A stretch of 64,000 nt of DNA from Rhizaria sp. SCN 62-66. Its lineage: Eukaryota. Position numbers and translations under genes: made by a program. The stretch is taken from contig MEDY01000106.1 of the NCBI GenBank assembly GCA_001724265.1, forward strand, positions 1-64,000, written 5' to 3'. The notes beneath the pieces were generated by a model. That model did no database searches and was not told the DNA's origin. It saw only the letters and a list, made by a program, of their open reading frames with translations. Positions 1 through 64,000 of this stretch are shown one piece after another (position 1 is the first letter of the stretch; every line of letters begins with the position of its first letter).

Positions 1-603
1 CTCGATCTTGGCCTGACGGTTCTGCACGGTGAGCTTGACAGTGACACGGAGACCCTTGAAGGCCTTGGTGGCAGCAGCAACGTCATCGGCAATCTTCTTG
101 GCGGACTGTGATGAGTTGTGCGTGAGGGTTTTTTAGATCAAAAATGAAGAGTTTGTTTGGAAAATAGCAATTGGAAAATAGACAAAGACAAAGTATGTAG
201 CGAGAGGAAAGAAAGAAGGGCGAAAGAAGGGTTTCAGAGTGAGCAATGGAACCCCAGCAAGTAAGGATCACGAGACGTATTCATCACATCGAAGCTTTAG
301 AGCTGGCGATAGGGTGAAACGCAACGTACCAGACCGAGGGGACCGACCTTGGGGGCAAGGGCGGTAGCACCAGCAGCCTCACCACCGAAGCAGCGGAGGG
401 AGACTATTGGTGTTCCAGGTTGGACGGGACAGAACAGAGGGGGGAAAAGAGAGCGTGAGACGAGTTCGATCAGGTTTCAAGGAAATGAGAACAATGCAGC
501 ACATAGCAGGCAGCGTGGACAAAAGATAGTAACATTGGGTGATAGGAGAGATAGTCGTGAACGTACTGATAGTAACCTCGTTGGGGTCAAGCTTGGGCGG
601 CAT
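1..603 (-). CDS. RPL12: 60S ribosomal protein L12 (uL11), 5' part; runs off the window start
   Basis: Exons 603-567, 403-330 and 105-<1, joined by GT-AG introns, give [72 protein letters not shown], the typical eukaryotic RPL12 N-terminus. Confidence 0.96.
234..287 (-). ncRNA. candidate intronic box C/D snoRNA in RPL12 intron 2
   Basis: Box C GTGATGA (287-281) and box D CTGA (237-234) lie on the host-gene strand inside a ribosomal-protein intron. No rRNA target was identified and the terminal stem is weak. Confidence 0.35.
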
Positions 604-856
604 GGTCTTTCCAGAGACTTTAGAGCGCGGCAGAAGCGAAAGAGACGGTGCGGAGAGTGGGACGGATAAAGGGATGAGTCGTGCGCAATACAGTCACAAC
701 GAAATGGATTATGCCAAATAAAGCAAATAGATCAGCTCATTACAATCGCAATTAGCGATTTACAAGGTTTAACTACCGCACTTTGAGCGATAACAATGCT
801 TGGCAAAAAGGCCCGCAGTTCTTGACCGAAGCCTGAGGCAGCGACTAAACTTTGAG

Positions 857-902
857 GTCGGTCGGCCAAGCAGACCGAGGACCGTCCGACCAACCGACCG
901 AC
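857..902. promoter_or_regulatory. CCGACCG-rich inverted repeat in the divergent RPL12/GDI promoter
   Basis: GTCGGTCGG (857-865) and CCGACCGAC (894-902). The same core recurs in other upstream regions. Confidence 0.4.
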
Positions 903-1462
903 GAGAGAGGTTTCACACAGCAGCCCAAAGATGAGATGTGGTCGCGACTAAAGAATGGCTTTGTACTGCAGCAGATCGTCCTTCTGTGCAAGGAATTCTT
1001 TTGTGAAAGGCTTCAAACTAACGTGGGTGTGTTGTTCAGGGTATTGCAACGTCATTGGCGGACGGGAAGGGGGATTAAATGCTGTGTTAAGCAAGAAATC
1101 AACGACCCTCAAATCGACGTCTCTCGTCTCACACTGCAACCTCGATATCACATCCTTCATGGGCACAAAATAGCGTATATCAGCACTTTTACGCCACACC
1201 ATCTTTTGGTCAATGGGTATATCGACGTTTTGTGGCTTAACCCCGCTCTTAGTGCCGCTTTCTGCATCCTAAGAGGCGTGCCACAAGCACGAGGCCGTTG
1301 TTGTGAATCTTGACTGCTCATTCGGCATCATGTTTCACTCCCTCAATCCCCGCAAACATCGATGAAACGAAGGCATGCGACATCTGCGCTTTTATCTCGC
1401 CCTCTTTCACTTTTTTATCTCACGGACCGCTTTTACTTCTGTTGTTTTGTTGCGTTGACAGA

Positions 1463-3472
1463 ATGGACGAGGAGTACGACGTCATTGTGCTTGGCACCGG
1501 CATCAAGGAGTGCATTCTCTCCGCCCTTCTGGCCATGAACGGCAAGAAGGTTCTCAACATCGACAAGAACCCCTACTACGGCGCTGAGACGGCCTCGCTC
1601 AACCTCGAGGACCTGATGAAGAAGTACAAGGGCGTCTCCGAAATCGATGTCCCGAAGCACTTCGGTAACTACCGCCATTGGTGCATCGACCTCTGCCCCA
1701 AGTTCATGATGTCTGCCGGCAACCTCGTCAAGATGCTCATCTACACCGACGTCACGCGCTACCTCGAGATCGTCGCCGTGTCCGGCGCCTACGTCGTCAA
1801 CTCGCAGAAGATCCACAAGGTCCCCGCCACCACCTCCGAGGCGCTTTCTTCCTCTCTCATGGGCTTCTTCGAGAAGCGCCGCTTCAAGAACTTCCTCGAG
1901 TGGGTTTCCAAGTACGACCAGGCCAAGCCGGAGACGTGGGACAAGATCAACGCCAACTCGATGACCGCCAAGGCCGTTTTCGACCAGTTCTCTCTGTCTG
2001 ACGCGTGCATCGAGTTCACTGGTCACTGCCTCGCGCTGTACCAGAACGACAACTACCTCAAGCAGACCGGCCTCGACCTCGTCCACAAGTGCAAGCTCTA
2101 CGCCACCTCGCTCTCGCGTTACGGCAGCTCGCCGTTCATCTACCCCCGCTACGGCATCGGATCCATCCCGGAGGGCTTCGCGCGTCTCTGCGCCGTCTCG
2201 GGCGGCCTCCAGATGCTCGACAAGAAGGTCCAGGTATGTCTTTAAATAATCACTCTATCAAATAATTGTTGTATATCTAGATGATTTTTACGCCTACTTT
2301 ACTATATTTTAGTTTTGCTCTAGTTCAAGCATATCTTGGTCTTCATATATAGTCTCACCACTACTCTTCTTTTTTTTCGCATGACTGACTCCTCTTTAGG
2401 GCCTCTCGTACGACGAGGAGACTGGCCACGTGAACGGCGTTAAGGTCGACGACGTGGTCATCAAGACCAAGCAGGTCCTCACCGACCCCACCTTCCTCTT
2501 GGGCACTGACAAGGTCAAGAAGGTGTGCAACATCATCCGCTCCACCGTCATCCTCAAGAACCCCGTCCCGAACACCAACAAGGCCGGCTCTGCGCAGATC
2601 ATTATCCCGTCCAACCAGACGGGCCGCAAGAACGACATCTACATCGCCATCATCAGCGGCGAGCAGGCTGTCTGCCCCGACGGCTTCTACCTCGCCGTCT
2701 GCTCCACCGTCCAGGTACGCACTACTAAAAACAAATACTTGTCAGCATTGATCACTACTAATCGAAATTAAACTATCATATATATGCATAGTTATGTATT
2801 GTTCATGTTGTGATTTAGACTCAACGTACTTCACATTCATCATATTCACCAATTACTCCCTTACATTTCTCTTGAACAACTCTCTCTTTGCGCTCGACAC
2901 AAACAGGAGTCTGCCGACCCTAAGGACCTCGAGAGCGATCTCAAGGACGCTTTCACCTACCTGGGCCCCTACGTCGACAAGTTCACCTTCGTCAACGAAT
3001 ACCTCATCCCCACCGATGATGGCAGCAAGGACGGCGTTTTCGTCACTGCCTCCCTTGACTCGACCTCGCACCTCGAGCTCGCCACCAACGAGGTACGCTA
3101 CAACAGGGCATTAAAACAACGATTTATCCATGAAGATAAACATCTACCAATATGAAATTCTAATATTAAGTACATTGATGTCAGATTTATTATTCGCCTT
3201 TTTTTTTTGTGAGATATGTGTCTACCTATATCTTCTATTCCCCACTACTGACAAAACTCACCACAACTCTCTCTTTCCCTTGCCTTGCCTTCCCTTGCTG
3301 CTGCTGCTGTTGCTGATGTTGTTCTCATCTGCAGGTGCTTGCGCTGTACCCGCGCATGACCGGCACGGAGATCGACCTGGACAAGAAGCCCGAGCGCCGG
3401 AACCCCGACGCCGTGGCCGAGGAGGAGTTCGCCGCCCAGCAGGCCGCCGCCGCCGCAAACCCCGAGAACTAA
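1463..3472 (+). CDS. GDI1: Rab GDP-dissociation inhibitor
   Basis: Exons 1463-2233, 2400-2714, 2907-3092, 3335-3472. Motifs MDEEYDVIVLGTG, NPYYGAETASL, IDLCPKFMM and SPFIYPRYG-GSIPEGFARLCAV. Ends in TAA. Confidence 0.96.
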
Positions 3473-3947
3473 GCTAACTGCGGTCAGGACCTGGATCGGG
3501 ACGGCGACTTGAAAAAGAATTCGACTCTGTATGACCGTGAGTGTGTGAATCGCTGGGTTTTTTTGGAGTTGTTAAACGTGTTTTGTGTGTATGTGTGTGT
3601 TTATCAACGTGTGTGTGCTCTTGAAAGTTTGAAGGGGGATACATGTGTTGTTAAAGTTTGGATATTATGGTGATTGTGATGATTATAAGTTTCTTTAAAA
3701 CCAATCAACAAGAACAAAAGAATACATTTTGATGCTAGTCGTACGTACTTAGATACAATATTGTCTAGATCTTGTTCTGTATCATCAACATTTCTATTTC
3801 ATCATAAAATACTGAGTAACATTCATACATTCATCCCACTGACCCGAAAACAAAACAAAATAAATGAAAACCATCCATTTTCACAAACAAATGCAGCTTC
3901 ATATGAGTCGCATCATTTTACGACAATATCATGCTTCTCAGGTGTTT

Positions 3948-6473
3948 TCACTTGTTTTCGCTGCCGCCGTCCCCGCGCATCATCTGCGCGCGGTGCTTGG
4001 CGATGATCGCCTCTCGCTCCTTCTGCTGCGCCCGACCCTCGCGCCATTTGCCGGCCTCGCCCCAACGGGCCACGGCGCCCTTGTGGCCCTTGTAGTTGGG
4101 GTTGAAGTCCTTGCCGCGGACCTCGAAGTGCCGCTGCCCGACCGAGGGCACGCTCTTGGACGCTTGCGCAGGCTTGCGGAAGGTCTGGATGCTGCCGACG
4201 TACTCACCCGCGGCCGCCTTGGCCACGGTCGCAGTGATAGATGCTTCAGTACCCGTGAGTGTGGAACCCGTGGTGCCAGCCGCGCCGGGCAGGCCATGCT
4301 TGTACATGAGCTTGCCCTTGACGTAGACGGGCGCATCAGGCGCAATGCCCTTGCGTGCGCGCTCTTTGGCCTTGATCTCGGCGCGTCGCTGCTTCCGCAG
4401 GGCCTTCTTCTCCTCCTTGGACATGAGAGCGTACTTACCCTTGCCCCCCGCCATGGCGACGAGCTCGGCCTTGGACGCCTCGGTCTCATCCCTCCCGTCG
4501 TCGTCGTCGTCGCTGTCATCGTTATCGTTGCTGTTACGCCTCTTGTCTTTCTTGTTGCTCGCGGTGTCGCCCTCATCCTTGTTGTCCTTGCTGCTGCTGT
4601 TAACCGCGGGCTTAGAGCGCTTTGAGACCGGGGCCACCACCTCGCCACCGGACTCGCAATCACGCTTCTGCTCACGGTCACCCATAGACTTCTCACGCGC
4701 ATCGCCGCTGCCATCAGCGTCATCAGCAACAGCAGCGTTGTCAGCGTCATCAGCAGTATCAGCGTCGCCCTCAAGCCCCCGCTTGCGGTTGCGGCGCTTC
4801 TTGGCAACTGGCAGCCCCGCCGCCTCGGCCTCGGCCCTGGCCCGCAGCCTCTCAGCCTCAGCCTTCTCGCGCGCGGCCTTGGCGTCAAGCGCCGCCTGCA
4901 TGTGCGCCGGCAGCGGCTTGACCTTCTTCTTCTTGACGGCCATCGGGTTCGGCACATGCGGCACTCCGGCCTTCTCGGCGCGCTTGGCGGCCCTCACGGC
5001 GGCCGCGGCGGCCTCGGCGGCGGCGCGGGCGGAGGGGCCAGACGCGGCAGCAGAGGCCAGGTCCACCTTGGCCTTGGTCAGGTCGACGCCGGCCTTGGCG
5101 AGGATCTTCTTCGCAATGTTGGCCGTAACAGACATCGAGAGCCCCGCGGCGGCGACGGCGGTGAGGTCGGCGGCGGCCTTGGCGGCGGCGGCCGCGGCGG
5201 CAGCGGCGGCGGCAGCGGTGCTTGTGCTCTGAGCAGGAGCGATCGCCATTGCGCCATCGTTAGCGTTACTGATGTTGTTGTTAGTCTTGGCCAACGCGGC
5301 CACGGCTGCGGCGGCTGCGGCGGCGGAGGCTGAGGCCGAGGCGGAGACTGCGCTTTGCTGCTTGAGCCTGAGCTCCATCGCGTGGCGCACCGACGCCTCC
5401 GACGGCAGCTCAAGCATCGCGACGTTGCCGCGGAAGAACATGATCGGCACGCAGGGGATCTCGCGCAGCTCCGTCCGCAAAAAGTTGTGCTGGACGGCCA
5501 TGACGAAGCGGTCTGCGTTGTAGTGCAGCCGCTTGCCCGGGGTGTTGTCCTCCTCCTCATTCTTACCGTTCGCATTGCGACCGTTGTTGTGACCGCTGTT
5601 GTTATTGTTGTTGTTGTTATAGGGGGTTTTGAGTTCGGCTGCGGCGGCCTTTGACGCGTCTGAGACTGCGGACGCGACGGCGGCGGTGGCGGCGGCGTCT
5701 GCGGCGGCCTTCTTGGCGGCAGCGGCCTTGGCCTTGGCCTTGGCCTGGGCCTTGGCTTGGGCTTTGGCGTCACGCTGTTCAGCAGTCAGCTCGACACCGT
5801 CCTCCTCCTCGTCCTCATCGTCATCATCGTCGTCGTCGTCGTCGTCCTCGTGGTGGTCGTGGTCATCATCAGGAGTGTGCGAGTGCGAGTGCGAGGTAGC
5901 GTTGTTCTGCTGCTGTTGCTGCTGCTTGTTGGCGTTGTTCGCAGAGCCCGGGGCCTCGCTCTTGAGCAGCATAACCTTGATGCAGTCGTTGGGGTGCGCC
6001 AGGTGCTTGTGCTGGCAGCGGAGGAACGAGAACGTCTTGGCCACGGCCAGGGGCGCGCGCCAGAACTTATCCTCTGCGGCGCGTTGCTCCAGGTCCGAGA
6101 TGATGCACTTGGTCGTGTAGAGCTTGGCCTTTTCGTCCTGCAGGAGCTTAGGGATCTGCTCGGAGAGCTTGATGCCGCCCACAATGGCCGCGGCGATAAA
6201 GTCCGCGTCGACTGTGAGAGAGTGAGGCATGAACAACGAGGGGGAAACGATGGCAAAAGTAGACAGGTGAGTGCGAGGCAGAGGGCCACCGGGAAGGTGA
6301 GGAATAGTTGCATGTACATTCCTAACATAGATCAAGACGCAATTTCGTGATACTATAATGTGGTGTCTTTTCTTTGTTAACGTACGAAGCACCTTGTAGG
6401 GGCTTTTGAAGCCGTATGTGAGGTTGAAGAAGGCGAGGGCCTTCCGAATTTTCTTGTGGCGGAGCACCTTCAT
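3948..6473 (-). CDS. UTP23: UTP23/Fcf1-family PIN-domain rRNA processing protein with large low-complexity insertions and extension
   Basis: Exons 6473-6386 and 6211-3948. Motifs MKVLRHKKIRKALAFF..YGFKSPYKVLLDADF, YTTKCIISDL, RCQHKH..PNDCI, FVMAVQ..LRTELREIPCVPIMF and PNPMAVKKKK. Ends in TGA. Confidence 0.88.
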   Translation of the reverse strand: MKVLRHKKIRKALAFFNLTYGFKSPYKVLRTLTKKRHHIIVSRNCVLIYVRNVHATIPHLPGGPLPRTHLSTFAIVSPSLFMPHSLTVDADFIAAAIVGGIKLSEQIPKLLQDEKAKLYTTKCIISDLEQRAAEDKFWRAPLAVAKTFSFLRCQHKHLAHPNDCIKVMLLKSEAPGSANNANKQQQQQQNNATSHSHSHTPDDDHDHHEDDDDDDDDDDEDEEEDGVELTAEQRDAKAQAKAQAKAKAKAAAAKKAAADAAATAAVASAVSDASKAAAAELKTPYNNNNNNNSGHNNGRNANGKNEEEDNTPGKRLHYNADRFVMAVQHNFLRTELREIPCVPIMFFRGNVAMLELPSEASVRHAMELRLKQQSAVSASASASAAAAAAAVAALAKTNNNISNANDGAMAIAPAQSTSTAAAAAAAAAAAAKAAADLTAVAAAGLSMSVTANIAKKILAKAGVDLTKAKVDLASAAASGPSARAAAEAAAAAVRAAKRAEKAGVPHVPNPMAVKKKKVKPLPAHMQAALDAKAAREKAEAERLRARAEAEAAGLPVAKKRRNRKRGLEGDADTADDADNAAVADDADGSGDAREKSMGDREQKRDCESGGEVVAPVSKRSKPAVNSSSKDNKDEGDTASNKKDKRRNSNDNDDSDDDDDGRDETEASKAELVAMAGGKGKYALMSKEEKKALRKQRRAEIKAKERARKGIAPDAPVYVKGKLMYKHGLPGAAGTTGSTLTGTEASITATVAKAAAGEYVGSIQTFRKPAQASKSVPSVGQRHFEVRGKDFNPNYKGHKGAVARWGEAGKWREGRAQQKEREAIIAKHRAQMMRGDGGSENK

Positions 6474-6912
6474 GGTGAAGCCACTTTAAGAGAAATAAAT
6501 AGCACATCAAGGGGTGTAAAAAGAAAGACAGTTAGAAATGTGATGTAAATATAGCTTGGTGCTAACTAGAAGAATAATGACGAACAAATGAAAGCAGGAA
6601 TCGTTGACACCGCAGAGGGTTTGCGGAGGCCGTCTCGAAGCTCGATCGGCTCCAGTCAACGCTCGGAAGCCGGTGTCAAGATGGATTTCAAGTGATAGCT
6701 CTCGAATATTGGCATTTTATTGTCTATAATTGGAGATAAAGAAAATCTAATGTATCGATGTTCATATAAATCATATCTAAAAGTTCAAACCAAGTTGAAA
6801 TTTGTAAGAATAACCAAACGTGCATTGTTACAAAAGCACGTTACAACCCCCCAAACGCTTGCATTATATCAACACTATGAGATGCCAGAGTGATATTGCG
6901 GTGTGATATCAC

Positions 6913-9900
6913 TTACTCTTGGCCGTTAAAGCGCTGCTGCCCGTCGCGTGCGCGCAAACGGTTCACAAACGAGTCAAACGCACTCGCATTGGAGTTACCC
7001 CCAGCAATCTCGCTGATGTCACCATCAGCATCATTGTTACTGGTATAGCTATTGACGTTCGGATGGTTGTTATTGTTGTTGCTGCCAAGCGAAAGTGTCG
7101 CTGTCAGAGGCGTCGGTGACAGCCCTCCAACGCCACTTACAGCTGCCAACAGAGCACTTACATCTCCCCCGGCGGTACTTGGATTGTTGTTCGTAAGCCG
7201 CCTGCTCGCGACTTGATGCGGAGACATTGCAGACACAAAGCGGACCTTACCGACGCCGCTGTAGCTGCTGCCCGGGGTGCTGTCGCTCACACTGTCGCTG
7301 GCGCCGTCACGAACGCTCTTGTTATTGCTATTGTTATTCTTGCCCTTGCTGTAACTATTGCCACCGCTGTTGTTGTGACTGGTGTAGTTTTGAGCGAGGG
7401 CGGTGTTGTACGTCTGTTCAGACAGACCGACGTGCCGGGCCATTTCGCCCTCGAAGCCGATGCTACTGCTGCCTACACCGCGTCTCATGCCACTATTGTT
7501 ATGAGAGCCCCCATCCCCATCATCGTCGTCGTCATGATTGTGGTCGTTATGGTTGCTATAACCTGCGGTACCCGTGCCCACGCGCCCCACAGTCCTGCCC
7601 GTGGCCTCGGCCTTGGTCTGCGCCTCCTCGACCACGCTCTCCGCCACGCCCTTGTGCGTGGCCAGCAGCAACGAAATGCGGTCTGTGCGGCGCACAAAGC
7701 CGCTGCTGCCGGAGCGGCCGTGGAGGCCGAACCAGGCGGCGTCAACTGGGATGCCCTTCTCCTTCATCACGTCGCGCAAGATCATGTTCTCGCGCCTAGA
7801 AAGTGGGCGAAACCGCGACAGCGAATGAGCGAGTAAGAAACAGAGAGTGATGTGAGTGCTTGTCGGAGGTCAGAGGAGAAAGTGAGATATGCTAGAATAA
7901 AACATGAAATAGTCACAGTGAAAACAAGTTACACATTTAAATTAGATTAAAACCGTGCTAGAAATTGTGTGCTAGTATTTTCATATGACATACCGTGCGA
8001 GAATGACGCTTTCGCGCAAAGCACGCAGCTCGTCTGCCGCGGCCACCGCCGAGACGAGCCGTTGGGACCTGTCAGTGTTGTTGACGGCCTTCTGCTTCGC
8101 GAGCTGGGTGGTCAGGTACTGCGTGTAGTTAATGTAAGCCGCGGACTGGGAGGCAAACTCGCTCTTGAGGTCGCTCAGCTCAGCCTCCACAGCGGCGTCG
8201 TTACCAGCATTAGTATTGCTGTTGTTGTTGTTGCTATTGTTGCTGTTGCTGTTGCTGGCGTTAAGACTGCTGAAGCCCGAGCGCACCGCCCCCGCCGTCG
8301 CCGGCCTCTGCTGCTGCTGTTGCACACCGTTCACCGTAATCTGCTTCTGCTTAGGATTGTGTGAGTGTGGCAGCGGCTGCTTCGGCAGGCCCGAGGGCCG
8401 GGGCCGGCCGTCCGCAGTCGCCGCCGCCGCCACGGCCGCCGCGGGGGCCGCACCGTCGCGCGCGGCCTGCGCCACGCTGGCGTAGGCCTGGGGCCCAAAG
8501 CGACGACGCAGCTCAGCGAGCGTAGTCGAGTCCGTCGGGTCGGTCAGCTCGCGGTGGAAGCGGGACATGAACCTATTGTAACAATAACAAAAGCGGGAAT
8601 ATAACATGCATATGTGAGACTCGTAAATTAAAAACAAATAAATAAATGATATAACATGAACATATTAGAGCGTTTTGCTTCGTTTGAGTTTAACGTATAC
8701 GAAGGTCTATAAACCTAGACCTTACATATGAGTTATTATTATGAGGTCTTCTTCGTGCGTACCTCTGTTGCGCGGCTGCGACGCGCTCGTGCCTGGCAAC
8801 TGCGGCCGACAGCGTGGCCGTCGTATGCCGCATCGCGCGCAGCTGCTCCTGCGCCGACACAACCTGTCGCTGCTTGGTGAGGAACTCCTCGTCCAGCTCT
8901 GCGATAGAGCGCTCCAGGAGGGCGATGGCGGGGTCAGCGCGGGAGGCCCGCAGCTGGGTCATCAGCTCGCGGACTTGAACAAGCAAATCGGACCTATATA
9001 CGTACGTATTATTTAAAAAAAACAAATTCTAGTTAGAAAATGATATTTGTGTCATTATAAAAATAATCTCACCCCAGTTATCAATAATACAGCCAAGACA
9101 TCTCATGTTTTAGTTCCCATCCCTCTGTGGTTCGTTCGTTCGTTTCTGCTCTCTTTTTTTAGTAAACGTACCGGTTGTTTTGCAGCGCGTCGACCTGCAC
9201 CGTGAGCCTCGCCAGGCGCTCGTCCTTCTCCTCGCTCTGCGCCCGCACGCCGGCCAGTAGCGCCTGCGCCGCCTCGGTCTTCTTGCGCATCTCGCCCGCC
9301 GCCAGCGCGTCTTCGGCCCGGGCCGCTTCAAGTTCCTGAAGCCGCTCGGCCGACTCAGCCAGCTTCCGCTGCAGCTCCCCGATGCGCCCCTTAAACACAG
9401 CGTTGGTTTGCTTGAGGTCAAGCGTCTTCTGCGCCGTCGCCTCGATCACGGCCCGCGTCTCCTGCTCGTGCGCGTCCACCGCCGTATCATACGCGTCGAC
9501 TTCGTCGTTCATCATCGTGCTCAGCCGCTTGCGCTGCCGGGCAAGCTCCAGCGTCAGCGCCGCTTCGGTCTCCTCCCCGCGCGCGCGCTCCAGCGCCAGC
9601 GCCTCGGTCAGGGCCGCGCGCTCTGAGGCCCAGTCGGCGCGGGCCTGCTGGAGCTCGGACAGCAGACGAGACCGCTCCGAGAGGGACGCCAGCTCGGCAT
9701 CGCGCGCTCGGGTCGCCTCGGCCGTCAGGCGGCGCTCGTAGGCGAGCTCCTGATAAAAACAACAAGAAAACCCGTGGGCAGCAGAGGAAAATGAGATGAC
9801 TGTGAGCAATGGTCGGGTTGAGAGGAAGTCGTTTGTTAACACAAATGCAGCGATATTGATGTGATAGAACAAGATCGTGAAGCGAATTTTAATCGTATTG

Positions 9901-12900
9901 TCAAATGTAAAATACAATACTAAATCTGAGCATTATATAGTTGTTAAGAAAATTATCATAATATATGCTACGAAACCGCCGTACCTGCGCGGCGATGGTG
10001 CGCGTCATCTGCGCCTGCTGCTCCTGCATCCAGAGCCCACACCTGCGCTCCAAGTCCGCCAGCCGGGACTGGGCGTCGTGGCGCCGCAGCAGCGCGGCAT
10101 CGGGGGCCAGCAGAAACGAGTCGCCGTTGGCATCCTCGCCGTCGTCGTCGTCGTCGTCGTCGCGGTCATCGCTGTGACTTTCACTGACATCGTTATCATC
10201 ATGCTTTGGCGACTGCTGACGCTGCTGCTGTTGCTGCTTATTCGTCTTCTTCGCCTTGCCATCGCTCTTCCGTGCACTAATAGAGCTCGCTTTGGCGTCG
10301 TTGGTATTATTGCTGTTATCAGAGAGAGAGAATGGTGACTTGAGTAGCCTGATATCAGTGACGTTGCGGACACGGTCGCGCACGGCCTCGTCTAAGTACC
10401 CCCTTAGACGGTCCACCTCGGCCCTCAGCTGCAGCAACTCATTGCCCGTAACCAGCACCAGTCCCGTCGCACCAGCAGCCCTGCTTGTACCATAACTCCC
10501 ACCCCCACTGCCCATGCCCATGCCGATACCCATGGCGACAATAGCACTGCCAGTGGAGTTATACGGACTGACGGCCCCGGCCCCGGCGGCAAAACGGCCA
10601 AACGGCGGCGCAGCAGCACTGCTTGAAGTGTTGTTGCTACTGCCGATGGCGTTATGACCGGAGACTGAGTAAGTGTTGAACTGTAAGCACGTACTTAGCG
10701 AGCCCGGTGTAAGTACCAGGCTGCCGTCAGCCCGGTGGGGCGCCGGACGGACCATCGTCACGACCCCACTTACACCGCTACTTCCATGTGCACTTACATT
10801 CGCAGCAGCTTCGCTCTCAGCACCCCCTGCCTTAGCGCCAGCGCCAGTGGAGCTCGCACTGCTCCCCAGAACACCAGCACCGTTCGCGGCGGCGGCGGCG
10901 GCGGCTGTGGTGTTGCTGCTGGCGAGGCCGGTGAGGAGCAAGGTCGGTGACTCAAGCGCAGTAAGGATGAGCCGGTCAAGTACGACATCGCTGCTCGGCT
11001 CCGCAACGCCGATACCGCCGCCGCCACCAACGGCAATAGCGCTGATGCTGGTTTCGCTGCTGTTATGAGCACTACCGGTGCTGCTGCTGTTGTTGCTGCT
11101 GTTGTTGAGGGAGGGGGAGTGCCAGGTAACCGTGTTGTTGTGCGACAAAAGGTACGCCGCCCGCTGAGCCCAGAGCCAGGGCACCACCACCGACGACAAG
11201 GCGTGCACGAAGCCGTACCCAGTGCCAGGAGTCGAGCCGTTAGAGCCGTCAGAGCCGTTGGAGCCAAAGCCAGGAACAAGAGCATTACTTTGCGAAGCAC
11301 TGCTAGCATGTGTGCTGCTGTAGCTATTGCCGGAGTAGATCACCGAAGTCAAGCCGCCCGCCCGGTCGAACGCGGCCGCTACCGTTGGCGGCAGCGCCGT
11401 CAGCAGCGGCTCCGCGACTGCCGGAGCGAGAAGAAGCAGCAGGGCGCAGACGGAGGCCGCCTCGGAGGGCAGGGACGCGAGGGTCGAGGCGGCAACGGCG
11501 GCGGCGGCGCGGGCGGAAGCCAGACTGACGCCGACGCCAGCGGTGTGGCCGTGGCCGTGGCCGTGGCCGTGGCCGTGGCTATGGCCGCGTGCGTGTGGGG
11601 CTGAGGCCGTATACATGGGCATGGTTGTGATGTTGTTGGCGTTGTTGCTGTTCACGAACAGACCACTGTGACTCGTGCTACCAGTTGCATCATAGCCAAT
11701 ACTGCTACTATTGTTGGTGTTGGAGTTGGGAACGCCCGCCGTACTCGTGAGCGAGGGCGCGGGCAGTAGCGGCGACAGGCGGCTTAACATCATGTGCACG
11801 CGGTGCCGCGAGTACTGGCCCACGGCACGGATGACAGGGCCCGGAACCACACAGTACCCCACCTTACTGCTGCTGCTGTTACTGCTATTACTCGCACTGT
11901 TCGAAGGGGTATTGTAATAGTGGATGTGGTTGAGCGGAGTCAACACCAGCGACAAAGTGACGACTGCGATGCTCCCATCGATGCCCACCACCACAACAAC
12001 CCCCCCACCGCCGCCGCCGCCGCCGCTGCCCACGGTCGCGGCCGCGGCCACGGATATCCCGGCAACTGCGACGGCGAGCACGGGGATGACCGTGAGCGGC
12101 GCCGCCTCCCCGGCCAATCCCGCGGGCCAGGGAAACAGGGCCACCTCGCCCTGTCCAGTGCCGGCGACGAGCACGTCCACGGCGCCGATGCGCGCCAGAG
12201 CGAGCTTGAGCCCGGGAGAGTACTGGATGAGCCGCCGCGTAACGGGCCGCAGCAGCGAGAGGGCGGCAGCCGCAGGGGCGGGCAGCGCGGGCCGCGCGGC
12301 GGGTAAGTAGGGCTGGTTCCAGTGTAAGGGGGACGAAGACGGGATAGACGACGGCAAGGCGGCAGCCGCGAGAAGTGAGGCCGCGTTAGATGGTGGCTTA
12401 ACATGAGCACCGCCGCTGCTAGAAGGAGCGGCAGACGACTTAGTAGTGTTGCTAGCCGACGTCAGCGGGCGCTTCATGGTACTTAGACCAGTGTAAGTAC
12501 CCCCAGCAGCAGCACTCGCACTGACACAAAGACTCGTCTTATAGCTGAGGGGACCACAGCTATCAATGCCACTGCTACTGCTGGAATTGCTGTTGGTATT
12601 GCCAGTACTGTTGTTGTTTGAGGCCTTGGCAAGCGCGGCCGCGACGCGGACGGCAGGGAGGGTGCCGGGCACGGCCAGCGTCGGCAGCGCCGAGAGATCG
12701 GCCCGGGTCAGAGGCGGCAGCGGCAGCACTTGGCGCTGCTGCTGCTGCTGACGCTGCTGCCTCTTGTTGCTGCCTTGACCTGGACTGACGACGGCCAACT
12801 CACCGGTCGTGCTGTGCGCGAGTGTGGGGTTGGGGGTCGAGAGCGAGCGCGAGTGCGCGGGCGCCCATAGTGACGAGGCGGGGGAAGCGCCCAAGTGCGC

Positions 12901-15900
12901 CAACGCAGCGCCGGCGCCGCCGTCGTTCTCCCCCAAAGTGCTCGCACCAGAAACAGAGCCATCGCTGTGACCGCTATTGGTACTGTTGAACCCGTAACCT
13001 GAGCTGTAGCCACCACTCGCGCTCGCACTGACGCTGGCACTGGCTCCGTCTACACTGCTGAGAACGGGGTTATTGCTACTGCTGCTGGTGGTACTGTTGA
13101 CGCTGATACCGACGCCGCTACTGGCGGCGGCAGCGGCGGCGGCCTTGGCGGCATTCCGCAGCACGGCCCTCCCGGCCTCCGAGAGCACCACCGCGCCGCC
13201 CTTAGCCACGGCCAACTTGCTCGCGACCCCAGTATTCGCGCTCGCGCTCTCCGCGCTGGAGCCGGCAGAGCCGAGCGCAATGGCAGCGGCGGCGGCGGCC
13301 TCGGCGGCGGCGCCCGCGGCAGCCCTGCCCTCCGCGGCGGCGGCAGCCTCGGTCTCGGTCGCGCCCAAGGTGACAGCCACGGCCGCCGAGGCCGCCGCGC
13401 CGTTGGCCGCCGCCACTTCGGCCTCCTCTGGGGTCGCAACAGAGGCGCCGCCCGCGGCGGCGGTGGCGGCGAGCGCGCGCGCGGCGAGCGGCAGGCACGG
13501 CGTGAGGGAGTACAGCAAGATGGGCGCCGAGAGGTCAGAGATGAGAGGCCGCTCGCAGCCGGCGACGGCGACGCGGCCGTGGCCATCCAGGACGAGCGAC
13601 GAGAGCTGCGTGGGGGCCTCGCCGGAGCGGGCCTCTATCGTGTCGACGCCGCCGCCGGGCCGCAGCAGCCACTTGACGACCATGCGGGCAGCGCCGACTG
13701 CGGATAGCACGCAGTCGTCAGGCCCCCAGGCCAGAGCGACCACCAGCTCGGGCGTCGGCGGCAGAACGGCGAGAGTCTGCAGGGTGCGCGCGCAGAGCAG
13801 CGAGACTGTCCGGCCCGCTGCGGCCGCGACGAGGTGGCCTGCGTGTGAGTAGCGCAGAGAGGTGACGTCGGCGAGCGCGATGGTGGCGACGCGGCTCAGG
13901 GCGCCGGGGCCGGAGCCGGGTCGCAGCGCGTAGAATGCGACGCTGTGCGGCCCCGCGACGAGCAGCGTCGCGCCCGACGGGTGCAAGGCGAGCGCGAGCG
14001 GGGTAAAGGACAGCTGCTGTAGCGTTAGGACGCGGCCCGTGAGGTAGTCAGTGACGGCGAGCACGCGGGTGGCGGGGTCCGCCGTCGCGACCAGGCTGTC
14101 GTCCGCCGCGAACGCGGGAGCGAGGGTTGCGAACCGGACCGGCGTGGCGAGAAAGAGGGACACTTCGCGCGGGATGTCGGCCGGGTTCATCGGGAGCGCG
14201 CGGAGAAAGGGCAGAGAGTAGACGGTGCGGGTTAGGGGGGCCACGGCCAGGAGCGAGGCGCCGTCGAGGGTGGGGACCAGGGACATCGGCAAGATCTCGC
14301 GAGAAGCGCCGCCAGTCGCGAAGGGGGGGTTAAAACTACTCATATTGCTCGTATTTGCACTCGCATTACTAACTCCCGACTTTTTATAGCCGCGGGAAGA
14401 CTGAGCTTTAAGTTGTTGCTGCTGCTCCTGCTGCTCCTTCGACTCCATCTGCTCAGACTGCGACTGTGAGTTTTGCAGTGTTTGATTGTCGTGCTGCAAC
14501 GACGGGCTGTGGTAGACTGGTACGGGGCCGCCGTCGCCCGCGGCCTCGTGGCCGACCGCCGGGAGAGGGACGCAGACGGCCACGTGGAAAGTCGGCACCG
14601 CACACCCCTCCCAGTCGGTACACACAAAGGCTCTCGCTTCAAAGCCAGCGCTAGAGCCAGAGCTTTGATTGCTGACGCTGACGCCTGCGCCGGTGCCCGC
14701 GCGCGCGAGCGCGAGAGAGCCCCTGCCGGCCGCAGCCTCCGCCGCGAGGGCCGCCACGGCGCCCAACCCCGCCCCCGGCGCGGTGAAAGGATTACTCCCA
14801 CTCCCGGAGTCGGCGAGGTCGAGCAGGTGGGGGGCGTACTTAGCCGTGGCGGCAGCGTCGGGGGCCCAGGTCCCGTCGCGCTGCTGCCGCCTGAAGCCGA
14901 TCACACTGCCCAGCACACGCCTCTTGCCGCCTGCGCTTCCGTTGTTCGCCGGCGAGGGCGCGGGGGCAAAGGCGTCTGCACCGCTGTAGTAGCGCCGCCT
15001 TCGCCGCTCCCTCTCAGCGGCCGGCAAGGCCGGGTCCGCCAGCGCGAAGCCCTCGCCGCCGCGGCGCCGCGCCGGGCGAGCCGCCTGGGCGCCGCGGGGG
15101 GCGGCAAAGGCAGCCGTGGTCGTGCCCGGGGGCGGCGGGGCGGGGATAGTAGAGCTGGCGCTGCCGCTATTAATGCCACTGCTGTTGTTGTTACTGTAGG
15201 GGTTAGCTGAGAGGGGGCGGCGGGAGGCTGTCCCGGGCCGCTTGAGACCGCCAGCACCCTCGCTTTGCTGCTGCTGCTGCTCTTGAAAGCTATCGAACGC
15301 ACTCGTCCTGTTCTTGTTCGCGTTGGTGATATTGTTATTGCGAGAGTAGTCGTCGTCGTCAGAGTCGGACTCGGTCTCGGTGACCGTGATTTCCTGCTCT
15401 TGCCCGTCCAGCCCCCTTAGAACGGCCACGCACTTACCCTTGCGCGGGGCACTACTTACACCGCCAGCCGAGCTACTTACATGACTCCCCTCGTTGGGGT
15501 TGCCCGAATTGTCAGCGCCATCGCCGTGAACCCGGCCCATAACGGGGAGCAAAGTGCCGTCAAGCGCGGCATTGACCTGGGCTGACGAGTGCTTGCGCTT
15601 GTACACGCTCGTATCACACATAACTCCATCACTAGCATGATTAGCAGTGTAAGTACCGTCCGCGCCAGTGTAGGTGCTCGGCAGCGTGGCGGCAGTGGTC
15701 AGCCGCAGCAGGGCGACGTATGAGGGGCCTGCGACTGCGATCGTAAGGGGGCCGTTGAGGGTGAGGTCGGAGCCTGCGACACTAGTGACGATGGGTACTG
15801 AGCCCGAAGCGCCGGTGCGGAGGCCAAAGCCGGCACTCACACTCGCACCTGCACTGGCACTAGAGCTAGAACTGGTATTGTTCGTGCTGTTAGTCGAGGG

Positions 15901-18900
15901 CGGGATGAGGGTAGCACAGCCCAGTACGGCGGGGACGGGAATCGTGCTGATCACAACATCAGCACCCGCACTCGCGCTGGTGCTGGCGCTGGCGCTGGCA
16001 CTGGCACTGGCACTGGCACCGGCGCCATCGACTGCAGCCGTTGTGGCAGCAGACTCAGTCTCAGCGCCGTTGTTGCCGGCGCAAGCGTTGCTCGTTTGCT
16101 GCGTGTTGTGATTCTTTTGCGTGTTAGAAGTGCTGCTGTAGATGTTATTGTTGACGTTGGTGAGCGGATTGACGCCCGCATCGAGCATGGCTGCCACGGT
16201 ACTCATCGCACCCGCCGGCACCGACAGCGCGGCGCTGGTCGCATGGCCGCCCCATAAGCCAGTCAAACCACCCGTATTCACACTCGCCGTCGCGCGACTA
16301 GCAGAGCCATTCGTGTTCGGGTTATCACCGTTGCCGCTATGAGTAGTAGCGTGATTGTTGTTGCTGCTGTTGCTGTTGTTGTTGATGTGGCCACTGGGGA
16401 GGGCGACTCGGCCCACGCAGGAGAAATACACCGCCGACGGCAGCGGCGGCGCCACGGCAGAAGCTAAGCCGCCCCCCTGGCCCGAAGTCAGGCCGCCCCC
16501 GCTCGAGTGCTGTGCAGGGGAGACGCCGAGAGGGGCCTGGGAGCCTGTGCCAGCGAGCAGCGGCTTGAGTTGTGCGGGAGGAGTGGCCGCCATGAGGACG
16601 TGTAAGTAGTTGCCGTAGAGCAGCACGAGCGCGCTGGGGTGGGAAGGCAGTGTGAGTAGGATCGGGGGCGCGGGGTACTTAAACGACGACTTAGACGCGG
16701 CGTGTAAGTGGTGCTGTGTGAGCGTGTCGGGCGGAATGTGGTCCAAGTACAGCGGGTCGCAGGTAAGGCCGTGCTGGTGCTTACGGCGCGACGGGGCCAG
16801 GGACCAGCGCAGCAGTGTGTAACCCGTGTGTGGCAGCGACAGCGAGAGGGTCGAGGCGGCCGCGGCGGAGGCCGAGGCCGCGGCGGCGGGCGTCACCGTC
16901 AGGCCACCGCCAGTAGCAGGCGCAGTCAAAATGCTCTGAACAGTCAGAGCGCTCTGCTGTTGCTGCTGTTGATGTAGGGCGGCACGTGCACGCCATACGA
17001 GGGGCATGACAGTCTCTGCAGTATCGGCAAGAGCAACAGCACTCCTGTCAACACGGCTGCTACTGCTGCTGACGCCGTTGTCGTGGTGGTTGTTGTTGTT
17101 GTTGTTGATGTTCATAGAATGGCGGAGACGTGTAAAAAGCGCCACAGCGGCTGACTCTAAAGCGTCAGGGCCCAAAGCGCCCGCGAGTGCAAGACCCGAG
17201 AGATACTTAGACACGGACAAGTGCTTGCCGGCGGCGTTCGGAACGCCCGTCGCAGAGCCGGTGACCTCGAGTGCCGCGATAGCGGAGGCTAGTACCGACG
17301 CCGCCGCTGCCCCCGGTGAGGCCGCCGCCTCCGCCGCCGCGACTGCGACGCTATCGCCATTGCCGCTGCCATTGCCACTGCCGAGGCGGTGACTGTGACC
17401 GTGGTAACGGCGCAGGCTATCATGGTCGCCGCCGTCGCCGTTGTTGTTGTCGTCGTTGCCGTTACCATGCATGAGGGAGTAAGTGAGCTGAGGCAGCGCT
17501 GCGGTGATGACGGCCCGCGCGTTGGCCGCGGCGGCAGCCTCCCAGCTCCCGGCGACGGCGCCGGCGCCCGCGAACAGGGCCACAGCCCCTTTAGCATCCC
17601 CGCTACCGTCGATCGCAGCAACAGTCGTAGCAGTATGATTCGTCGCGCCTGCACTTGCATCGTGTAACCCGGCGGCGACACCAGTGCTGTTCAACGCGTC
17701 CCCGTGTATGTTCGTTTTCCCGCTCACATATGCGCTCTGTTGTTGCATTGCTGTTGCTGTGGCTGGAAGGCAGGCGTTGATGGGGTTGGCGGTGGCCGTG
17801 TGGAGGCACGTGTGCCACTCGCCGGCGCGTACCCGTGACCACCGGGCCCACAGCACCGGCGAGTGCACGAAGCGGGGCCGGTGCAAGAGTCGGCCGACGA
17901 CGATGGTCGGGCCCTGGCCGGCGGGACCGGACCAGTGCATAGCAGCACCAGCAGCTGGGCCGCTTGACTGGTGAGACTGAGAATGAGACTGTGAGTCGTT
18001 GTCCTGGTCTTGCTGTTGTTGGTGGTGGTGATGTAATGGGTGCTTAGAGCAGGTGAACTGGTCTAAGGGCCTCGCCGACTGCAAGTAGCCCCCGGAAGCG
18101 GCCCCCTTGTGCTGCAAATGCGGCCGCAAGTTAAGTCCGCCGTTGTTGCTGGCCGTGATCGTGCTGTTCACAGTGCTGCTGCTGAAGGGCAACGCCACGT
18201 TGCGCGAGGCAAGAGAACCTGCCGTGACGGTGCTGCCGGTAAAAGCCGCGGTAGCGGCGGCGGCAGAGGTGGAAAACATCAGGTTGGAACTCGCGGCGAC
18301 GCAGTTGTTGATATTCGAGCTGTGCTGCTGTCCAGCAACAACACTACTGTTGCCACTGCTGTTGCTGTTGTTCTTGTTCTGTAATGACGACTGCGGGTGC
18401 TGTTTGAGGAGGTCTGCGGTGACGACGACGGGGTCCGTCGCGGTGCTATTGTGCCGGGCCCATTCCCACACCATAACCGGCCACGCAGGCCCATCGCCCA
18501 CCAGGAGCAGATATCGCCCGCACGGTGACCACTGCAGCAGAACGACCGCCGCGAAGAGGCGCTGGCCGGGGACCAGAGGGATCCGAGGCCGCGGGGCAAA
18601 GGAGAGGCCGGCGGTGGCGTAGCGGCGAGTGCGGGTCACCGCCGCCGTCGCAGTCGCGGAGACGGGGCGATTTGACGAGGCTGAGGGGGGACGCGCTTTG
18701 TTAGGGTTGATACGAATGCGGGATGTGGCTTCGCCGCCGTCGTTATCGTCGTAATCACTGTTCTCGTCATCGTCTTCATCGTTGTCGTCATCATCATCAT
18801 CATCATCGGTAAAGTCGCCGTCATTATCGTTGAGAGTTGCACTGTTGTGGGTGTTAGAGCCTTTGCTGTTGGTGTTGACCCGACGCAGGGCATCGCCGAC

Positions 18901-19515
18901 ACCTAACGGAATACCACCACCACCAGCGGCAATAGCAGTGTTACTGTCGCCGTTTAGCTGCTGCTGTTGCTGCTGTAGCATCTGCTGCTGCTTGAGCGCC
19001 GCCCTGCGAGCCTTCCCATGCTGTGCCCAGTACACACCCTGTCCGAGCCGCGCCTTGACAACGCCGACGTGCCGCGTAGGCAGCGTGAGCACGGCGCACA
19101 CGCGCGGGGCCAGGTCCACCACGCCGCTGCCGCCGTCGGAGTCCTCGCCCGCCACCGCCGCCGCAGGGCTGCGGCGGGAGCCCTGGGGCGAAATGACAAA
19201 AGGCAAGGGATATGCATGAAGATATGAGCTTATAAACTCAAAATTAATATTAAATATATGTTAAGTAGTGGTTGGTCCACTTTATATAAAGTTTAATTAA
19301 GGTTATTTGTTATATATTGTGATATACTCCGTGTTTTGTGTTAAATGAATAAGCGTACCTGCGTGAAAGCTCCGTCGAGCCGGACGACGATGACACGGAC
19401 GGCGTCGGTAAGTGTGCCAGTGGGGTCAGCCTCGGCGATGGCCAGCAGGCGACCGGAGGGGTGCGCCGCAAGGGCCGTGGTGGCCAAGGTCGCGGCCGGG
19501 GAGACGCGGGACCGG

Positions 19516-19551
<36 letters not shown>

Positions 19552-20708
19552 TGTTGAGACTAAGACTGAGGGTTTGACTGCGGTTGTGAGTTTGACGCTG
19601 TAGCGGCGGTGGCGGTGGCGGCGGCGACGGCGGCCGTGCCAGCCGCTACGGCGGCCCCCGCCGCGGCCACTGGGTCATAGGGGGGCGGCATGATAAGCTC
19701 AAAGTGACCGTGAGCAGCGGAGTGACCGTGAGCGGCGCCGGTTCCTGCAGTTGTTACGCCACCATTGGTACTCGCACTCGCGGTCGCGTTGCCGCCGCTA
19801 CCTGTCACATTGCTTGGGTTATTCGCGGTATTAGCGCCATTGTTGCTGGGGACAAGGCCGGGTAACAGAGCTAGGCCGGGCTTCTTAAGAAACACGCTGG
19901 TGACTGTGGGGGCCAGAACCTACGACAATGACGACTTCGAAGTAAAGCCGCTATCACTCACGCTCGAGCTAGAGCTGGAACAAACGTTGCCACTAGAGTT
20001 AGAGCTAGAGCTTAAGGTGGCGTTGATGTTGTTGCTGTTGTTGCTGTTGTTGCTGTTGTTGTTGAGTGTGCGGAGGATGATATGCGGTCCGTTGGCGTAG
20101 GCTGCGACCGGGCCCACCGCCGCCGCCGTCGCCACAGCGTTGATCTGTGCCCCGCTGGCGTTGTTGTTGAAGTTGAACGGCAGCAGCGGGGATGGGAGGT
20201 ACTTAGAGTGGATCTGAGGGCCGACGAACACGGCCGAGTCGTCGTAGAGGGGGTCGAACGAGTGGACAGACCGGGGTACTGGCGCCAAGTCGATGGTGTG
20301 GGAAGCCGGGCGGGGAGGCGGAGGGGCAACGGAGGCCACCCGCGCAGCAGCACTCACACCCGCATTAGAGCTCGAGGTAGAGCTAGATCCATAGCTGTTG
20401 GCGTTGCTGCTGCCGCTGTTGCTGCTGCTGTTGTTGTATGATGTGGGATGGGCTGATGACGGGCGCATGGTAGCGCGGTTGCTAATAGCAGCGCCCGGCG
20501 CGGACAAGCTGTCCGTAACCACGGTGCCGCCGCTGACAACGCCGCCGCCGCCGCCCGCGCCGCTGTGCGGAGGACGGGGGAAGGCGGAGGCCGGACGGCC
20601 CGCTCGATGCGGGGGTTGACTGGGGGTCGCCTCCGCGAAGGCTGAGCGGGCTCGGGGGTCCTGCGGGGCCGCCGCGGGAGACACAAAGGACGCGGGAGGC
20701 TGGGACAT
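6913..20708 (-). CDS. giant WD40-repeat plus C-terminal coiled-coil protein, CFAP57/WDR65-like (~4270 aa if two TAG codons are read as sense)
   Basis: Exons 20708-19359, 19182-9985, 9749-9172, 8993-8763, 8572-7994, 7795-6913 sum to 12819 nt, in frame, all introns GT-AG. WD blades TALAAHPSGRLLAIAE, LQWSPCGRYLLLVGDGPAWPVMVWEW, PLALALHPSGATLLVA and LRYSHAGHLVAAAAG, followed by a coiled coil. In-frame TAG at 19920-19922 and 19560-19562. Ends in TAA. Confidence 0.75.
10389..10410. repeat. dispersed mini-hairpin word CGTCTAAG-TACCCC-CTTAGACG (core TAAGTACCCCCTTA)
   Basis: Exact 14-nt core at 10393-10406, 26060-26073 and 60498-60511, and as reverse complement at 44231-44244. Confidence 0.75.
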
Positions 20709-22393
20709 GGGTCACGGCGCGGCCGCAAGGCGCTGGGGACGCTCTGAGAGGGTGGGAGCCGTTGGGCTGGCGAAGGCTCTTGTCACTTGGGTTCAAACAA
20801 GGAGGGAGCGAAAGTGACTGCAGAGAAAGGGGAGTAAAGTGTAACATGATATAAACGGCGGATATAAAAGAATTGATAGAATTTTGTTAGTTTCAGGATA
20901 GAATAAGGAAGATAAAATTTTGATAAAGGCGCTGGGAACGAACGAAAGATGGAAGGCCTGGGCCTGTGAAGAGTGGGCTTCCGCGGGGAGCGCAAACAAA
21001 TGTCTATCAAGAGTTTTGATGACTATAATTACAGATAATGAATTTAAACTGATGGAAGTATAACACTTTTGAAATCAGTGTTAGTCTGGCGATGAAATGA
21101 CCTTGCTCGGCGGGGGTACTTTTAGTCCTCGCTCGAGCAAGTTCCCCCTCGGCCGCCACCACCAGCTGGCAGGTGGTGGCGGCTCGCAGCGGTGTCAGTA
21201 ACCGACAGAACTCAAATGGAAATCATGGGTTTAGGAACGTTCACAAATGTCAATACGTATATACCTTGTGTATGGTATGGGCATTGGTGATTAGATTATG
21301 AAAATTTTGTTGAATTTGGGATCATTGTTCATATTTACAGATATAACTCGCTTGACTTGACTTGAATACACTTGAACAATCAGCCTCGCTTTTACATCCA
21401 GATCAGGCATGAAGTAGTTATGCATTTGTTAGCTATAACATGTTTTTTTCATGTATATTGCTGTAAGCATTGAAATATATGAATACGTGAAGATTTCTGG
21501 TACGACTGGCTTGCAAGCAACGTAACCGCCACAAACTGTGATGCAGTAACTTTGCGACTGTGCGAAAGGAGTCCGTATCACTCTTACAACTTTTTAGCCG
21601 ACGAACGCAAACAACAGCAGGCAGTGACTAGCACGGTGAGTTAGCTAGTTTGCATCAGGCTTACGTGTTAAGATCTTATGCCAAGTGAGTCTTTCCTCAG
21701 CCTTGTGAGAATCACAGCATCATGGAACGTAATCTACCTCATTGCATTGTGTAGCGCTGCAAGCAGGAATAATATCAGTCATGAATTTGTTAATTCAATA
21801 TGAATGTATTGTTGATGGTGTAAACAGTCCGAAATCGTCTCATTACATCGTTGAAAATGATGATAAGCTTATACTGTACATATGAAGAAGTCAGTCACTA
21901 TGCTGCTTATTCATTCACTCATTCTTCCGGAGACGAAAAGACTAGTGAAACAAAATGGAAATAAATTGTGCGGTGGGTAAATAAAAGATAGAGATCGATG
22001 TGAATAAAGATAAAATTAAAAAAAAATGAACGTGATAGAAAGTATGAACTACTCTTGAGCCTAAGAAAGCACTGAAGCTGTGTAATAGTTGGACTCTCGG
22101 ACATGCGATCAGGAATAAGTGTAAATTAAAAAAATGAGAAACTATCGACAATGATAGCACTGACAAAACGTAAAATATACTAGAAATTGACGGCAAATGA
22201 TATCAAGAACGTATATTGGCGCAAAGAACACTGCATATACGCACTCAAACCAAAGCCAACACATGGATCCTCACACGGATCCATCTCCTCAAACCTCTTC
22301 ACTCGTCAAGAGGTATGACGATTAGTCGGAATATTACACTGCTATTATTTTGTTGATATGTTTTTGCTTTCAATACTCGTACTACTAACGGGA

Positions 22394-25300
22394 TCACTAT
22401 TCACTGCTGTTGTTTTGTGGTTGTTCAATATTGTTGTCTCTATGGCTGCTGCTGCGACCAGTGTTGCTGGTGTCGCTGCCGTTGCTGTTGAGACTGCTGC
22501 GGCGGCTGCTACGGCAAGCGCCAGAGAAGCCAATAGTGCTACTCGAATCAAGCTTAATGCGCCGCAAACGACCATGCTGCTGTAGCTGTTGCTGCGACTC
22601 GGCTGCTCCTGTGGCTGCCGCAGTGCCAGCTTCTGCTGGGGACGCAACCGAGATCGTCGTCAACGGCGTTGCAAGCGGCAGGTGCGACTGCGGTAACAGC
22701 AACGCTGCCGCCGCCGCTGCCGTTGCGGAGCCGTGCATCTCTTGCGACAGCGACCGTGAGCATGACTGCGACGGAGACGGCGACGGCGACGGCGACTGCG
22801 AGCTGGGCGACGACAGAGGCGGGGACTGGGAGCGGGAGCGTGACTGCAACGGTGAGCTGCTCAGGGGTGCGCGCAACTGCGACTGTGGCAGCTGGCGTAA
22901 CTGGGACTGCGAGGGCTGCGTCTGAGACTGCTGCTGCTGCTTATGGAGCTTTTCTAGTAGTTTCTGCTCGAGCAGCAACGCTCTCTTTCTCTCGTGCTCC
23001 TGCTCCTGCTCTTGCACTTGCACTTGCTGCGGCGACTTAGACGGTGACTGTGTCTGCGACTGAGAATGTGTCTGCGAGTGCAAATATGAGTTCGACTTAG
23101 AGCTGTTAGACTGCGAGTTCAGCTGGGACTGCGGCTGGGGCTGAGACTGTGACGCATTCAAAAGTTGTGACTGCGTCTTGGCCGCGTCGTCTCTCGCGGC
23201 TCTAACGGCAACGGCGCTGAGTCCAGTCGGAATTGACACCGACAAGTTGTAAGTGCTGCGATTCCGTGTGCTGACTCTCCTGTCGCTGCCTCTCGACTGC
23301 TGAGATTGCTGTTGCTGCTGCTGTTGTTGCTGCTCACGGTCATTACCTGCACTGTACGTCGCGTTTGGCGCTAGACTGAGGCCCACAGTCAACCGGCCAC
23401 GAGAGTTCAGCTTCCCCGGCGAATGATGACTCTGCCCTTGGCCGTGGCCGTGACCGTGGCCGTGGTCGTGACCGTGAGCAGCTGCGGTCTGGCTGCAGCT
23501 GTGGCTTTGCGCACTCGCCTGACTGTAGGGATGGCTCGAGCTCGAGGCCGCGCCATGGCTATGCGCACTGCACTGACTCAGTGCCGCGCTATGACGGTGA
23601 CTTCCGTGGCAGTTCCCGTTACCAAGGTTCCGACTCTGGTTGTTATCCTTCGGGTTGCTTTTACCGCTCTTGTCGTCGGCGTTGCCGGTGGATTCGTCGT
23701 CAGAGTCGGTCACTGTAACCACCGTGTTCTTGTCCGCATCGGCGTCGGCGTCGGCGTCGGCGTCAGCGTCACTTCTACTTGCGCTTGCACTTGCACTGGA
23801 GCTTGAGCTCAAGCTCATTAAGCTCAAGCTCGCGTTCACACGGCCACTGCCATTCTTATCACTGTCATCAGCGTTGCGTTTGCCATCCGTGCGCTTGCTA
23901 TCAAGGCAATTCGCGTTGATCGCGATCGCGTGATCAGCAGTCACCGCAGCGTCAGTAGCAGTCTTAGCAGCTGGAGCAGCAGGAGCAGCAGCAGGATTGA
24001 GAGTGGCACGACGACCGCCTTGATCGAGATCGACCCTATCAGCCAGTCTCGTCGTCGCCGCCTCAACCAGCGCCGCCGACGTGGCCATCAGTCGCGACGC
24101 CGTGGCCGGAGACGTGTCGGCCGGGGCCGCCGTCGCCGCCAGCGCGCTGCTACTGAGTGTGCAGGTAGTGAGGGTTACCGGCCCGCGCCGCTGCTGCCGC
24201 CGCTTGCTCTGACTGTGGCTGTGGCTGCTGCTGATGTGGCTGCTGCTGCTGCTGCTGCTACTGCTGTTGCTGGTGCCCTCGTTGGCGCTGGTGAGGCTGC
24301 CGGGGGTGCTCGCAGTCTCATCAACGCCGGCATTTAGCGCGCTCATACTCAGACGCGTGGGCTCGACCTCAGCCGCGGCCGCAGCCGCAGGCTTGGTGGT
24401 GGCGGCGGCCGCTGTGTGTGCGTGCCTGTGGGCATTGTTTGCGCTCTGGGCAGTGCTTGCACTATGGGCGGTGTTTGCACTCGCACTGCTGTGGGGACTG
24501 TGGCTGTGGCTTTGACTGTGGCTGTGGGCGGAGATGCTTGAGGGCGTCACAATCACGCTCGCATTACCCACGTTGATGCTATTGTTGTTGTTATTGCTGC
24601 TGCTGTTGTTGTTGTTGCTGGCAGCGTGAGAGTGTGAGTGGTTCGAGGGGGTGTTTGCACTGCTGACCGGAGTCACAATCAAGCTGTTGGTCACATTGAC
24701 GAAACCGGTGCTGATACTGCAACAAGAGTCACGGCCGCCGCTCTCGTTGTTGTTGCTCATGCTAAGGCTCGTGCTGGTGTTGGTGGCTGTAAGGCTGCCG
24801 GTGTCGACAATGACGGCGCTCGCGCTCGCGTCGATCTTGAGCTCCCACCTCTTGGCGAACGAGCGCCCGTGACCGTGGCCAACAGCAGCAGCAGCAGCAG
24901 TAGCGGCCGCCGCCTTCGTCGTGGAATCATCTGCGCCTAAGCTTGTAAGTGGAAGGGAATTGGCGACGCCAGAATTTGCGTCATTGCCAGTGTCGTTGCT
25001 GTTGGCAGCGAGCGTACCATCACCCCTGCTTTGATCGTCCCTCGACGAGACGGCGGCCGCATCCGCCGCGGTGACGGCCGCGGTATCAGTCTCCGTCTCA
25101 GTCGTCGTCGCAGTGGCCGCCGCAGTCGTCGTCGTCATGGCCACCTCGGCCTCGGTGTCGGCCGAGGTGACCGTGACAGGAACACTCCTCACAGAGTCAG
25201 CGGCAGCGACAACAACAGGAACAAGAGCGGCGGTCGCGTCATTGCCCGCGTGAGTCGTATCAGCAGCCTCAGCGTCAGCAGCGGCCGCCGCCGCCTCGGC

Positions 25301-28300
25301 AGCAGCCTTGACAAGCATCCTCAGCATAGCAGAGCCCTTGCTGCGGCTGCGCAAGTGCTTCTGCTGCCGCTGCTGCTGCTGTTGCTGATGCTGTTGCTGA
25401 TCACCGTGTCCCTGATGCTGTTGTTGCTGCTGTTGGAACATTGGCGAAGGCGAATGAGACTGTGAATGCGTCTGCGACTGGGATTGCGAATGTGAGGGCG
25501 ACTTTGTGGGCGACGGCGACGGCGACGGCGAGTGCAAACGCGACGCAAGAGCGCTCGCAATGCCGCTGCTGCTGCAGCTGCCACTGCCGCTGTTTGTGGC
25601 AGAGCTCAAGCTACTGAGACTGCTGCTGTTGTTCTTGTTAATGCTGCTGCTCAGAGGGGTCGGTGACAGAGGGCCGAAGGTGAACCGCTTGACGTCGAGA
25701 GGCGGCTTGGGCGGCGGCTTAACTTCCACAACGACGGGGCCATTACCAGTCGTCGCTGATAATGCTTTAGACTCATTCGTACCAAGCCGAGGCTGCCCCT
25801 TCGGCGATGACAATGATGAAACAACGACAGTAGTCAACTCAGGAACCGGTAAGGGCTCCAAATCTAACTCTTTCTGCTGCTGCTGTTGCTGCTCTTGCTC
25901 ATGCCCTTGCTCCAGCTGCTGATGTTGTTGCTGCTGATGCGGCTGTTGCTGTTGCTGTTGTTGTTGTTGCTGATCGTTCTCTGGTGATTGTGGATGCTGT
26001 TGACTCTTCTTGCCACTCTTACCACGCCTGCCTGTGCCGGCGGTACTTACATCCGCGTCTAAGTACCCCCTTAGAATGTAGGTCGCCATCACGCCCTTGC
26101 CCTTGACCCGAATACGGCCGCGCCGCTGCAAGTCGAACCTCTTAGGTGCACTCGTACTCACACCGTCGCTGCCGTGAAGGCTCTCAGCGCCGCCGCCGCC
26201 GCCGCCGCCGCCGCCCCCGCCGCCGCTGCTGTTGCTCGGGCTGTTGCCTTGACTACCGCTGCCGCTGCTGCTGCCGCTGTTATGACTGCCGCTGCGGCAG
26301 TGGACGACGCTGCGTTTGACAAGGCTGTATGTGGCCTTGGACAGCTGTATCATGCCGCCCTCGGCTGTCGACTGCATGCGCGAAGCTGTGTTGACGGTGT
26401 CGCCGAAGAGGCGTAGGCGGGGGAGCTTGAGCCCGATCACGCCCGAGATGACGGGGCCAGAGTGCACGCCGATGCGGAACTGCACGGACTGCGTCGTCGT
26501 CTCCACAACTACCTTGCTCTTGCCGCCGCCGCCGCTTTTGGCCACAGGACTGCTGTTGTTAGAGCTGGCTTCGAACTGACCGAAGCTTGAGTAGTTCGCA
26601 AAGCTCGAGCTCATATTTGCAGCAGCAGTCTCGCCGGCGTCGTCGCTGTCCGCATCGCTGTCGGTGGCAGGGACCTCGACCTCGTCGTGAAACGCGAGCT
26701 GGAACGTGTCCGCGGCGGCCTGCAGCTCCAGCGCCAGCTCACACAACGCCTCAGCGTGGCGAGGGTTGTGGACGAGGACGCCCGCGGCCACCATGTACAC
26801 CTCACCGACCGTCTCGACCTTGTAGACGTCGCTGTAACGGTCCAGAATGCCGTCAAAGGCGGTGAAGATGTGGTTCAGGAATAGCAGGACGTCCTTGGCG
26901 TCGAGGAACTCCACCAGCAGCTTGAAGTCCGAGATGTCGCAAAAGAGCACCGAGGCCTGGTGGGACAGAGACGCCGTCGTGCTGAGGGGGTCCGTGGCCG
27001 TCGAGTCGATGAACCTCAACGCGGACTTTGTCAGCACCTGGGCCTGGGACTCGGCCTCGGCGAGGGTCAGCGCAAGGGTGGAGTCGATGTCGAGGTCGGC
27101 GTCAGAATCAGAATCAGAAACATCAGAATCAGAGTCAGAGTCTGAGCCAGAGTCTGAGCCAGAGTCTGAGCCAGAGTCCTGATTATCGCTCACCATGACA
27201 ACGCCAGCCGCTGTGCCGCTACGCTTGCGTTGCTGCTTCTTCTTAAGCAAGTGTTGAAGCCGCTCTAAAGCAGCAATCGCGTCGACATTGATGTTCTCGC
27301 TCGTCAAGTGCGTTGTCAGCGCGTGTGACGAGGCCAGGTAGCTCTGCAGGACACGGTAGCAGTCGCTGCCGCTGCCGTATCTGCTGCTGCTCGCGCTGAC
27401 TGCGCTACTGTGGTGCGACCGGGACTGCGCTTGAGAAGGGACGAGAGTCTGCAAGAGCTCGAGAGTGAACTTGCTTTCGTCAAGGTCATCAGCATCAGTC
27501 TCGTCATCGTCGTCGTCGTCGTCGTCGTCATTGTCACCATTCTTGCTCTTAAGGCGCTTATTACCCTTGTTTTTGCTCTTGCTCTTGGTGTTATCGTTGC
27601 TAGTATAGTACTGTAAGAGGAAGAGGGACCGGTATGACTGGTCGTAAAGAGAATGCAAGTGAATTAGCAACGCGGTTCCGAAGAAATGCAGAGTTACTAA
27701 CAGATGTGTGCGTGATGATGGCAAGATGAACTTGAGCACCGCAGAAATCGAGTCGTAGAGCGTGGAAGTTAAGCCGCAGATGACTGAAGAAGCCAACTCA
27801 ACGAAAGCGGTCAAAGTAAAGCCGCCAGCGCCAGCGACAAAGGTTGGAGCAATGAAAAGCTGCACAATGAGCAAAGCGACCAAGATTGCCACCGAAGAGA
27901 CAATGAGAGGACGGAGAGCAGCGAGCTTCCGGACGTAGGGATGAATCAAGCGGGAGCTAATCATGGCAGCCTTTTTCTTCGAGTGCTTCGTTGGACTCTG
28001 AGCAGGCGTTGCTGTCGGGGTCTTTGTAGCAGTCACTTTTGCTGTTTCTGCTTCCACCGCCCTTGTTGCTGCTGCTGTTGTTGTTGTTGCTGTGAAGCGA
28101 GTAAACAGCTTGGACGCGGTAAAAGCAACAAGTGCGAGAACGATAACGCGCACGAGTTCAGTGACAATACCCACAACAGCTTCACTAATCGACTCGCTGC
28201 TAACGGCAGTGATTGTTGCAGTGTACGCGACAAAGGCCGCCCAGCAGACCGCCACAGCTGCAGCAGCAGAGTGGCCGTGAGCAGTGTGACCGTGAGCAGA

Positions 28301-31300
28301 AGCAGCGCCGCTGAAAAACAGCGTAAACAAGCACGATATCAGCATAAGCAACGGTGATGGCAACGGCGACTGCGATTCAGGTTGTGAAAGCGACCGTGAC
28401 TGTGAGTATAGAGGGACAACGAGATATTGTAAAAAGACAACGAGTGCGACTAACGAGGCGTTAAGAAGGTAAGCCGCGTTGATGAACTTCGCCGCACGCT
28501 TAAGATCTTCAGACCTCAAGTTAGCCGCTTCGAAAAGTGTAGCCGCGAACTTTTTGTAAGCCGCCTTAATCCGACACACAGTGCCAACATCGGTAGCAGT
28601 TGTGTTTGCACTGCTACCGCTGTCGAGGAGAGAACTGTTGTTGTCGTCGTTACAGGGCGTGCTAACGAGTTTGTGAGACTTGTAAAGCAAAATCAGCACA
28701 GGCAGAGGCAACAGCAACAACCACAGTAGTTGTGAACTCGTGTTCGCCGCATAGCTGCCACGACTCGGGGTGAACATGACGCAGAACACCAGCGCAAGTT
28801 GCAGCGCAAGAGCGAGCGTGACAAAGTGACTGTGGGCGTGAGTGTAGAACCTCTGGTACGCGTGCTCAAGCGTACCATGACTGAAGCCCCTCGAAGGCCA
28901 CACCAACGACAGAGCGTCACTCACGAGTCCAGTAATCACGTGCCCACCGCTGATGATGCTGCTATTATTGCTGTTAATGTTGTTGCTAGTGTTAGTGATG
29001 ATAGTACTCGAAATAAAGCCGCCGTGCAACTCGACAGCGGCTTGACTTAGCACAGCCCTAGGATACTTTGACAGATCGCTGTCGCCACTGTCCGTGTGTT
29101 CATCTTCGTCACTGTCACTACCACTGTTAGTCACACCATCACTGGTCCCAATAGTACCACTCGGACCCATACTGCCACTGCGAGCGCCCTTAAATGCTTT
29201 AGCCCGGGGGTTTTCGGTCCCGGCGCCGGGCAGCAGGAAGCGCTCCCAGCGCCCGGGCCCGTGTGGCCGCAGCCGCTGCTGCGGCGGAAGCTGCAACCTC
29301 AGCGGCTGCGCGGCGGGGGCCGGGGCAGGGGCCAGGGCGATGGGGGGAGTCGCAGGAGTGGACTCAGATAACACAGTCGAGACGGATGATGTCGGCGACA
29401 CGTTATCGGCATCAACGGTAGCAGCGGTAGTCGCGGCAGCCGGAGCGTCAAACGCAAAGGCAGGCATATGGGGAGTCGTCGGGCCATAGGTAGAGGGAGA
29501 AACGGGGGCTAGACCGGGGGGTGCATACGCAGTCAGCGTTATAGAGCCAGAGCCAGAGCCAAAGCTCGGGCCAGAGACAGTGCCAAAGCCGTAGACAGAG
29601 GCAGGGGCAGGGGGGGCATATGCAGAGCCTGGGGCCAGAGACACAGCGGGGGCGGGGGCAAAGGCGGCGGCTGAGCCGGCGGCGTAACCCTCACTGCTGA
29701 AGCTGGAGGACAGGGGGGGCATCAGCTGCGGAGGCGGGGGGTTGAGGTCGGACGCGCTCAGTCCCAGCGCAGTCAGGCTGTAAGAGCCGTCATCGTACCG
29801 CTGATCGAGCTCCTGCTCCTGCTCCTGCTCCTGCTCCTCTGGCGGGTGTTGAAGCTGCAGTTGCGGCTGCTGTCGCGGCGGCCCAGCCTCCTGCTCGCAC
29901 CGATACTGCTGTTGTGTCGAGAGCATGAGAGACGCGATCGCTGCGGGATCAGCCGTTGTCGCTGATGCAGCGGCGGCGGCGGCGGCAGCGGCGGCAGCGG
30001 CGGCGGCGGCGGCGGCTGCAAGCGGCGGCGCTGGCGCGACTTCTCCTGCCGCCGGTGCGGAGTGCGACAGCACGGGTAAGGCGGGACTTGAGGCAACAGC
30101 GCAATCTGTAGCTGACACCGCAGCAGCAGCAGCAGCAGCAGGAGTAAAACACACAGCAGGACCAACATCAACAGCAATGGCGTCGCCAGCAGCAGCGCTG
30201 AAACCGGTGTCAGCACAAGACGCAGTCGGTGTCACGGCAGCAGCCGACGACAACCGTAGCTGTGGCTGCAGCTGAGACTGCGGCCGCGGCTGCGCCAGCG
30301 AGTCCTGCGCCTCGGACAGCAGTGACTGCGACTGCATCTGCAGCTGCAGGTATAGCTGTTGCGGGTTGCTGTGGCGATGCCTCAGCCGCCGGGGCCCGCT
30401 GCCGCTGCCGCTGGTGCTGCTGCGCTGGCTGCTGTTGGGGTTGTTAATGTTGTTGTTATTGATGTTGTTGTTGTTGTTGTTGCTGCTGCTGAGGTTGTGG
30501 TTTGTGATGCTGTTGCTGGTGCCAGTGCTGTTGGAGTTGCTGTTGCTGCGGAGCAGCTCGGGATTTCCGTGGAAACACGCAGACAACCTCGCCATTGCGT
30601 CCGCTCCTGAAGCCAGCGCAGACGCTGACGCAGACGCTGACGCAGAAGCGGACGCAGAAGCGGACGCAGACGCCGATGCTGCTGCTAAGGCCGACGCAAG
30701 CACTGACGCGGACGCTGACGCTGATGCCAAGGCCGACGCCGACGCAAGGGCGGTGGGTTCAGACAGCTCCGAAGGCGACAGCTCACCAGCGCCGGCGGCG
30801 ACAGCAGCAGCGCCTCTGTCTCTGGCCACGCAAGCCGCCTCCGCGCTGTCCGCCTCAGCCAACGTCACCGTCACCGCCGCCGCGGCGGCGGCGGCTCTGG
30901 CGGGGGGGATGATCGTCGCAGAGGGGGACGACGCCGCCGTCGTCGTCGTCGCAGCTGTCGTGTCTGTGTCACTGAGGGAGATCTTTAGCGGGCCAACGGG
31001 CCTGAGGGCAGTCACTGACAGTGCATTCGTCGCGTCAGCGGCGTTGACAGTAGGAGCGGCGGTGAAATGACCGTGAGCAGCTGAGGCGGAGTGACCGTGG
31101 GCAGCGGAATGATCGTGGGCAGCGGAATACTGTTCCAGAGTGACGGTCGCAGTCTCCGGATTCGTCTGCCGCTGACCACTACTCGCAGCACCAGCAGTTG
31201 CTGACAATAAAGAAGAAGGAGAAGAAACAGGGATTGAAGTCATAACCTCGCTCTTTGTGCGGTTGATCGCCAGCGCGAGGACACCCTGCCCGTGGAACCC

Positions 31301-31567
31301 GTACCCGTGGGTACGGGGAACACCTGGCCCCCCAGAAGCCAAGGTTGCGGGGGGGGCGGGCCTCAGAGAGTCGGTCACCCAGCCGCTGGCGCTTGTGCCG
31401 CCGCCGATGATAGCACCGCTGCTGTTAGCCGGCTTGGGCAGGAAAAACTGGCTAGTAGTCTCGCCTCTACTAGCACCTGCTCCTGAAGCTGTTACCGCTG
31501 TTGTTGTTGTTGTTGCTGTAGCTGTCGCGCGTCTCAGCAAAGCGGCCTGCGTCGCAGCAGCGGCAGT

Positions 31568-31600
<33 letters not shown>

Positions 31601-32783
31601 GGCACTCGAATCTCCTTGCTTCCAAGGCGTTAAGTCCCCCTTATGCCGCGGCGAAGGACTGCTCCCGAGGGGGCTGAAGACGCCGCTGACGTGGGCCCTG
31701 GCGTCTAAATCCGCCAGAATGTAAGGGGCCAGAGGGAGGTGGGACGAGGTGGGTGTAAGAGCTGGGCCGTGCTTGAAGCCGGCGAGCGCAGAGCTTCCGT
31801 TGTTGTTGTTGTTTCTGCAATCGTGGTCAGTTGCGACTACGGCGCCAGCGGCGGCGGCGTCAGCAGCAATAACAACAGCGTTGAAGTTGCTGTTGGCGTT
31901 ATTAGTCGCGTCACAGATCTCACAGCCGCTACTGTTGTTGTTGTTGTTATGATCATCATCACCATCGTCCTCAGCAGCAACAGAAACAGCAGCATTGCCA
32001 ATCAGGCTATCAGGGGCGACATTAGCGTTGCAAAGGCTCGCTGTTGCCAACACAGGACTTGTCACAGCACTAGAGCACGCGCTGCCGCTCCCGGCATTGT
32101 TACTACGGCAGCTGTCAGCGGCAGAGCTAGAGCTGTTCTTATTGCTGTTATTGTTGCTGTTGATAACGGCAAGGTTACGACTTGTGTCATTGACGGTCAT
32201 TGCGCCGCGACGTGACTTAAAGTCAAGCCGCGAGCCGTCGAAGTTGAGCCGCTGCTCCTTGTCTAGCGCAAGAAAATCAGCGTTGTTGTTGTGAACGCTG
32301 TTGTTGTTATCAGGGTTAAGTCGCTGTGCTCCGAAGCTAAGCCGCGGGTCAACGATAGGACTGGTCTTGTTGACAAAAGCAATGCCATCATCATCATCGC
32401 TATGGTGAAGAACGTCACAGCAAGTGTTGCCACCGGTGTAGTTGTTGTTTTCGTTCCCAATCGTCTGAATAGCACTGTCATCAGCAAGCGGACTGCCGTT
32501 ATGGTCACTCATATCGTCTGTGTTCACACTCGCATTCACAGGATTAGTGCCATAAACCGCATTGTTGGCAGAACGGCTGGAGAGAGCATTCGTGTTGTTA
32601 CTCGCCACCATCGGGTTGACGCTGAGACTGTTGGTCAAACTCTGACGTGCGATCGACGGCCGTAAGCTAAGCCGAGGCGACGAGTTAAGTCGCGGCGCGA
32701 AGTTAAGCCGCGGTGACGCAGCAGGCGACGGCAACGTCGACGATGACGGCAACGATGAGGGTTGTTGCTGTTGCTGTTGTTGC

Positions 32784-32816
<33 letters not shown>

Positions 32817-35239
32817 ATGTGCTACTGCTGAGGCGGCGGCGGCGGCAGCGGCGGGAAATGCGACAACACTACCCCCGCAGCAGCAGCAGCCGCCGCAGCA
32901 GCCGCAGCAGCAGTGTTCGTGATCGCGTTCGTGTTGCTGTTAGCGCTGCTGTGCTGGTGCAGCAAGTGGTTGTGGCCGGCGTGGACCTGGACACCGCCCG
33001 CGTTGTTGTTGTTGTTGTTGTTGCTGCTGCTGCTGAGTCGGGCGCGGCTGCTGCGGTGGGGGCTGCTGTTGTTGCTGTTGCGCCCGCTATCGCTATTGCT
33101 ATTGCCATTGCCGTTGGCGCTCGCGCCATCGCGGTCGCGGGCACTCGAGTTGGCTGTGCCAGGGACGCTGCTGGTAATACTGCTCTGGCCCTGGCCGTGA
33201 GAGAGAGCGTGACCGTGAGCGCGACCGTGAGCGTGACCGTGAGCAGCATGGGCAACATGGGCAGCAGCGTGGCTTGAATTCAAGTTAAGCCGCCGCGACA
33301 CCTCCAAAGGAGACAGTATGTCATCTTCCCTCTGGCTGGGCAAGTACAGTTGCTGCTACTGTTGTTGTTGCTCTAAGAGCTGTTGTTGCTGCTGCCACTG
33401 CAGCTGCTGCAACTGCAACCGCTGCATTTGCATCTGTAGCTGCATCTGCTGCTGCTGTAGCTGCTGCTGTTGCTGCTGCAGCATTGTGATGCTCGAGTTG
33501 ATGAGATTGGGGCTAGGGCTCGGACTGGAGCAAGGGCTGCTGTGGCTGCAGCTGCTGCTGGTGGTGTCGGAGACGGAGTTGCTGCTGTGGCGAATTAACG
33601 CCATGATCCTCTGATTATTGTTGTTGCTGGTATTGATGTTGTTGCTATAGGAGTACATAGGCGGGCTAGGAGACGGGCTCGGGCTCGGCATCAGGCTGTG
33701 TGACACACTGGCACTGACACGCGCACTCGCACCAACTCTATTCCCCACGCCAACGCCAGCGCCAATGCTATTAGCAGTGCCAGCGCCAGTGCCATTAGCG
33801 CCAGCGCCAGCGCCAGAGCAAGTGGCATTCAATGCGCCATTGAAGCTGCTGAGGCCGACACTGCTGCTGCTGCTGCTGCTGTTCAAACCAACACCACTAG
33901 TGCTGTGTCTATAGCTGTGGCCTAAACGGGGTCGCGGGCTACGGCTATATTGCTGCTGCTGCTGCGGCGGCGGCTGCTGCTGGAGTTGCTGTTGCTGTTG
34001 CTGCTGCTGTTGCTGGTTGCTGCTGTTGCTATTGATCAAGTGACCGTGAGCAGCAACAGCAGACGCAGAGTGACCGTGGGAGCTGATGGGTGAAAGCACG
34101 TAGCTATTGCTGATCCCAAAACCACCGACGTTACCGCTACTGATATTGTTGTTATTGTTGTTGTTACTATTGTTGTTGTTGCTACTGCCCGCTGTGGGGC
34201 TGAGGTTGCTGTTGAGCCCGGTGACAACGCTGCCGCCGCCAGGGTGGCTAAAGACGACGCTGCCACTGCGACCGTGTCGGTCACCGCCGCCACCGCCCCC
34301 GCCCCCGCCGCCGCCTCCTTGGCTTGCGTTGGCGTTGATGCTGCTGACGACGCTGCTGCTGTTGCTGCTCGCGCGGGGACGGTTGCTGCTGTTGTTGTTG
34401 TTGTTATAGCTATAGCTGTTGTTGTAGGCAACGAATCCTGAGCTACTCAACGTCGTATCAGCAGCGTTAGCAACATTCGCACTAGTCACATTCGCAGTCG
34501 CTGCGCATTGAGCGTTGCCGGAATTATGAGGGCTGTAGCAATTGGCGTTGTTGGCAGCGCCGGCGCCCGCATGCACGTGAAAGTACGGACTGTGCGGGCG
34601 ATGTGGGCTGAGCGGACTGTGCTGGCTCTGGGGGCTCTGGGAGATGCCGTTGTTGTTGTTGCCATTGGTGTTGTTGTTGTGGTGGGGATAGAAGCTACCA
34701 TTGGAGCTATGAGGGCTATGGGGACTATGTGGGTCATTGTAAGTGCCCGCGCCCACGCCCGTGTGAGTACCACTCGCCGCCGCCGCCGCCGCTGCTGCGA
34801 GAGCCGCCTGCAGTGGCGGCGGCGGCGGTGGTGACACCGGGGGCGTCGGCGTTGAAGCTGCCGTTGCCGCTGCCGCGATATGCGTCGTTTGCGTCGTCAA
34901 AATAGCGCCACCGATGGTGATGGTGCGAGTACTGAGGCGCCGGTAGAGGCTGCTGACGCTGCTGCTGGCGCTGGGGGCGCCGCTACCGCTGCTGCCGCCG
35001 CCGCCGCTGCCCACGGTCGCATGCCCTAGCCCCTGCCCATGTCCCTGTCCGTGCTGTGTGTAAGAAGGGTGATACGGGCGGGGCGTTGGAGGAGAGCTCG
35101 GGGACTGCAGCGGCGGCGAACGCTGCGGCTGCTGCTGCGGCGGCGGCTGCTGGTACTGTTGCTGTAGTTGTGGTGGCCAGGGAGACCTGCCGCCGCTGAC
35201 GCTGCTGCTAGCGCTGGCGCTGGGTCGCCGCGAGTCCAT
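22394..35239 (-). CDS. giant multi-transmembrane class III nucleotide cyclase, guanylyl-cyclase-like (~4280 aa, apparently intronless, three in-frame TAG)
   Basis: ORFs 35239-33356, 33343-32822 and 32752-22397 share one frame and are separated only by TAG. A TGA follows the last TAG at 22394-22396. Hydrophobic helices at ~27650-28840. Cyclase domain at ~26340-26960 with SVLFCDI, YKVETVGEVYMVAAG, RIGVHSGPVISGVIG and LFGDTVNTASRMQST. Confidence 0.85.
33209..33244. repeat. tandem copies of dispersed 12-mer GTGACCGTGAGC
   Basis: Exact copies at 19704, 19722, 23468, 28286, 33209, 33233, 34040 and 48919, and reverse complement at 4670. Confidence 0.75.
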
Positions 35240-36140
35240 TCCACCCGGGCACGGTCACCGGCGCGCGGGGCTAACTCGCGGGTAAAACGGGGCGCGGGCA
35301 CAAGACGTGGAAGGGGCGAGCGAGGGGCAGATAAGCGGCAGTGGCGGGACACGAAGAGGCTCGGGCAGGCGATCCTTAACGCGCGTCTGCAGACACGCTG
35401 TGAGGGGATATAAGAAAATTCTATCCGGAAATCAAAAGATAATCAAATAGAAGTATCACCGAAATTGTTATGTACGCAGGCGTGAGGTTTATGAAGTGAA
35501 ATTCGATGGAAGCGCAATACAAGACCGGGTGTTTAACGTGGTGTGAAGTTGTGACAACAATGAGCCACTGTGCATGATAAGCATAACTAAGCGTCATATT
35601 AATATGAAAGAACATGGTTGTTGTAAATAAAACTCTTATCAATGCAACTGCATTTCGCATGACGGAGGATGGAGAGCGTGCAGCGCTGTTAAATCTAGCC
35701 GAAATGTTGCCTCCGACCGACTGGTTTTTGTTTTGGTTGAGCTCAGCCTCGAATCACACTGTACACTCATTTAACGGAGCAAAATCGCGAGATATAGCCT
35801 CAAAAGCACAGTATCCGTAATCCATCAAAGGACATATGTTGGTATAACTTGGTTAAAAAGCTATGTATACTGGATATATCGTTGGATTTGCGTCGGTCTG
35901 GCCATTCGAAACTGGCCAAACAAAACCACTTGAAGGCCAATATCAGCCGCAAACCAGCAACAAACCACTCATAACAATCTGTCGTTGGTTCACTCTAACG
36001 CTCTATGTAGTAAAACAGCCTCAAAAAGTGTTCTTAAGTTGTTTCATCGAGGTTTCCAAAGAAAGATATGACGACTGAGAGAGCGTGTAACGGTTCTTGC
36101 TCTCATTCCTTGCTTTCGCCCAAAATAGGCGCCGCGCACC

Positions 36141-36942
36141 TCAAGGCAGCTCCGACGTGCAGAAGTGCGGCCCTGACATGCGGAGCCGCACGGGTACGTT
36201 GTTGCTGATGAGTTTGCGCAGCACAGCTCCGTCCTGGCCATAGATGATTCCGCCCGGGATCGGGATCACTGTTTAACACACACAAAACGAGAGATTTGAA
36301 GCTATATATGAGCACGTGTAAAAACAAAACGTAAGTATAACATAAAATAGTAAATCTAATATAATATATCAAATTATTATTTGGATAAGCGATGGTTATG
36401 TTCACCTACCGCGTGTTTTTCCCTCTGTTCCCCAGGACGGCATGGGCAGCGAGTCGTCTATCTCGTTAGACACCACAAACGCGATTCCGCCTATAGATGC
36501 GCGGAAACACAGCAAAATAAAACAAAAATGAGTGAAAGGCTAGATCTCGAGTAGGTTTATCCGAAAAAATGTGATTTTAGATAGTTACACGCGTACCTGC
36601 TTCCTCGATATGCTGCGCCTTTTTGTAAAACTCGCATCCGCCGCGGACGACGATGACAATGGTGTCTTGCACCTCCTCGCTGTTAGTCAGCGGGCTACAC
36701 CCGTCCGCGGGCTCCGCGACCGTGGTAAAAGCCTCAACGTCGTTGAACACTGCGGGCAGGGCGGAGAACTGGGCGAACGTGATGGGCAGAGCATAGGTGC
36801 TCATCTCGGCAGGCTCCACGACGCGGAGATTCGAGTTGAACGTCGACATCCGGTGGAACGCAAAGACGTCGCCCAAAAACAGGCTAAAAAGCACAAAAGC
36901 ACAAAACTGTGCCGAAAATGTCCTCAAAGACTTCAATCGCAT
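36141..36942 (-). CDS. small secreted stand-alone PA (protease-associated) domain protein, PRADC1-like
   Basis: Exons 36942-36597, 36490-36406, 36268-36141. Signal-peptide-like N-terminus, then AEPADGCSPLTN, IVIVVRGGCEFYKKAQHIEEAGGIAFVVSN and IPIPGGIIYGQDGAVLRKL. Ends in TGA. The start codon is uncertain. Confidence 0.8.
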
Positions 36943-37276
36943 CTTGACGATCAAATTTGCCCACAAAGCATCAACAAAGTTCATGCACCAACGTTGACTC
37001 ATCACTCGGCCAGTGCAAGTTGTCGCTGCACAAGTCACTCACACTGGCGAAGCCACAAATGAGATACAAAGCACTCGATTCTATGAAACTTTTGACTGTA
37101 TTATAGATTTACAAAATATATTTTCATCATTATTTACATTTTTATCATCATCACCATCATCATAAGCCATCAAGCCCCTTCTAAACTTAACACAGATCAG
37201 AAAACAAGGCCTCACGCTTTCACACCCCACCCATCGATTAGTTGCTCACAATGCTGTTTCGCGTTTCGCAGTGAAC

Positions 37277-40069
37277 TTAGCCGTCGCGGGCGTCGCCGAA
37301 GGTCTCGTCCTCGTCGTCGGCCTGCTGCTGCTTCACGGCCTCGGCCTTGCTGGCCTCGGACCGCATGCCGCTGACGATGGCGTCAATACGCAGCAGCAGC
37401 GCGGCGGCCTCGAGCGCAGTCTTGAGCGTCTGCGTCTTGACCAGGGCGGGCTCCCAAAGGTTCAGCGTCGTCATGTCCGTCATCGTGCCCAGGTTGCCGT
37501 CGAGTCCGAACGTGAACCCGGTGTCGATGCCGTCCGCGCCGATGATGTGCTTCGCGCGCAGCTCCGTGATGAGCCGGATCGTGTTGGCGCCGCAGTTCTC
37601 ACTGAGAGTGCGGGGGATCACCTCAAGCGCAGTCGCCACCTCGCGGTAGGGGCCCTGCTGCGCGCCGGAGACGGACTTGGCCTTCTTGGCCAGCGCGCAG
37701 GAAAGCGCCATCTCGGTCGCGCCGCCGCCGGGGACCACGCGCGGGTCCAGGATCACGTTGCGCGCCACGGCCATGGCGTCGTGCAGGTTGCGCTCGACCT
37801 CCTGTTTGGCGGACAAAAACGAGCAATTAGAGGGTTAAATGTGAGGGCATGTTAATAAAAATAAATGCAAACGTAGAAAATATAGCAAGGTTTTTTCGAA
37901 ATTAACTTTGCGTTCGAGAGTGCGTTATATCACCGGGTTTTCATGGAAAAACACAACTTTAAACCACAAGACTCAAGCGAACTTGAACCGATCAAATTAT
38001 TGATCACATTTTGATAATTTTCGTTAATTTCACAGTAACACGCAGTAAATGCGGTGCTATGATATGACGCACCTGGAGGACGTCCTTGGAGGCGCCGCGG
38101 AGCAGGATGGTGCACGCCTTGGGGTCCTTGCACTTGACGATGTAGGTGAAGTACTCGTCGCCGATCTTCTTGACCTCGAACAGCCCGCAGCCGGTGCCGA
38201 CATCCTCCTCCTTGAGGTCGCGCGGGTCGTTGGCGATCGTGGCGCCCGTGGCGCGCGCGATGCGGTTGTTGTCGGTCTTGCGGACGCGGCGGATGCACGT
38301 GATACCCGCCTTGTGGAGGTAGTGCGAGGAAAGCTCGGAGATGCCCTTCTCGGTGATGACCAGGTCGGGCTTCAGGGCGATGATGGCGTTGCACACGCCC
38401 TCAATGTACTCCTCCTCCTGCTTCAGGATGAGGTCCCAGTCCTCCTCCTTCATGATCTCGACCTGGGAGATGTGCAGACAGAAAACAACAAGACGAGAAA
38501 AAGATCAAAAATGAGATATGACAATATAGGTGACATCAACTTGGAAATAAATTACAGTATACTATAAATAGCAAGTAGAAACATCTATAAAACATGTTTT
38601 AGAGTTAAATGATCAAGATATAAACGGGTTCAAAGCTGATGTTTCAAGTGCGTACCTGGAGGGCGGACTCGGCCTTCTTGTACTCGAGGTTGCAGTCAAG
38701 CAGCACGATACGGGGGTTCTCAATGCGGCGGCGCATCTTGGAGTCAATGACGTCCTTGTTGAGCATGATACCGTCGATGACACGGGAGTTCTCCATGTAG
38801 TCACCGGGAATCTTCTCAACGCGCGCGTAACGCTTGAGGTCAATCTCGCGATGACCGCCATCGTTGGTCACCAGGACCGTCTTGACGGCGTCGATGGCAA
38901 GGTTCGAGATGAGGTCGCCGAAGCGGGCAGTGAACTTGGTGCCGAGGGTCGTGTTGACGATGTCGAGCAGGACCTGTGCAGAGAGAGGAGAGATCGAGAG
39001 AAAGCAAAGCGAATAGAGCGAGTCAAAGCAAAGCGGAGAGAGAGAAAGAGAACAAAAGAAGGGATTGTGAGTTTGAGTAAAAGTAAAATAGAAGAAAAAA
39101 TATAGTACTATACGTCGTTATATATCGTCAAGTTTCATAATATTTTAAACAAAGCACATCTCGTAGACCATCTATAAACCCAAACATGACAGCTGACTAG
39201 TCTAGGTTGTGCGAGTGCTGCGTACCTGGCGGTTGTCGAGGTCGAGCTCCTTGGTGTTGTTGTTGATAAACTCGAGCGCGTCGTCGAGCGCCTTGTAGTA
39301 GGCGGAGATGATGATGCGCGGGTGCATGTTGCGAACCAGGAAGGGCTCGGCGACCTTGAGCAGCTCGGCGGCGAGGATGATGACCGACGTGGTGCCGTCG
39401 CCGACCTCCTCGTCCTGCGTGCGCGACAGCTCGATCATGTTCTTGGCGGCCGGGTGCGAGACGTCAATCTCGCGCAGGATGGCGTTGCCGTCGTTGGTGA
39501 GGTTGATGCCGCCCACTGGGTCGAGGATCATCTTGAGCATCGCGCGCGGGCCAAGCGTCGTGCGGATGATGTCGGCCACGGCGCGCGCCGCGGCGATGTT
39601 GCTGAGCTGGGCCTTGCGGCCGTGCTCACGCTGCGTGTTGGAGTCTGGGCGAAACAAGACACAAAACATGGGATGGAAAGAATTAGAGAGAGTGGGAGTC
39701 ATGGAAAAGCAGGAGATAGCTTAAGAAGTGTGGTGGGTACCGGCTGGGCAACGGCTGGGTTGAGGCTGCGCGAGTCGAATTTGAATCGAATAATACACCC
39801 ACAGTCCACGTCAGAATAGTCTAATATAGCGTCTTATGGTGCATTATGCAGTGTTTAATGCAAAGATGAAAATATACTTGCTATATCCGCACGCGGGGAC
39901 GCAGACCGGGGCAGATTAGTGCGCTCGCGAGCGCCACACGCTAACAGAACCTTCCCGGCGAGCGAGGAACTAAGATGGCGCAAGGGCGTCGCAAACAAGG
40001 GCAAGGAAGAAAAAGAATATCGGACGTACTCAACACGAGCATGGGAACTTGTCCACCGCCCGGCATCAT
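37277..40069 (-). CDS. CCT3: T-complex protein 1 subunit gamma
   Basis: Exons 40069-40030, 39644-39226, 38973-38656, 38462-38073, 37801-37277. Motifs RTTLGPRAMLKM, TNDGNAILREI, DEEVGDGTTSV, EIDLKRYARVEKIPG and EVERNLHDAM. Ends in TAA. Confidence 0.97.
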
Positions 40070-41319
40070 TCTGGTCAGAGTCTGTAGAGAGGCTGTACAC
40101 CAGGAAGAGACAACGTTTCTCACATCCTCTCACCGTCCTCTCTGCCCGACCGCTCGGGGCTCGTTTGAATTTTGCGGCTTACCTTTCGACCCATCGCGAC
40201 TGTGAGCAACCGCTCTCTACGAATGTTGACCCTGCTTTCCTCTTTTTTATCGACTGCTTTCATGTTTTTTGCCTTTGTTTAAGGTAGAAACCTAGTTTAA
40301 TATTATTTCTCTAAATTTGTAGCGCGAGATGAGTGCATATAGACTTGGACCTATGCCTTACAGTCAACGGGGGCTTCTAACGTCAATATTTTTCGATGCT
40401 TGCGCTTAGCAAGCACTGTCTTAGCATTTTTTTTCTTGAGAGATACTTCAAATATATTATGTTAAACTGGCGTTTGTCTGCTAGTCATATATTTTTGTAG
40501 CTACCTCAGCTTATTTTATGCTTCAAACCTCTGATTAAATGTCTCATCGTGTCAAGTCAGTTCTATCTTAGGCTACTTTGAGGCAGCATAATGTCATATA
40601 TAGTCGAACATAACACTATTTTAGTATAAAATGTTACTGATTTGTGCGCTTAGTAATATTTATAACCCCGCTGACGTTTGTTATGATGCTCTATAGCTGC
40701 CTCACATTTTAGTCCAATCTGAAGATTTTGCGCATACACACGCCTACTTAACATATCTACCAAAAACGCACTATCGCTTAATAAATTTGTGTTTCTATAT
40801 GAAGAATATAAAGCTCATATTCACAAAAACGCTACTCTCACGGAGATACACTTGTTAAAGTGCGAGCGGCTAGACTTACAGCGGCCTTTTTTGGGAACCC
40901 CGTCTAACCGGCTGATCGACCGAAGCAGCCCGCAGACCGACAGGCGGACCGAGGTCGAACTTAGAGAAGGTGTAGCGGCCTCTACCTTGCGTTTCAAAAC
41001 AAACGGTGAAATTATAGTATGAGAGTGTATGCTGTTTGATTACTCTGCTAACTTCATGGCTATTCAACGGAGTCTGACCCCGCGCAGCCGTACTCTTCGC
41101 TCACCGTTGACCGACCGCACTGTGCAACGTAGTCGCCCGCTCGCAAACAAACCAACACGCCTCTACTACTCCTGTCTCCGCATGATTCCGCCTTCACGTG
41201 CTTTATCTCTCTAGTTATTTTATGAACGCTGTGATATCAAAGACGTACCACCTGTCTCATGCATCCCTGTTAACCATTTTCACGTCACTAACACACATTC
41301 TCTTGCTCTTGTGATGTTT

Positions 41320-41351
<32 letters not shown>

Positions 41352-41371
41352 GACGACAAGAGCAGCTAGCC

Positions 41372-42226
41372 ATGCTTACTCGCGTCCCCCGCGTGGCCCT
41401 CTCCCGCGCCACTTCGGCCGTCTCCGCCGCGGTCCTCTCCGTCCCCTCCCGCTCCTTCGGCGTGCGTGACCCCTACGCCGAGCTGGACACGACCGAGGCC
41501 GACCAGGACAAGATCAAGTCGTTCCTGTCCTCGATCAAGCTCGCAGAGCACGCCGACAAGTTTAAGTCGTGGGAGCACCTCGTCGTCTCCCCCAGCCACA
41601 CGCTCAAGCACCACATGCAGATGAACGTGCGCGACCGCAAGAAGCTGCGCCGCAACGTGCACAACTGGCGTCTCACCCAGTTCTACGCCACGGGCAACCC
41701 CTACGTGCCGGCCGGGCCCGACGGGCTCGGGCTGCGCAGCAAGTTCGAGAACGCCAACGACGCTAAGCTCTCGTCCTCCGAGGAGGAGATCAACGTGCTG
41801 TTGCCCATGGAGACGCAGATCGGCTTCTTCACCGCGTCTAAGCACTACCCTGGTACCCGCGCCCGCAAGGGAACTACCATTGTCATCGACAACTCTCCCG
41901 CTGCCGCCGCCGCCGACGCCGACGCCGCCGCCGCCGAGGGCGCTGAGGCTGAGGTGGACTCGCTCATGACCGGTGTCCTCCCAGACAACTCCAACAAGGC
42001 CTCATCCTCGTCCGTGGCCGGGGCACTGGCCGGCGGGGCCGGGCTGCTGGGCGGGGACGCCTTCGGCTCGCGTGCGCGCCAGACCAAGCTCGAGGCCGCC
42101 AAGGCCGAGGCCAACGCCGCAGCGGGCCTGGGCGACAACGGGCCCGCCGTGCCCGGCAGCGCCGCGCTCGATGCGCTGGAGCTGCACCGCAAGCTCGTCG
42201 GCCGCGCCGGCCGCGTCGTCGCGTGA
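41372..42226 (+). CDS. mitochondrial small-subunit ribosomal protein mS41 (Fyv4/IGR SAM-like domain) with a C-terminal extension
   Basis: Arg/Ser/Ala-rich presequence-like N-terminus (MLTRVPRVALSRATSAVS..SRSF). Segment IKSFLSSIKLAEHADKFKSWEHLV..LK..MNVRDRKKLRRNVHNWR resembles the IGR domain. Ends in TGA. Confidence 0.65.
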   Translation: MLTRVPRVALSRATSAVSAAVLSVPSRSFGVRDPYAELDTTEADQDKIKSFLSSIKLAEHADKFKSWEHLVVSPSHTLKHHMQMNVRDRKKLRRNVHNWRLTQFYATGNPYVPAGPDGLGLRSKFENANDAKLSSSEEEINVLLPMETQIGFFTASKHYPGTRARKGTTIVIDNSPAAAAADADAAAAEGAEAEVDSLMTGVLPDNSNKASSSSVAGALAGGAGLLGGDAFGSRARQTKLEAAKAEANAAAGLGDNGPAVPGSAALDALELHRKLVGRAGRVVA

Positions 42227-42700
42227 GAGAAAACGCCGATAGCCGCGGTGAGATGAGCGCGAGGGAGAAGGAATAATATTATAGCGGTGGTGATAAAGCG
42301 GTGGTGATAAAGTGGTGCTTTTCACTGGTGTCGAGTGACATCGTTGTCTTGTGGAGAGTTACAGGAAGCTAGTTTGCTCTTCTTCAAGTTCAAGTTATTC
42401 AAGTTAAAGAGGGCCGGAGTTGTGTGTGTGTATACTTGGCTTTGTTTTGTTTCAGATCAAGCTAAGGGAATATTTAAAATAGATAGTATTTGACAAGTAA
42501 TACTCGAAAATAAAACTTTTATATCATTTAAACACCTTCTAGGTCCATCTGATCCTCATGTTTGAACTCGACAGAGCGTTTGTGGTTGGAGAAAGCAGCC
42601 GCCCCATCCATCGATCCATCCAGCGAGTTGAAACGCGGTTTTTCATCCGAGATTTTTGCGTCTTCTTGACCGTCGTTGTGCGTCAAAACTTGGTGCCGAA

Positions 42701-44228
42701 ATGTCTGCTTTTCCATACAACGCAACTGCTATCTCCGATTTCGACCCAGTCGAGCGCACGGAGCTGCGTCTTCGCAAGGGCGACCGCGTGCTGGTGACGG
42801 CTGCGACCAACTCCGAGTGGGCCAACGTCCGCCTACTCGGCAGCAACAACGCCGGCTGGGTCCCGTTTAGCCACCTGCGCCCCGACGCCGGCGTTGCCAC
42901 CCCCGCCATCCCTTCTCCTCCGGTGCAGCAGCGGCCTCCTCCTCAGCAGCAGCCGCCTCAGCAGTACGCGGGATACGGCTACCCCCAGCAGCCCGCCGCT
43001 CACGGCGGCTTCGCGCCCGCCACCGTGGCCAGCGCCGCCGCCGCACCCTACGCCGCCACCAACGCGCCCGGCGGCTATTACCAGCAGCCGCCCTCAGCCA
43101 CCTGCGCGACTCAGTTCAACAACAACAATAGTGTTGGCGGCTACGCTTCCCAGCCTCCCCCCGCTTGTACCCCTGCCGCCGCCACCGGGGGCAGCGGCAA
43201 CTACAACGGAGCCGCGACAGGCGGCTACGACGCCTCGTGCCCGCCCCCGCCGCCGGCTTACCAGTCCAACGACGCCAACTCCACGGGTGGTGCATATGGG
43301 CCCCCGCCGCCGCAGTATTACACCGGCCAGGGATACCAGGTACGAGACAACACTTTATCGTCATATACGAGTATATCTCCGCCAAATCGCACTCCAGTAC
43401 AAATTCATCTCAGTTACAGTTACGAGCCGTGTTATCAGAAACGTGAATATCTATTGAATTAGCTAGTTTTGTATCTAACAGAAAACGTCTTTTTTGTTGA
43501 ATGTCACGTTTTGTTTCTCTCACGACGCAGGCCGGCGGCTACAATGCGCCCTACCAGCAGCCTTAGCAACAGCAGCAACCGCTGCCGCAGTCGCAGTCTT
43601 ACCAGCAGCAGTACCCGCAGTACCCCCAGCAGTACCCTGCCCCGCAGCAGCAGCCTCAGCAGCAGCAGTACCAGCAGCAGCAGTATTACCAGCAGCAGCC
43701 GCAGCAGCAGGCAGTTCTGATCCCGGTCCCTGTCCCAGTTGTCGCCACCAATGGAGGCAGCTACCCCTCTGCCGGCGGGCCCCGCGGCGGCCGCTACGGG
43801 CCCCCGCCTTCTCATCATGGCCACGGCCACGGCTACCCAGGCTCCCGCGGCTTCTTCTGCCGCTCGTGCGGCGAAGGATACAACGTGCCTGGCGGCGCCT
43901 CCTCGTGGCGCTGCAAGCGCTGGTACGTTCAGCCTACTATTGCAACTGCTCGCAAAACGTGATGACTTGAAATTCTAATTATACAATTCCAATGAGATTT
44001 TGTCGGTGAAACATGCTTTGACGAATGATATTCTATGACAGATTGGTATTGATATATCGATTATTTTGAAGTTGAAAGTTTATTAGATCACTGTTCATGT
44101 GATATTTCATGTTTCATGGTAATTCTAAAAGCTTAAGTGTTTATCTTTGTGTTGCATTCTCTTCATTTGCTTATTTCCACAGTGGCACGATGAACTCTCT
44201 TGGCGGTGATCAGTGTATCGTGATGTGA
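42701..44228 (+). CDS. SH3-domain protein with Pro/Gln/Tyr-rich linker, C4 zinc ribbon and C-terminal CaaX box
   Basis: Exons 42701-43339, 43531-43922, 44183-44228. SH3 motif AISDFDPVERTELRLRKGDRV..EW..GWVPFSHL. C-terminus FCRSCGEGYNVPGGASSWRCKRCGTMN..CIVM-TGA. In-frame TAG at 43564-43566. Confidence 0.85.
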
Positions 44229-46215
44229 TGTAAGGGGGTACTTACACCTCAGTACTAAGGTTTTACTTGCACAGGGACGTGTGTGAGAAATAACAAACGC
44301 TCACGGCGACGGTCTCTGCCCACATCAATACTTGCAGCAAGAGTCTCAATCGCACGTAATCGCAGCACATTTACGCACTTGCACTCACTGCCATTGTCTT
44401 GTTCAGCCACAATCACCGTTGCAGTTGCAGTCGCAATTGCAATCGCAACGGAAGCAGCAATGACCGCGTTTGCACTCGCACTTAGCACAATCACCAGCAC
44501 TTTGGTCCGTATTAGCCGCACTGAATAGAATAGAATAGAATCGGAAATATGAAAATGAGTTACCGTGATAACAACAACGAACAAAGTAGATACGTAACAG
44601 CAATCATCACAAATGATGTTTTGACTTTCATCGGGCCAATACTTGCCTTTTTTAGTGTCTTTAAGCGACAAATTACGCTTCATGAATATCAGAATACAAA
44701 CTGGACACTTTTGTCAATGATTTGTAGAGACTCATGTTGCGACTACGTCGTCTAGTACGCATCACTCATTGTTGTTCGCTAGATTCGTGAATATATATCC
44801 ATGATGTACATCAATGTGAGTGTATTATGAACTAATTACGCGACGTCGCAGTAATACTGTATCAGGATTGTTGTAGATTTTGAAGTTGCATCATATTTTG
44901 CATTGAGAAGTGACAAGCACAAAACAGGAACGAACATAAGTTGTGATCGGAAAGGCTAGGTATAGATAATTACGCGTGTACGTGTGACAAGTGTTACGGA
45001 CACACATGTAATAGAAAGTATTCAGTAAGGAAGTTATTTGTAGATTGTACAATAGCATGAGACACTCCAAATCATTCACGATGTGTTTAACGCTAGACGT
45101 GCTTAGCGCTTACAACACATCTTTGCTGACTTGCAGTTTCGGCTCACAGCAGTATGATGATGAGAAAGCAACTATAGTGTCGTTGATTGTTTGATGATGG
45201 TAAGTATCAACGCCCCACAGCTGCTCACACTTGCTTCAAGACTTTAACACAGGTAGCTTACACGTAATCAATACGGACTCTTGCGCTTAGATACTTAGAC
45301 AACTTGAAAAGCCGAATAAGAAGAAGAAGCGCAAAAGTGTAAGGACCAAAGATGAAGTTCAAAAAGTTCACACTGTTCACAGTTAATTAGGTTACTATTT
45401 ACAAAGGATACACCAACTTACTTGAAACGAACGGGGAAAATCTAAGTAGGAATGAAAACTAACTTTAAACCGAGCAACTTATGCCGCGTACATGATGCTA
45501 TTACGGGGGAATATACACTGAGGGAACACTGCAGAGCGTTCTGACAATGAAAAAGTGACTATGGGATGATACGATATGACAGATACAATCCAGGAGTACG
45601 AGTAACATAGAGAAAGAAAGGAAAAAAAGGACGCACTAGTCGTTTTACCTACTGTGATTAAACAACAATACGCGGTGAAAAAAAAAGGGTAAACAATCGT
45701 CGATGAATTGATAAACCATAAACATGTGAAATGATAACATGAAAGTAACTATTATGGTAGCTAGAATTCGTAGTAGAAAGAAAGAATGAAAAAACAACAT
45801 GGAGAAGAAAAAACTAGGATAAAACCAATTGATATCTTTCCGAAAGAAGAAAATATCACAGAAAATGCAAATATACAGAAAGAAAGTATAAAACTACACA
45901 AATATAAGAAGATATAAACATCAAGTTGAACACAAAGCTAAGATACGTACGATAAGAGACCTAAAACAAAAAAGATACACAATGATGAAAGTGCAAAATG
46001 CGAAGAAAAATCACAAAAACATATGAAACTTCACAAAGAGAACAATTCATTTTACATGTTTGCTTGTTTGTTTGCTCATTTGTTTGTCCCGAGAGTGCCG
46101 AGAGTCCTATTCACGACAACTTTGCCTCACTAAATCTCACACACTGCTCAAAAAAAGTGGAACAACAAAGTCCGGACTTACGACAACGCATGAAACAACA
46201 ACACCTTCACATTCC

Positions 46216-49200
46216 TTACTCCTCGTCCTCAGCCTCATCGTCGTCGCCGTCCTCGCCGGCCTCGGCCTTGACCGCAGCCACGCCCGCGAGCGCGGCGGCC
46301 ACGATGGCCTCCTTGGCCGCCGCCTCAGCTGCGGCCAGGGACCGGCGCCGCTCCCGCTCCGCCTTCATTTCCTCGCGCTCGCGCCTCATGTCCTCGTCGC
46401 TGAGGCCGCCCCACATGCCCGGGACGGCGATGCCGGGCGCCGCGGCCAGAGAAGAGCGCTTTTTGAGCGACGGCGCGGCCGACACGGTGCCGGTGCGGCG
46501 CCGGGGGCTGGCGCTGGGGTGACCCGCACTTGCAGTGGCAGCAGCAGAGCTAGAGCTGGAGCTGGAGCTAGAGCTGGAGCTGTGAGCGTGGGAGTTTGAG
46601 TTTGCGTTGGCGTTTGTGGTGACGCTGGTGCGGCGCGAGAGGGCCAGCGGAGACCGCGCGTTGCTAACGCCGCTCTGCGCCGGGGGCGACTGGGACTTAG
46701 GCGTCTGGTGGTTACCATGTGCAGCCGTCGTCACAGTCGCGTTGCTGCTGCCGAGACTGCTGCTGCTGCTGCTGCTGGGAGGGTGGGGCTGCTTGCCGGG
46801 GGTCGCGTGGAGGTCGCCGACGCTGCTGTTGTTGCTGTGGCCGTTAGCCGCGACGGCCAGGGACACGGTGGAGCGGCGGCGGCGGGGGCCATAGTCCGGA
46901 GCCAGTGTCATCGGCCCAGAGCCGGCGCCGGCGCCGGAGCCGGAGCCAGAGCCAGAGTTGGAGCTTGACTTGGAACCGGCAGTCGCAGGCGCAACAGTAG
47001 CAGCAGCAGGAGCAGCGGCAGCGGCAGTGGCGGTGGGATTCGCGTGGCTGCCGCTGCCGCTGCCGCTGCCGCTGCTGCGGTTGCTAGCCGTGCTGCCGCT
47101 CTTGACCAGTGCAGGCGCGACAGTGTCGGTGTTCTTGTCGTCGCAATTGTTCTCATCGGCCTCGCCCGCGGCGGCCGCAGCAGCAGCGGCGGCCGCGGCG
47201 GCGAGCGCGAGCGACTGCCTCCGCGCGCTGTGGATCGGGTGGAAGTGCTTTCCACCGCTGCTCACACCGGTCGGCGACCCGGGCCCCGCATCCTTACTAT
47301 GGCCGCCAGTGCCGCTGGTGCTGTTATTGGCGCTCGGGGACGTGATGGGCTTTTTGCCCATCTGCGCGCGCAGGCTCGACTGGTGGGCGGACGTGTTGTA
47401 GAACTCCATAAACGCGTCCTTGAAGCGCGGGGTGGTGTTGGAGGTCGACCCTCTGCGGGACAGCGACGGGGAGCCCACAGCCGTAGTCGCAGGCGCAGTT
47501 CCCGTCGTGGCAGTAGCCGCCGCAGGACTAGCAGTGTGAGCGTTGGCGTTGATATCGCTCGTGCCGTTGGTGTTGTTGTTATTATTGTTAGCGCTTGTGC
47601 CAGCGACTGGCGAGGCCGGCGGCATCGGCATAGGCGCAGGCAGCGACACAGACTGCGACTGCTGCTGAGGCTTCGGCTGCTGCGACGACTGCGGCGACTG
47701 CGGCTGCGGCGAGTGCGGCAGCGACTGCAAGTCAGAAGCAGACATTGCATTGGCGCCGGCGTCCGCCACCGACGCGGCGGCAGTCGCGGTGTGGGCGTGG
47801 GCGTTGCTGTCGCTGGTGCTTACATGCCCGACGATCGCGCTGTTATGCGGCTTAACATCGCTGTCGCTGCGCGTGAGGCTCTTGTTAGCGTCTGCACTAG
47901 CGTTGTTGTTACCGCCGTTGGTGCCATTGTTGATGGAGTGTGCGTCGATGGGGGGCGTGGCAACCGGCTCAACTTCGCCCCCACTGCCCGCAAAGCTCTG
48001 CCGACTCTCAGCAGCGCTGTCGCCGCCGCCGTGGCCGTGGCCACCGCTGCTGTTGCTGTGCTGGTGGTGCGCGTGTTGCGACGGCGGCAGCGACAGCACG
48101 TCAGGCGTTTGCGAGCTCACGGTCGACGTCACGATCGCAGACGCGGGCTGCTTGCCAACAGCTCCCGACCCAGCACCAGCTCTCGCACTGGCGCTGGCAT
48201 CGGCATTGGTGGCGTTGGTGGGCGAGCTGTTGTTGTGGGTGCTGCTCGCGTTGGAGTCACTCCCGTGCGCGTTGTTAGAATTGTTGTTGTTGTTAATGCC
48301 AGCCTTGTTTTTAAGCGGCGACACAAAGTGCATTTCCGACTGAGACCGGCCCTGAGCGCGAGGTGAAAGTGAAACGCCGTGAATGCCCGCACCAGCACCA
48401 GTGCCCAGAACGGGGGAGGCGGCTTGACTTTGAGGCAGCACGGACACCACCACGGTCGACGCAGGCGCAGGCAGAGCACTCGCAGTGTTTGCGGAGCCCG
48501 CGGCGGGCGTGGCGGTGACGGCGGCTTGACTTCCGTCCTCGGACGCGGCGGAGAAGGCGCGCGCAATGGGGTTCTGGTACCCACCGCGGGTTTCCCGCGT
48601 GAAGTCCTGGCTCGGGGTCGCTTTGTGGCCGCGGGAGCTGCCGGCCTGGTTACTATAGGGCATCGGGAGGTTCGAGTCTGATGAGTCGACCGAGTGCGCG
48701 GGCCGCACCGGCACCGTGTCCACCGTGACGGTCGCGTTGCTGTTGGCGGCGTCGACGGTGACCGAGACCGAGGCGTCGCCGTTCGGGGACAGCGACATGG
48801 CTCGGAGGCCGCGCGGGGAGGCCAACGACAGGCCGCCGCCGCCGCTAGTATTATTGTTGCCGCTATGGTGGTGGTTGTGCTTGGGCACCGTCGCAGTGCT
48901 GTGTGGCGACATCAATCCGTGACCGTGAGCGTCACGTGTTCCGTTCTCGTCGTTGTTGTCGTACCGGTCGCCGCTCTCAGCACGCGCGGCGTCGTCGTCG
49001 CTGTCGCTACCATCACCGTCGCCGTCGCCGCTGCCGCTGCGATTCTCATCGTTGTCATTGGCAGTGCTATCTGCAGTGCTCTTGGTAGCAGCAGCGGCGG
49101 CGGCGGAGGCGGCGGCGGCGGTCGTGTCCGTGTCGCTGTCCTTGCGGGAGGAGACTCTCGCAGGATTAGCATTCGCAGCGCCATTGTTGTTATTGCTATT

Positions 49201-50238
49201 GCGAATGCTAGAGCTCGATGGAGGGAAGAAAGCGCCGCGTCCATTGCCCGCGCTCACGCTGGAACCCGTGGGGTTACTCGTGGGGTGACCCGTGGCGGCG
49301 TGAGACGGCGACGAGGGCGACGCAATCGACCGGCTAGAGCTGCTGCTGCTGCTGCTGCCGCTGCTGCTGTTGCTACCATTGGCGGCGGCAGCGGCGGCAG
49401 CGGCAGTGACGGCGATGCTATCATGCACCGAGAGACTGTAGTGCCGCCCCTTGACCGGAGCGGGGAAACCGACCCCCGCCGCCGCCCCCGCCCCTGTACC
49501 ATGGGCGGCGTTCACGTTGGCCGCCTTGGCGACGGCGCCGGGGGGGAACGCGCTGCCGTGGGCCGCGCTGATCGTGTTGCTATTGGCCAGCACGGCCGCG
49601 GGCGTGCTGTTCGAGGGCGACCCGGGGGGATTGGGCTGGAAAGCGAGTGCGAAGGCGTTGCCACTGCCGCTGTGGAGCTGCGATTGTGGTCGCGCCTGCA
49701 GGGGGGGAGTTGTGGGGGTCTGCTGAGTCAGCCCCGAGCTCTGACTCGGGTTAGCCTGGGAAGCCTGATTCGACTGCGCCTGAGCCTGAGTGGGATTACT
49801 CTGGCTCTGGTTCTGGCTTTGGCTGGGGTTGCTCCGAGGCCGGAAGGGGCTCGACCCAGTCACCTGGGCACTCGCGTGGAGCGGCACTGCGAGCCCCGCC
49901 GCGTTACTATGGCCCGCACTCGCATTCGCACTCGCGTCAGTGCCGGCAGGCGCAGGCGCAGTCGAAGCCGTCTCGGGCTTTTTGTTGTCATCGTCGTCTT
50001 GCTCAAGCTGAATCATCTCAGCGATGGACAGAGTCTTGGTGAACAGCATGGCGTTGTCTTCGTCATGATTCACCATTGTGGCCGAGTTCAGCGACTGTGA
50101 GCCCCCCACGCCAAACCCGGGAGCCTTCTTAGCCTTGGCAGAAGGATTGCTCTCGTCGTCGGAGTCGAACGTTGAACGCGCACCGTCGACGCCGTTACCG
50201 ACGACGCCGCCGCCGCCGCCGTTGCCGCCGCCATTGGC

Positions 50239-50269
<31 letters not shown>

Positions 50270-50989
50270 TTGGGGAGGGTGCGGAAGTGGGCCGGGTCTG
50301 ACATGGGGAACTGGCGGTGCGCGCTGCCAGTGCTGCTGCTGCCGCTCGCCGTGCCGCTGTTCCGGTTGCTGTTGCCGCCGCTGCTGTGGCTGCTGCTGGA
50401 GGTGTCGCGGGCCGCCTCAGGTGTGGCGTTGTCCTTGTTGTCCTTGTTGATGTTGTTCTTATCAGCAGCAGTGTCAATCGCGTTCACGTTGACCTTTGCA
50501 GTCGCAGGTGCGTTGTTGTTGTTGTTGTTGTTGTTCTGGTTACTGGCGAGGAGCTTAGCAACCTGCCGAGGCGAGTGCTCATTACCTCCAGCGTGATTCG
50601 CTCTCGTGTTCGCGGCGCCAGAGCCCTTGGCGGTGTTGTTGTTGTTGCCATGATGAGCGGCGTTACTCGCTGTGCTGCTCATATTGCCACCACCATTGTT
50701 GTTGTTGTTGTTTGACAGCGACTCATGGGTCACCTTGACCGCCCGACGGACTTTTTCGGCCCTGGCCTCCTGGGCCTGTCGCAGCCGCCGCTCGCGGCCC
50801 TCGCGGTCGCGGCGCAGCTTGTCCAGCACTGCGCTCGAGCGCGCCAGCGAGGGCAGCGCTGCCGGGTAAGCAGTGGCCGGGGACGACGAGGCGGGGGCGA
50901 GGCGCGGGGACCGGATGCTCGCAATCGCGCTGCTGCTGTTACTGCTGTTGCTGCTGTGGCCGGAGGCAGCGGTCGCATTGCTGCTGCCG

Positions 50990-51024
<35 letters not shown>

Positions 51025-51318
51025 GCTGTTGAGATTGATGCGGAATCGGGCACCGACTGAAGGGCTCGAGTTATTAGCACCGGCGCCAGCGTTGTTGTTG
51101 TGGGCAGGTTGGATAGCGGGGAGAGAAGAAGGCGCAGCGCCGGTAGCAGTGACACTCACGCTCACATTCGCATTCGCGCTCGCATTCGCACTGGCATTAA
51201 CACTAGCATTGCTGTTGTTGTGGCCACCGCCGCCGCCGCCACCGCCGCTATTGCCGCCGCCGCCGCCGCCGCCGCCACCGCCGAGACGGATACGAAACCG
51301 AGGTGACTGAGAGTCCAT
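46216..51318 (-). CDS. hypothetical 1700-aa intrinsically disordered Ser/Ala/Asn/Gly-rich protein
   Basis: Single ATG-to-TAA ORF with the same composition as neighbouring genes, flanked by AT-rich DNA. Short charged helices near both ends; no recognisable domain. Confidence 0.8.
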
Positions 51319-52261
51319 CGGGGCTTCGCTAGTACAACAGAGCTCAAGCTTGAAAAGGGAAAGCTAGAGAACGGACGAGAGAGTGGGGACCAGAGCAAGC
51401 GAAAGCCTAGGGCCGTCAAGGGGCGCGAGGGTGAACGCGGAAGAGAGTGAAAGTGCTACTCGGTCTTGTAAGAAGACAATTTATGTCTAGAAACTGTGAT
51501 GTCTTTGTTGTGGAGTCAATGGAAAGAAAGAGAAAGTGGGTAAAAGAGTGGATTGGATATGGTTGTGGTGTGAGAGAGTGATGATCGCTGAAAATGGGGA
51601 GAAATAAGGCATAGATGCGCACTCCAAGAGCGCCCCGTGTGATGACAGGTAAAAAAGTAACAAAGTAGCTGAAAATCACAAAGACATTCGAATAAGAGGC
51701 GACTGGACAAAGCTGTGGCGGGGTAAAGCGCGGTCGGGCCGAGTCACAGTGAGCCTTGGCTGTGCGGTCACAAAACACGCCTGTTCGTGGTCAAGATACC
51801 CAACTGGTGCACTTTACACATTAATTTCATACTAATAATAAGCTCGATTATATTATATTCAGTGCGCAAACCCTCACACGGTCGACTGAACCAGAAACAC
51901 AAGCAGTTACTCTTCCCAAGACTCATCTTCACTTTGGCGTCGTACAATGCTGTCGAACGTACGAAGTTCCAGGTACAATTTTCACGAACCTCCCGACCAG
52001 CTGAAGCTTGCTGCGGCACGGAAGGCTCTTGATAGCGTCCCGCAGAGTGGTCGAGTAGAGCATTTTGGCATCGTTAAGTTGCGATTTGACACACCTTCCA
52101 CAACAAATAGTATTTTTTCAATCTATATCTTAAATCCTATCCTTTCAAAACTCACTCTTCTCTCCCCACAATCCCTCTCACAAAACCCTCTTTGCTCCCA
52201 ACTCCTCGCCCTTCTCTCAACGCAACGCCGCTCTTGCTCTCAACACAACGACAGCCGCACA

Positions 52262-55200
52262 ATGTCCCAGCTGTGGCCGACGGACGAGCAGGTCCACGCC
52301 GCCTCCGGCGACACCGACTCAATGTCCGACAACAACAACACTCACGCCAACAGTGACGAGAATAAGAAGGCGACCATCTTCATCCGCAACCTCGCCTTCT
52401 CCGTCACCGACGCGCAGCTCGCGTCCCACTTCGAGGACATCGGCCCCATCAAGCACGCCTTCGTGGCGCGCAACAAGCACTCTGACGTGTCCCGCGGCTT
52501 CGGCTTCGTCGAATTCGCCACGGCCGCCGACGCACACACCGCCGCCGCGCGCTTCAACGGCCAGGTACGGAACCACCCCGACACAAACAAGATGATATAT
52601 CTCTCCATATGCGTGCTCTAGATAAATATATTCTCAATAATTCCACGTATTTGTTCTTTATTTATCTATATTTAAAACCTTTATTCGACTATAAACTCAC
52701 ATCTACACCCTTTTATCTCACTTGGCACTTTGCACCCTTTTGTTCTCCAATCTCGAACACAGGACTGGTTCGGGCGCGCGCTCAAGGTCGACGTTGCGCT
52801 GGACAAGGCGCTGAGCACCGACGACCGCAAGGCCAAGATTGAGGAGGAGCGCAAGGAGGAGACGCGTCTGCGCAACCGCGAGAAGCGTCACGAGAAGACT
52901 GCCGTCAAGGCCGAGCTCAAGGTCCTCGAGGCCGCGCAGGCCGCCGACGCCGCCGCCGTCGAGGCCGCCGCCGCCGCCGCTGCCGCAGCGCTGCCGCAGC
53001 GCCCCGAGCTGCCCGCGGACGTTACCCCCGCTGCTCTGGCCGCGTCCGCTGAGGGCCGTGTGCTCGTTGTGTCGGGCTTCACTGCGGACGTGGCCAAGGA
53101 CCGCATCTTGGCCTCGATGAAGCGCCTGGCTCCCGTCCAGTCAATCCTGTACCCGTCCCCCGAGTCGCTGGAGCACGACCTCTCTGCGCGCATCACGTTT
53201 GAGACCAAGGAGGCTGCCGCCAAGGCCCTGAAGCGCTACCACAACAAGGATCTCCGCGGCTGCACCGTCCGCTGCCTCATCCTGTCGGGCGTCGCGGGGC
53301 TTAAGGCCGGGCGGCTCATCGTGCGCAACGTCGGCCCTACGGCCACCGAGGTCGCGCTCGCCAAGGCCTTTGGGGCGTACGGCGAGGTCGTCGACGTGGT
53401 GCTGCCGCGCTCTGAGGCCGGCTTCGTGCGCGGTTTCGCCTTCGTGCAGATGGCCAACCCGGTCGCTGCTGAGGCCGCGCTCGCGCTGAACGGCTCCACC
53501 ACCGCGCTCTCAGGCACCGGCGGCGGCAAGAGGGCAATTGTGGTTGACTGGGCGCTGTCCAAGGAGGACTACCTGAAGCGGGAGGCGATCGAGGCCAAGC
53601 TCGCGGCCAAGGCGGCCGAGGCGGCTAAACTTAAGGAGGCCGAGGCCGAGGCGGCGGCCAAGGCTGAGGCGGCGGCGGCGGCGGAGATTAAGGCTCTCCA
53701 GGCTAAGGCCGATAAGGACAAGGCTAAGAAGGACAAGAAGAAGGCTAAGGCAGCCAAGGGCTCCGACGACGACGACGACGATGACGAAGATGATGCTGAG
53801 GCTGAGGAGGAGGACTCTGATGATGATGACGAGGATGATGATGACGATGATGATGACGATGATGATGACGATAATGAGGCTGATGATGGCACCTCAGTCT
53901 ACCGTGATAGTGACGACGACGAAGACGAGGATGACGATGATGACGAGGAGGAGGATGGTAAGGAGAACAGCAAGAGTAGCAGCAAGGACGATGCTGCTGG
54001 CGAGGACGACGACCTAGCAGCCCAGGCGATGGACGAGACTCTGCTCAACGCCTACAACGAAGGCATCGCCGCCGAGAAGGCCGCCGCACGGATCGCGAAC
54101 CTGCCGGCCCGCTCCCGCGACATCCAGCAGGGCTGCACGCTCTTCATCCGTAACCTCTCCTTTGACACCGACGAAGAGTCTCTGTACAAGAAGTTTTCCC
54201 AGTATGGACACGTTAAAGTCGCCAAGATCGTGCGCGACCGCGCGCTGAACCGGTCCATGGGCACGGGCTTCGTCCAGTTCGACGACAAGGCCGTCGTCAA
54301 CACGCTGCTCAGTCTCTACGGCCCCGAGAGCGCCGAGGCCGACGCCAAACAGCAGAAGAAGGACCGGCTTAAGCGCGGCAAGGTCACCTCGCAGGTACGC
54401 TTTTAAACTCTATCTCTCATAATATCTCGCAATTGAGGGAATATTATATGTTTGAATATGAAATTGCAAGTTGGATAACATGTCCTAAATTTACTCTGAA
54501 TGGTATTTATCATCGATTTTTCTTGATTTATGTTCTTCTCGCATCGTCACTCACTCGTTTTTCCTTTGCTCTCGACACTTGCTCTCTTTCTCCCGCTTTC
54601 TCTTCCTTTTCGCTCTCTTTCCTCTCGCCTCACAGGGCGGCGACCACGTGATCAAGCTCGACGGCCGCGACCTCATCCTCGCCAAGGCCGTTGACCGCTC
54701 AGAGGCCGGCCGCCTGGCCGATGCCAACCTCAAGCAGAAGGGCGACAAGCGCAACCTGTACCTGGCCCGCGAAGGCGTCATCAACCCAGGCACCGCAGCC
54801 GCCCACGACGTCTCCAAGGCCGACCTGGAGAAGCGCCAGCGCGCCTGGAAGGTCCGTTTTTATCACATTTCATTGCACTCTCAAAGCTGTTAATCATCAC
54901 TTGCTGCGTTTAAACTGTTATTTTTGTGTAAAAATAATATTTCTTCAAGTGGGAGTATTGTTTTTGTTTTCATATTCTCACATCTATCCCGTCAATTCTC
55001 GTTTTTTTATAACAACGCCTATAGGAGAAGCGTAACACGCTGCAGAACCCCAACTTCAGCGTGTCCCGCGTCCGTCTGTCCGTGCGCAACATCCCCCTGA
55101 CGATGAGCGAGGCCACTCTGCGCAAGATCTTCATCAACAAGGTCCGCGATGACTACAAAGACGCCGGCAAGCCTACCCGCGACATCGACATCGTACAGGT

Positions 55201-56113
55201 ACGTTTACTCTCTATCTCTCTCTTCTCTATCTCTAAAAACAAAGACTTAACAGTATATATCTCACTTTATATGCCAATCAAACTGAGCCAACATATATAA
55301 TCTATTTTCATGTTGTATTCTTATTTTTTAAGTCGAAATTCACTCATCATTGTGCTACATTAATCTATGTCGCTTGTTCGCGTTTTTGCTTTTTGTTTCC
55401 TTTTCTTTAGGCCAAGATCATCTTCGACAAGGAGAAGTTCGACATCCAGGGCAACAACATGTCCCGCGGCTACGGTTTCGTCGAGTTCACCGAGCACGAA
55501 CACTCGCTCCACGCCCTCCGCGCCATCAACAACCACCCCAGCTTCTTCATGTCGGCCAACAAGCGCCCCATCGTCGAGTTCGCGCTCGACGACGCCCGCA
55601 AGGTGCACGAGCACAAGCAGAAGAAGGCGGCGCTGCAGTCGCGCATGAGCAAGATGAACGAGATCAAGGACAAGGCCGCGGCGGAGGCCCTCAGCGCGCT
55701 CGGCCACACGGCCGGGCTGGCTAAGGTCATCGAGGACGCGCAGAGCAAGCGCGCGCAGTACGTCTTCTTTAATTCATGACATATCCCTGTATATTCCCTC
55801 TATTGACTTTAAAACATCGTTATTTAAGTTTGTGACTGTCAATTCTTCATGTTGTTTTGTTTTTAAGTCGTTTCACTCACATTTTGTGCTCTATAATCGC
55901 CTTTTTGTTCCGCTAAATAGGGAGAAGCGCGCCTACATCAACGCGCGCAACGCCGAGGCCCGCACTCTGAACCGTGATACGGGTTTCAGCAGCAGCGATG
56001 GTCGGCTCGAGCGCGTCCGCGACTACAAGAGCGGCGGCGGCAGCAACAGCGGGGATAAGAAGGACAAGGCGCGGTTCTATCAGGCCGCGATCAAGAAGTC
56101 TCGCACTGTGTGA
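52262..56113 (+). CDS. RBM28: nucleolar multi-RRM protein RBM28/Nop4
   Basis: Exons 52262-52564, 52763-54394, 54636-54851, 55025-55198, 55411-55757, 55921-56113. RRMs (TIFIRNL..RGFGFVEF, RLIVRNV..RGFAFVQM, TLFIRNL..GTGFVQF), an acidic tract, and signature motifs DKRNLYLAREG, NPNFSVSRVRLSVRNIP and RPIVEFA. Ends in TGA. Confidence 0.92.
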
Positions 56114-56699
56114 GTGAAGAGACAAGTGACTGTGGGCATGGGTGACTGTGAGCAGCAGCAGCAGCAGCAGCAGCAGCGATGGGCAACACGACCGCTAAGT
56201 AGTCAACTTTCATAAAGTTAGCAACAAATGTAGCAAACGGACAGTGAAAGTGGTCTTGGTTGGCTGATATATGGCCAGATAACCGTTACTACGAGTAATT
56301 ATAGTATATAATAATGACGCAAGTAATACAAATTCATTTTCGTAAACTTAGCGCGACTAGACTGAGTCTCAGCATCACTGATACTGACGTGTTGTTTAGG
56401 TAAACGTTGTGTATTTTCATTTTGACAAAAATACAGCATGAATTTGATTCGTTGTAAAGTTTTTACTTCATGTTTTGTGTTTCTTATCTTGATATTACAA
56501 TTGCTAATTGAGACCTTTGCAACCCACCACTCGACTCACAAGCGCACTCATTACTCCACTCATATTTTGTTAAGCAACTCCAGAAGAACATTAAAACATG
56601 GTTACGTCCTGCGGTGCTCAACAGCCTAGCTTCGCGGGTTATTTTGCCTGTGTGTGTGTGTGTTTCGCGGCTGGGTATTACTCGGTCGTTACCGCGCGC

Positions 56700-57421
56700 T
56701 TAGTGAGCGGCGCCGCCCTCAGCGGCGGCCTTCTTCTCGCGCTGGAGGGCGAGGAAGGCCTGGCGCTGGCTCTCATCGACGACAATCTCGCACGACGTAG
56801 CGGCGTGGAGCAGCACAGCGACGGCCGTCTCGCTCGCGGCGTCGTACAGCTTGCTCTGCTCGGCCTTCTCGGCGGCCACCTCGACCGCGAGGGCCTTGAG
56901 CTTCTCGTCGCCCTCACCGTCGTGCTGCGCCAGTTGAATCAACGATACATGCACAAGAGAAAGTATGAGTAAAGAAAAAGAAAAGCATTAAGATGTAAGA
57001 AAGTGAGATCGATGCCTGGGCAGCGTTAGAGCAAGATTGACGTTTAGGAAGGTAGTCTAAGATAGCAAGGTAGGTGTACGTACGCTCTTGACCTCGGCCT
57101 GGAACTTGTTCTCTTCCTCGGTGCGGCGCTTCTCGTAAATCTCCTGCACGGCGTTCTCGGCCTCTTGCAGGCGCTTGGAGCGGTCTGTGTGTGTGCGATG
57201 AAATCAGCAAAGGGCAAGGGAAAGAGAGGAAAACGTGAGGGATGGTGGGGGAAAGCAAGGGGAGCAACACGAGAAAAGCCGAAGACTGCAGGGGGCTGGT
57301 AGGGCGATAAAAGCGGGCATATGGGGGGAAACGTACAGCGCTCCTCGCGGGAAATAATCTCGGCAGCCTCGCGCTCAGCGTTAACAAGCTTGCGGAGAGG
57401 GTTGTTGTCGTCCTTGCTCAT
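56700..57421 (-). CDS. V-type ATPase subunit G
   Basis: Exons 57421-57337, 57184-57084, 56924-56700 give ..LRKLVNAEREAAEIISREERYRSKRLQEAENAVQEIYEKRRTEEENKFQ..ETAVAVLLHAATSC, matching the subunit G pattern LLxAEkeAxxiv..RLkqA..E..F. Ends in TAA. Confidence 0.75.
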
Positions 57422-58355
57422 TTCTGTCCAGCCAAGCGGGCGGAAAGGGGGTGCAGCGACGAGGTCGGAACGTGACGGGGCAGTGAGACCAAAAGAAGAG
57501 ATTAAGTGAGACTAAATCGTGAAAAACAAGCACACAAAAAGAAAATATGATACAAATCTGCGCAAATAACGTATTCAGAATGAAATGGATCTCAACAGTC
57601 CATGAAAGACCCTCGTTTAACGGCAATTTAATCTGCCCACACATCAGCTCTCTTGCTTTGCTCACTTGTCGAGTTGGTTGGTTGGTCGCTGGGATTTTCG
57701 CGAACCACTCCAACGGCAGCGTGCGTGCTCTCCTCTGACGACATCTTCACTAAGAGAGTGTTGTGGCGTCTAATGAGCAGTTGTGGAAGTGTAGTTTTGA
57801 TATAATGTTAAACACACTTGTTTCTATTATAGTATAAGTGTTATGTCTCTACTGACGGTTGTGCTACAAAGATAGCGCTTCGATTACCATCGCTTTTCCA
57901 TCCAATCACAGACTGCCACTTAACTCCCTTTTCTCTCGTCACAACACTTCTCAACAACCTTCATTTACGATTTGTTCCTATCATAACGGTGTTTTTGTTT
58001 GCTTACTTTTGTATATCTTGCGCTTACTTCCTCAGCTCCCAATTCTCACGCTCTGTACCCTTTCCCGCTCGACTCTTCCCCTTCAGCCTTCACGACTTAA
58101 GACGCGTCTCTCACTGTTACTCTCGCAACTACAGCGCCCTCCCCTCGTCATTAGTGCCTCAATAAGCACTGGCACAGCATAGTCAGACTTTTTTTAGTAG
58201 CTATAACACGCGGTTTTGGTCCTAAAAACACTCACTCTCACTCCTGGCACTCTCACGACAAAACAGTTAACGACCGGACTGACTCTGCTCTTGGCTTAAC
58301 AGTCGTAAACGCATTGTTGTTGCGAGACTGAGACTGTGACTGAGACCGAGCGACG

Positions 58356-59813
58356 ATGTTCATGCTGCGCCTCATCACGGCCGGGTTCAACCCCTTCGAG
58401 AGCGACACCCCGGGCACGGGCGCCCTCACGGCCCTCGCGTCAGCAGTCTCGGGCTCGGCCGCCGCCACCGCGGGCTCGTACCTGCCCCTCTCCACGAGCG
58501 ACAACAACAACAACAACAACAACAATAACAACAACAGCGATGACGATGACGACGACGGCGGCAACTCTCTCGACAGCACCGGCTCCCCTTTGCGCCCGCA
58601 TCAAAGCAACAGCAAGCAGCAGCAGCAACCGTCAGCGACGACGACGGCGACGCTACTCTCGCCCATCCGCCGTCTCTTCGGCGGCGGCGGCGGCCCTAGT
58701 AATCCCCCGCCTCGTGCCGCGACCACGCTCGCAGACCCCACCTTTGGCCGCTCCTCGTTGAACTACAACAACAACAACAGCAATAGTAGCGGCTCAGGAC
58801 CCATGGGTCCCAGCGGTACCAGTACTGCAATGCACTCTCTTTCGCTAAAGGGACGCATGCCCTTACCCCCCACCAGCACGACCACTTACACGCGTCTAAG
58901 TAGCAGCAACATTCACGGCAACGGCGGCGGCAACACGTGTTTCGCCAAGTGCTGCTCAGACTGCTGCTCAGATTGCTCTTGCTCTTCGTTCGCAGACTGC
59001 CGCGAGTCCACCCGCGCCGCCGCGCTAGCCTGCTGCCAGGCCGTTTCGACGCCGCTCTTCTGCGGCCTGTGTAGCCCTTGCGTCCGTCTTCTCGCCCCGC
59101 CCCGCGTGTCGCTCTCCACCCTCATCCCCCCGCTGCCGCCGGTGACCCGCGAACGATTAGCGTCGCTGCAGGAGCGTTCGGCGGTGCCTTTCTCCCCGGA
59201 CAACGAGGAGCACCTTCGCGAGCTCTACTCCTTTGCAGTCGCCGCGTTCGGGCCCGCGTTTCCCATGGCCGAGCTGCTCAAGTCGCCCCGCTGGACGCAC
59301 ATCGGCTTCCAGGGGCTCAACCCGGCCACCGACTTCCGCGGGGCAGGCGTGTTCGGGCTGCAGAACCTCCACTACTTGGTCGGGCTCGAGCCCCGCATCG
59401 TGCGCCGCATGGCCCTTAAGGAGCACGTGTCGGTTGAGCACTACCTGCCCTTTGCCATCGCGGGGCTCAACCTCACGTTCGCGCTGCTGCAGACGCTTTC
59501 TCTGTCTGTCTCGAGCGCGCCAGAGGACAGGGTGACGGTGAGCCGGACCGAGGCTGCCATCTTTCTCGCCTTCTGCACTCTGCTGCAAAGCGAGCAGTTC
59601 GCGTTCGAGGAGATCTACCGCGCAGCGATGCTCTACCTGGAGGAGCTGTGGGGAGATACCCATGCCAAGTACATCCAGTTCCCGTCGATCATGAAGTCGG
59701 TGCGGGAGAGGGTGGAGCTGACGCTGCTGCGGCGGCCGACCACTGTGGCCGAGTTCGCGAGGATGCTCAACAACGACGACGATGACGACGACGTCAATGG
59801 CGGGATCGTGTGA
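58356..59813 (+). CDS. ELMO/CED-12 domain protein (ELMOD-like Arf/Arl GAP)
   Basis: Signature WTHIGFQGLNPATDFRGAGVFGLQNLHY and YLPFAIAGLNLT, preceded by a Cys-rich segment and a low-complexity N-terminus. Ends in TGA. Confidence 0.92.
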   Translation: MFMLRLITAGFNPFESDTPGTGALTALASAVSGSAAATAGSYLPLSTSDNNNNNNNNNNNSDDDDDDGGNSLDSTGSPLRPHQSNSKQQQQPSATTTATLLSPIRRLFGGGGGPSNPPPRAATTLADPTFGRSSLNYNNNNSNSSGSGPMGPSGTSTAMHSLSLKGRMPLPPTSTTTYTRLSSSNIHGNGGGNTCFAKCCSDCCSDCSCSSFADCRESTRAAALACCQAVSTPLFCGLCSPCVRLLAPPRVSLSTLIPPLPPVTRERLASLQERSAVPFSPDNEEHLRELYSFAVAAFGPAFPMAELLKSPRWTHIGFQGLNPATDFRGAGVFGLQNLHYLVGLEPRIVRRMALKEHVSVEHYLPFAIAGLNLTFALLQTLSLSVSSAPEDRVTVSRTEAAIFLAFCTLLQSEQFAFEEIYRAAMLYLEELWGDTHAKYIQFPSIMKSVRERVELTLLRRPTTVAEFARMLNNDDDDDDVNGGIV

Positions 59814-60526
59814 AGCGGCAGGCAGAGCGAAGGAGAAAAAAAAAAATCAGCAACTTGACTTCGACAACAGCTACACCTTGACGTGAGAGCTTCAAGAATG
59901 TCACGCCCCACTCCTTACTTACTTGCTTGTTTTTTTATTTTCAAAACGATGTGAGATATATAACCGTACTTTCAGTGTATCTTCTATATAATAGTATCGA
60001 TTGATGAAGGCCTTAATATGGTTCTGTTCTATCCTAGCGTAAACACTTTACGCGCCCGTTATACATTAGTTTCTTGATTCAAAACTAACAAAGCATGATG
60101 AAATGTGTGATTAGATGCATATAATGACAACAAATCGTGCGAAAACTAAGCGTTGAGTATCAAAATGCATGTATAATTTATTAATTAACATTCACTTCAT
60201 TCTCCTCGAAAGTCCTGACAAATGAAACAAAGCTAAGTCAAACTTAGAGCCGCTAACAAAGCCATTGTCACACTGGCCCTCGATGGCTTTCTCACTCTTT
60301 CTTAACTCTGAAACAAAGCAACAAACGGCAAAAAATAACAGCAGCAGTAGTACTCAGACAGACAGACAGACAGACAGACACGTAAAGCACAAAGATAGAA
60401 ACGTATCTCTCTGCAAATAACAAAGAGAAGTCACATTGACAGTCTTACGAGCCAGCAGTCCGATTCAGCGAAAAAGAGAATCTGCACAGAATGAATGTAA
60501 GTACCCCCTTAGACGGCTGGCTGCAC

Positions 60527-61997
60527 TCACCGCGCCTCTGTGCCCATCGAGGCCCTGCGGTGCGCGGCCGGGAGCGTGACCGCCATCGCATCTCCCCCGG
60601 CGTCCGGCCCCCCAGCCTCGTGGCCGGCCTCGGCGTCAGCGCCGTTACTGCCGCCGCCGCCGTTGTTATGATCGTCAGTCTCACCGTGACCGTGGTCGTG
60701 ATCAGATGCGGTAGCAGCAGCGGCAGCGCCACTGCTCTCAGCAGCGCTATTGCCGCCACCATTGGCGGCGTTGGCGTTGCCGCCGTTGTTGTTGCTGTTG
60801 CTGCTGCTTGAGGCTGCGGTGGCGGCTCGGGCTGGCGAAGCGGTGCGATTGGGGCTGTTGCCGCGCTTGGGGGAGCCCGTGGCGGCGAGCGGCTGCGGCT
60901 TCTCGGGCTTCGGCATCAGCCCCGTCTTGATCTTAGCCAGATCACTCATCTTGGACACAGCAGGTGTCGCCAGCTTCGCGTAGTAAGTCGGGTCCACGGG
61001 GCGGGAGCCGTGCGGCCTAACTTCCTCCGCGGGCTTCTTGCGCTCGCGGCCCTTGGAGAGGCGGTTGATCCAGCTGTCGTGCGGAATCGTGTATTCGCGG
61101 TCAACCGGCGGGCGCGGCGGCGGCGGGGGCTTGGCTAAACAGGGAGGGGCGAAAGGGTGCGACAACGCCAAACAAGATAAGAAAATGAATAGTTAGCATT
61201 GTGGATATAAAACGGAGGATATGATGTCATTATATCATGATAATAATTTGCTCAAGTATACATTATTCATAAATAGATCGTATCATTAGGTTTTGTCGTG
61301 AATTGTTACGATACTACCGAGATATATGCGAAATAAGCTGTTAAATAGGGGACGTACGGCGGCGGTGGGGCGGCACCTCCATGCTCTTGACGAGCCATTC
61401 CTGCGTCTCCTTACTGATGGGGGGCATCGTGGCCGAGGACTGGTACACGCGCGTAGTGTGGTCCTCCTGTGCGCGTGAAAAGAGCAAATGCGTAGAGAAA
61501 GCAAAGCAAAGGGAGGTGAGTCGTGTTTCAGAAGGATTGAGTTAAGGTCATTCTTTGATGATGCGAGCTTAGCGGATTGAAATAAGCGATAATAGATGTA
61601 AAACCAGCACAAAACAGTAGAACTGTGTTACTCATGCGATATATCGTCCGGAATTACGTGGTTTAAAGACATACCTCGGTGAACTTCTTGCGGGGCTCCT
61701 TGGGGACTTTTCCAGGGGGCCGGCACAGACTGGCCACCGTCGGGCTGTCGTGGAACTCCTTAACGGTCTCGCGCAGGCTGCTGAGGTGGTCGTAGGACTT
61801 TCTGTTGGGGCAATACAGCCGCATTAAGAAATAGACAGTGGTAGGGACGAGTATGAGTGAGACAGAGAGTCAAAGATGTAGGCGTTAATTCTGACTAGTG
61901 CTGCGATCGTGAGTAAGCGAACGAGGGAAGGAAACGTACGGGAGATGGCGCGGATCGTGTTTGGGGTACTCGCGGTACTCGTGGAGGTCGGACATGG
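60527..61997 (-). CDS. hypothetical basic Pro-rich protein, possibly microtubule/cilium associated
   Basis: Exons 61997-61940, 61801-61675, 61466-61358, 61134-60527 splice in frame with GT-AG introns. Short repeated motifs VASLCRPP, INRLSKGR and YAKLATPA. The 3' end (TGA at 60527-60529) is less certain. Confidence 0.65.
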
Positions 61998-62794
61998 TGA
62001 CGCACACGCACGCAGACACAGTCTGTTTGTTCTGTGGCGCAGACGAAGGGCGGTGCGAGGGATGGGAAGGACCAAGAGGAACGAGAGGGGAAAGGACTTC
62101 GCGTAGAGAAGAAATACAACGCGGATTTACAGGGTTAGACGCATGATAGAAGATGTGGTAAAAGAGAAATAGATAAAACACTATTCAAATATTTCCTCAG
62201 TAGAACAGCAGAAACAGTTATCAGACATGTGTGACGATATTCAGGCTGCAAGTTAGCCGTCTCCCGACCGTTTCACACTGCTACACGCCTCGGACCTGCG
62301 ACTGTGGGCAGCCGATATCATCGTTACGCAGCCTCGTGACAAAGCATAACGACGTGAAAATTTGCGATTTCATTACAACTCTTTGACAAAGTAGACTTCA
62401 AGTTGTCTCAAATACTGTGGTCAAATTATTATTGCGGTTTGAAGATGTCTTGGCAATGTAATCGCCACTAAGACTGGTGCTTGCGCAGCGATGCGTTTGC
62501 CCTCGGAAACTGATTATTACAAGCCTGACAAGCGTCTTGGCGGTGACAGAGACAGCTACGCTCACCAGAGCTCAACAAGTGCAGAGAGATGTGTAGCTCT
62601 GCCGTGTCACTATGACTGGCAACGACGGAGATGGCGACTGTGACTGAGACTGCGGTTGACTCAGTGTTGATTTTGACGTTAGACTGGAGGGAATATGTTT
62701 CAGTGCTGTGCAAGCAAGAGCAAAAAGAAATGGACGGAAGGTCCCGAACACGATGCAGACGCGCTGGGCGTCGTGGAGCGTCGCGGAGGCATGC

Positions 62795-62805
62795 AAAAAA
62801 AAAAA
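62795..62805 (-). terminator. RNA polymerase III oligo-T terminator of the tRNA-Leu gene
   Basis: T11 run on the minus strand a few nt downstream of the tRNA 3' end. Confidence 0.85.
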
Positions 62806-62809
62806 GAAG

Positions 62810-62890
62810 TGTGCTAGACGGGGTTCGAACCCGCGCGTCCGGAGACACTACGGCCTTAACGTAGCACATTAACCACTTTGTTACCAGCAC
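62810..62890 (-). tRNA. tRNA-Leu(AAG), intronless, long variable arm
   Basis: Cloverleaf: acceptor GTGCTGG/CTAGCAC+A, D arm ACA-AAGTGGTTAA-TGT, anticodon arm CTACG-TTAAGGC-CGTAG, variable arm GTC-TCCG-GAC, T arm GCGGG-TTCGAAC-CCCGT. Confidence 0.95.
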
Positions 62891-63398
62891 AGATAAGAAT
62901 TTGCGATTTGAACGCGATTTTCTTGACTAACGGCCTGAATCTATGGTATAGATACTTACTTTAAATATCCAACACTTTTAAAAGAGCTCTCACGTGTATG
63001 TAAGACATTTTGCATTCATTCTGTCGAAATGTTGTACGAAGGTTGCATTTGAAGGCTTATATTCAACTAGAGTAAAATAATATTAAAAATGGTCTCAGTT
63101 GGGATTGTTCAAGCTGATCTGTGTAGTTTGTGAGCCTTCACGGTTAAGAGGTGCAAAGTAGCGAGGACAGAACAAATACTAGTAGAAGCTGTATTCCGAT
63201 CATATTAGAGATAGGTATTGAAGGGTCTTTAAAAGCAATATATAATATTATTAATGAATTGATAATGCAGATACACATTTTAACTAATGTAACTTCTAAA
63301 CAATCCAAGCTTCACAACAGCTTCGTTTTCGCAGGAGGCAGTTATGGCGACTGCTACTCTCAAACATACAGTACAACATAAACAGCTTAACTGACGCT

Positions 63399-64000
63399 TT
63401 AGTTGTTGTTGCTATTCTTGTTTTCCCAGTTCTCGGCCAAAGCAAGCAACTTGCTCTCCAGCACACCACCACCCACAACATTGGCACTGGCACTCTTGTC
63501 ACTTTGCACATCATTGCCGTCGCTGCCATCGCACTTCACGGCATTACTCTGTTGCGACTGCGACTGTAACTGTTGCTGCTGCTTCAGCAGCGCACGTGCA
63601 GCGGTGACGGCCTTGGCCCTCTCCACCCGCTCCTTCTTCTCCTGATTGCTCACCCAGATCTTTCGCAGCTCGGCCGCAAAGTTGGCGAAAATGGCGAAGA
63701 AGCGGCACCAGTCCTGGGCAAAGGGCGGAATCGGCACCACGGGCGGGTACTTAGACGCGTCTAAGGGCGGCACTTCGCCCAAGTACTGTAGCACGGTCAG
63801 CACGGCCTCGTCGGCGGCTTGATATAAAACACTCAGTTCCTCCAGTGTCCGCGACAGGGACTGTGCGATGGTGCTGACGCGACTCTTCTCAGCATCTTCA
63901 GCCTCAGCGGGGTTGGGAGGAGCACTTCCATCTTCGCTCGCACTTGCAGTCGCACTCGCGTTACTGGTAGTGTTGTTGTTGTTTTTAAGTTTAGCCGCTA
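63399..64000 (-). CDS. formin (FH2 domain) C-terminal end, partial
   Basis: Frame is open to the window edge: LEELSVLYQAADEAVLTVLQYLGE..RFFAIFANFAAELRKIWVSNQEKKERVERAK matches the FH2 C-terminal pattern YfGE..FFxxFxxF..N. Ends in TAA. Confidence 0.75.
   Translation of the reverse strand, partial: AAKLKNNNNTTSNASATASASEDGSAPPNPAEAEDAEKSRVSTIAQSLSRTLEELSVLYQAADEAVLTVLQYLGEVPPLDASKYPPVVPIPPFAQDWCRFFAIFANFAAELRKIWVSNQEKKERVERAKAVTAARALLKQQQQLQSQSQQSNAVKCDGSDGNDVQSDKSASANVVGGGVLESKLLALAENWENKNSNNN

Follow-up and report, generated by a model that had tools for sequence, protein, structure and literature searches.

Internal TAG codons in low-complexity exons of an uncultured GC-rich eukaryote: possibly young nonsense alleles in glutamine-rich sequence

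Five internal TAG triplets in the window, i.e. the whole 64,000-nucleotide stretch of DNA that was analysed, are genuine genomic TAG codons within coding exons of three genes. The reading frames of the window keep TAG out almost as strongly as TAA and TGA, and on the best reading the code treats TAG essentially as a stop codon. The explanation that we tentatively prefer, at a little less than an even chance, is that these codons are young nonsense alleles of the CAG-to-TAG type in glutamine-rich low-complexity parts of genes, where they are tolerated or partly read through as glutamine. How the TAGs are decoded, and whether a full-length protein results, is something that we infer.

A recheck of the window found six TAGs in three genes at exactly the positions given by the original prediction, and the flanking residues that it had quoted also matched. 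The genes, their introns, the TAGs and a control gene are as follows.

19359..20708, minus strand: gene 1 exon 1, 450 codons from the ATG at 20708, two in-frame TAGs (from the translation and the coding signature in all three segments)
19183..19358, minus strand: gene 1 intron, 176 nt, 30% GC, GTACGC to a Y-tract and CAG, with the consensus of the RNA-proven CCT3 introns
9904..19182, minus strand: gene 1 exon 2, coding for a giant protein of low complexity that has a weak beta-propeller match; no in-frame stop
22394..35239, minus strand: giant adenylate/guanylate-cyclase gene, 4,280 codons from the ATG at 35239, ending TAG-TGA (Pfam Guanylate_cyc, E=1e-42)
37185..40030, minus strand: CCT3 (chaperonin gamma subunit), control gene with four introns proven by a spliced RNA contig of run X5, a TAA stop and no in-frame TAG
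42701..43339, plus strand: SH3 gene exon 1, SH3 domain and P/Q-rich stretch (Pfam SH3_1, E=8e-10; donor CAG/GTACGA)
43531..43922, plus strand: SH3 gene exon 2, with an in-frame TAG at 43564-43566 and the first half of a CxxC...CxxC motif (acceptor Y-tract and CAG at 43528-43530)
43923-44182, plus strand: SH3 gene intron between exons 2 and 3
44183..44228, plus strand: SH3 gene exon 3, completing the CxxC...CxxC motif and ending in TGA (spliced model)
19920-19922, minus strand: internal TAG, gene 1 codon 263
19560-19562, minus strand: internal TAG, gene 1 codon 383
33356-33358, minus strand: internal TAG, cyclase gene codon 628
32822-32824, minus strand: internal TAG, cyclase gene codon 806
22397-22399, minus strand: terminal TAG of the cyclase gene, with the TGA at 22394-22396 directly after it
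43564-43566, plus strand: internal TAG, SH3 gene exon 2

Exon 1 of gene 1 ends in phase 0 at CAG/GTACGC and is joined in frame by the intron to an ORF of 3,119 codons, and the gene probably continues into more exons downstream of 9904. A phmmer search with this exon gave as its sole match the organism's own ORF, ending at TAG1. Altogether, six introns were defined, of 176-385 nt and 30-50% GC, all of which start with GTRCG and end with a Y-tract and CAG; the four in CCT3 are RNA-proven. Real intergenic spacers are 0.6-2 kb long and AT-rich. In the SH3 gene, an X5 RNA contig stops exactly at the exon 2 donor at 43922. The window also contains mS41, a mitochondrial ribosomal protein gene.

It had been claimed that five of the TAGs are followed by coding-like sequence in the same frame and the sixth by TGA, and our models agree: five lie inside exons, and that at 22397 runs directly into TGA. 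Nine segments before, between and after the TAGs were scored for codon usage, and frame 0 had the top score in eight of them (+0.33 to +0.82 per codon, with the other frames never above 0.00); in the ninth, the part of SH3 exon 2 that follows its TAG, CAG repeats made the outcome ambiguous. None of the nine contains a further stop, and in all of them A occupies 0-14% of third positions, against 28-32% in intergenic and intron DNA. Downstream of the TAGs, no stop interrupts the frames, and their coding-like character persists, for up to 3,474 codons. Across the 10 modelled genes (12,746 codons), we counted five TAG, no TAA and no TGA in frame, as expected from the claim that internal TAA and TGA are absent. 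The observation that no TAG falls in a conserved domain also stands, since all five internal TAGs lie in low-complexity sequence without a Pfam domain or homologue.

Comparison with reads covered positions 32000-44100 of the window, so that 19560, 19920 and 22397 fall outside it, and 32822, which sits in a stretch skipped as repeat, is without independent support. The original prediction required the TAGs to be present in reads, and this was fully borne out at 33356, which is unchanged in the contigs of X3, X4 and X7 (all three runs that cover the site) and is therefore not private to one sample. At 43564, it was borne out in part: the base is T in the window and in X3, but C in X4 (DNA) and in X5 (spliced RNA, in a contig that spans the position), giving CAG, with no depth in X7. 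The T alleles are those of the source population and of X3, and the size of X3 suggests that it might be identical with X2, a data set of the source's own study. This is the sole site with an alternative allele, and that allele encodes Gln and not Leu. Only two base differences occur across 12.1 kb; because 43564 is one of them, and differs as T/C between populations, the TAG there must be very young. The second, found in X4, replaces a cysteine of the CxxC...CxxC motif within that SH3 exon, which hints at relaxed constraint there.

As a sense codon, TAG is very rare. It accounts for five of the 607 Gln-type codons in the 10 modelled genes (0.8%), three of which carry at least one. The ratio TAG/(TAG+CAG) is 5/478 (1.05%), compared with 27% for the synonymous analogue TTG/(TTG+CTG), i.e. 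approximately 25-fold lower, and the shortfall relative to known UAG=Gln codes is likewise approximately 25-fold; the synonymous pair predicts approximately 129 TAGs where five are seen (P of five or fewer, 7e-57). The conserved genes CCT3, GDI exon 1, the Fcf1-like gene, the RRM protein, ELMO, mS41 and P0002 contain no TAG in 4,565 codons within this one 64-kb window, and neither does the full CCT3 ORF of an 88%-identical relative. In each of the two giant genes, both TAGs are confined to the opening 11-19% of its length (joint P, 3e-4 to 3e-3). Under this codon usage, 64-68% of all single-base nonsense mutations give TAG, so that five TAGs out of five have a P of 0.11-0.14; the presence of TAG alone is for this reason weak evidence for reassignment. 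ARAGORN and Rfam found no tRNA with a CUA anticodon in the 64-kb window, in which the single tRNA is Leu(AAG); nor does the window encode eRF1.

With regard to gene ends, the original prediction listed 14 terminators, all TAA (6) or TGA (8). The absence of a lone TAG was upheld, but only 11 ends were judged to be real, namely five TGA, five TAA and one TAG-TGA. Several further ORF ends in the earlier list may fall within introns, as they lie at donor-like GTRCG or GTAAG sites. If TAG had a share of 15-30%, the probability of at most one TAG in 11 ends would be 0.11-0.49 (no lone TAG and one TAG-TGA were seen), and these terminator counts are too small a sample to be significant either way.

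The leakiest base at position +4 after a stop codon is C, which follows three of the five internal TAGs and none of the 11 terminators (Fisher P=0.018). A Gln codon directly adjoins the TAG on at least one side in three of the five cases and in four a Q run is no more than a few codons away, with a strict Q-stop-Q context at one (33356). The TAG at 19920 has the context SSLS-TAG-VLAP with G at +4 and is without any Gln context. Gln-type codons make up 6.8% of the cyclase gene, 3.8% of gene 1 and 14% of the SH3 gene, and we class these messages as Q-rich. In the Q-rich yeast proteins described in the part of the source on which we draw, containing 7 to 20% Gln, a premature UAG or UAA still gave 2-8% full-length product with Gln inserted, which sufficed for normal growth (PMC13192750).

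Under the preferred reading, C-to-T mutations of the CAG-to-TAG type would have arisen recently in weakly constrained Q-rich sequence, hitting the first fifth of the two giant genes and the linker of the SH3 protein. They might persist in either of two ways: a shortened or missing product may be tolerated, or a near-cognate tRNA-Gln may read UAG in Q-rich messages as Gln at a few percent, by analogy with yeast. The rarity of TAG, the clean conserved genes and the live T/C polymorphism at 43564 all speak for young alleles, as do the match of TAG to the expected nonsense type, the +4 C and Q-run contexts, and the TAG-TGA end of the cyclase gene. Against them stands the number of premature stops, since five in three of 10 genes is far above the norm under a canonical code. 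Moreover, two genes have two TAGs each, and a readthrough of approximately 5% per site, if yeast is a guide, would leave hardly any full-length protein. The TAG at 19920 lacks Gln context, the affected genes show no TAA, TGA or frameshift, 33356 is present in all three covering runs, and none of the 11 ends is a lone TAG. That the genes are simply dead fits poorly with the position of the TAGs, as second hits would be expected anywhere, yet both fall in the first 11-19%.

The closest rival, which we regard as possible but less probable than young alleles, is an incipient or inefficient UAG-to-Gln reassignment at an ambiguous-intermediate or codon-capture stage. UAG would have ceased to be a reliable stop and would be translated as Gln by machinery of its own, consisting of a tRNA-Gln(CUA) or a weakened eRF1 or the two together. 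In unconstrained sequence, a change from CAG to TAG would as a result be near-neutral, while such codons would still be rare, young and polymorphic. This would fit the strict restriction to TAG (five, against no TAA and no TGA, in 12,746 codons), the hits in three of 10 modelled genes, two of them twice, with frames open for up to 3,474 codons afterwards, and the CAG allele at 43564; the lack of a lone TAG among 11 ends, with the single terminal TAG backed by TGA as a relic stop would be, also agrees with it, and TAG 19920, poorly explained by near-cognate readthrough, would be accommodated. However, TAG use is approximately 25-fold under its synonymous analogue and below that of every documented UAG=Gln code, the conserved genes have no TAG, and in a reassignment recent enough for such rarity TAG should have remained the terminator of approximately 20% of genes, a point on which the 11 ends are too few to decide. 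Neutral sense codons, in addition, should not cluster near N-termini (3e-4 to 3e-3), no tRNA(CUA) lies within the window, and CCT3 of the close relative shows nothing unusual. With the same lesser probability, the organism may be at the first point at which a UAG-only reassignment to Gln could be observed, with UAG dropped as a lone stop and decoded as Gln through a dedicated suppressor tRNA; sense TAGs would only now be arising by CAG-to-TAG mutation in unconstrained Q-rich sequence, at approximately 1% of Gln codons so far and polymorphic between populations. A settled code in which UAG=Gln, as in Iotanema, Hartmannula or Trochilia, is disfavoured and very improbable: it shares the internal TAGs, the TAA and TGA at gene ends and the CAG allele at one site, but would predict approximately 129 TAGs where we see five (P=7e-57) and TAG in conserved genes, and 0.8% of Gln codons compares with 18.5-31.8% in H. 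sinica and T. petrani, in which approximately 80% of genes carry a UAG, according to the portion of PMC11687900 on which we rely.

A standard code with other gene models is unlikely, although less so than a settled code. In these models, the stretch before the last TAG of each giant gene would be a leader or a separate upstream ORF, and translation of the functional protein would begin at an ATG further downstream, on a transcript whose start is either the same or internal. The confinement of the TAGs of both giant genes to the first 11-19% of the ORF, and N-terminal parts without a Pfam domain or detectable homologue, would suit this, but the upstream parts begin with an ATG directly after an upstream stop, carry a frame-0 coding signature and share the frame of the downstream ORF, and a canonical intron of gene 1 links exon 1 with exon 2 in phase. 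There is, moreover, no ATG between the second TAG of gene 1 and the exon end or in the 177 codons between the cyclase TAGs, no AT-rich promoter-like gap occurs at the giant-gene TAGs, and the SH3 gene is left unexplained, its zinc-ribbon-like motif being downstream of the TAG. Equally improbable as a settled code are assembly or sequencing errors, or removal of the TAGs by splicing. Three sites (32822, 19560 and 19920) are without independent read support, a 42-nt GTGAGT...TAG stretch surrounds 19920, and TAG 43564 could act as an alternative in-frame acceptor; against this, 33356 and 43564 recur in contigs of other runs, the defined introns are 30-50% GC with a GTRCG start whereas the TAG surroundings are GC-rich with a coding signature, and an X5 RNA contig takes in position 43564.

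The organism is an uncultured GC-rich eukaryote of bioreactor and wastewater communities, without a close named relative (no named sequence exceeds 63% identity to its CCT3). It is present in several public runs, both DNA and RNA, so that a test is cheap. To our knowledge, documented stop-codon reassignments have all been seen long after the event, with the new sense codon already common, and the passage of a code through a dangerous intermediate stage is argued from theory. If UAG is truly decoded as Gln, this organism would show that stage in nature, and the order of the changes could be read from its tRNA set and its eRF1. If the TAGs are instead nonsense alleles that are tolerated, they would parallel in nature what was found in yeast, where Q-rich messages soften the effect of premature stops, and they would call for caution when a code is inferred from a few in-frame stops in low-complexity genes.

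Ambiguous-intermediate and codon-capture are theoretical stages of stop-codon reassignment, and we know of no natural eukaryote in which one of them has been documented with UAG as the only codon concerned; the present pattern, with a codon rare both as sense and as stop and with young polymorphic sense-like sites, would be compatible with them. The UAG-only Gln pattern of Iotanema spirale (Fornicata), Hartmannula sinica and Trochilia petrani corresponds to NCBI table 15, and our case resembles it in that TAG is internal only, TAA and TGA stand at gene ends and Gln is the likely residue. In the published accounts used here, UAG is common in these three and occupies conserved Gln positions (204 UAG were counted across 126 conserved genes of Iotanema, i.e. 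1.6 per conserved gene; PMC5304391), whereas in the window it is rare and in low-complexity sequence only. Nor is this a ciliate-like AT-rich genome, and mS41 is present. In the rhizarian exLh and in the TARA phyllopharyngean lineage, where UAG=Leu, UAG is likewise split from UAA, but the residue there is Leu at conserved Leu columns, whereas the TAGs of the window have Q-rich contexts and, at one site, CAG as alternative allele. Unlike the laboratory alleles in the section of the yeast study used (PMC13192750), ours are natural and occur twice per gene in two genes, and their readthrough would be by analogy; like the SNF5, CYC8 and WHI3 nonsense alleles described there, they are stops in Q-rich low-complexity sequence, with C at +4 in three of five.

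The window (64 kb) comes from the nuclear genome of a eukaryote, with GC-rich exons (about 60%) and AT-rich introns and spacers, and its presence in bioreactor, wastewater and activated-sludge runs of several studies indicates an uncultured organism. Recognisable genes encode Rab GDI, an Fcf1-like protein, CCT3, the mitochondrial ribosomal protein mS41, an SH3 protein, an RRM protein and an ELMO-domain protein. In addition, there are three giant proteins full of runs of Q, N, S and A, including one with an adenylate/guanylate cyclase domain. Four unnamed environmental proteins share 88, 73, 69 and 66% identity with the exon of CCT3, our control gene (37185-40030, minus strand), and no named protein exceeds 63%. 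A taxonomic look-up in the Atlas with the GDI exon resolved no affiliation. None of 154 matches in a pattern scan of genome contigs with this exon encodes a relative, and among the 80 loci kept from a scan of metagenome contigs only L001 was close (88%); the contig of the window itself was absent from that set. The CCT3 of L001 occupies a 2.3-kb transcript-like contig and is a complete ORF with no in-frame TAG and with TAA as its stop. Positions 1-2275 of L001 read as one CCT3 ORF without the three internal introns, the stretch past the first coding exon being seemingly retained, and this contig is probably a partly spliced transcript. In the window itself, a 385-nt CCT3 intron (39645-40029) directly follows the short first coding exon (MMPGGG...), and CCT3 RNA pieces (window 40030-40700) extend to about 40640, indicating a long 5' exon or leader.

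Several other features were seen in the window. A search for RNA genes with Rfam and ARAGORN returned a single tRNA, Leu(AAG), at 62809-62890 on the minus strand. The largest spacer is a 2-kb AT-rich stretch (44300-46000, 38% GC) with no convincing ORFs between two convergent genes, SH3 and P0002, and at the left end, where the gene leaves the window, 1-700 on the minus strand holds what appear by eye to be the N-terminal exons of a candidate ribosomal protein L12 (uL11)-like gene. The 64 kb contain 18 copies of the 9-base string CACGGTCAC, which encodes His-Gly-His (4673, 15380, 17395, 19704, 19722, 23450, 23468, 24869, 25167, 28286, 31091, 33209, 33233, 34040, 34070, 35250, 48919 and 60686); 16 copies are on the minus strand. 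The string often lies within identical 12-15 bases encoding (A)AHGH, across at least five different genes, and possible explanations are a dispersed micro-repeat specific to this genome and a favoured low-complexity motif for metal binding.

Four CCT3 introns were proven by a spliced RNA contig of the sequencing run X5, and together with two others (n=6) they gave the consensus CAG/GTRCG, 176-385 nt in length and 30-50% GC, ending in a pyrimidine tract and then CAG. With this six-intron consensus the three TAG-bearing genes were modelled as follows.

Genes of the window with in-frame TAGs
Gene 1, minus strand: ATG at 20708, exon 1 to 19359, 176-nt phase-0 intron, 3,119-codon ORF; TAGs at 19920 and 19560 (codons 263 and 383)
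Cyclase gene, minus strand: ATG at 35239, 4,280 codons, terminus TAG-TGA (TAG at 22397-22399, TGA at 22394-22396); internal TAGs at 33356 and 32822 (codons 628 and 806)
SH3 gene, plus strand: three exons; TAG at 43564 (codon 225, exon 2)

All six TAGs have the positions and sequence contexts given in the original prediction, and the observation is real. The codon-usage score was best in frame 0 for eight of the nine segments that flank or separate the TAGs (+0.33 to +0.82 per codon, with other frames at or below 0.00), the ninth, SH3 exon 2 past its TAG, being ambiguous because of CAG repeats. No further stop occurs in any of the nine, and their third-position A is 0-14%, compared with 28-32% in non-coding DNA. 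The claim that internal TAA and TGA are absent also held, as the ten modelled genes (12,746 codons) contain five TAG, no TAA and no TGA in frame. This coding signature and these stop counts indicate that the TAGs are exonic and that the frames truly continue; in the spliced SH3 model, a CxxC...CxxC motif is completed over the exon 2/3 junction.

Two ways of splicing TAGs out were rejected. A 42-nt mini-intron (GTGAGT...TAG) around 19920 departs from the consensus in its donor, its length, its AT-richness and its lack of a pyrimidine tract with CAG acceptor, and the stretch scores as coding. For 43564 as an acceptor, the pyrimidine tract sits instead at the upstream CAG 43528-43530, and an RNA contig of X5, which is possibly unspliced, includes 43564. 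Further along, on the minus strand of 6913-9932, three ORFs (9159-9932, coiled-coil-like; 7981-8664; 6913-7869) end at donor-like GTACGT, GTATGT or GTAAGT sites, and gene 1 may continue into them as further 3' exons.

Protein searches found no orthologue alignable across any TAG. With residues 400-805 of the cyclase N-terminus (TAG as Q), none of 8,000 candidates, dominated by low-complexity words, reached E≤1e-10, and the sole match of SH3 exon 1 was the window's own ORF P0125. Gene 1 exon 1, searched with phmmer against 1.84 billion representatives, gave two matches, namely its own ORF P0123, which terminates at the first TAG, and one weak low-complexity match. The protein cluster of P0123 has one member from one contig, and two other exact look-ups returned no entry.

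Contigs of four runs were compared with window positions 32000-44100 only, a stretch that takes in sites 33356, 32822 and 43564 but not 19560, 19920 or 22397. The TAG at 33356 was unaltered in all three runs with a piece covering it, namely X3, whose independence is doubtful given its likeness in size and word share to X2 from the source's own study, the DNA run X4, and the polyA library X7, whose pieces 25 and 29 cross introns, so that unspliced RNA or DNA is present and the library is no proof of the TAG in mature mRNA. At 43564, T in the window and X3 is C (CAG) in X4 and in the RNA of X5, so the predicted TAG recurs there in one run and gives way to CAG in two. This split indicates a real and very young TAG/CAG polymorphism in which the natural residue is Gln. 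The X4 contig over this site (1,369 nt) differs from the window at two positions in total, and over the 12.1 kb compared the only base differences were 43564 and 43912, both in SH3 exon 2. At 43912, T in the window is C in X4, changing the third Cys of the SH3 C-terminal CxxC...CxxC to Arg. Immediately before the cyclase ATG, at 35435-35436, the spacer also contains additional bases in X4 and X7 (given as GGT and GG), which X3 lacks. Site 32822 lies inside a stretch omitted as a repeat, depth peaks at 33212-33615 were discounted as repeats of other organisms, and parts of the giant gene without RNA cover were not usable as evidence.

TAG is not used like an established sense codon. Taking the synonymous C/T pair CTG/TTG as an internal yardstick (TTG share 27%), approx. 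129 TAGs were expected among the 478 CAG and TAG codons, but five were observed (P=7e-57); since the other two frames contain 32 and 143 TAGs, the triplet itself is common and its in-frame scarcity is due to selection. TAG makes up 0.8% of Gln-type codons, whereas in known UAG=Gln ciliates it is reported at 18.5-31.8% of Gln codons and in about 80% of genes (PMC11687900). For Iotanema, 204 in-frame UAGs are reported in 126 conserved genes (PMC5304391), whereas the conserved genes of the window have none. The predicted reading of UAG as Gln in a settled code is therefore strongly disfavoured, and we consider it highly improbable. Our literature search found no report of a wastewater or activated-sludge eukaryote with reassigned UAG.

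Two arguments made for reassignment proved weaker than proposed. That only TAG is affected stands as a pattern, but single-base nonsense mutations under the window's GC-rich codon usage yield TAG in 64-68% of cases, and five TAGs out of five has P=0.11-0.14. Termination by TAA or TGA alone was found at ten of 11 accepted ends (five each), the remaining end being TAG followed by TGA; with an assumed TAG share of 15-30%, at most one TAG end in 11 has P=0.11-0.49. Taken singly, neither argument reaches significance.

The explanation that we tentatively prefer, at a little short of an even chance, is that CAG-to-TAG-type mutation would create young nonsense alleles in Q-rich stretches under weak constraint, which would persist through dispensability of these parts, partial Gln readthrough or both, in an organism in which TAG still functions as a stop. 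Plain nonsense alleles have to contend with three of ten modelled genes being hit, two of them twice, with no TAA, TGA or frameshift, and with TAG 19920, which has no Gln context and G at +4. Such TAG specificity, multiplicity and a non-Q site would be better accounted for by incipient or inefficient dedicated UAG-to-Gln decoding, the main rival, which is possible but rather unlikely; rarity and N-terminal clustering it would explain no better.

A further point against plain nonsense alleles is that in each giant gene both TAGs lie within the first 11-19% of the ORF (joint P=3e-4 to 3e-3 if sites are drawn at random from CAG codons or from codons a single base change away from TAG). Such clustering is at odds with a neutral sense codon and with dead genes. 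It is compatible with stops whose cost rises with the length already translated, which points to inefficient decoding, and also with dispensable N-terminal parts. Gene models in error, with starts downstream of the TAGs, are an improbable alternative, the frame-0 signal extending to both sides of the TAGs, and artefacts have a very slight chance, as slight as that of the settled code.

Partial readthrough, as invoked for tolerated nonsense alleles, has a parallel in canonical-code yeast, in which premature UAG or UAA in Q-rich low-complexity domains is reported to be read through at 2-8% with insertion of Gln, sufficient for wild-type growth (PMC13192750). By analogy, two stops per message would multiply the readthrough loss. 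The readthrough efficiency in yeast tracked the Gln content of the entire message, with C at +4 and Q-stop-Q flanks as further favourable factors (PMC13192750). In the window, C at +4 is found at three of five internal TAGs and at none of 11 terminators (P=0.018). Strict Q-stop-Q occurs at only one of the five TAGs, and four of the five lie in or beside Q runs, in genes with 3.8-14% Gln.
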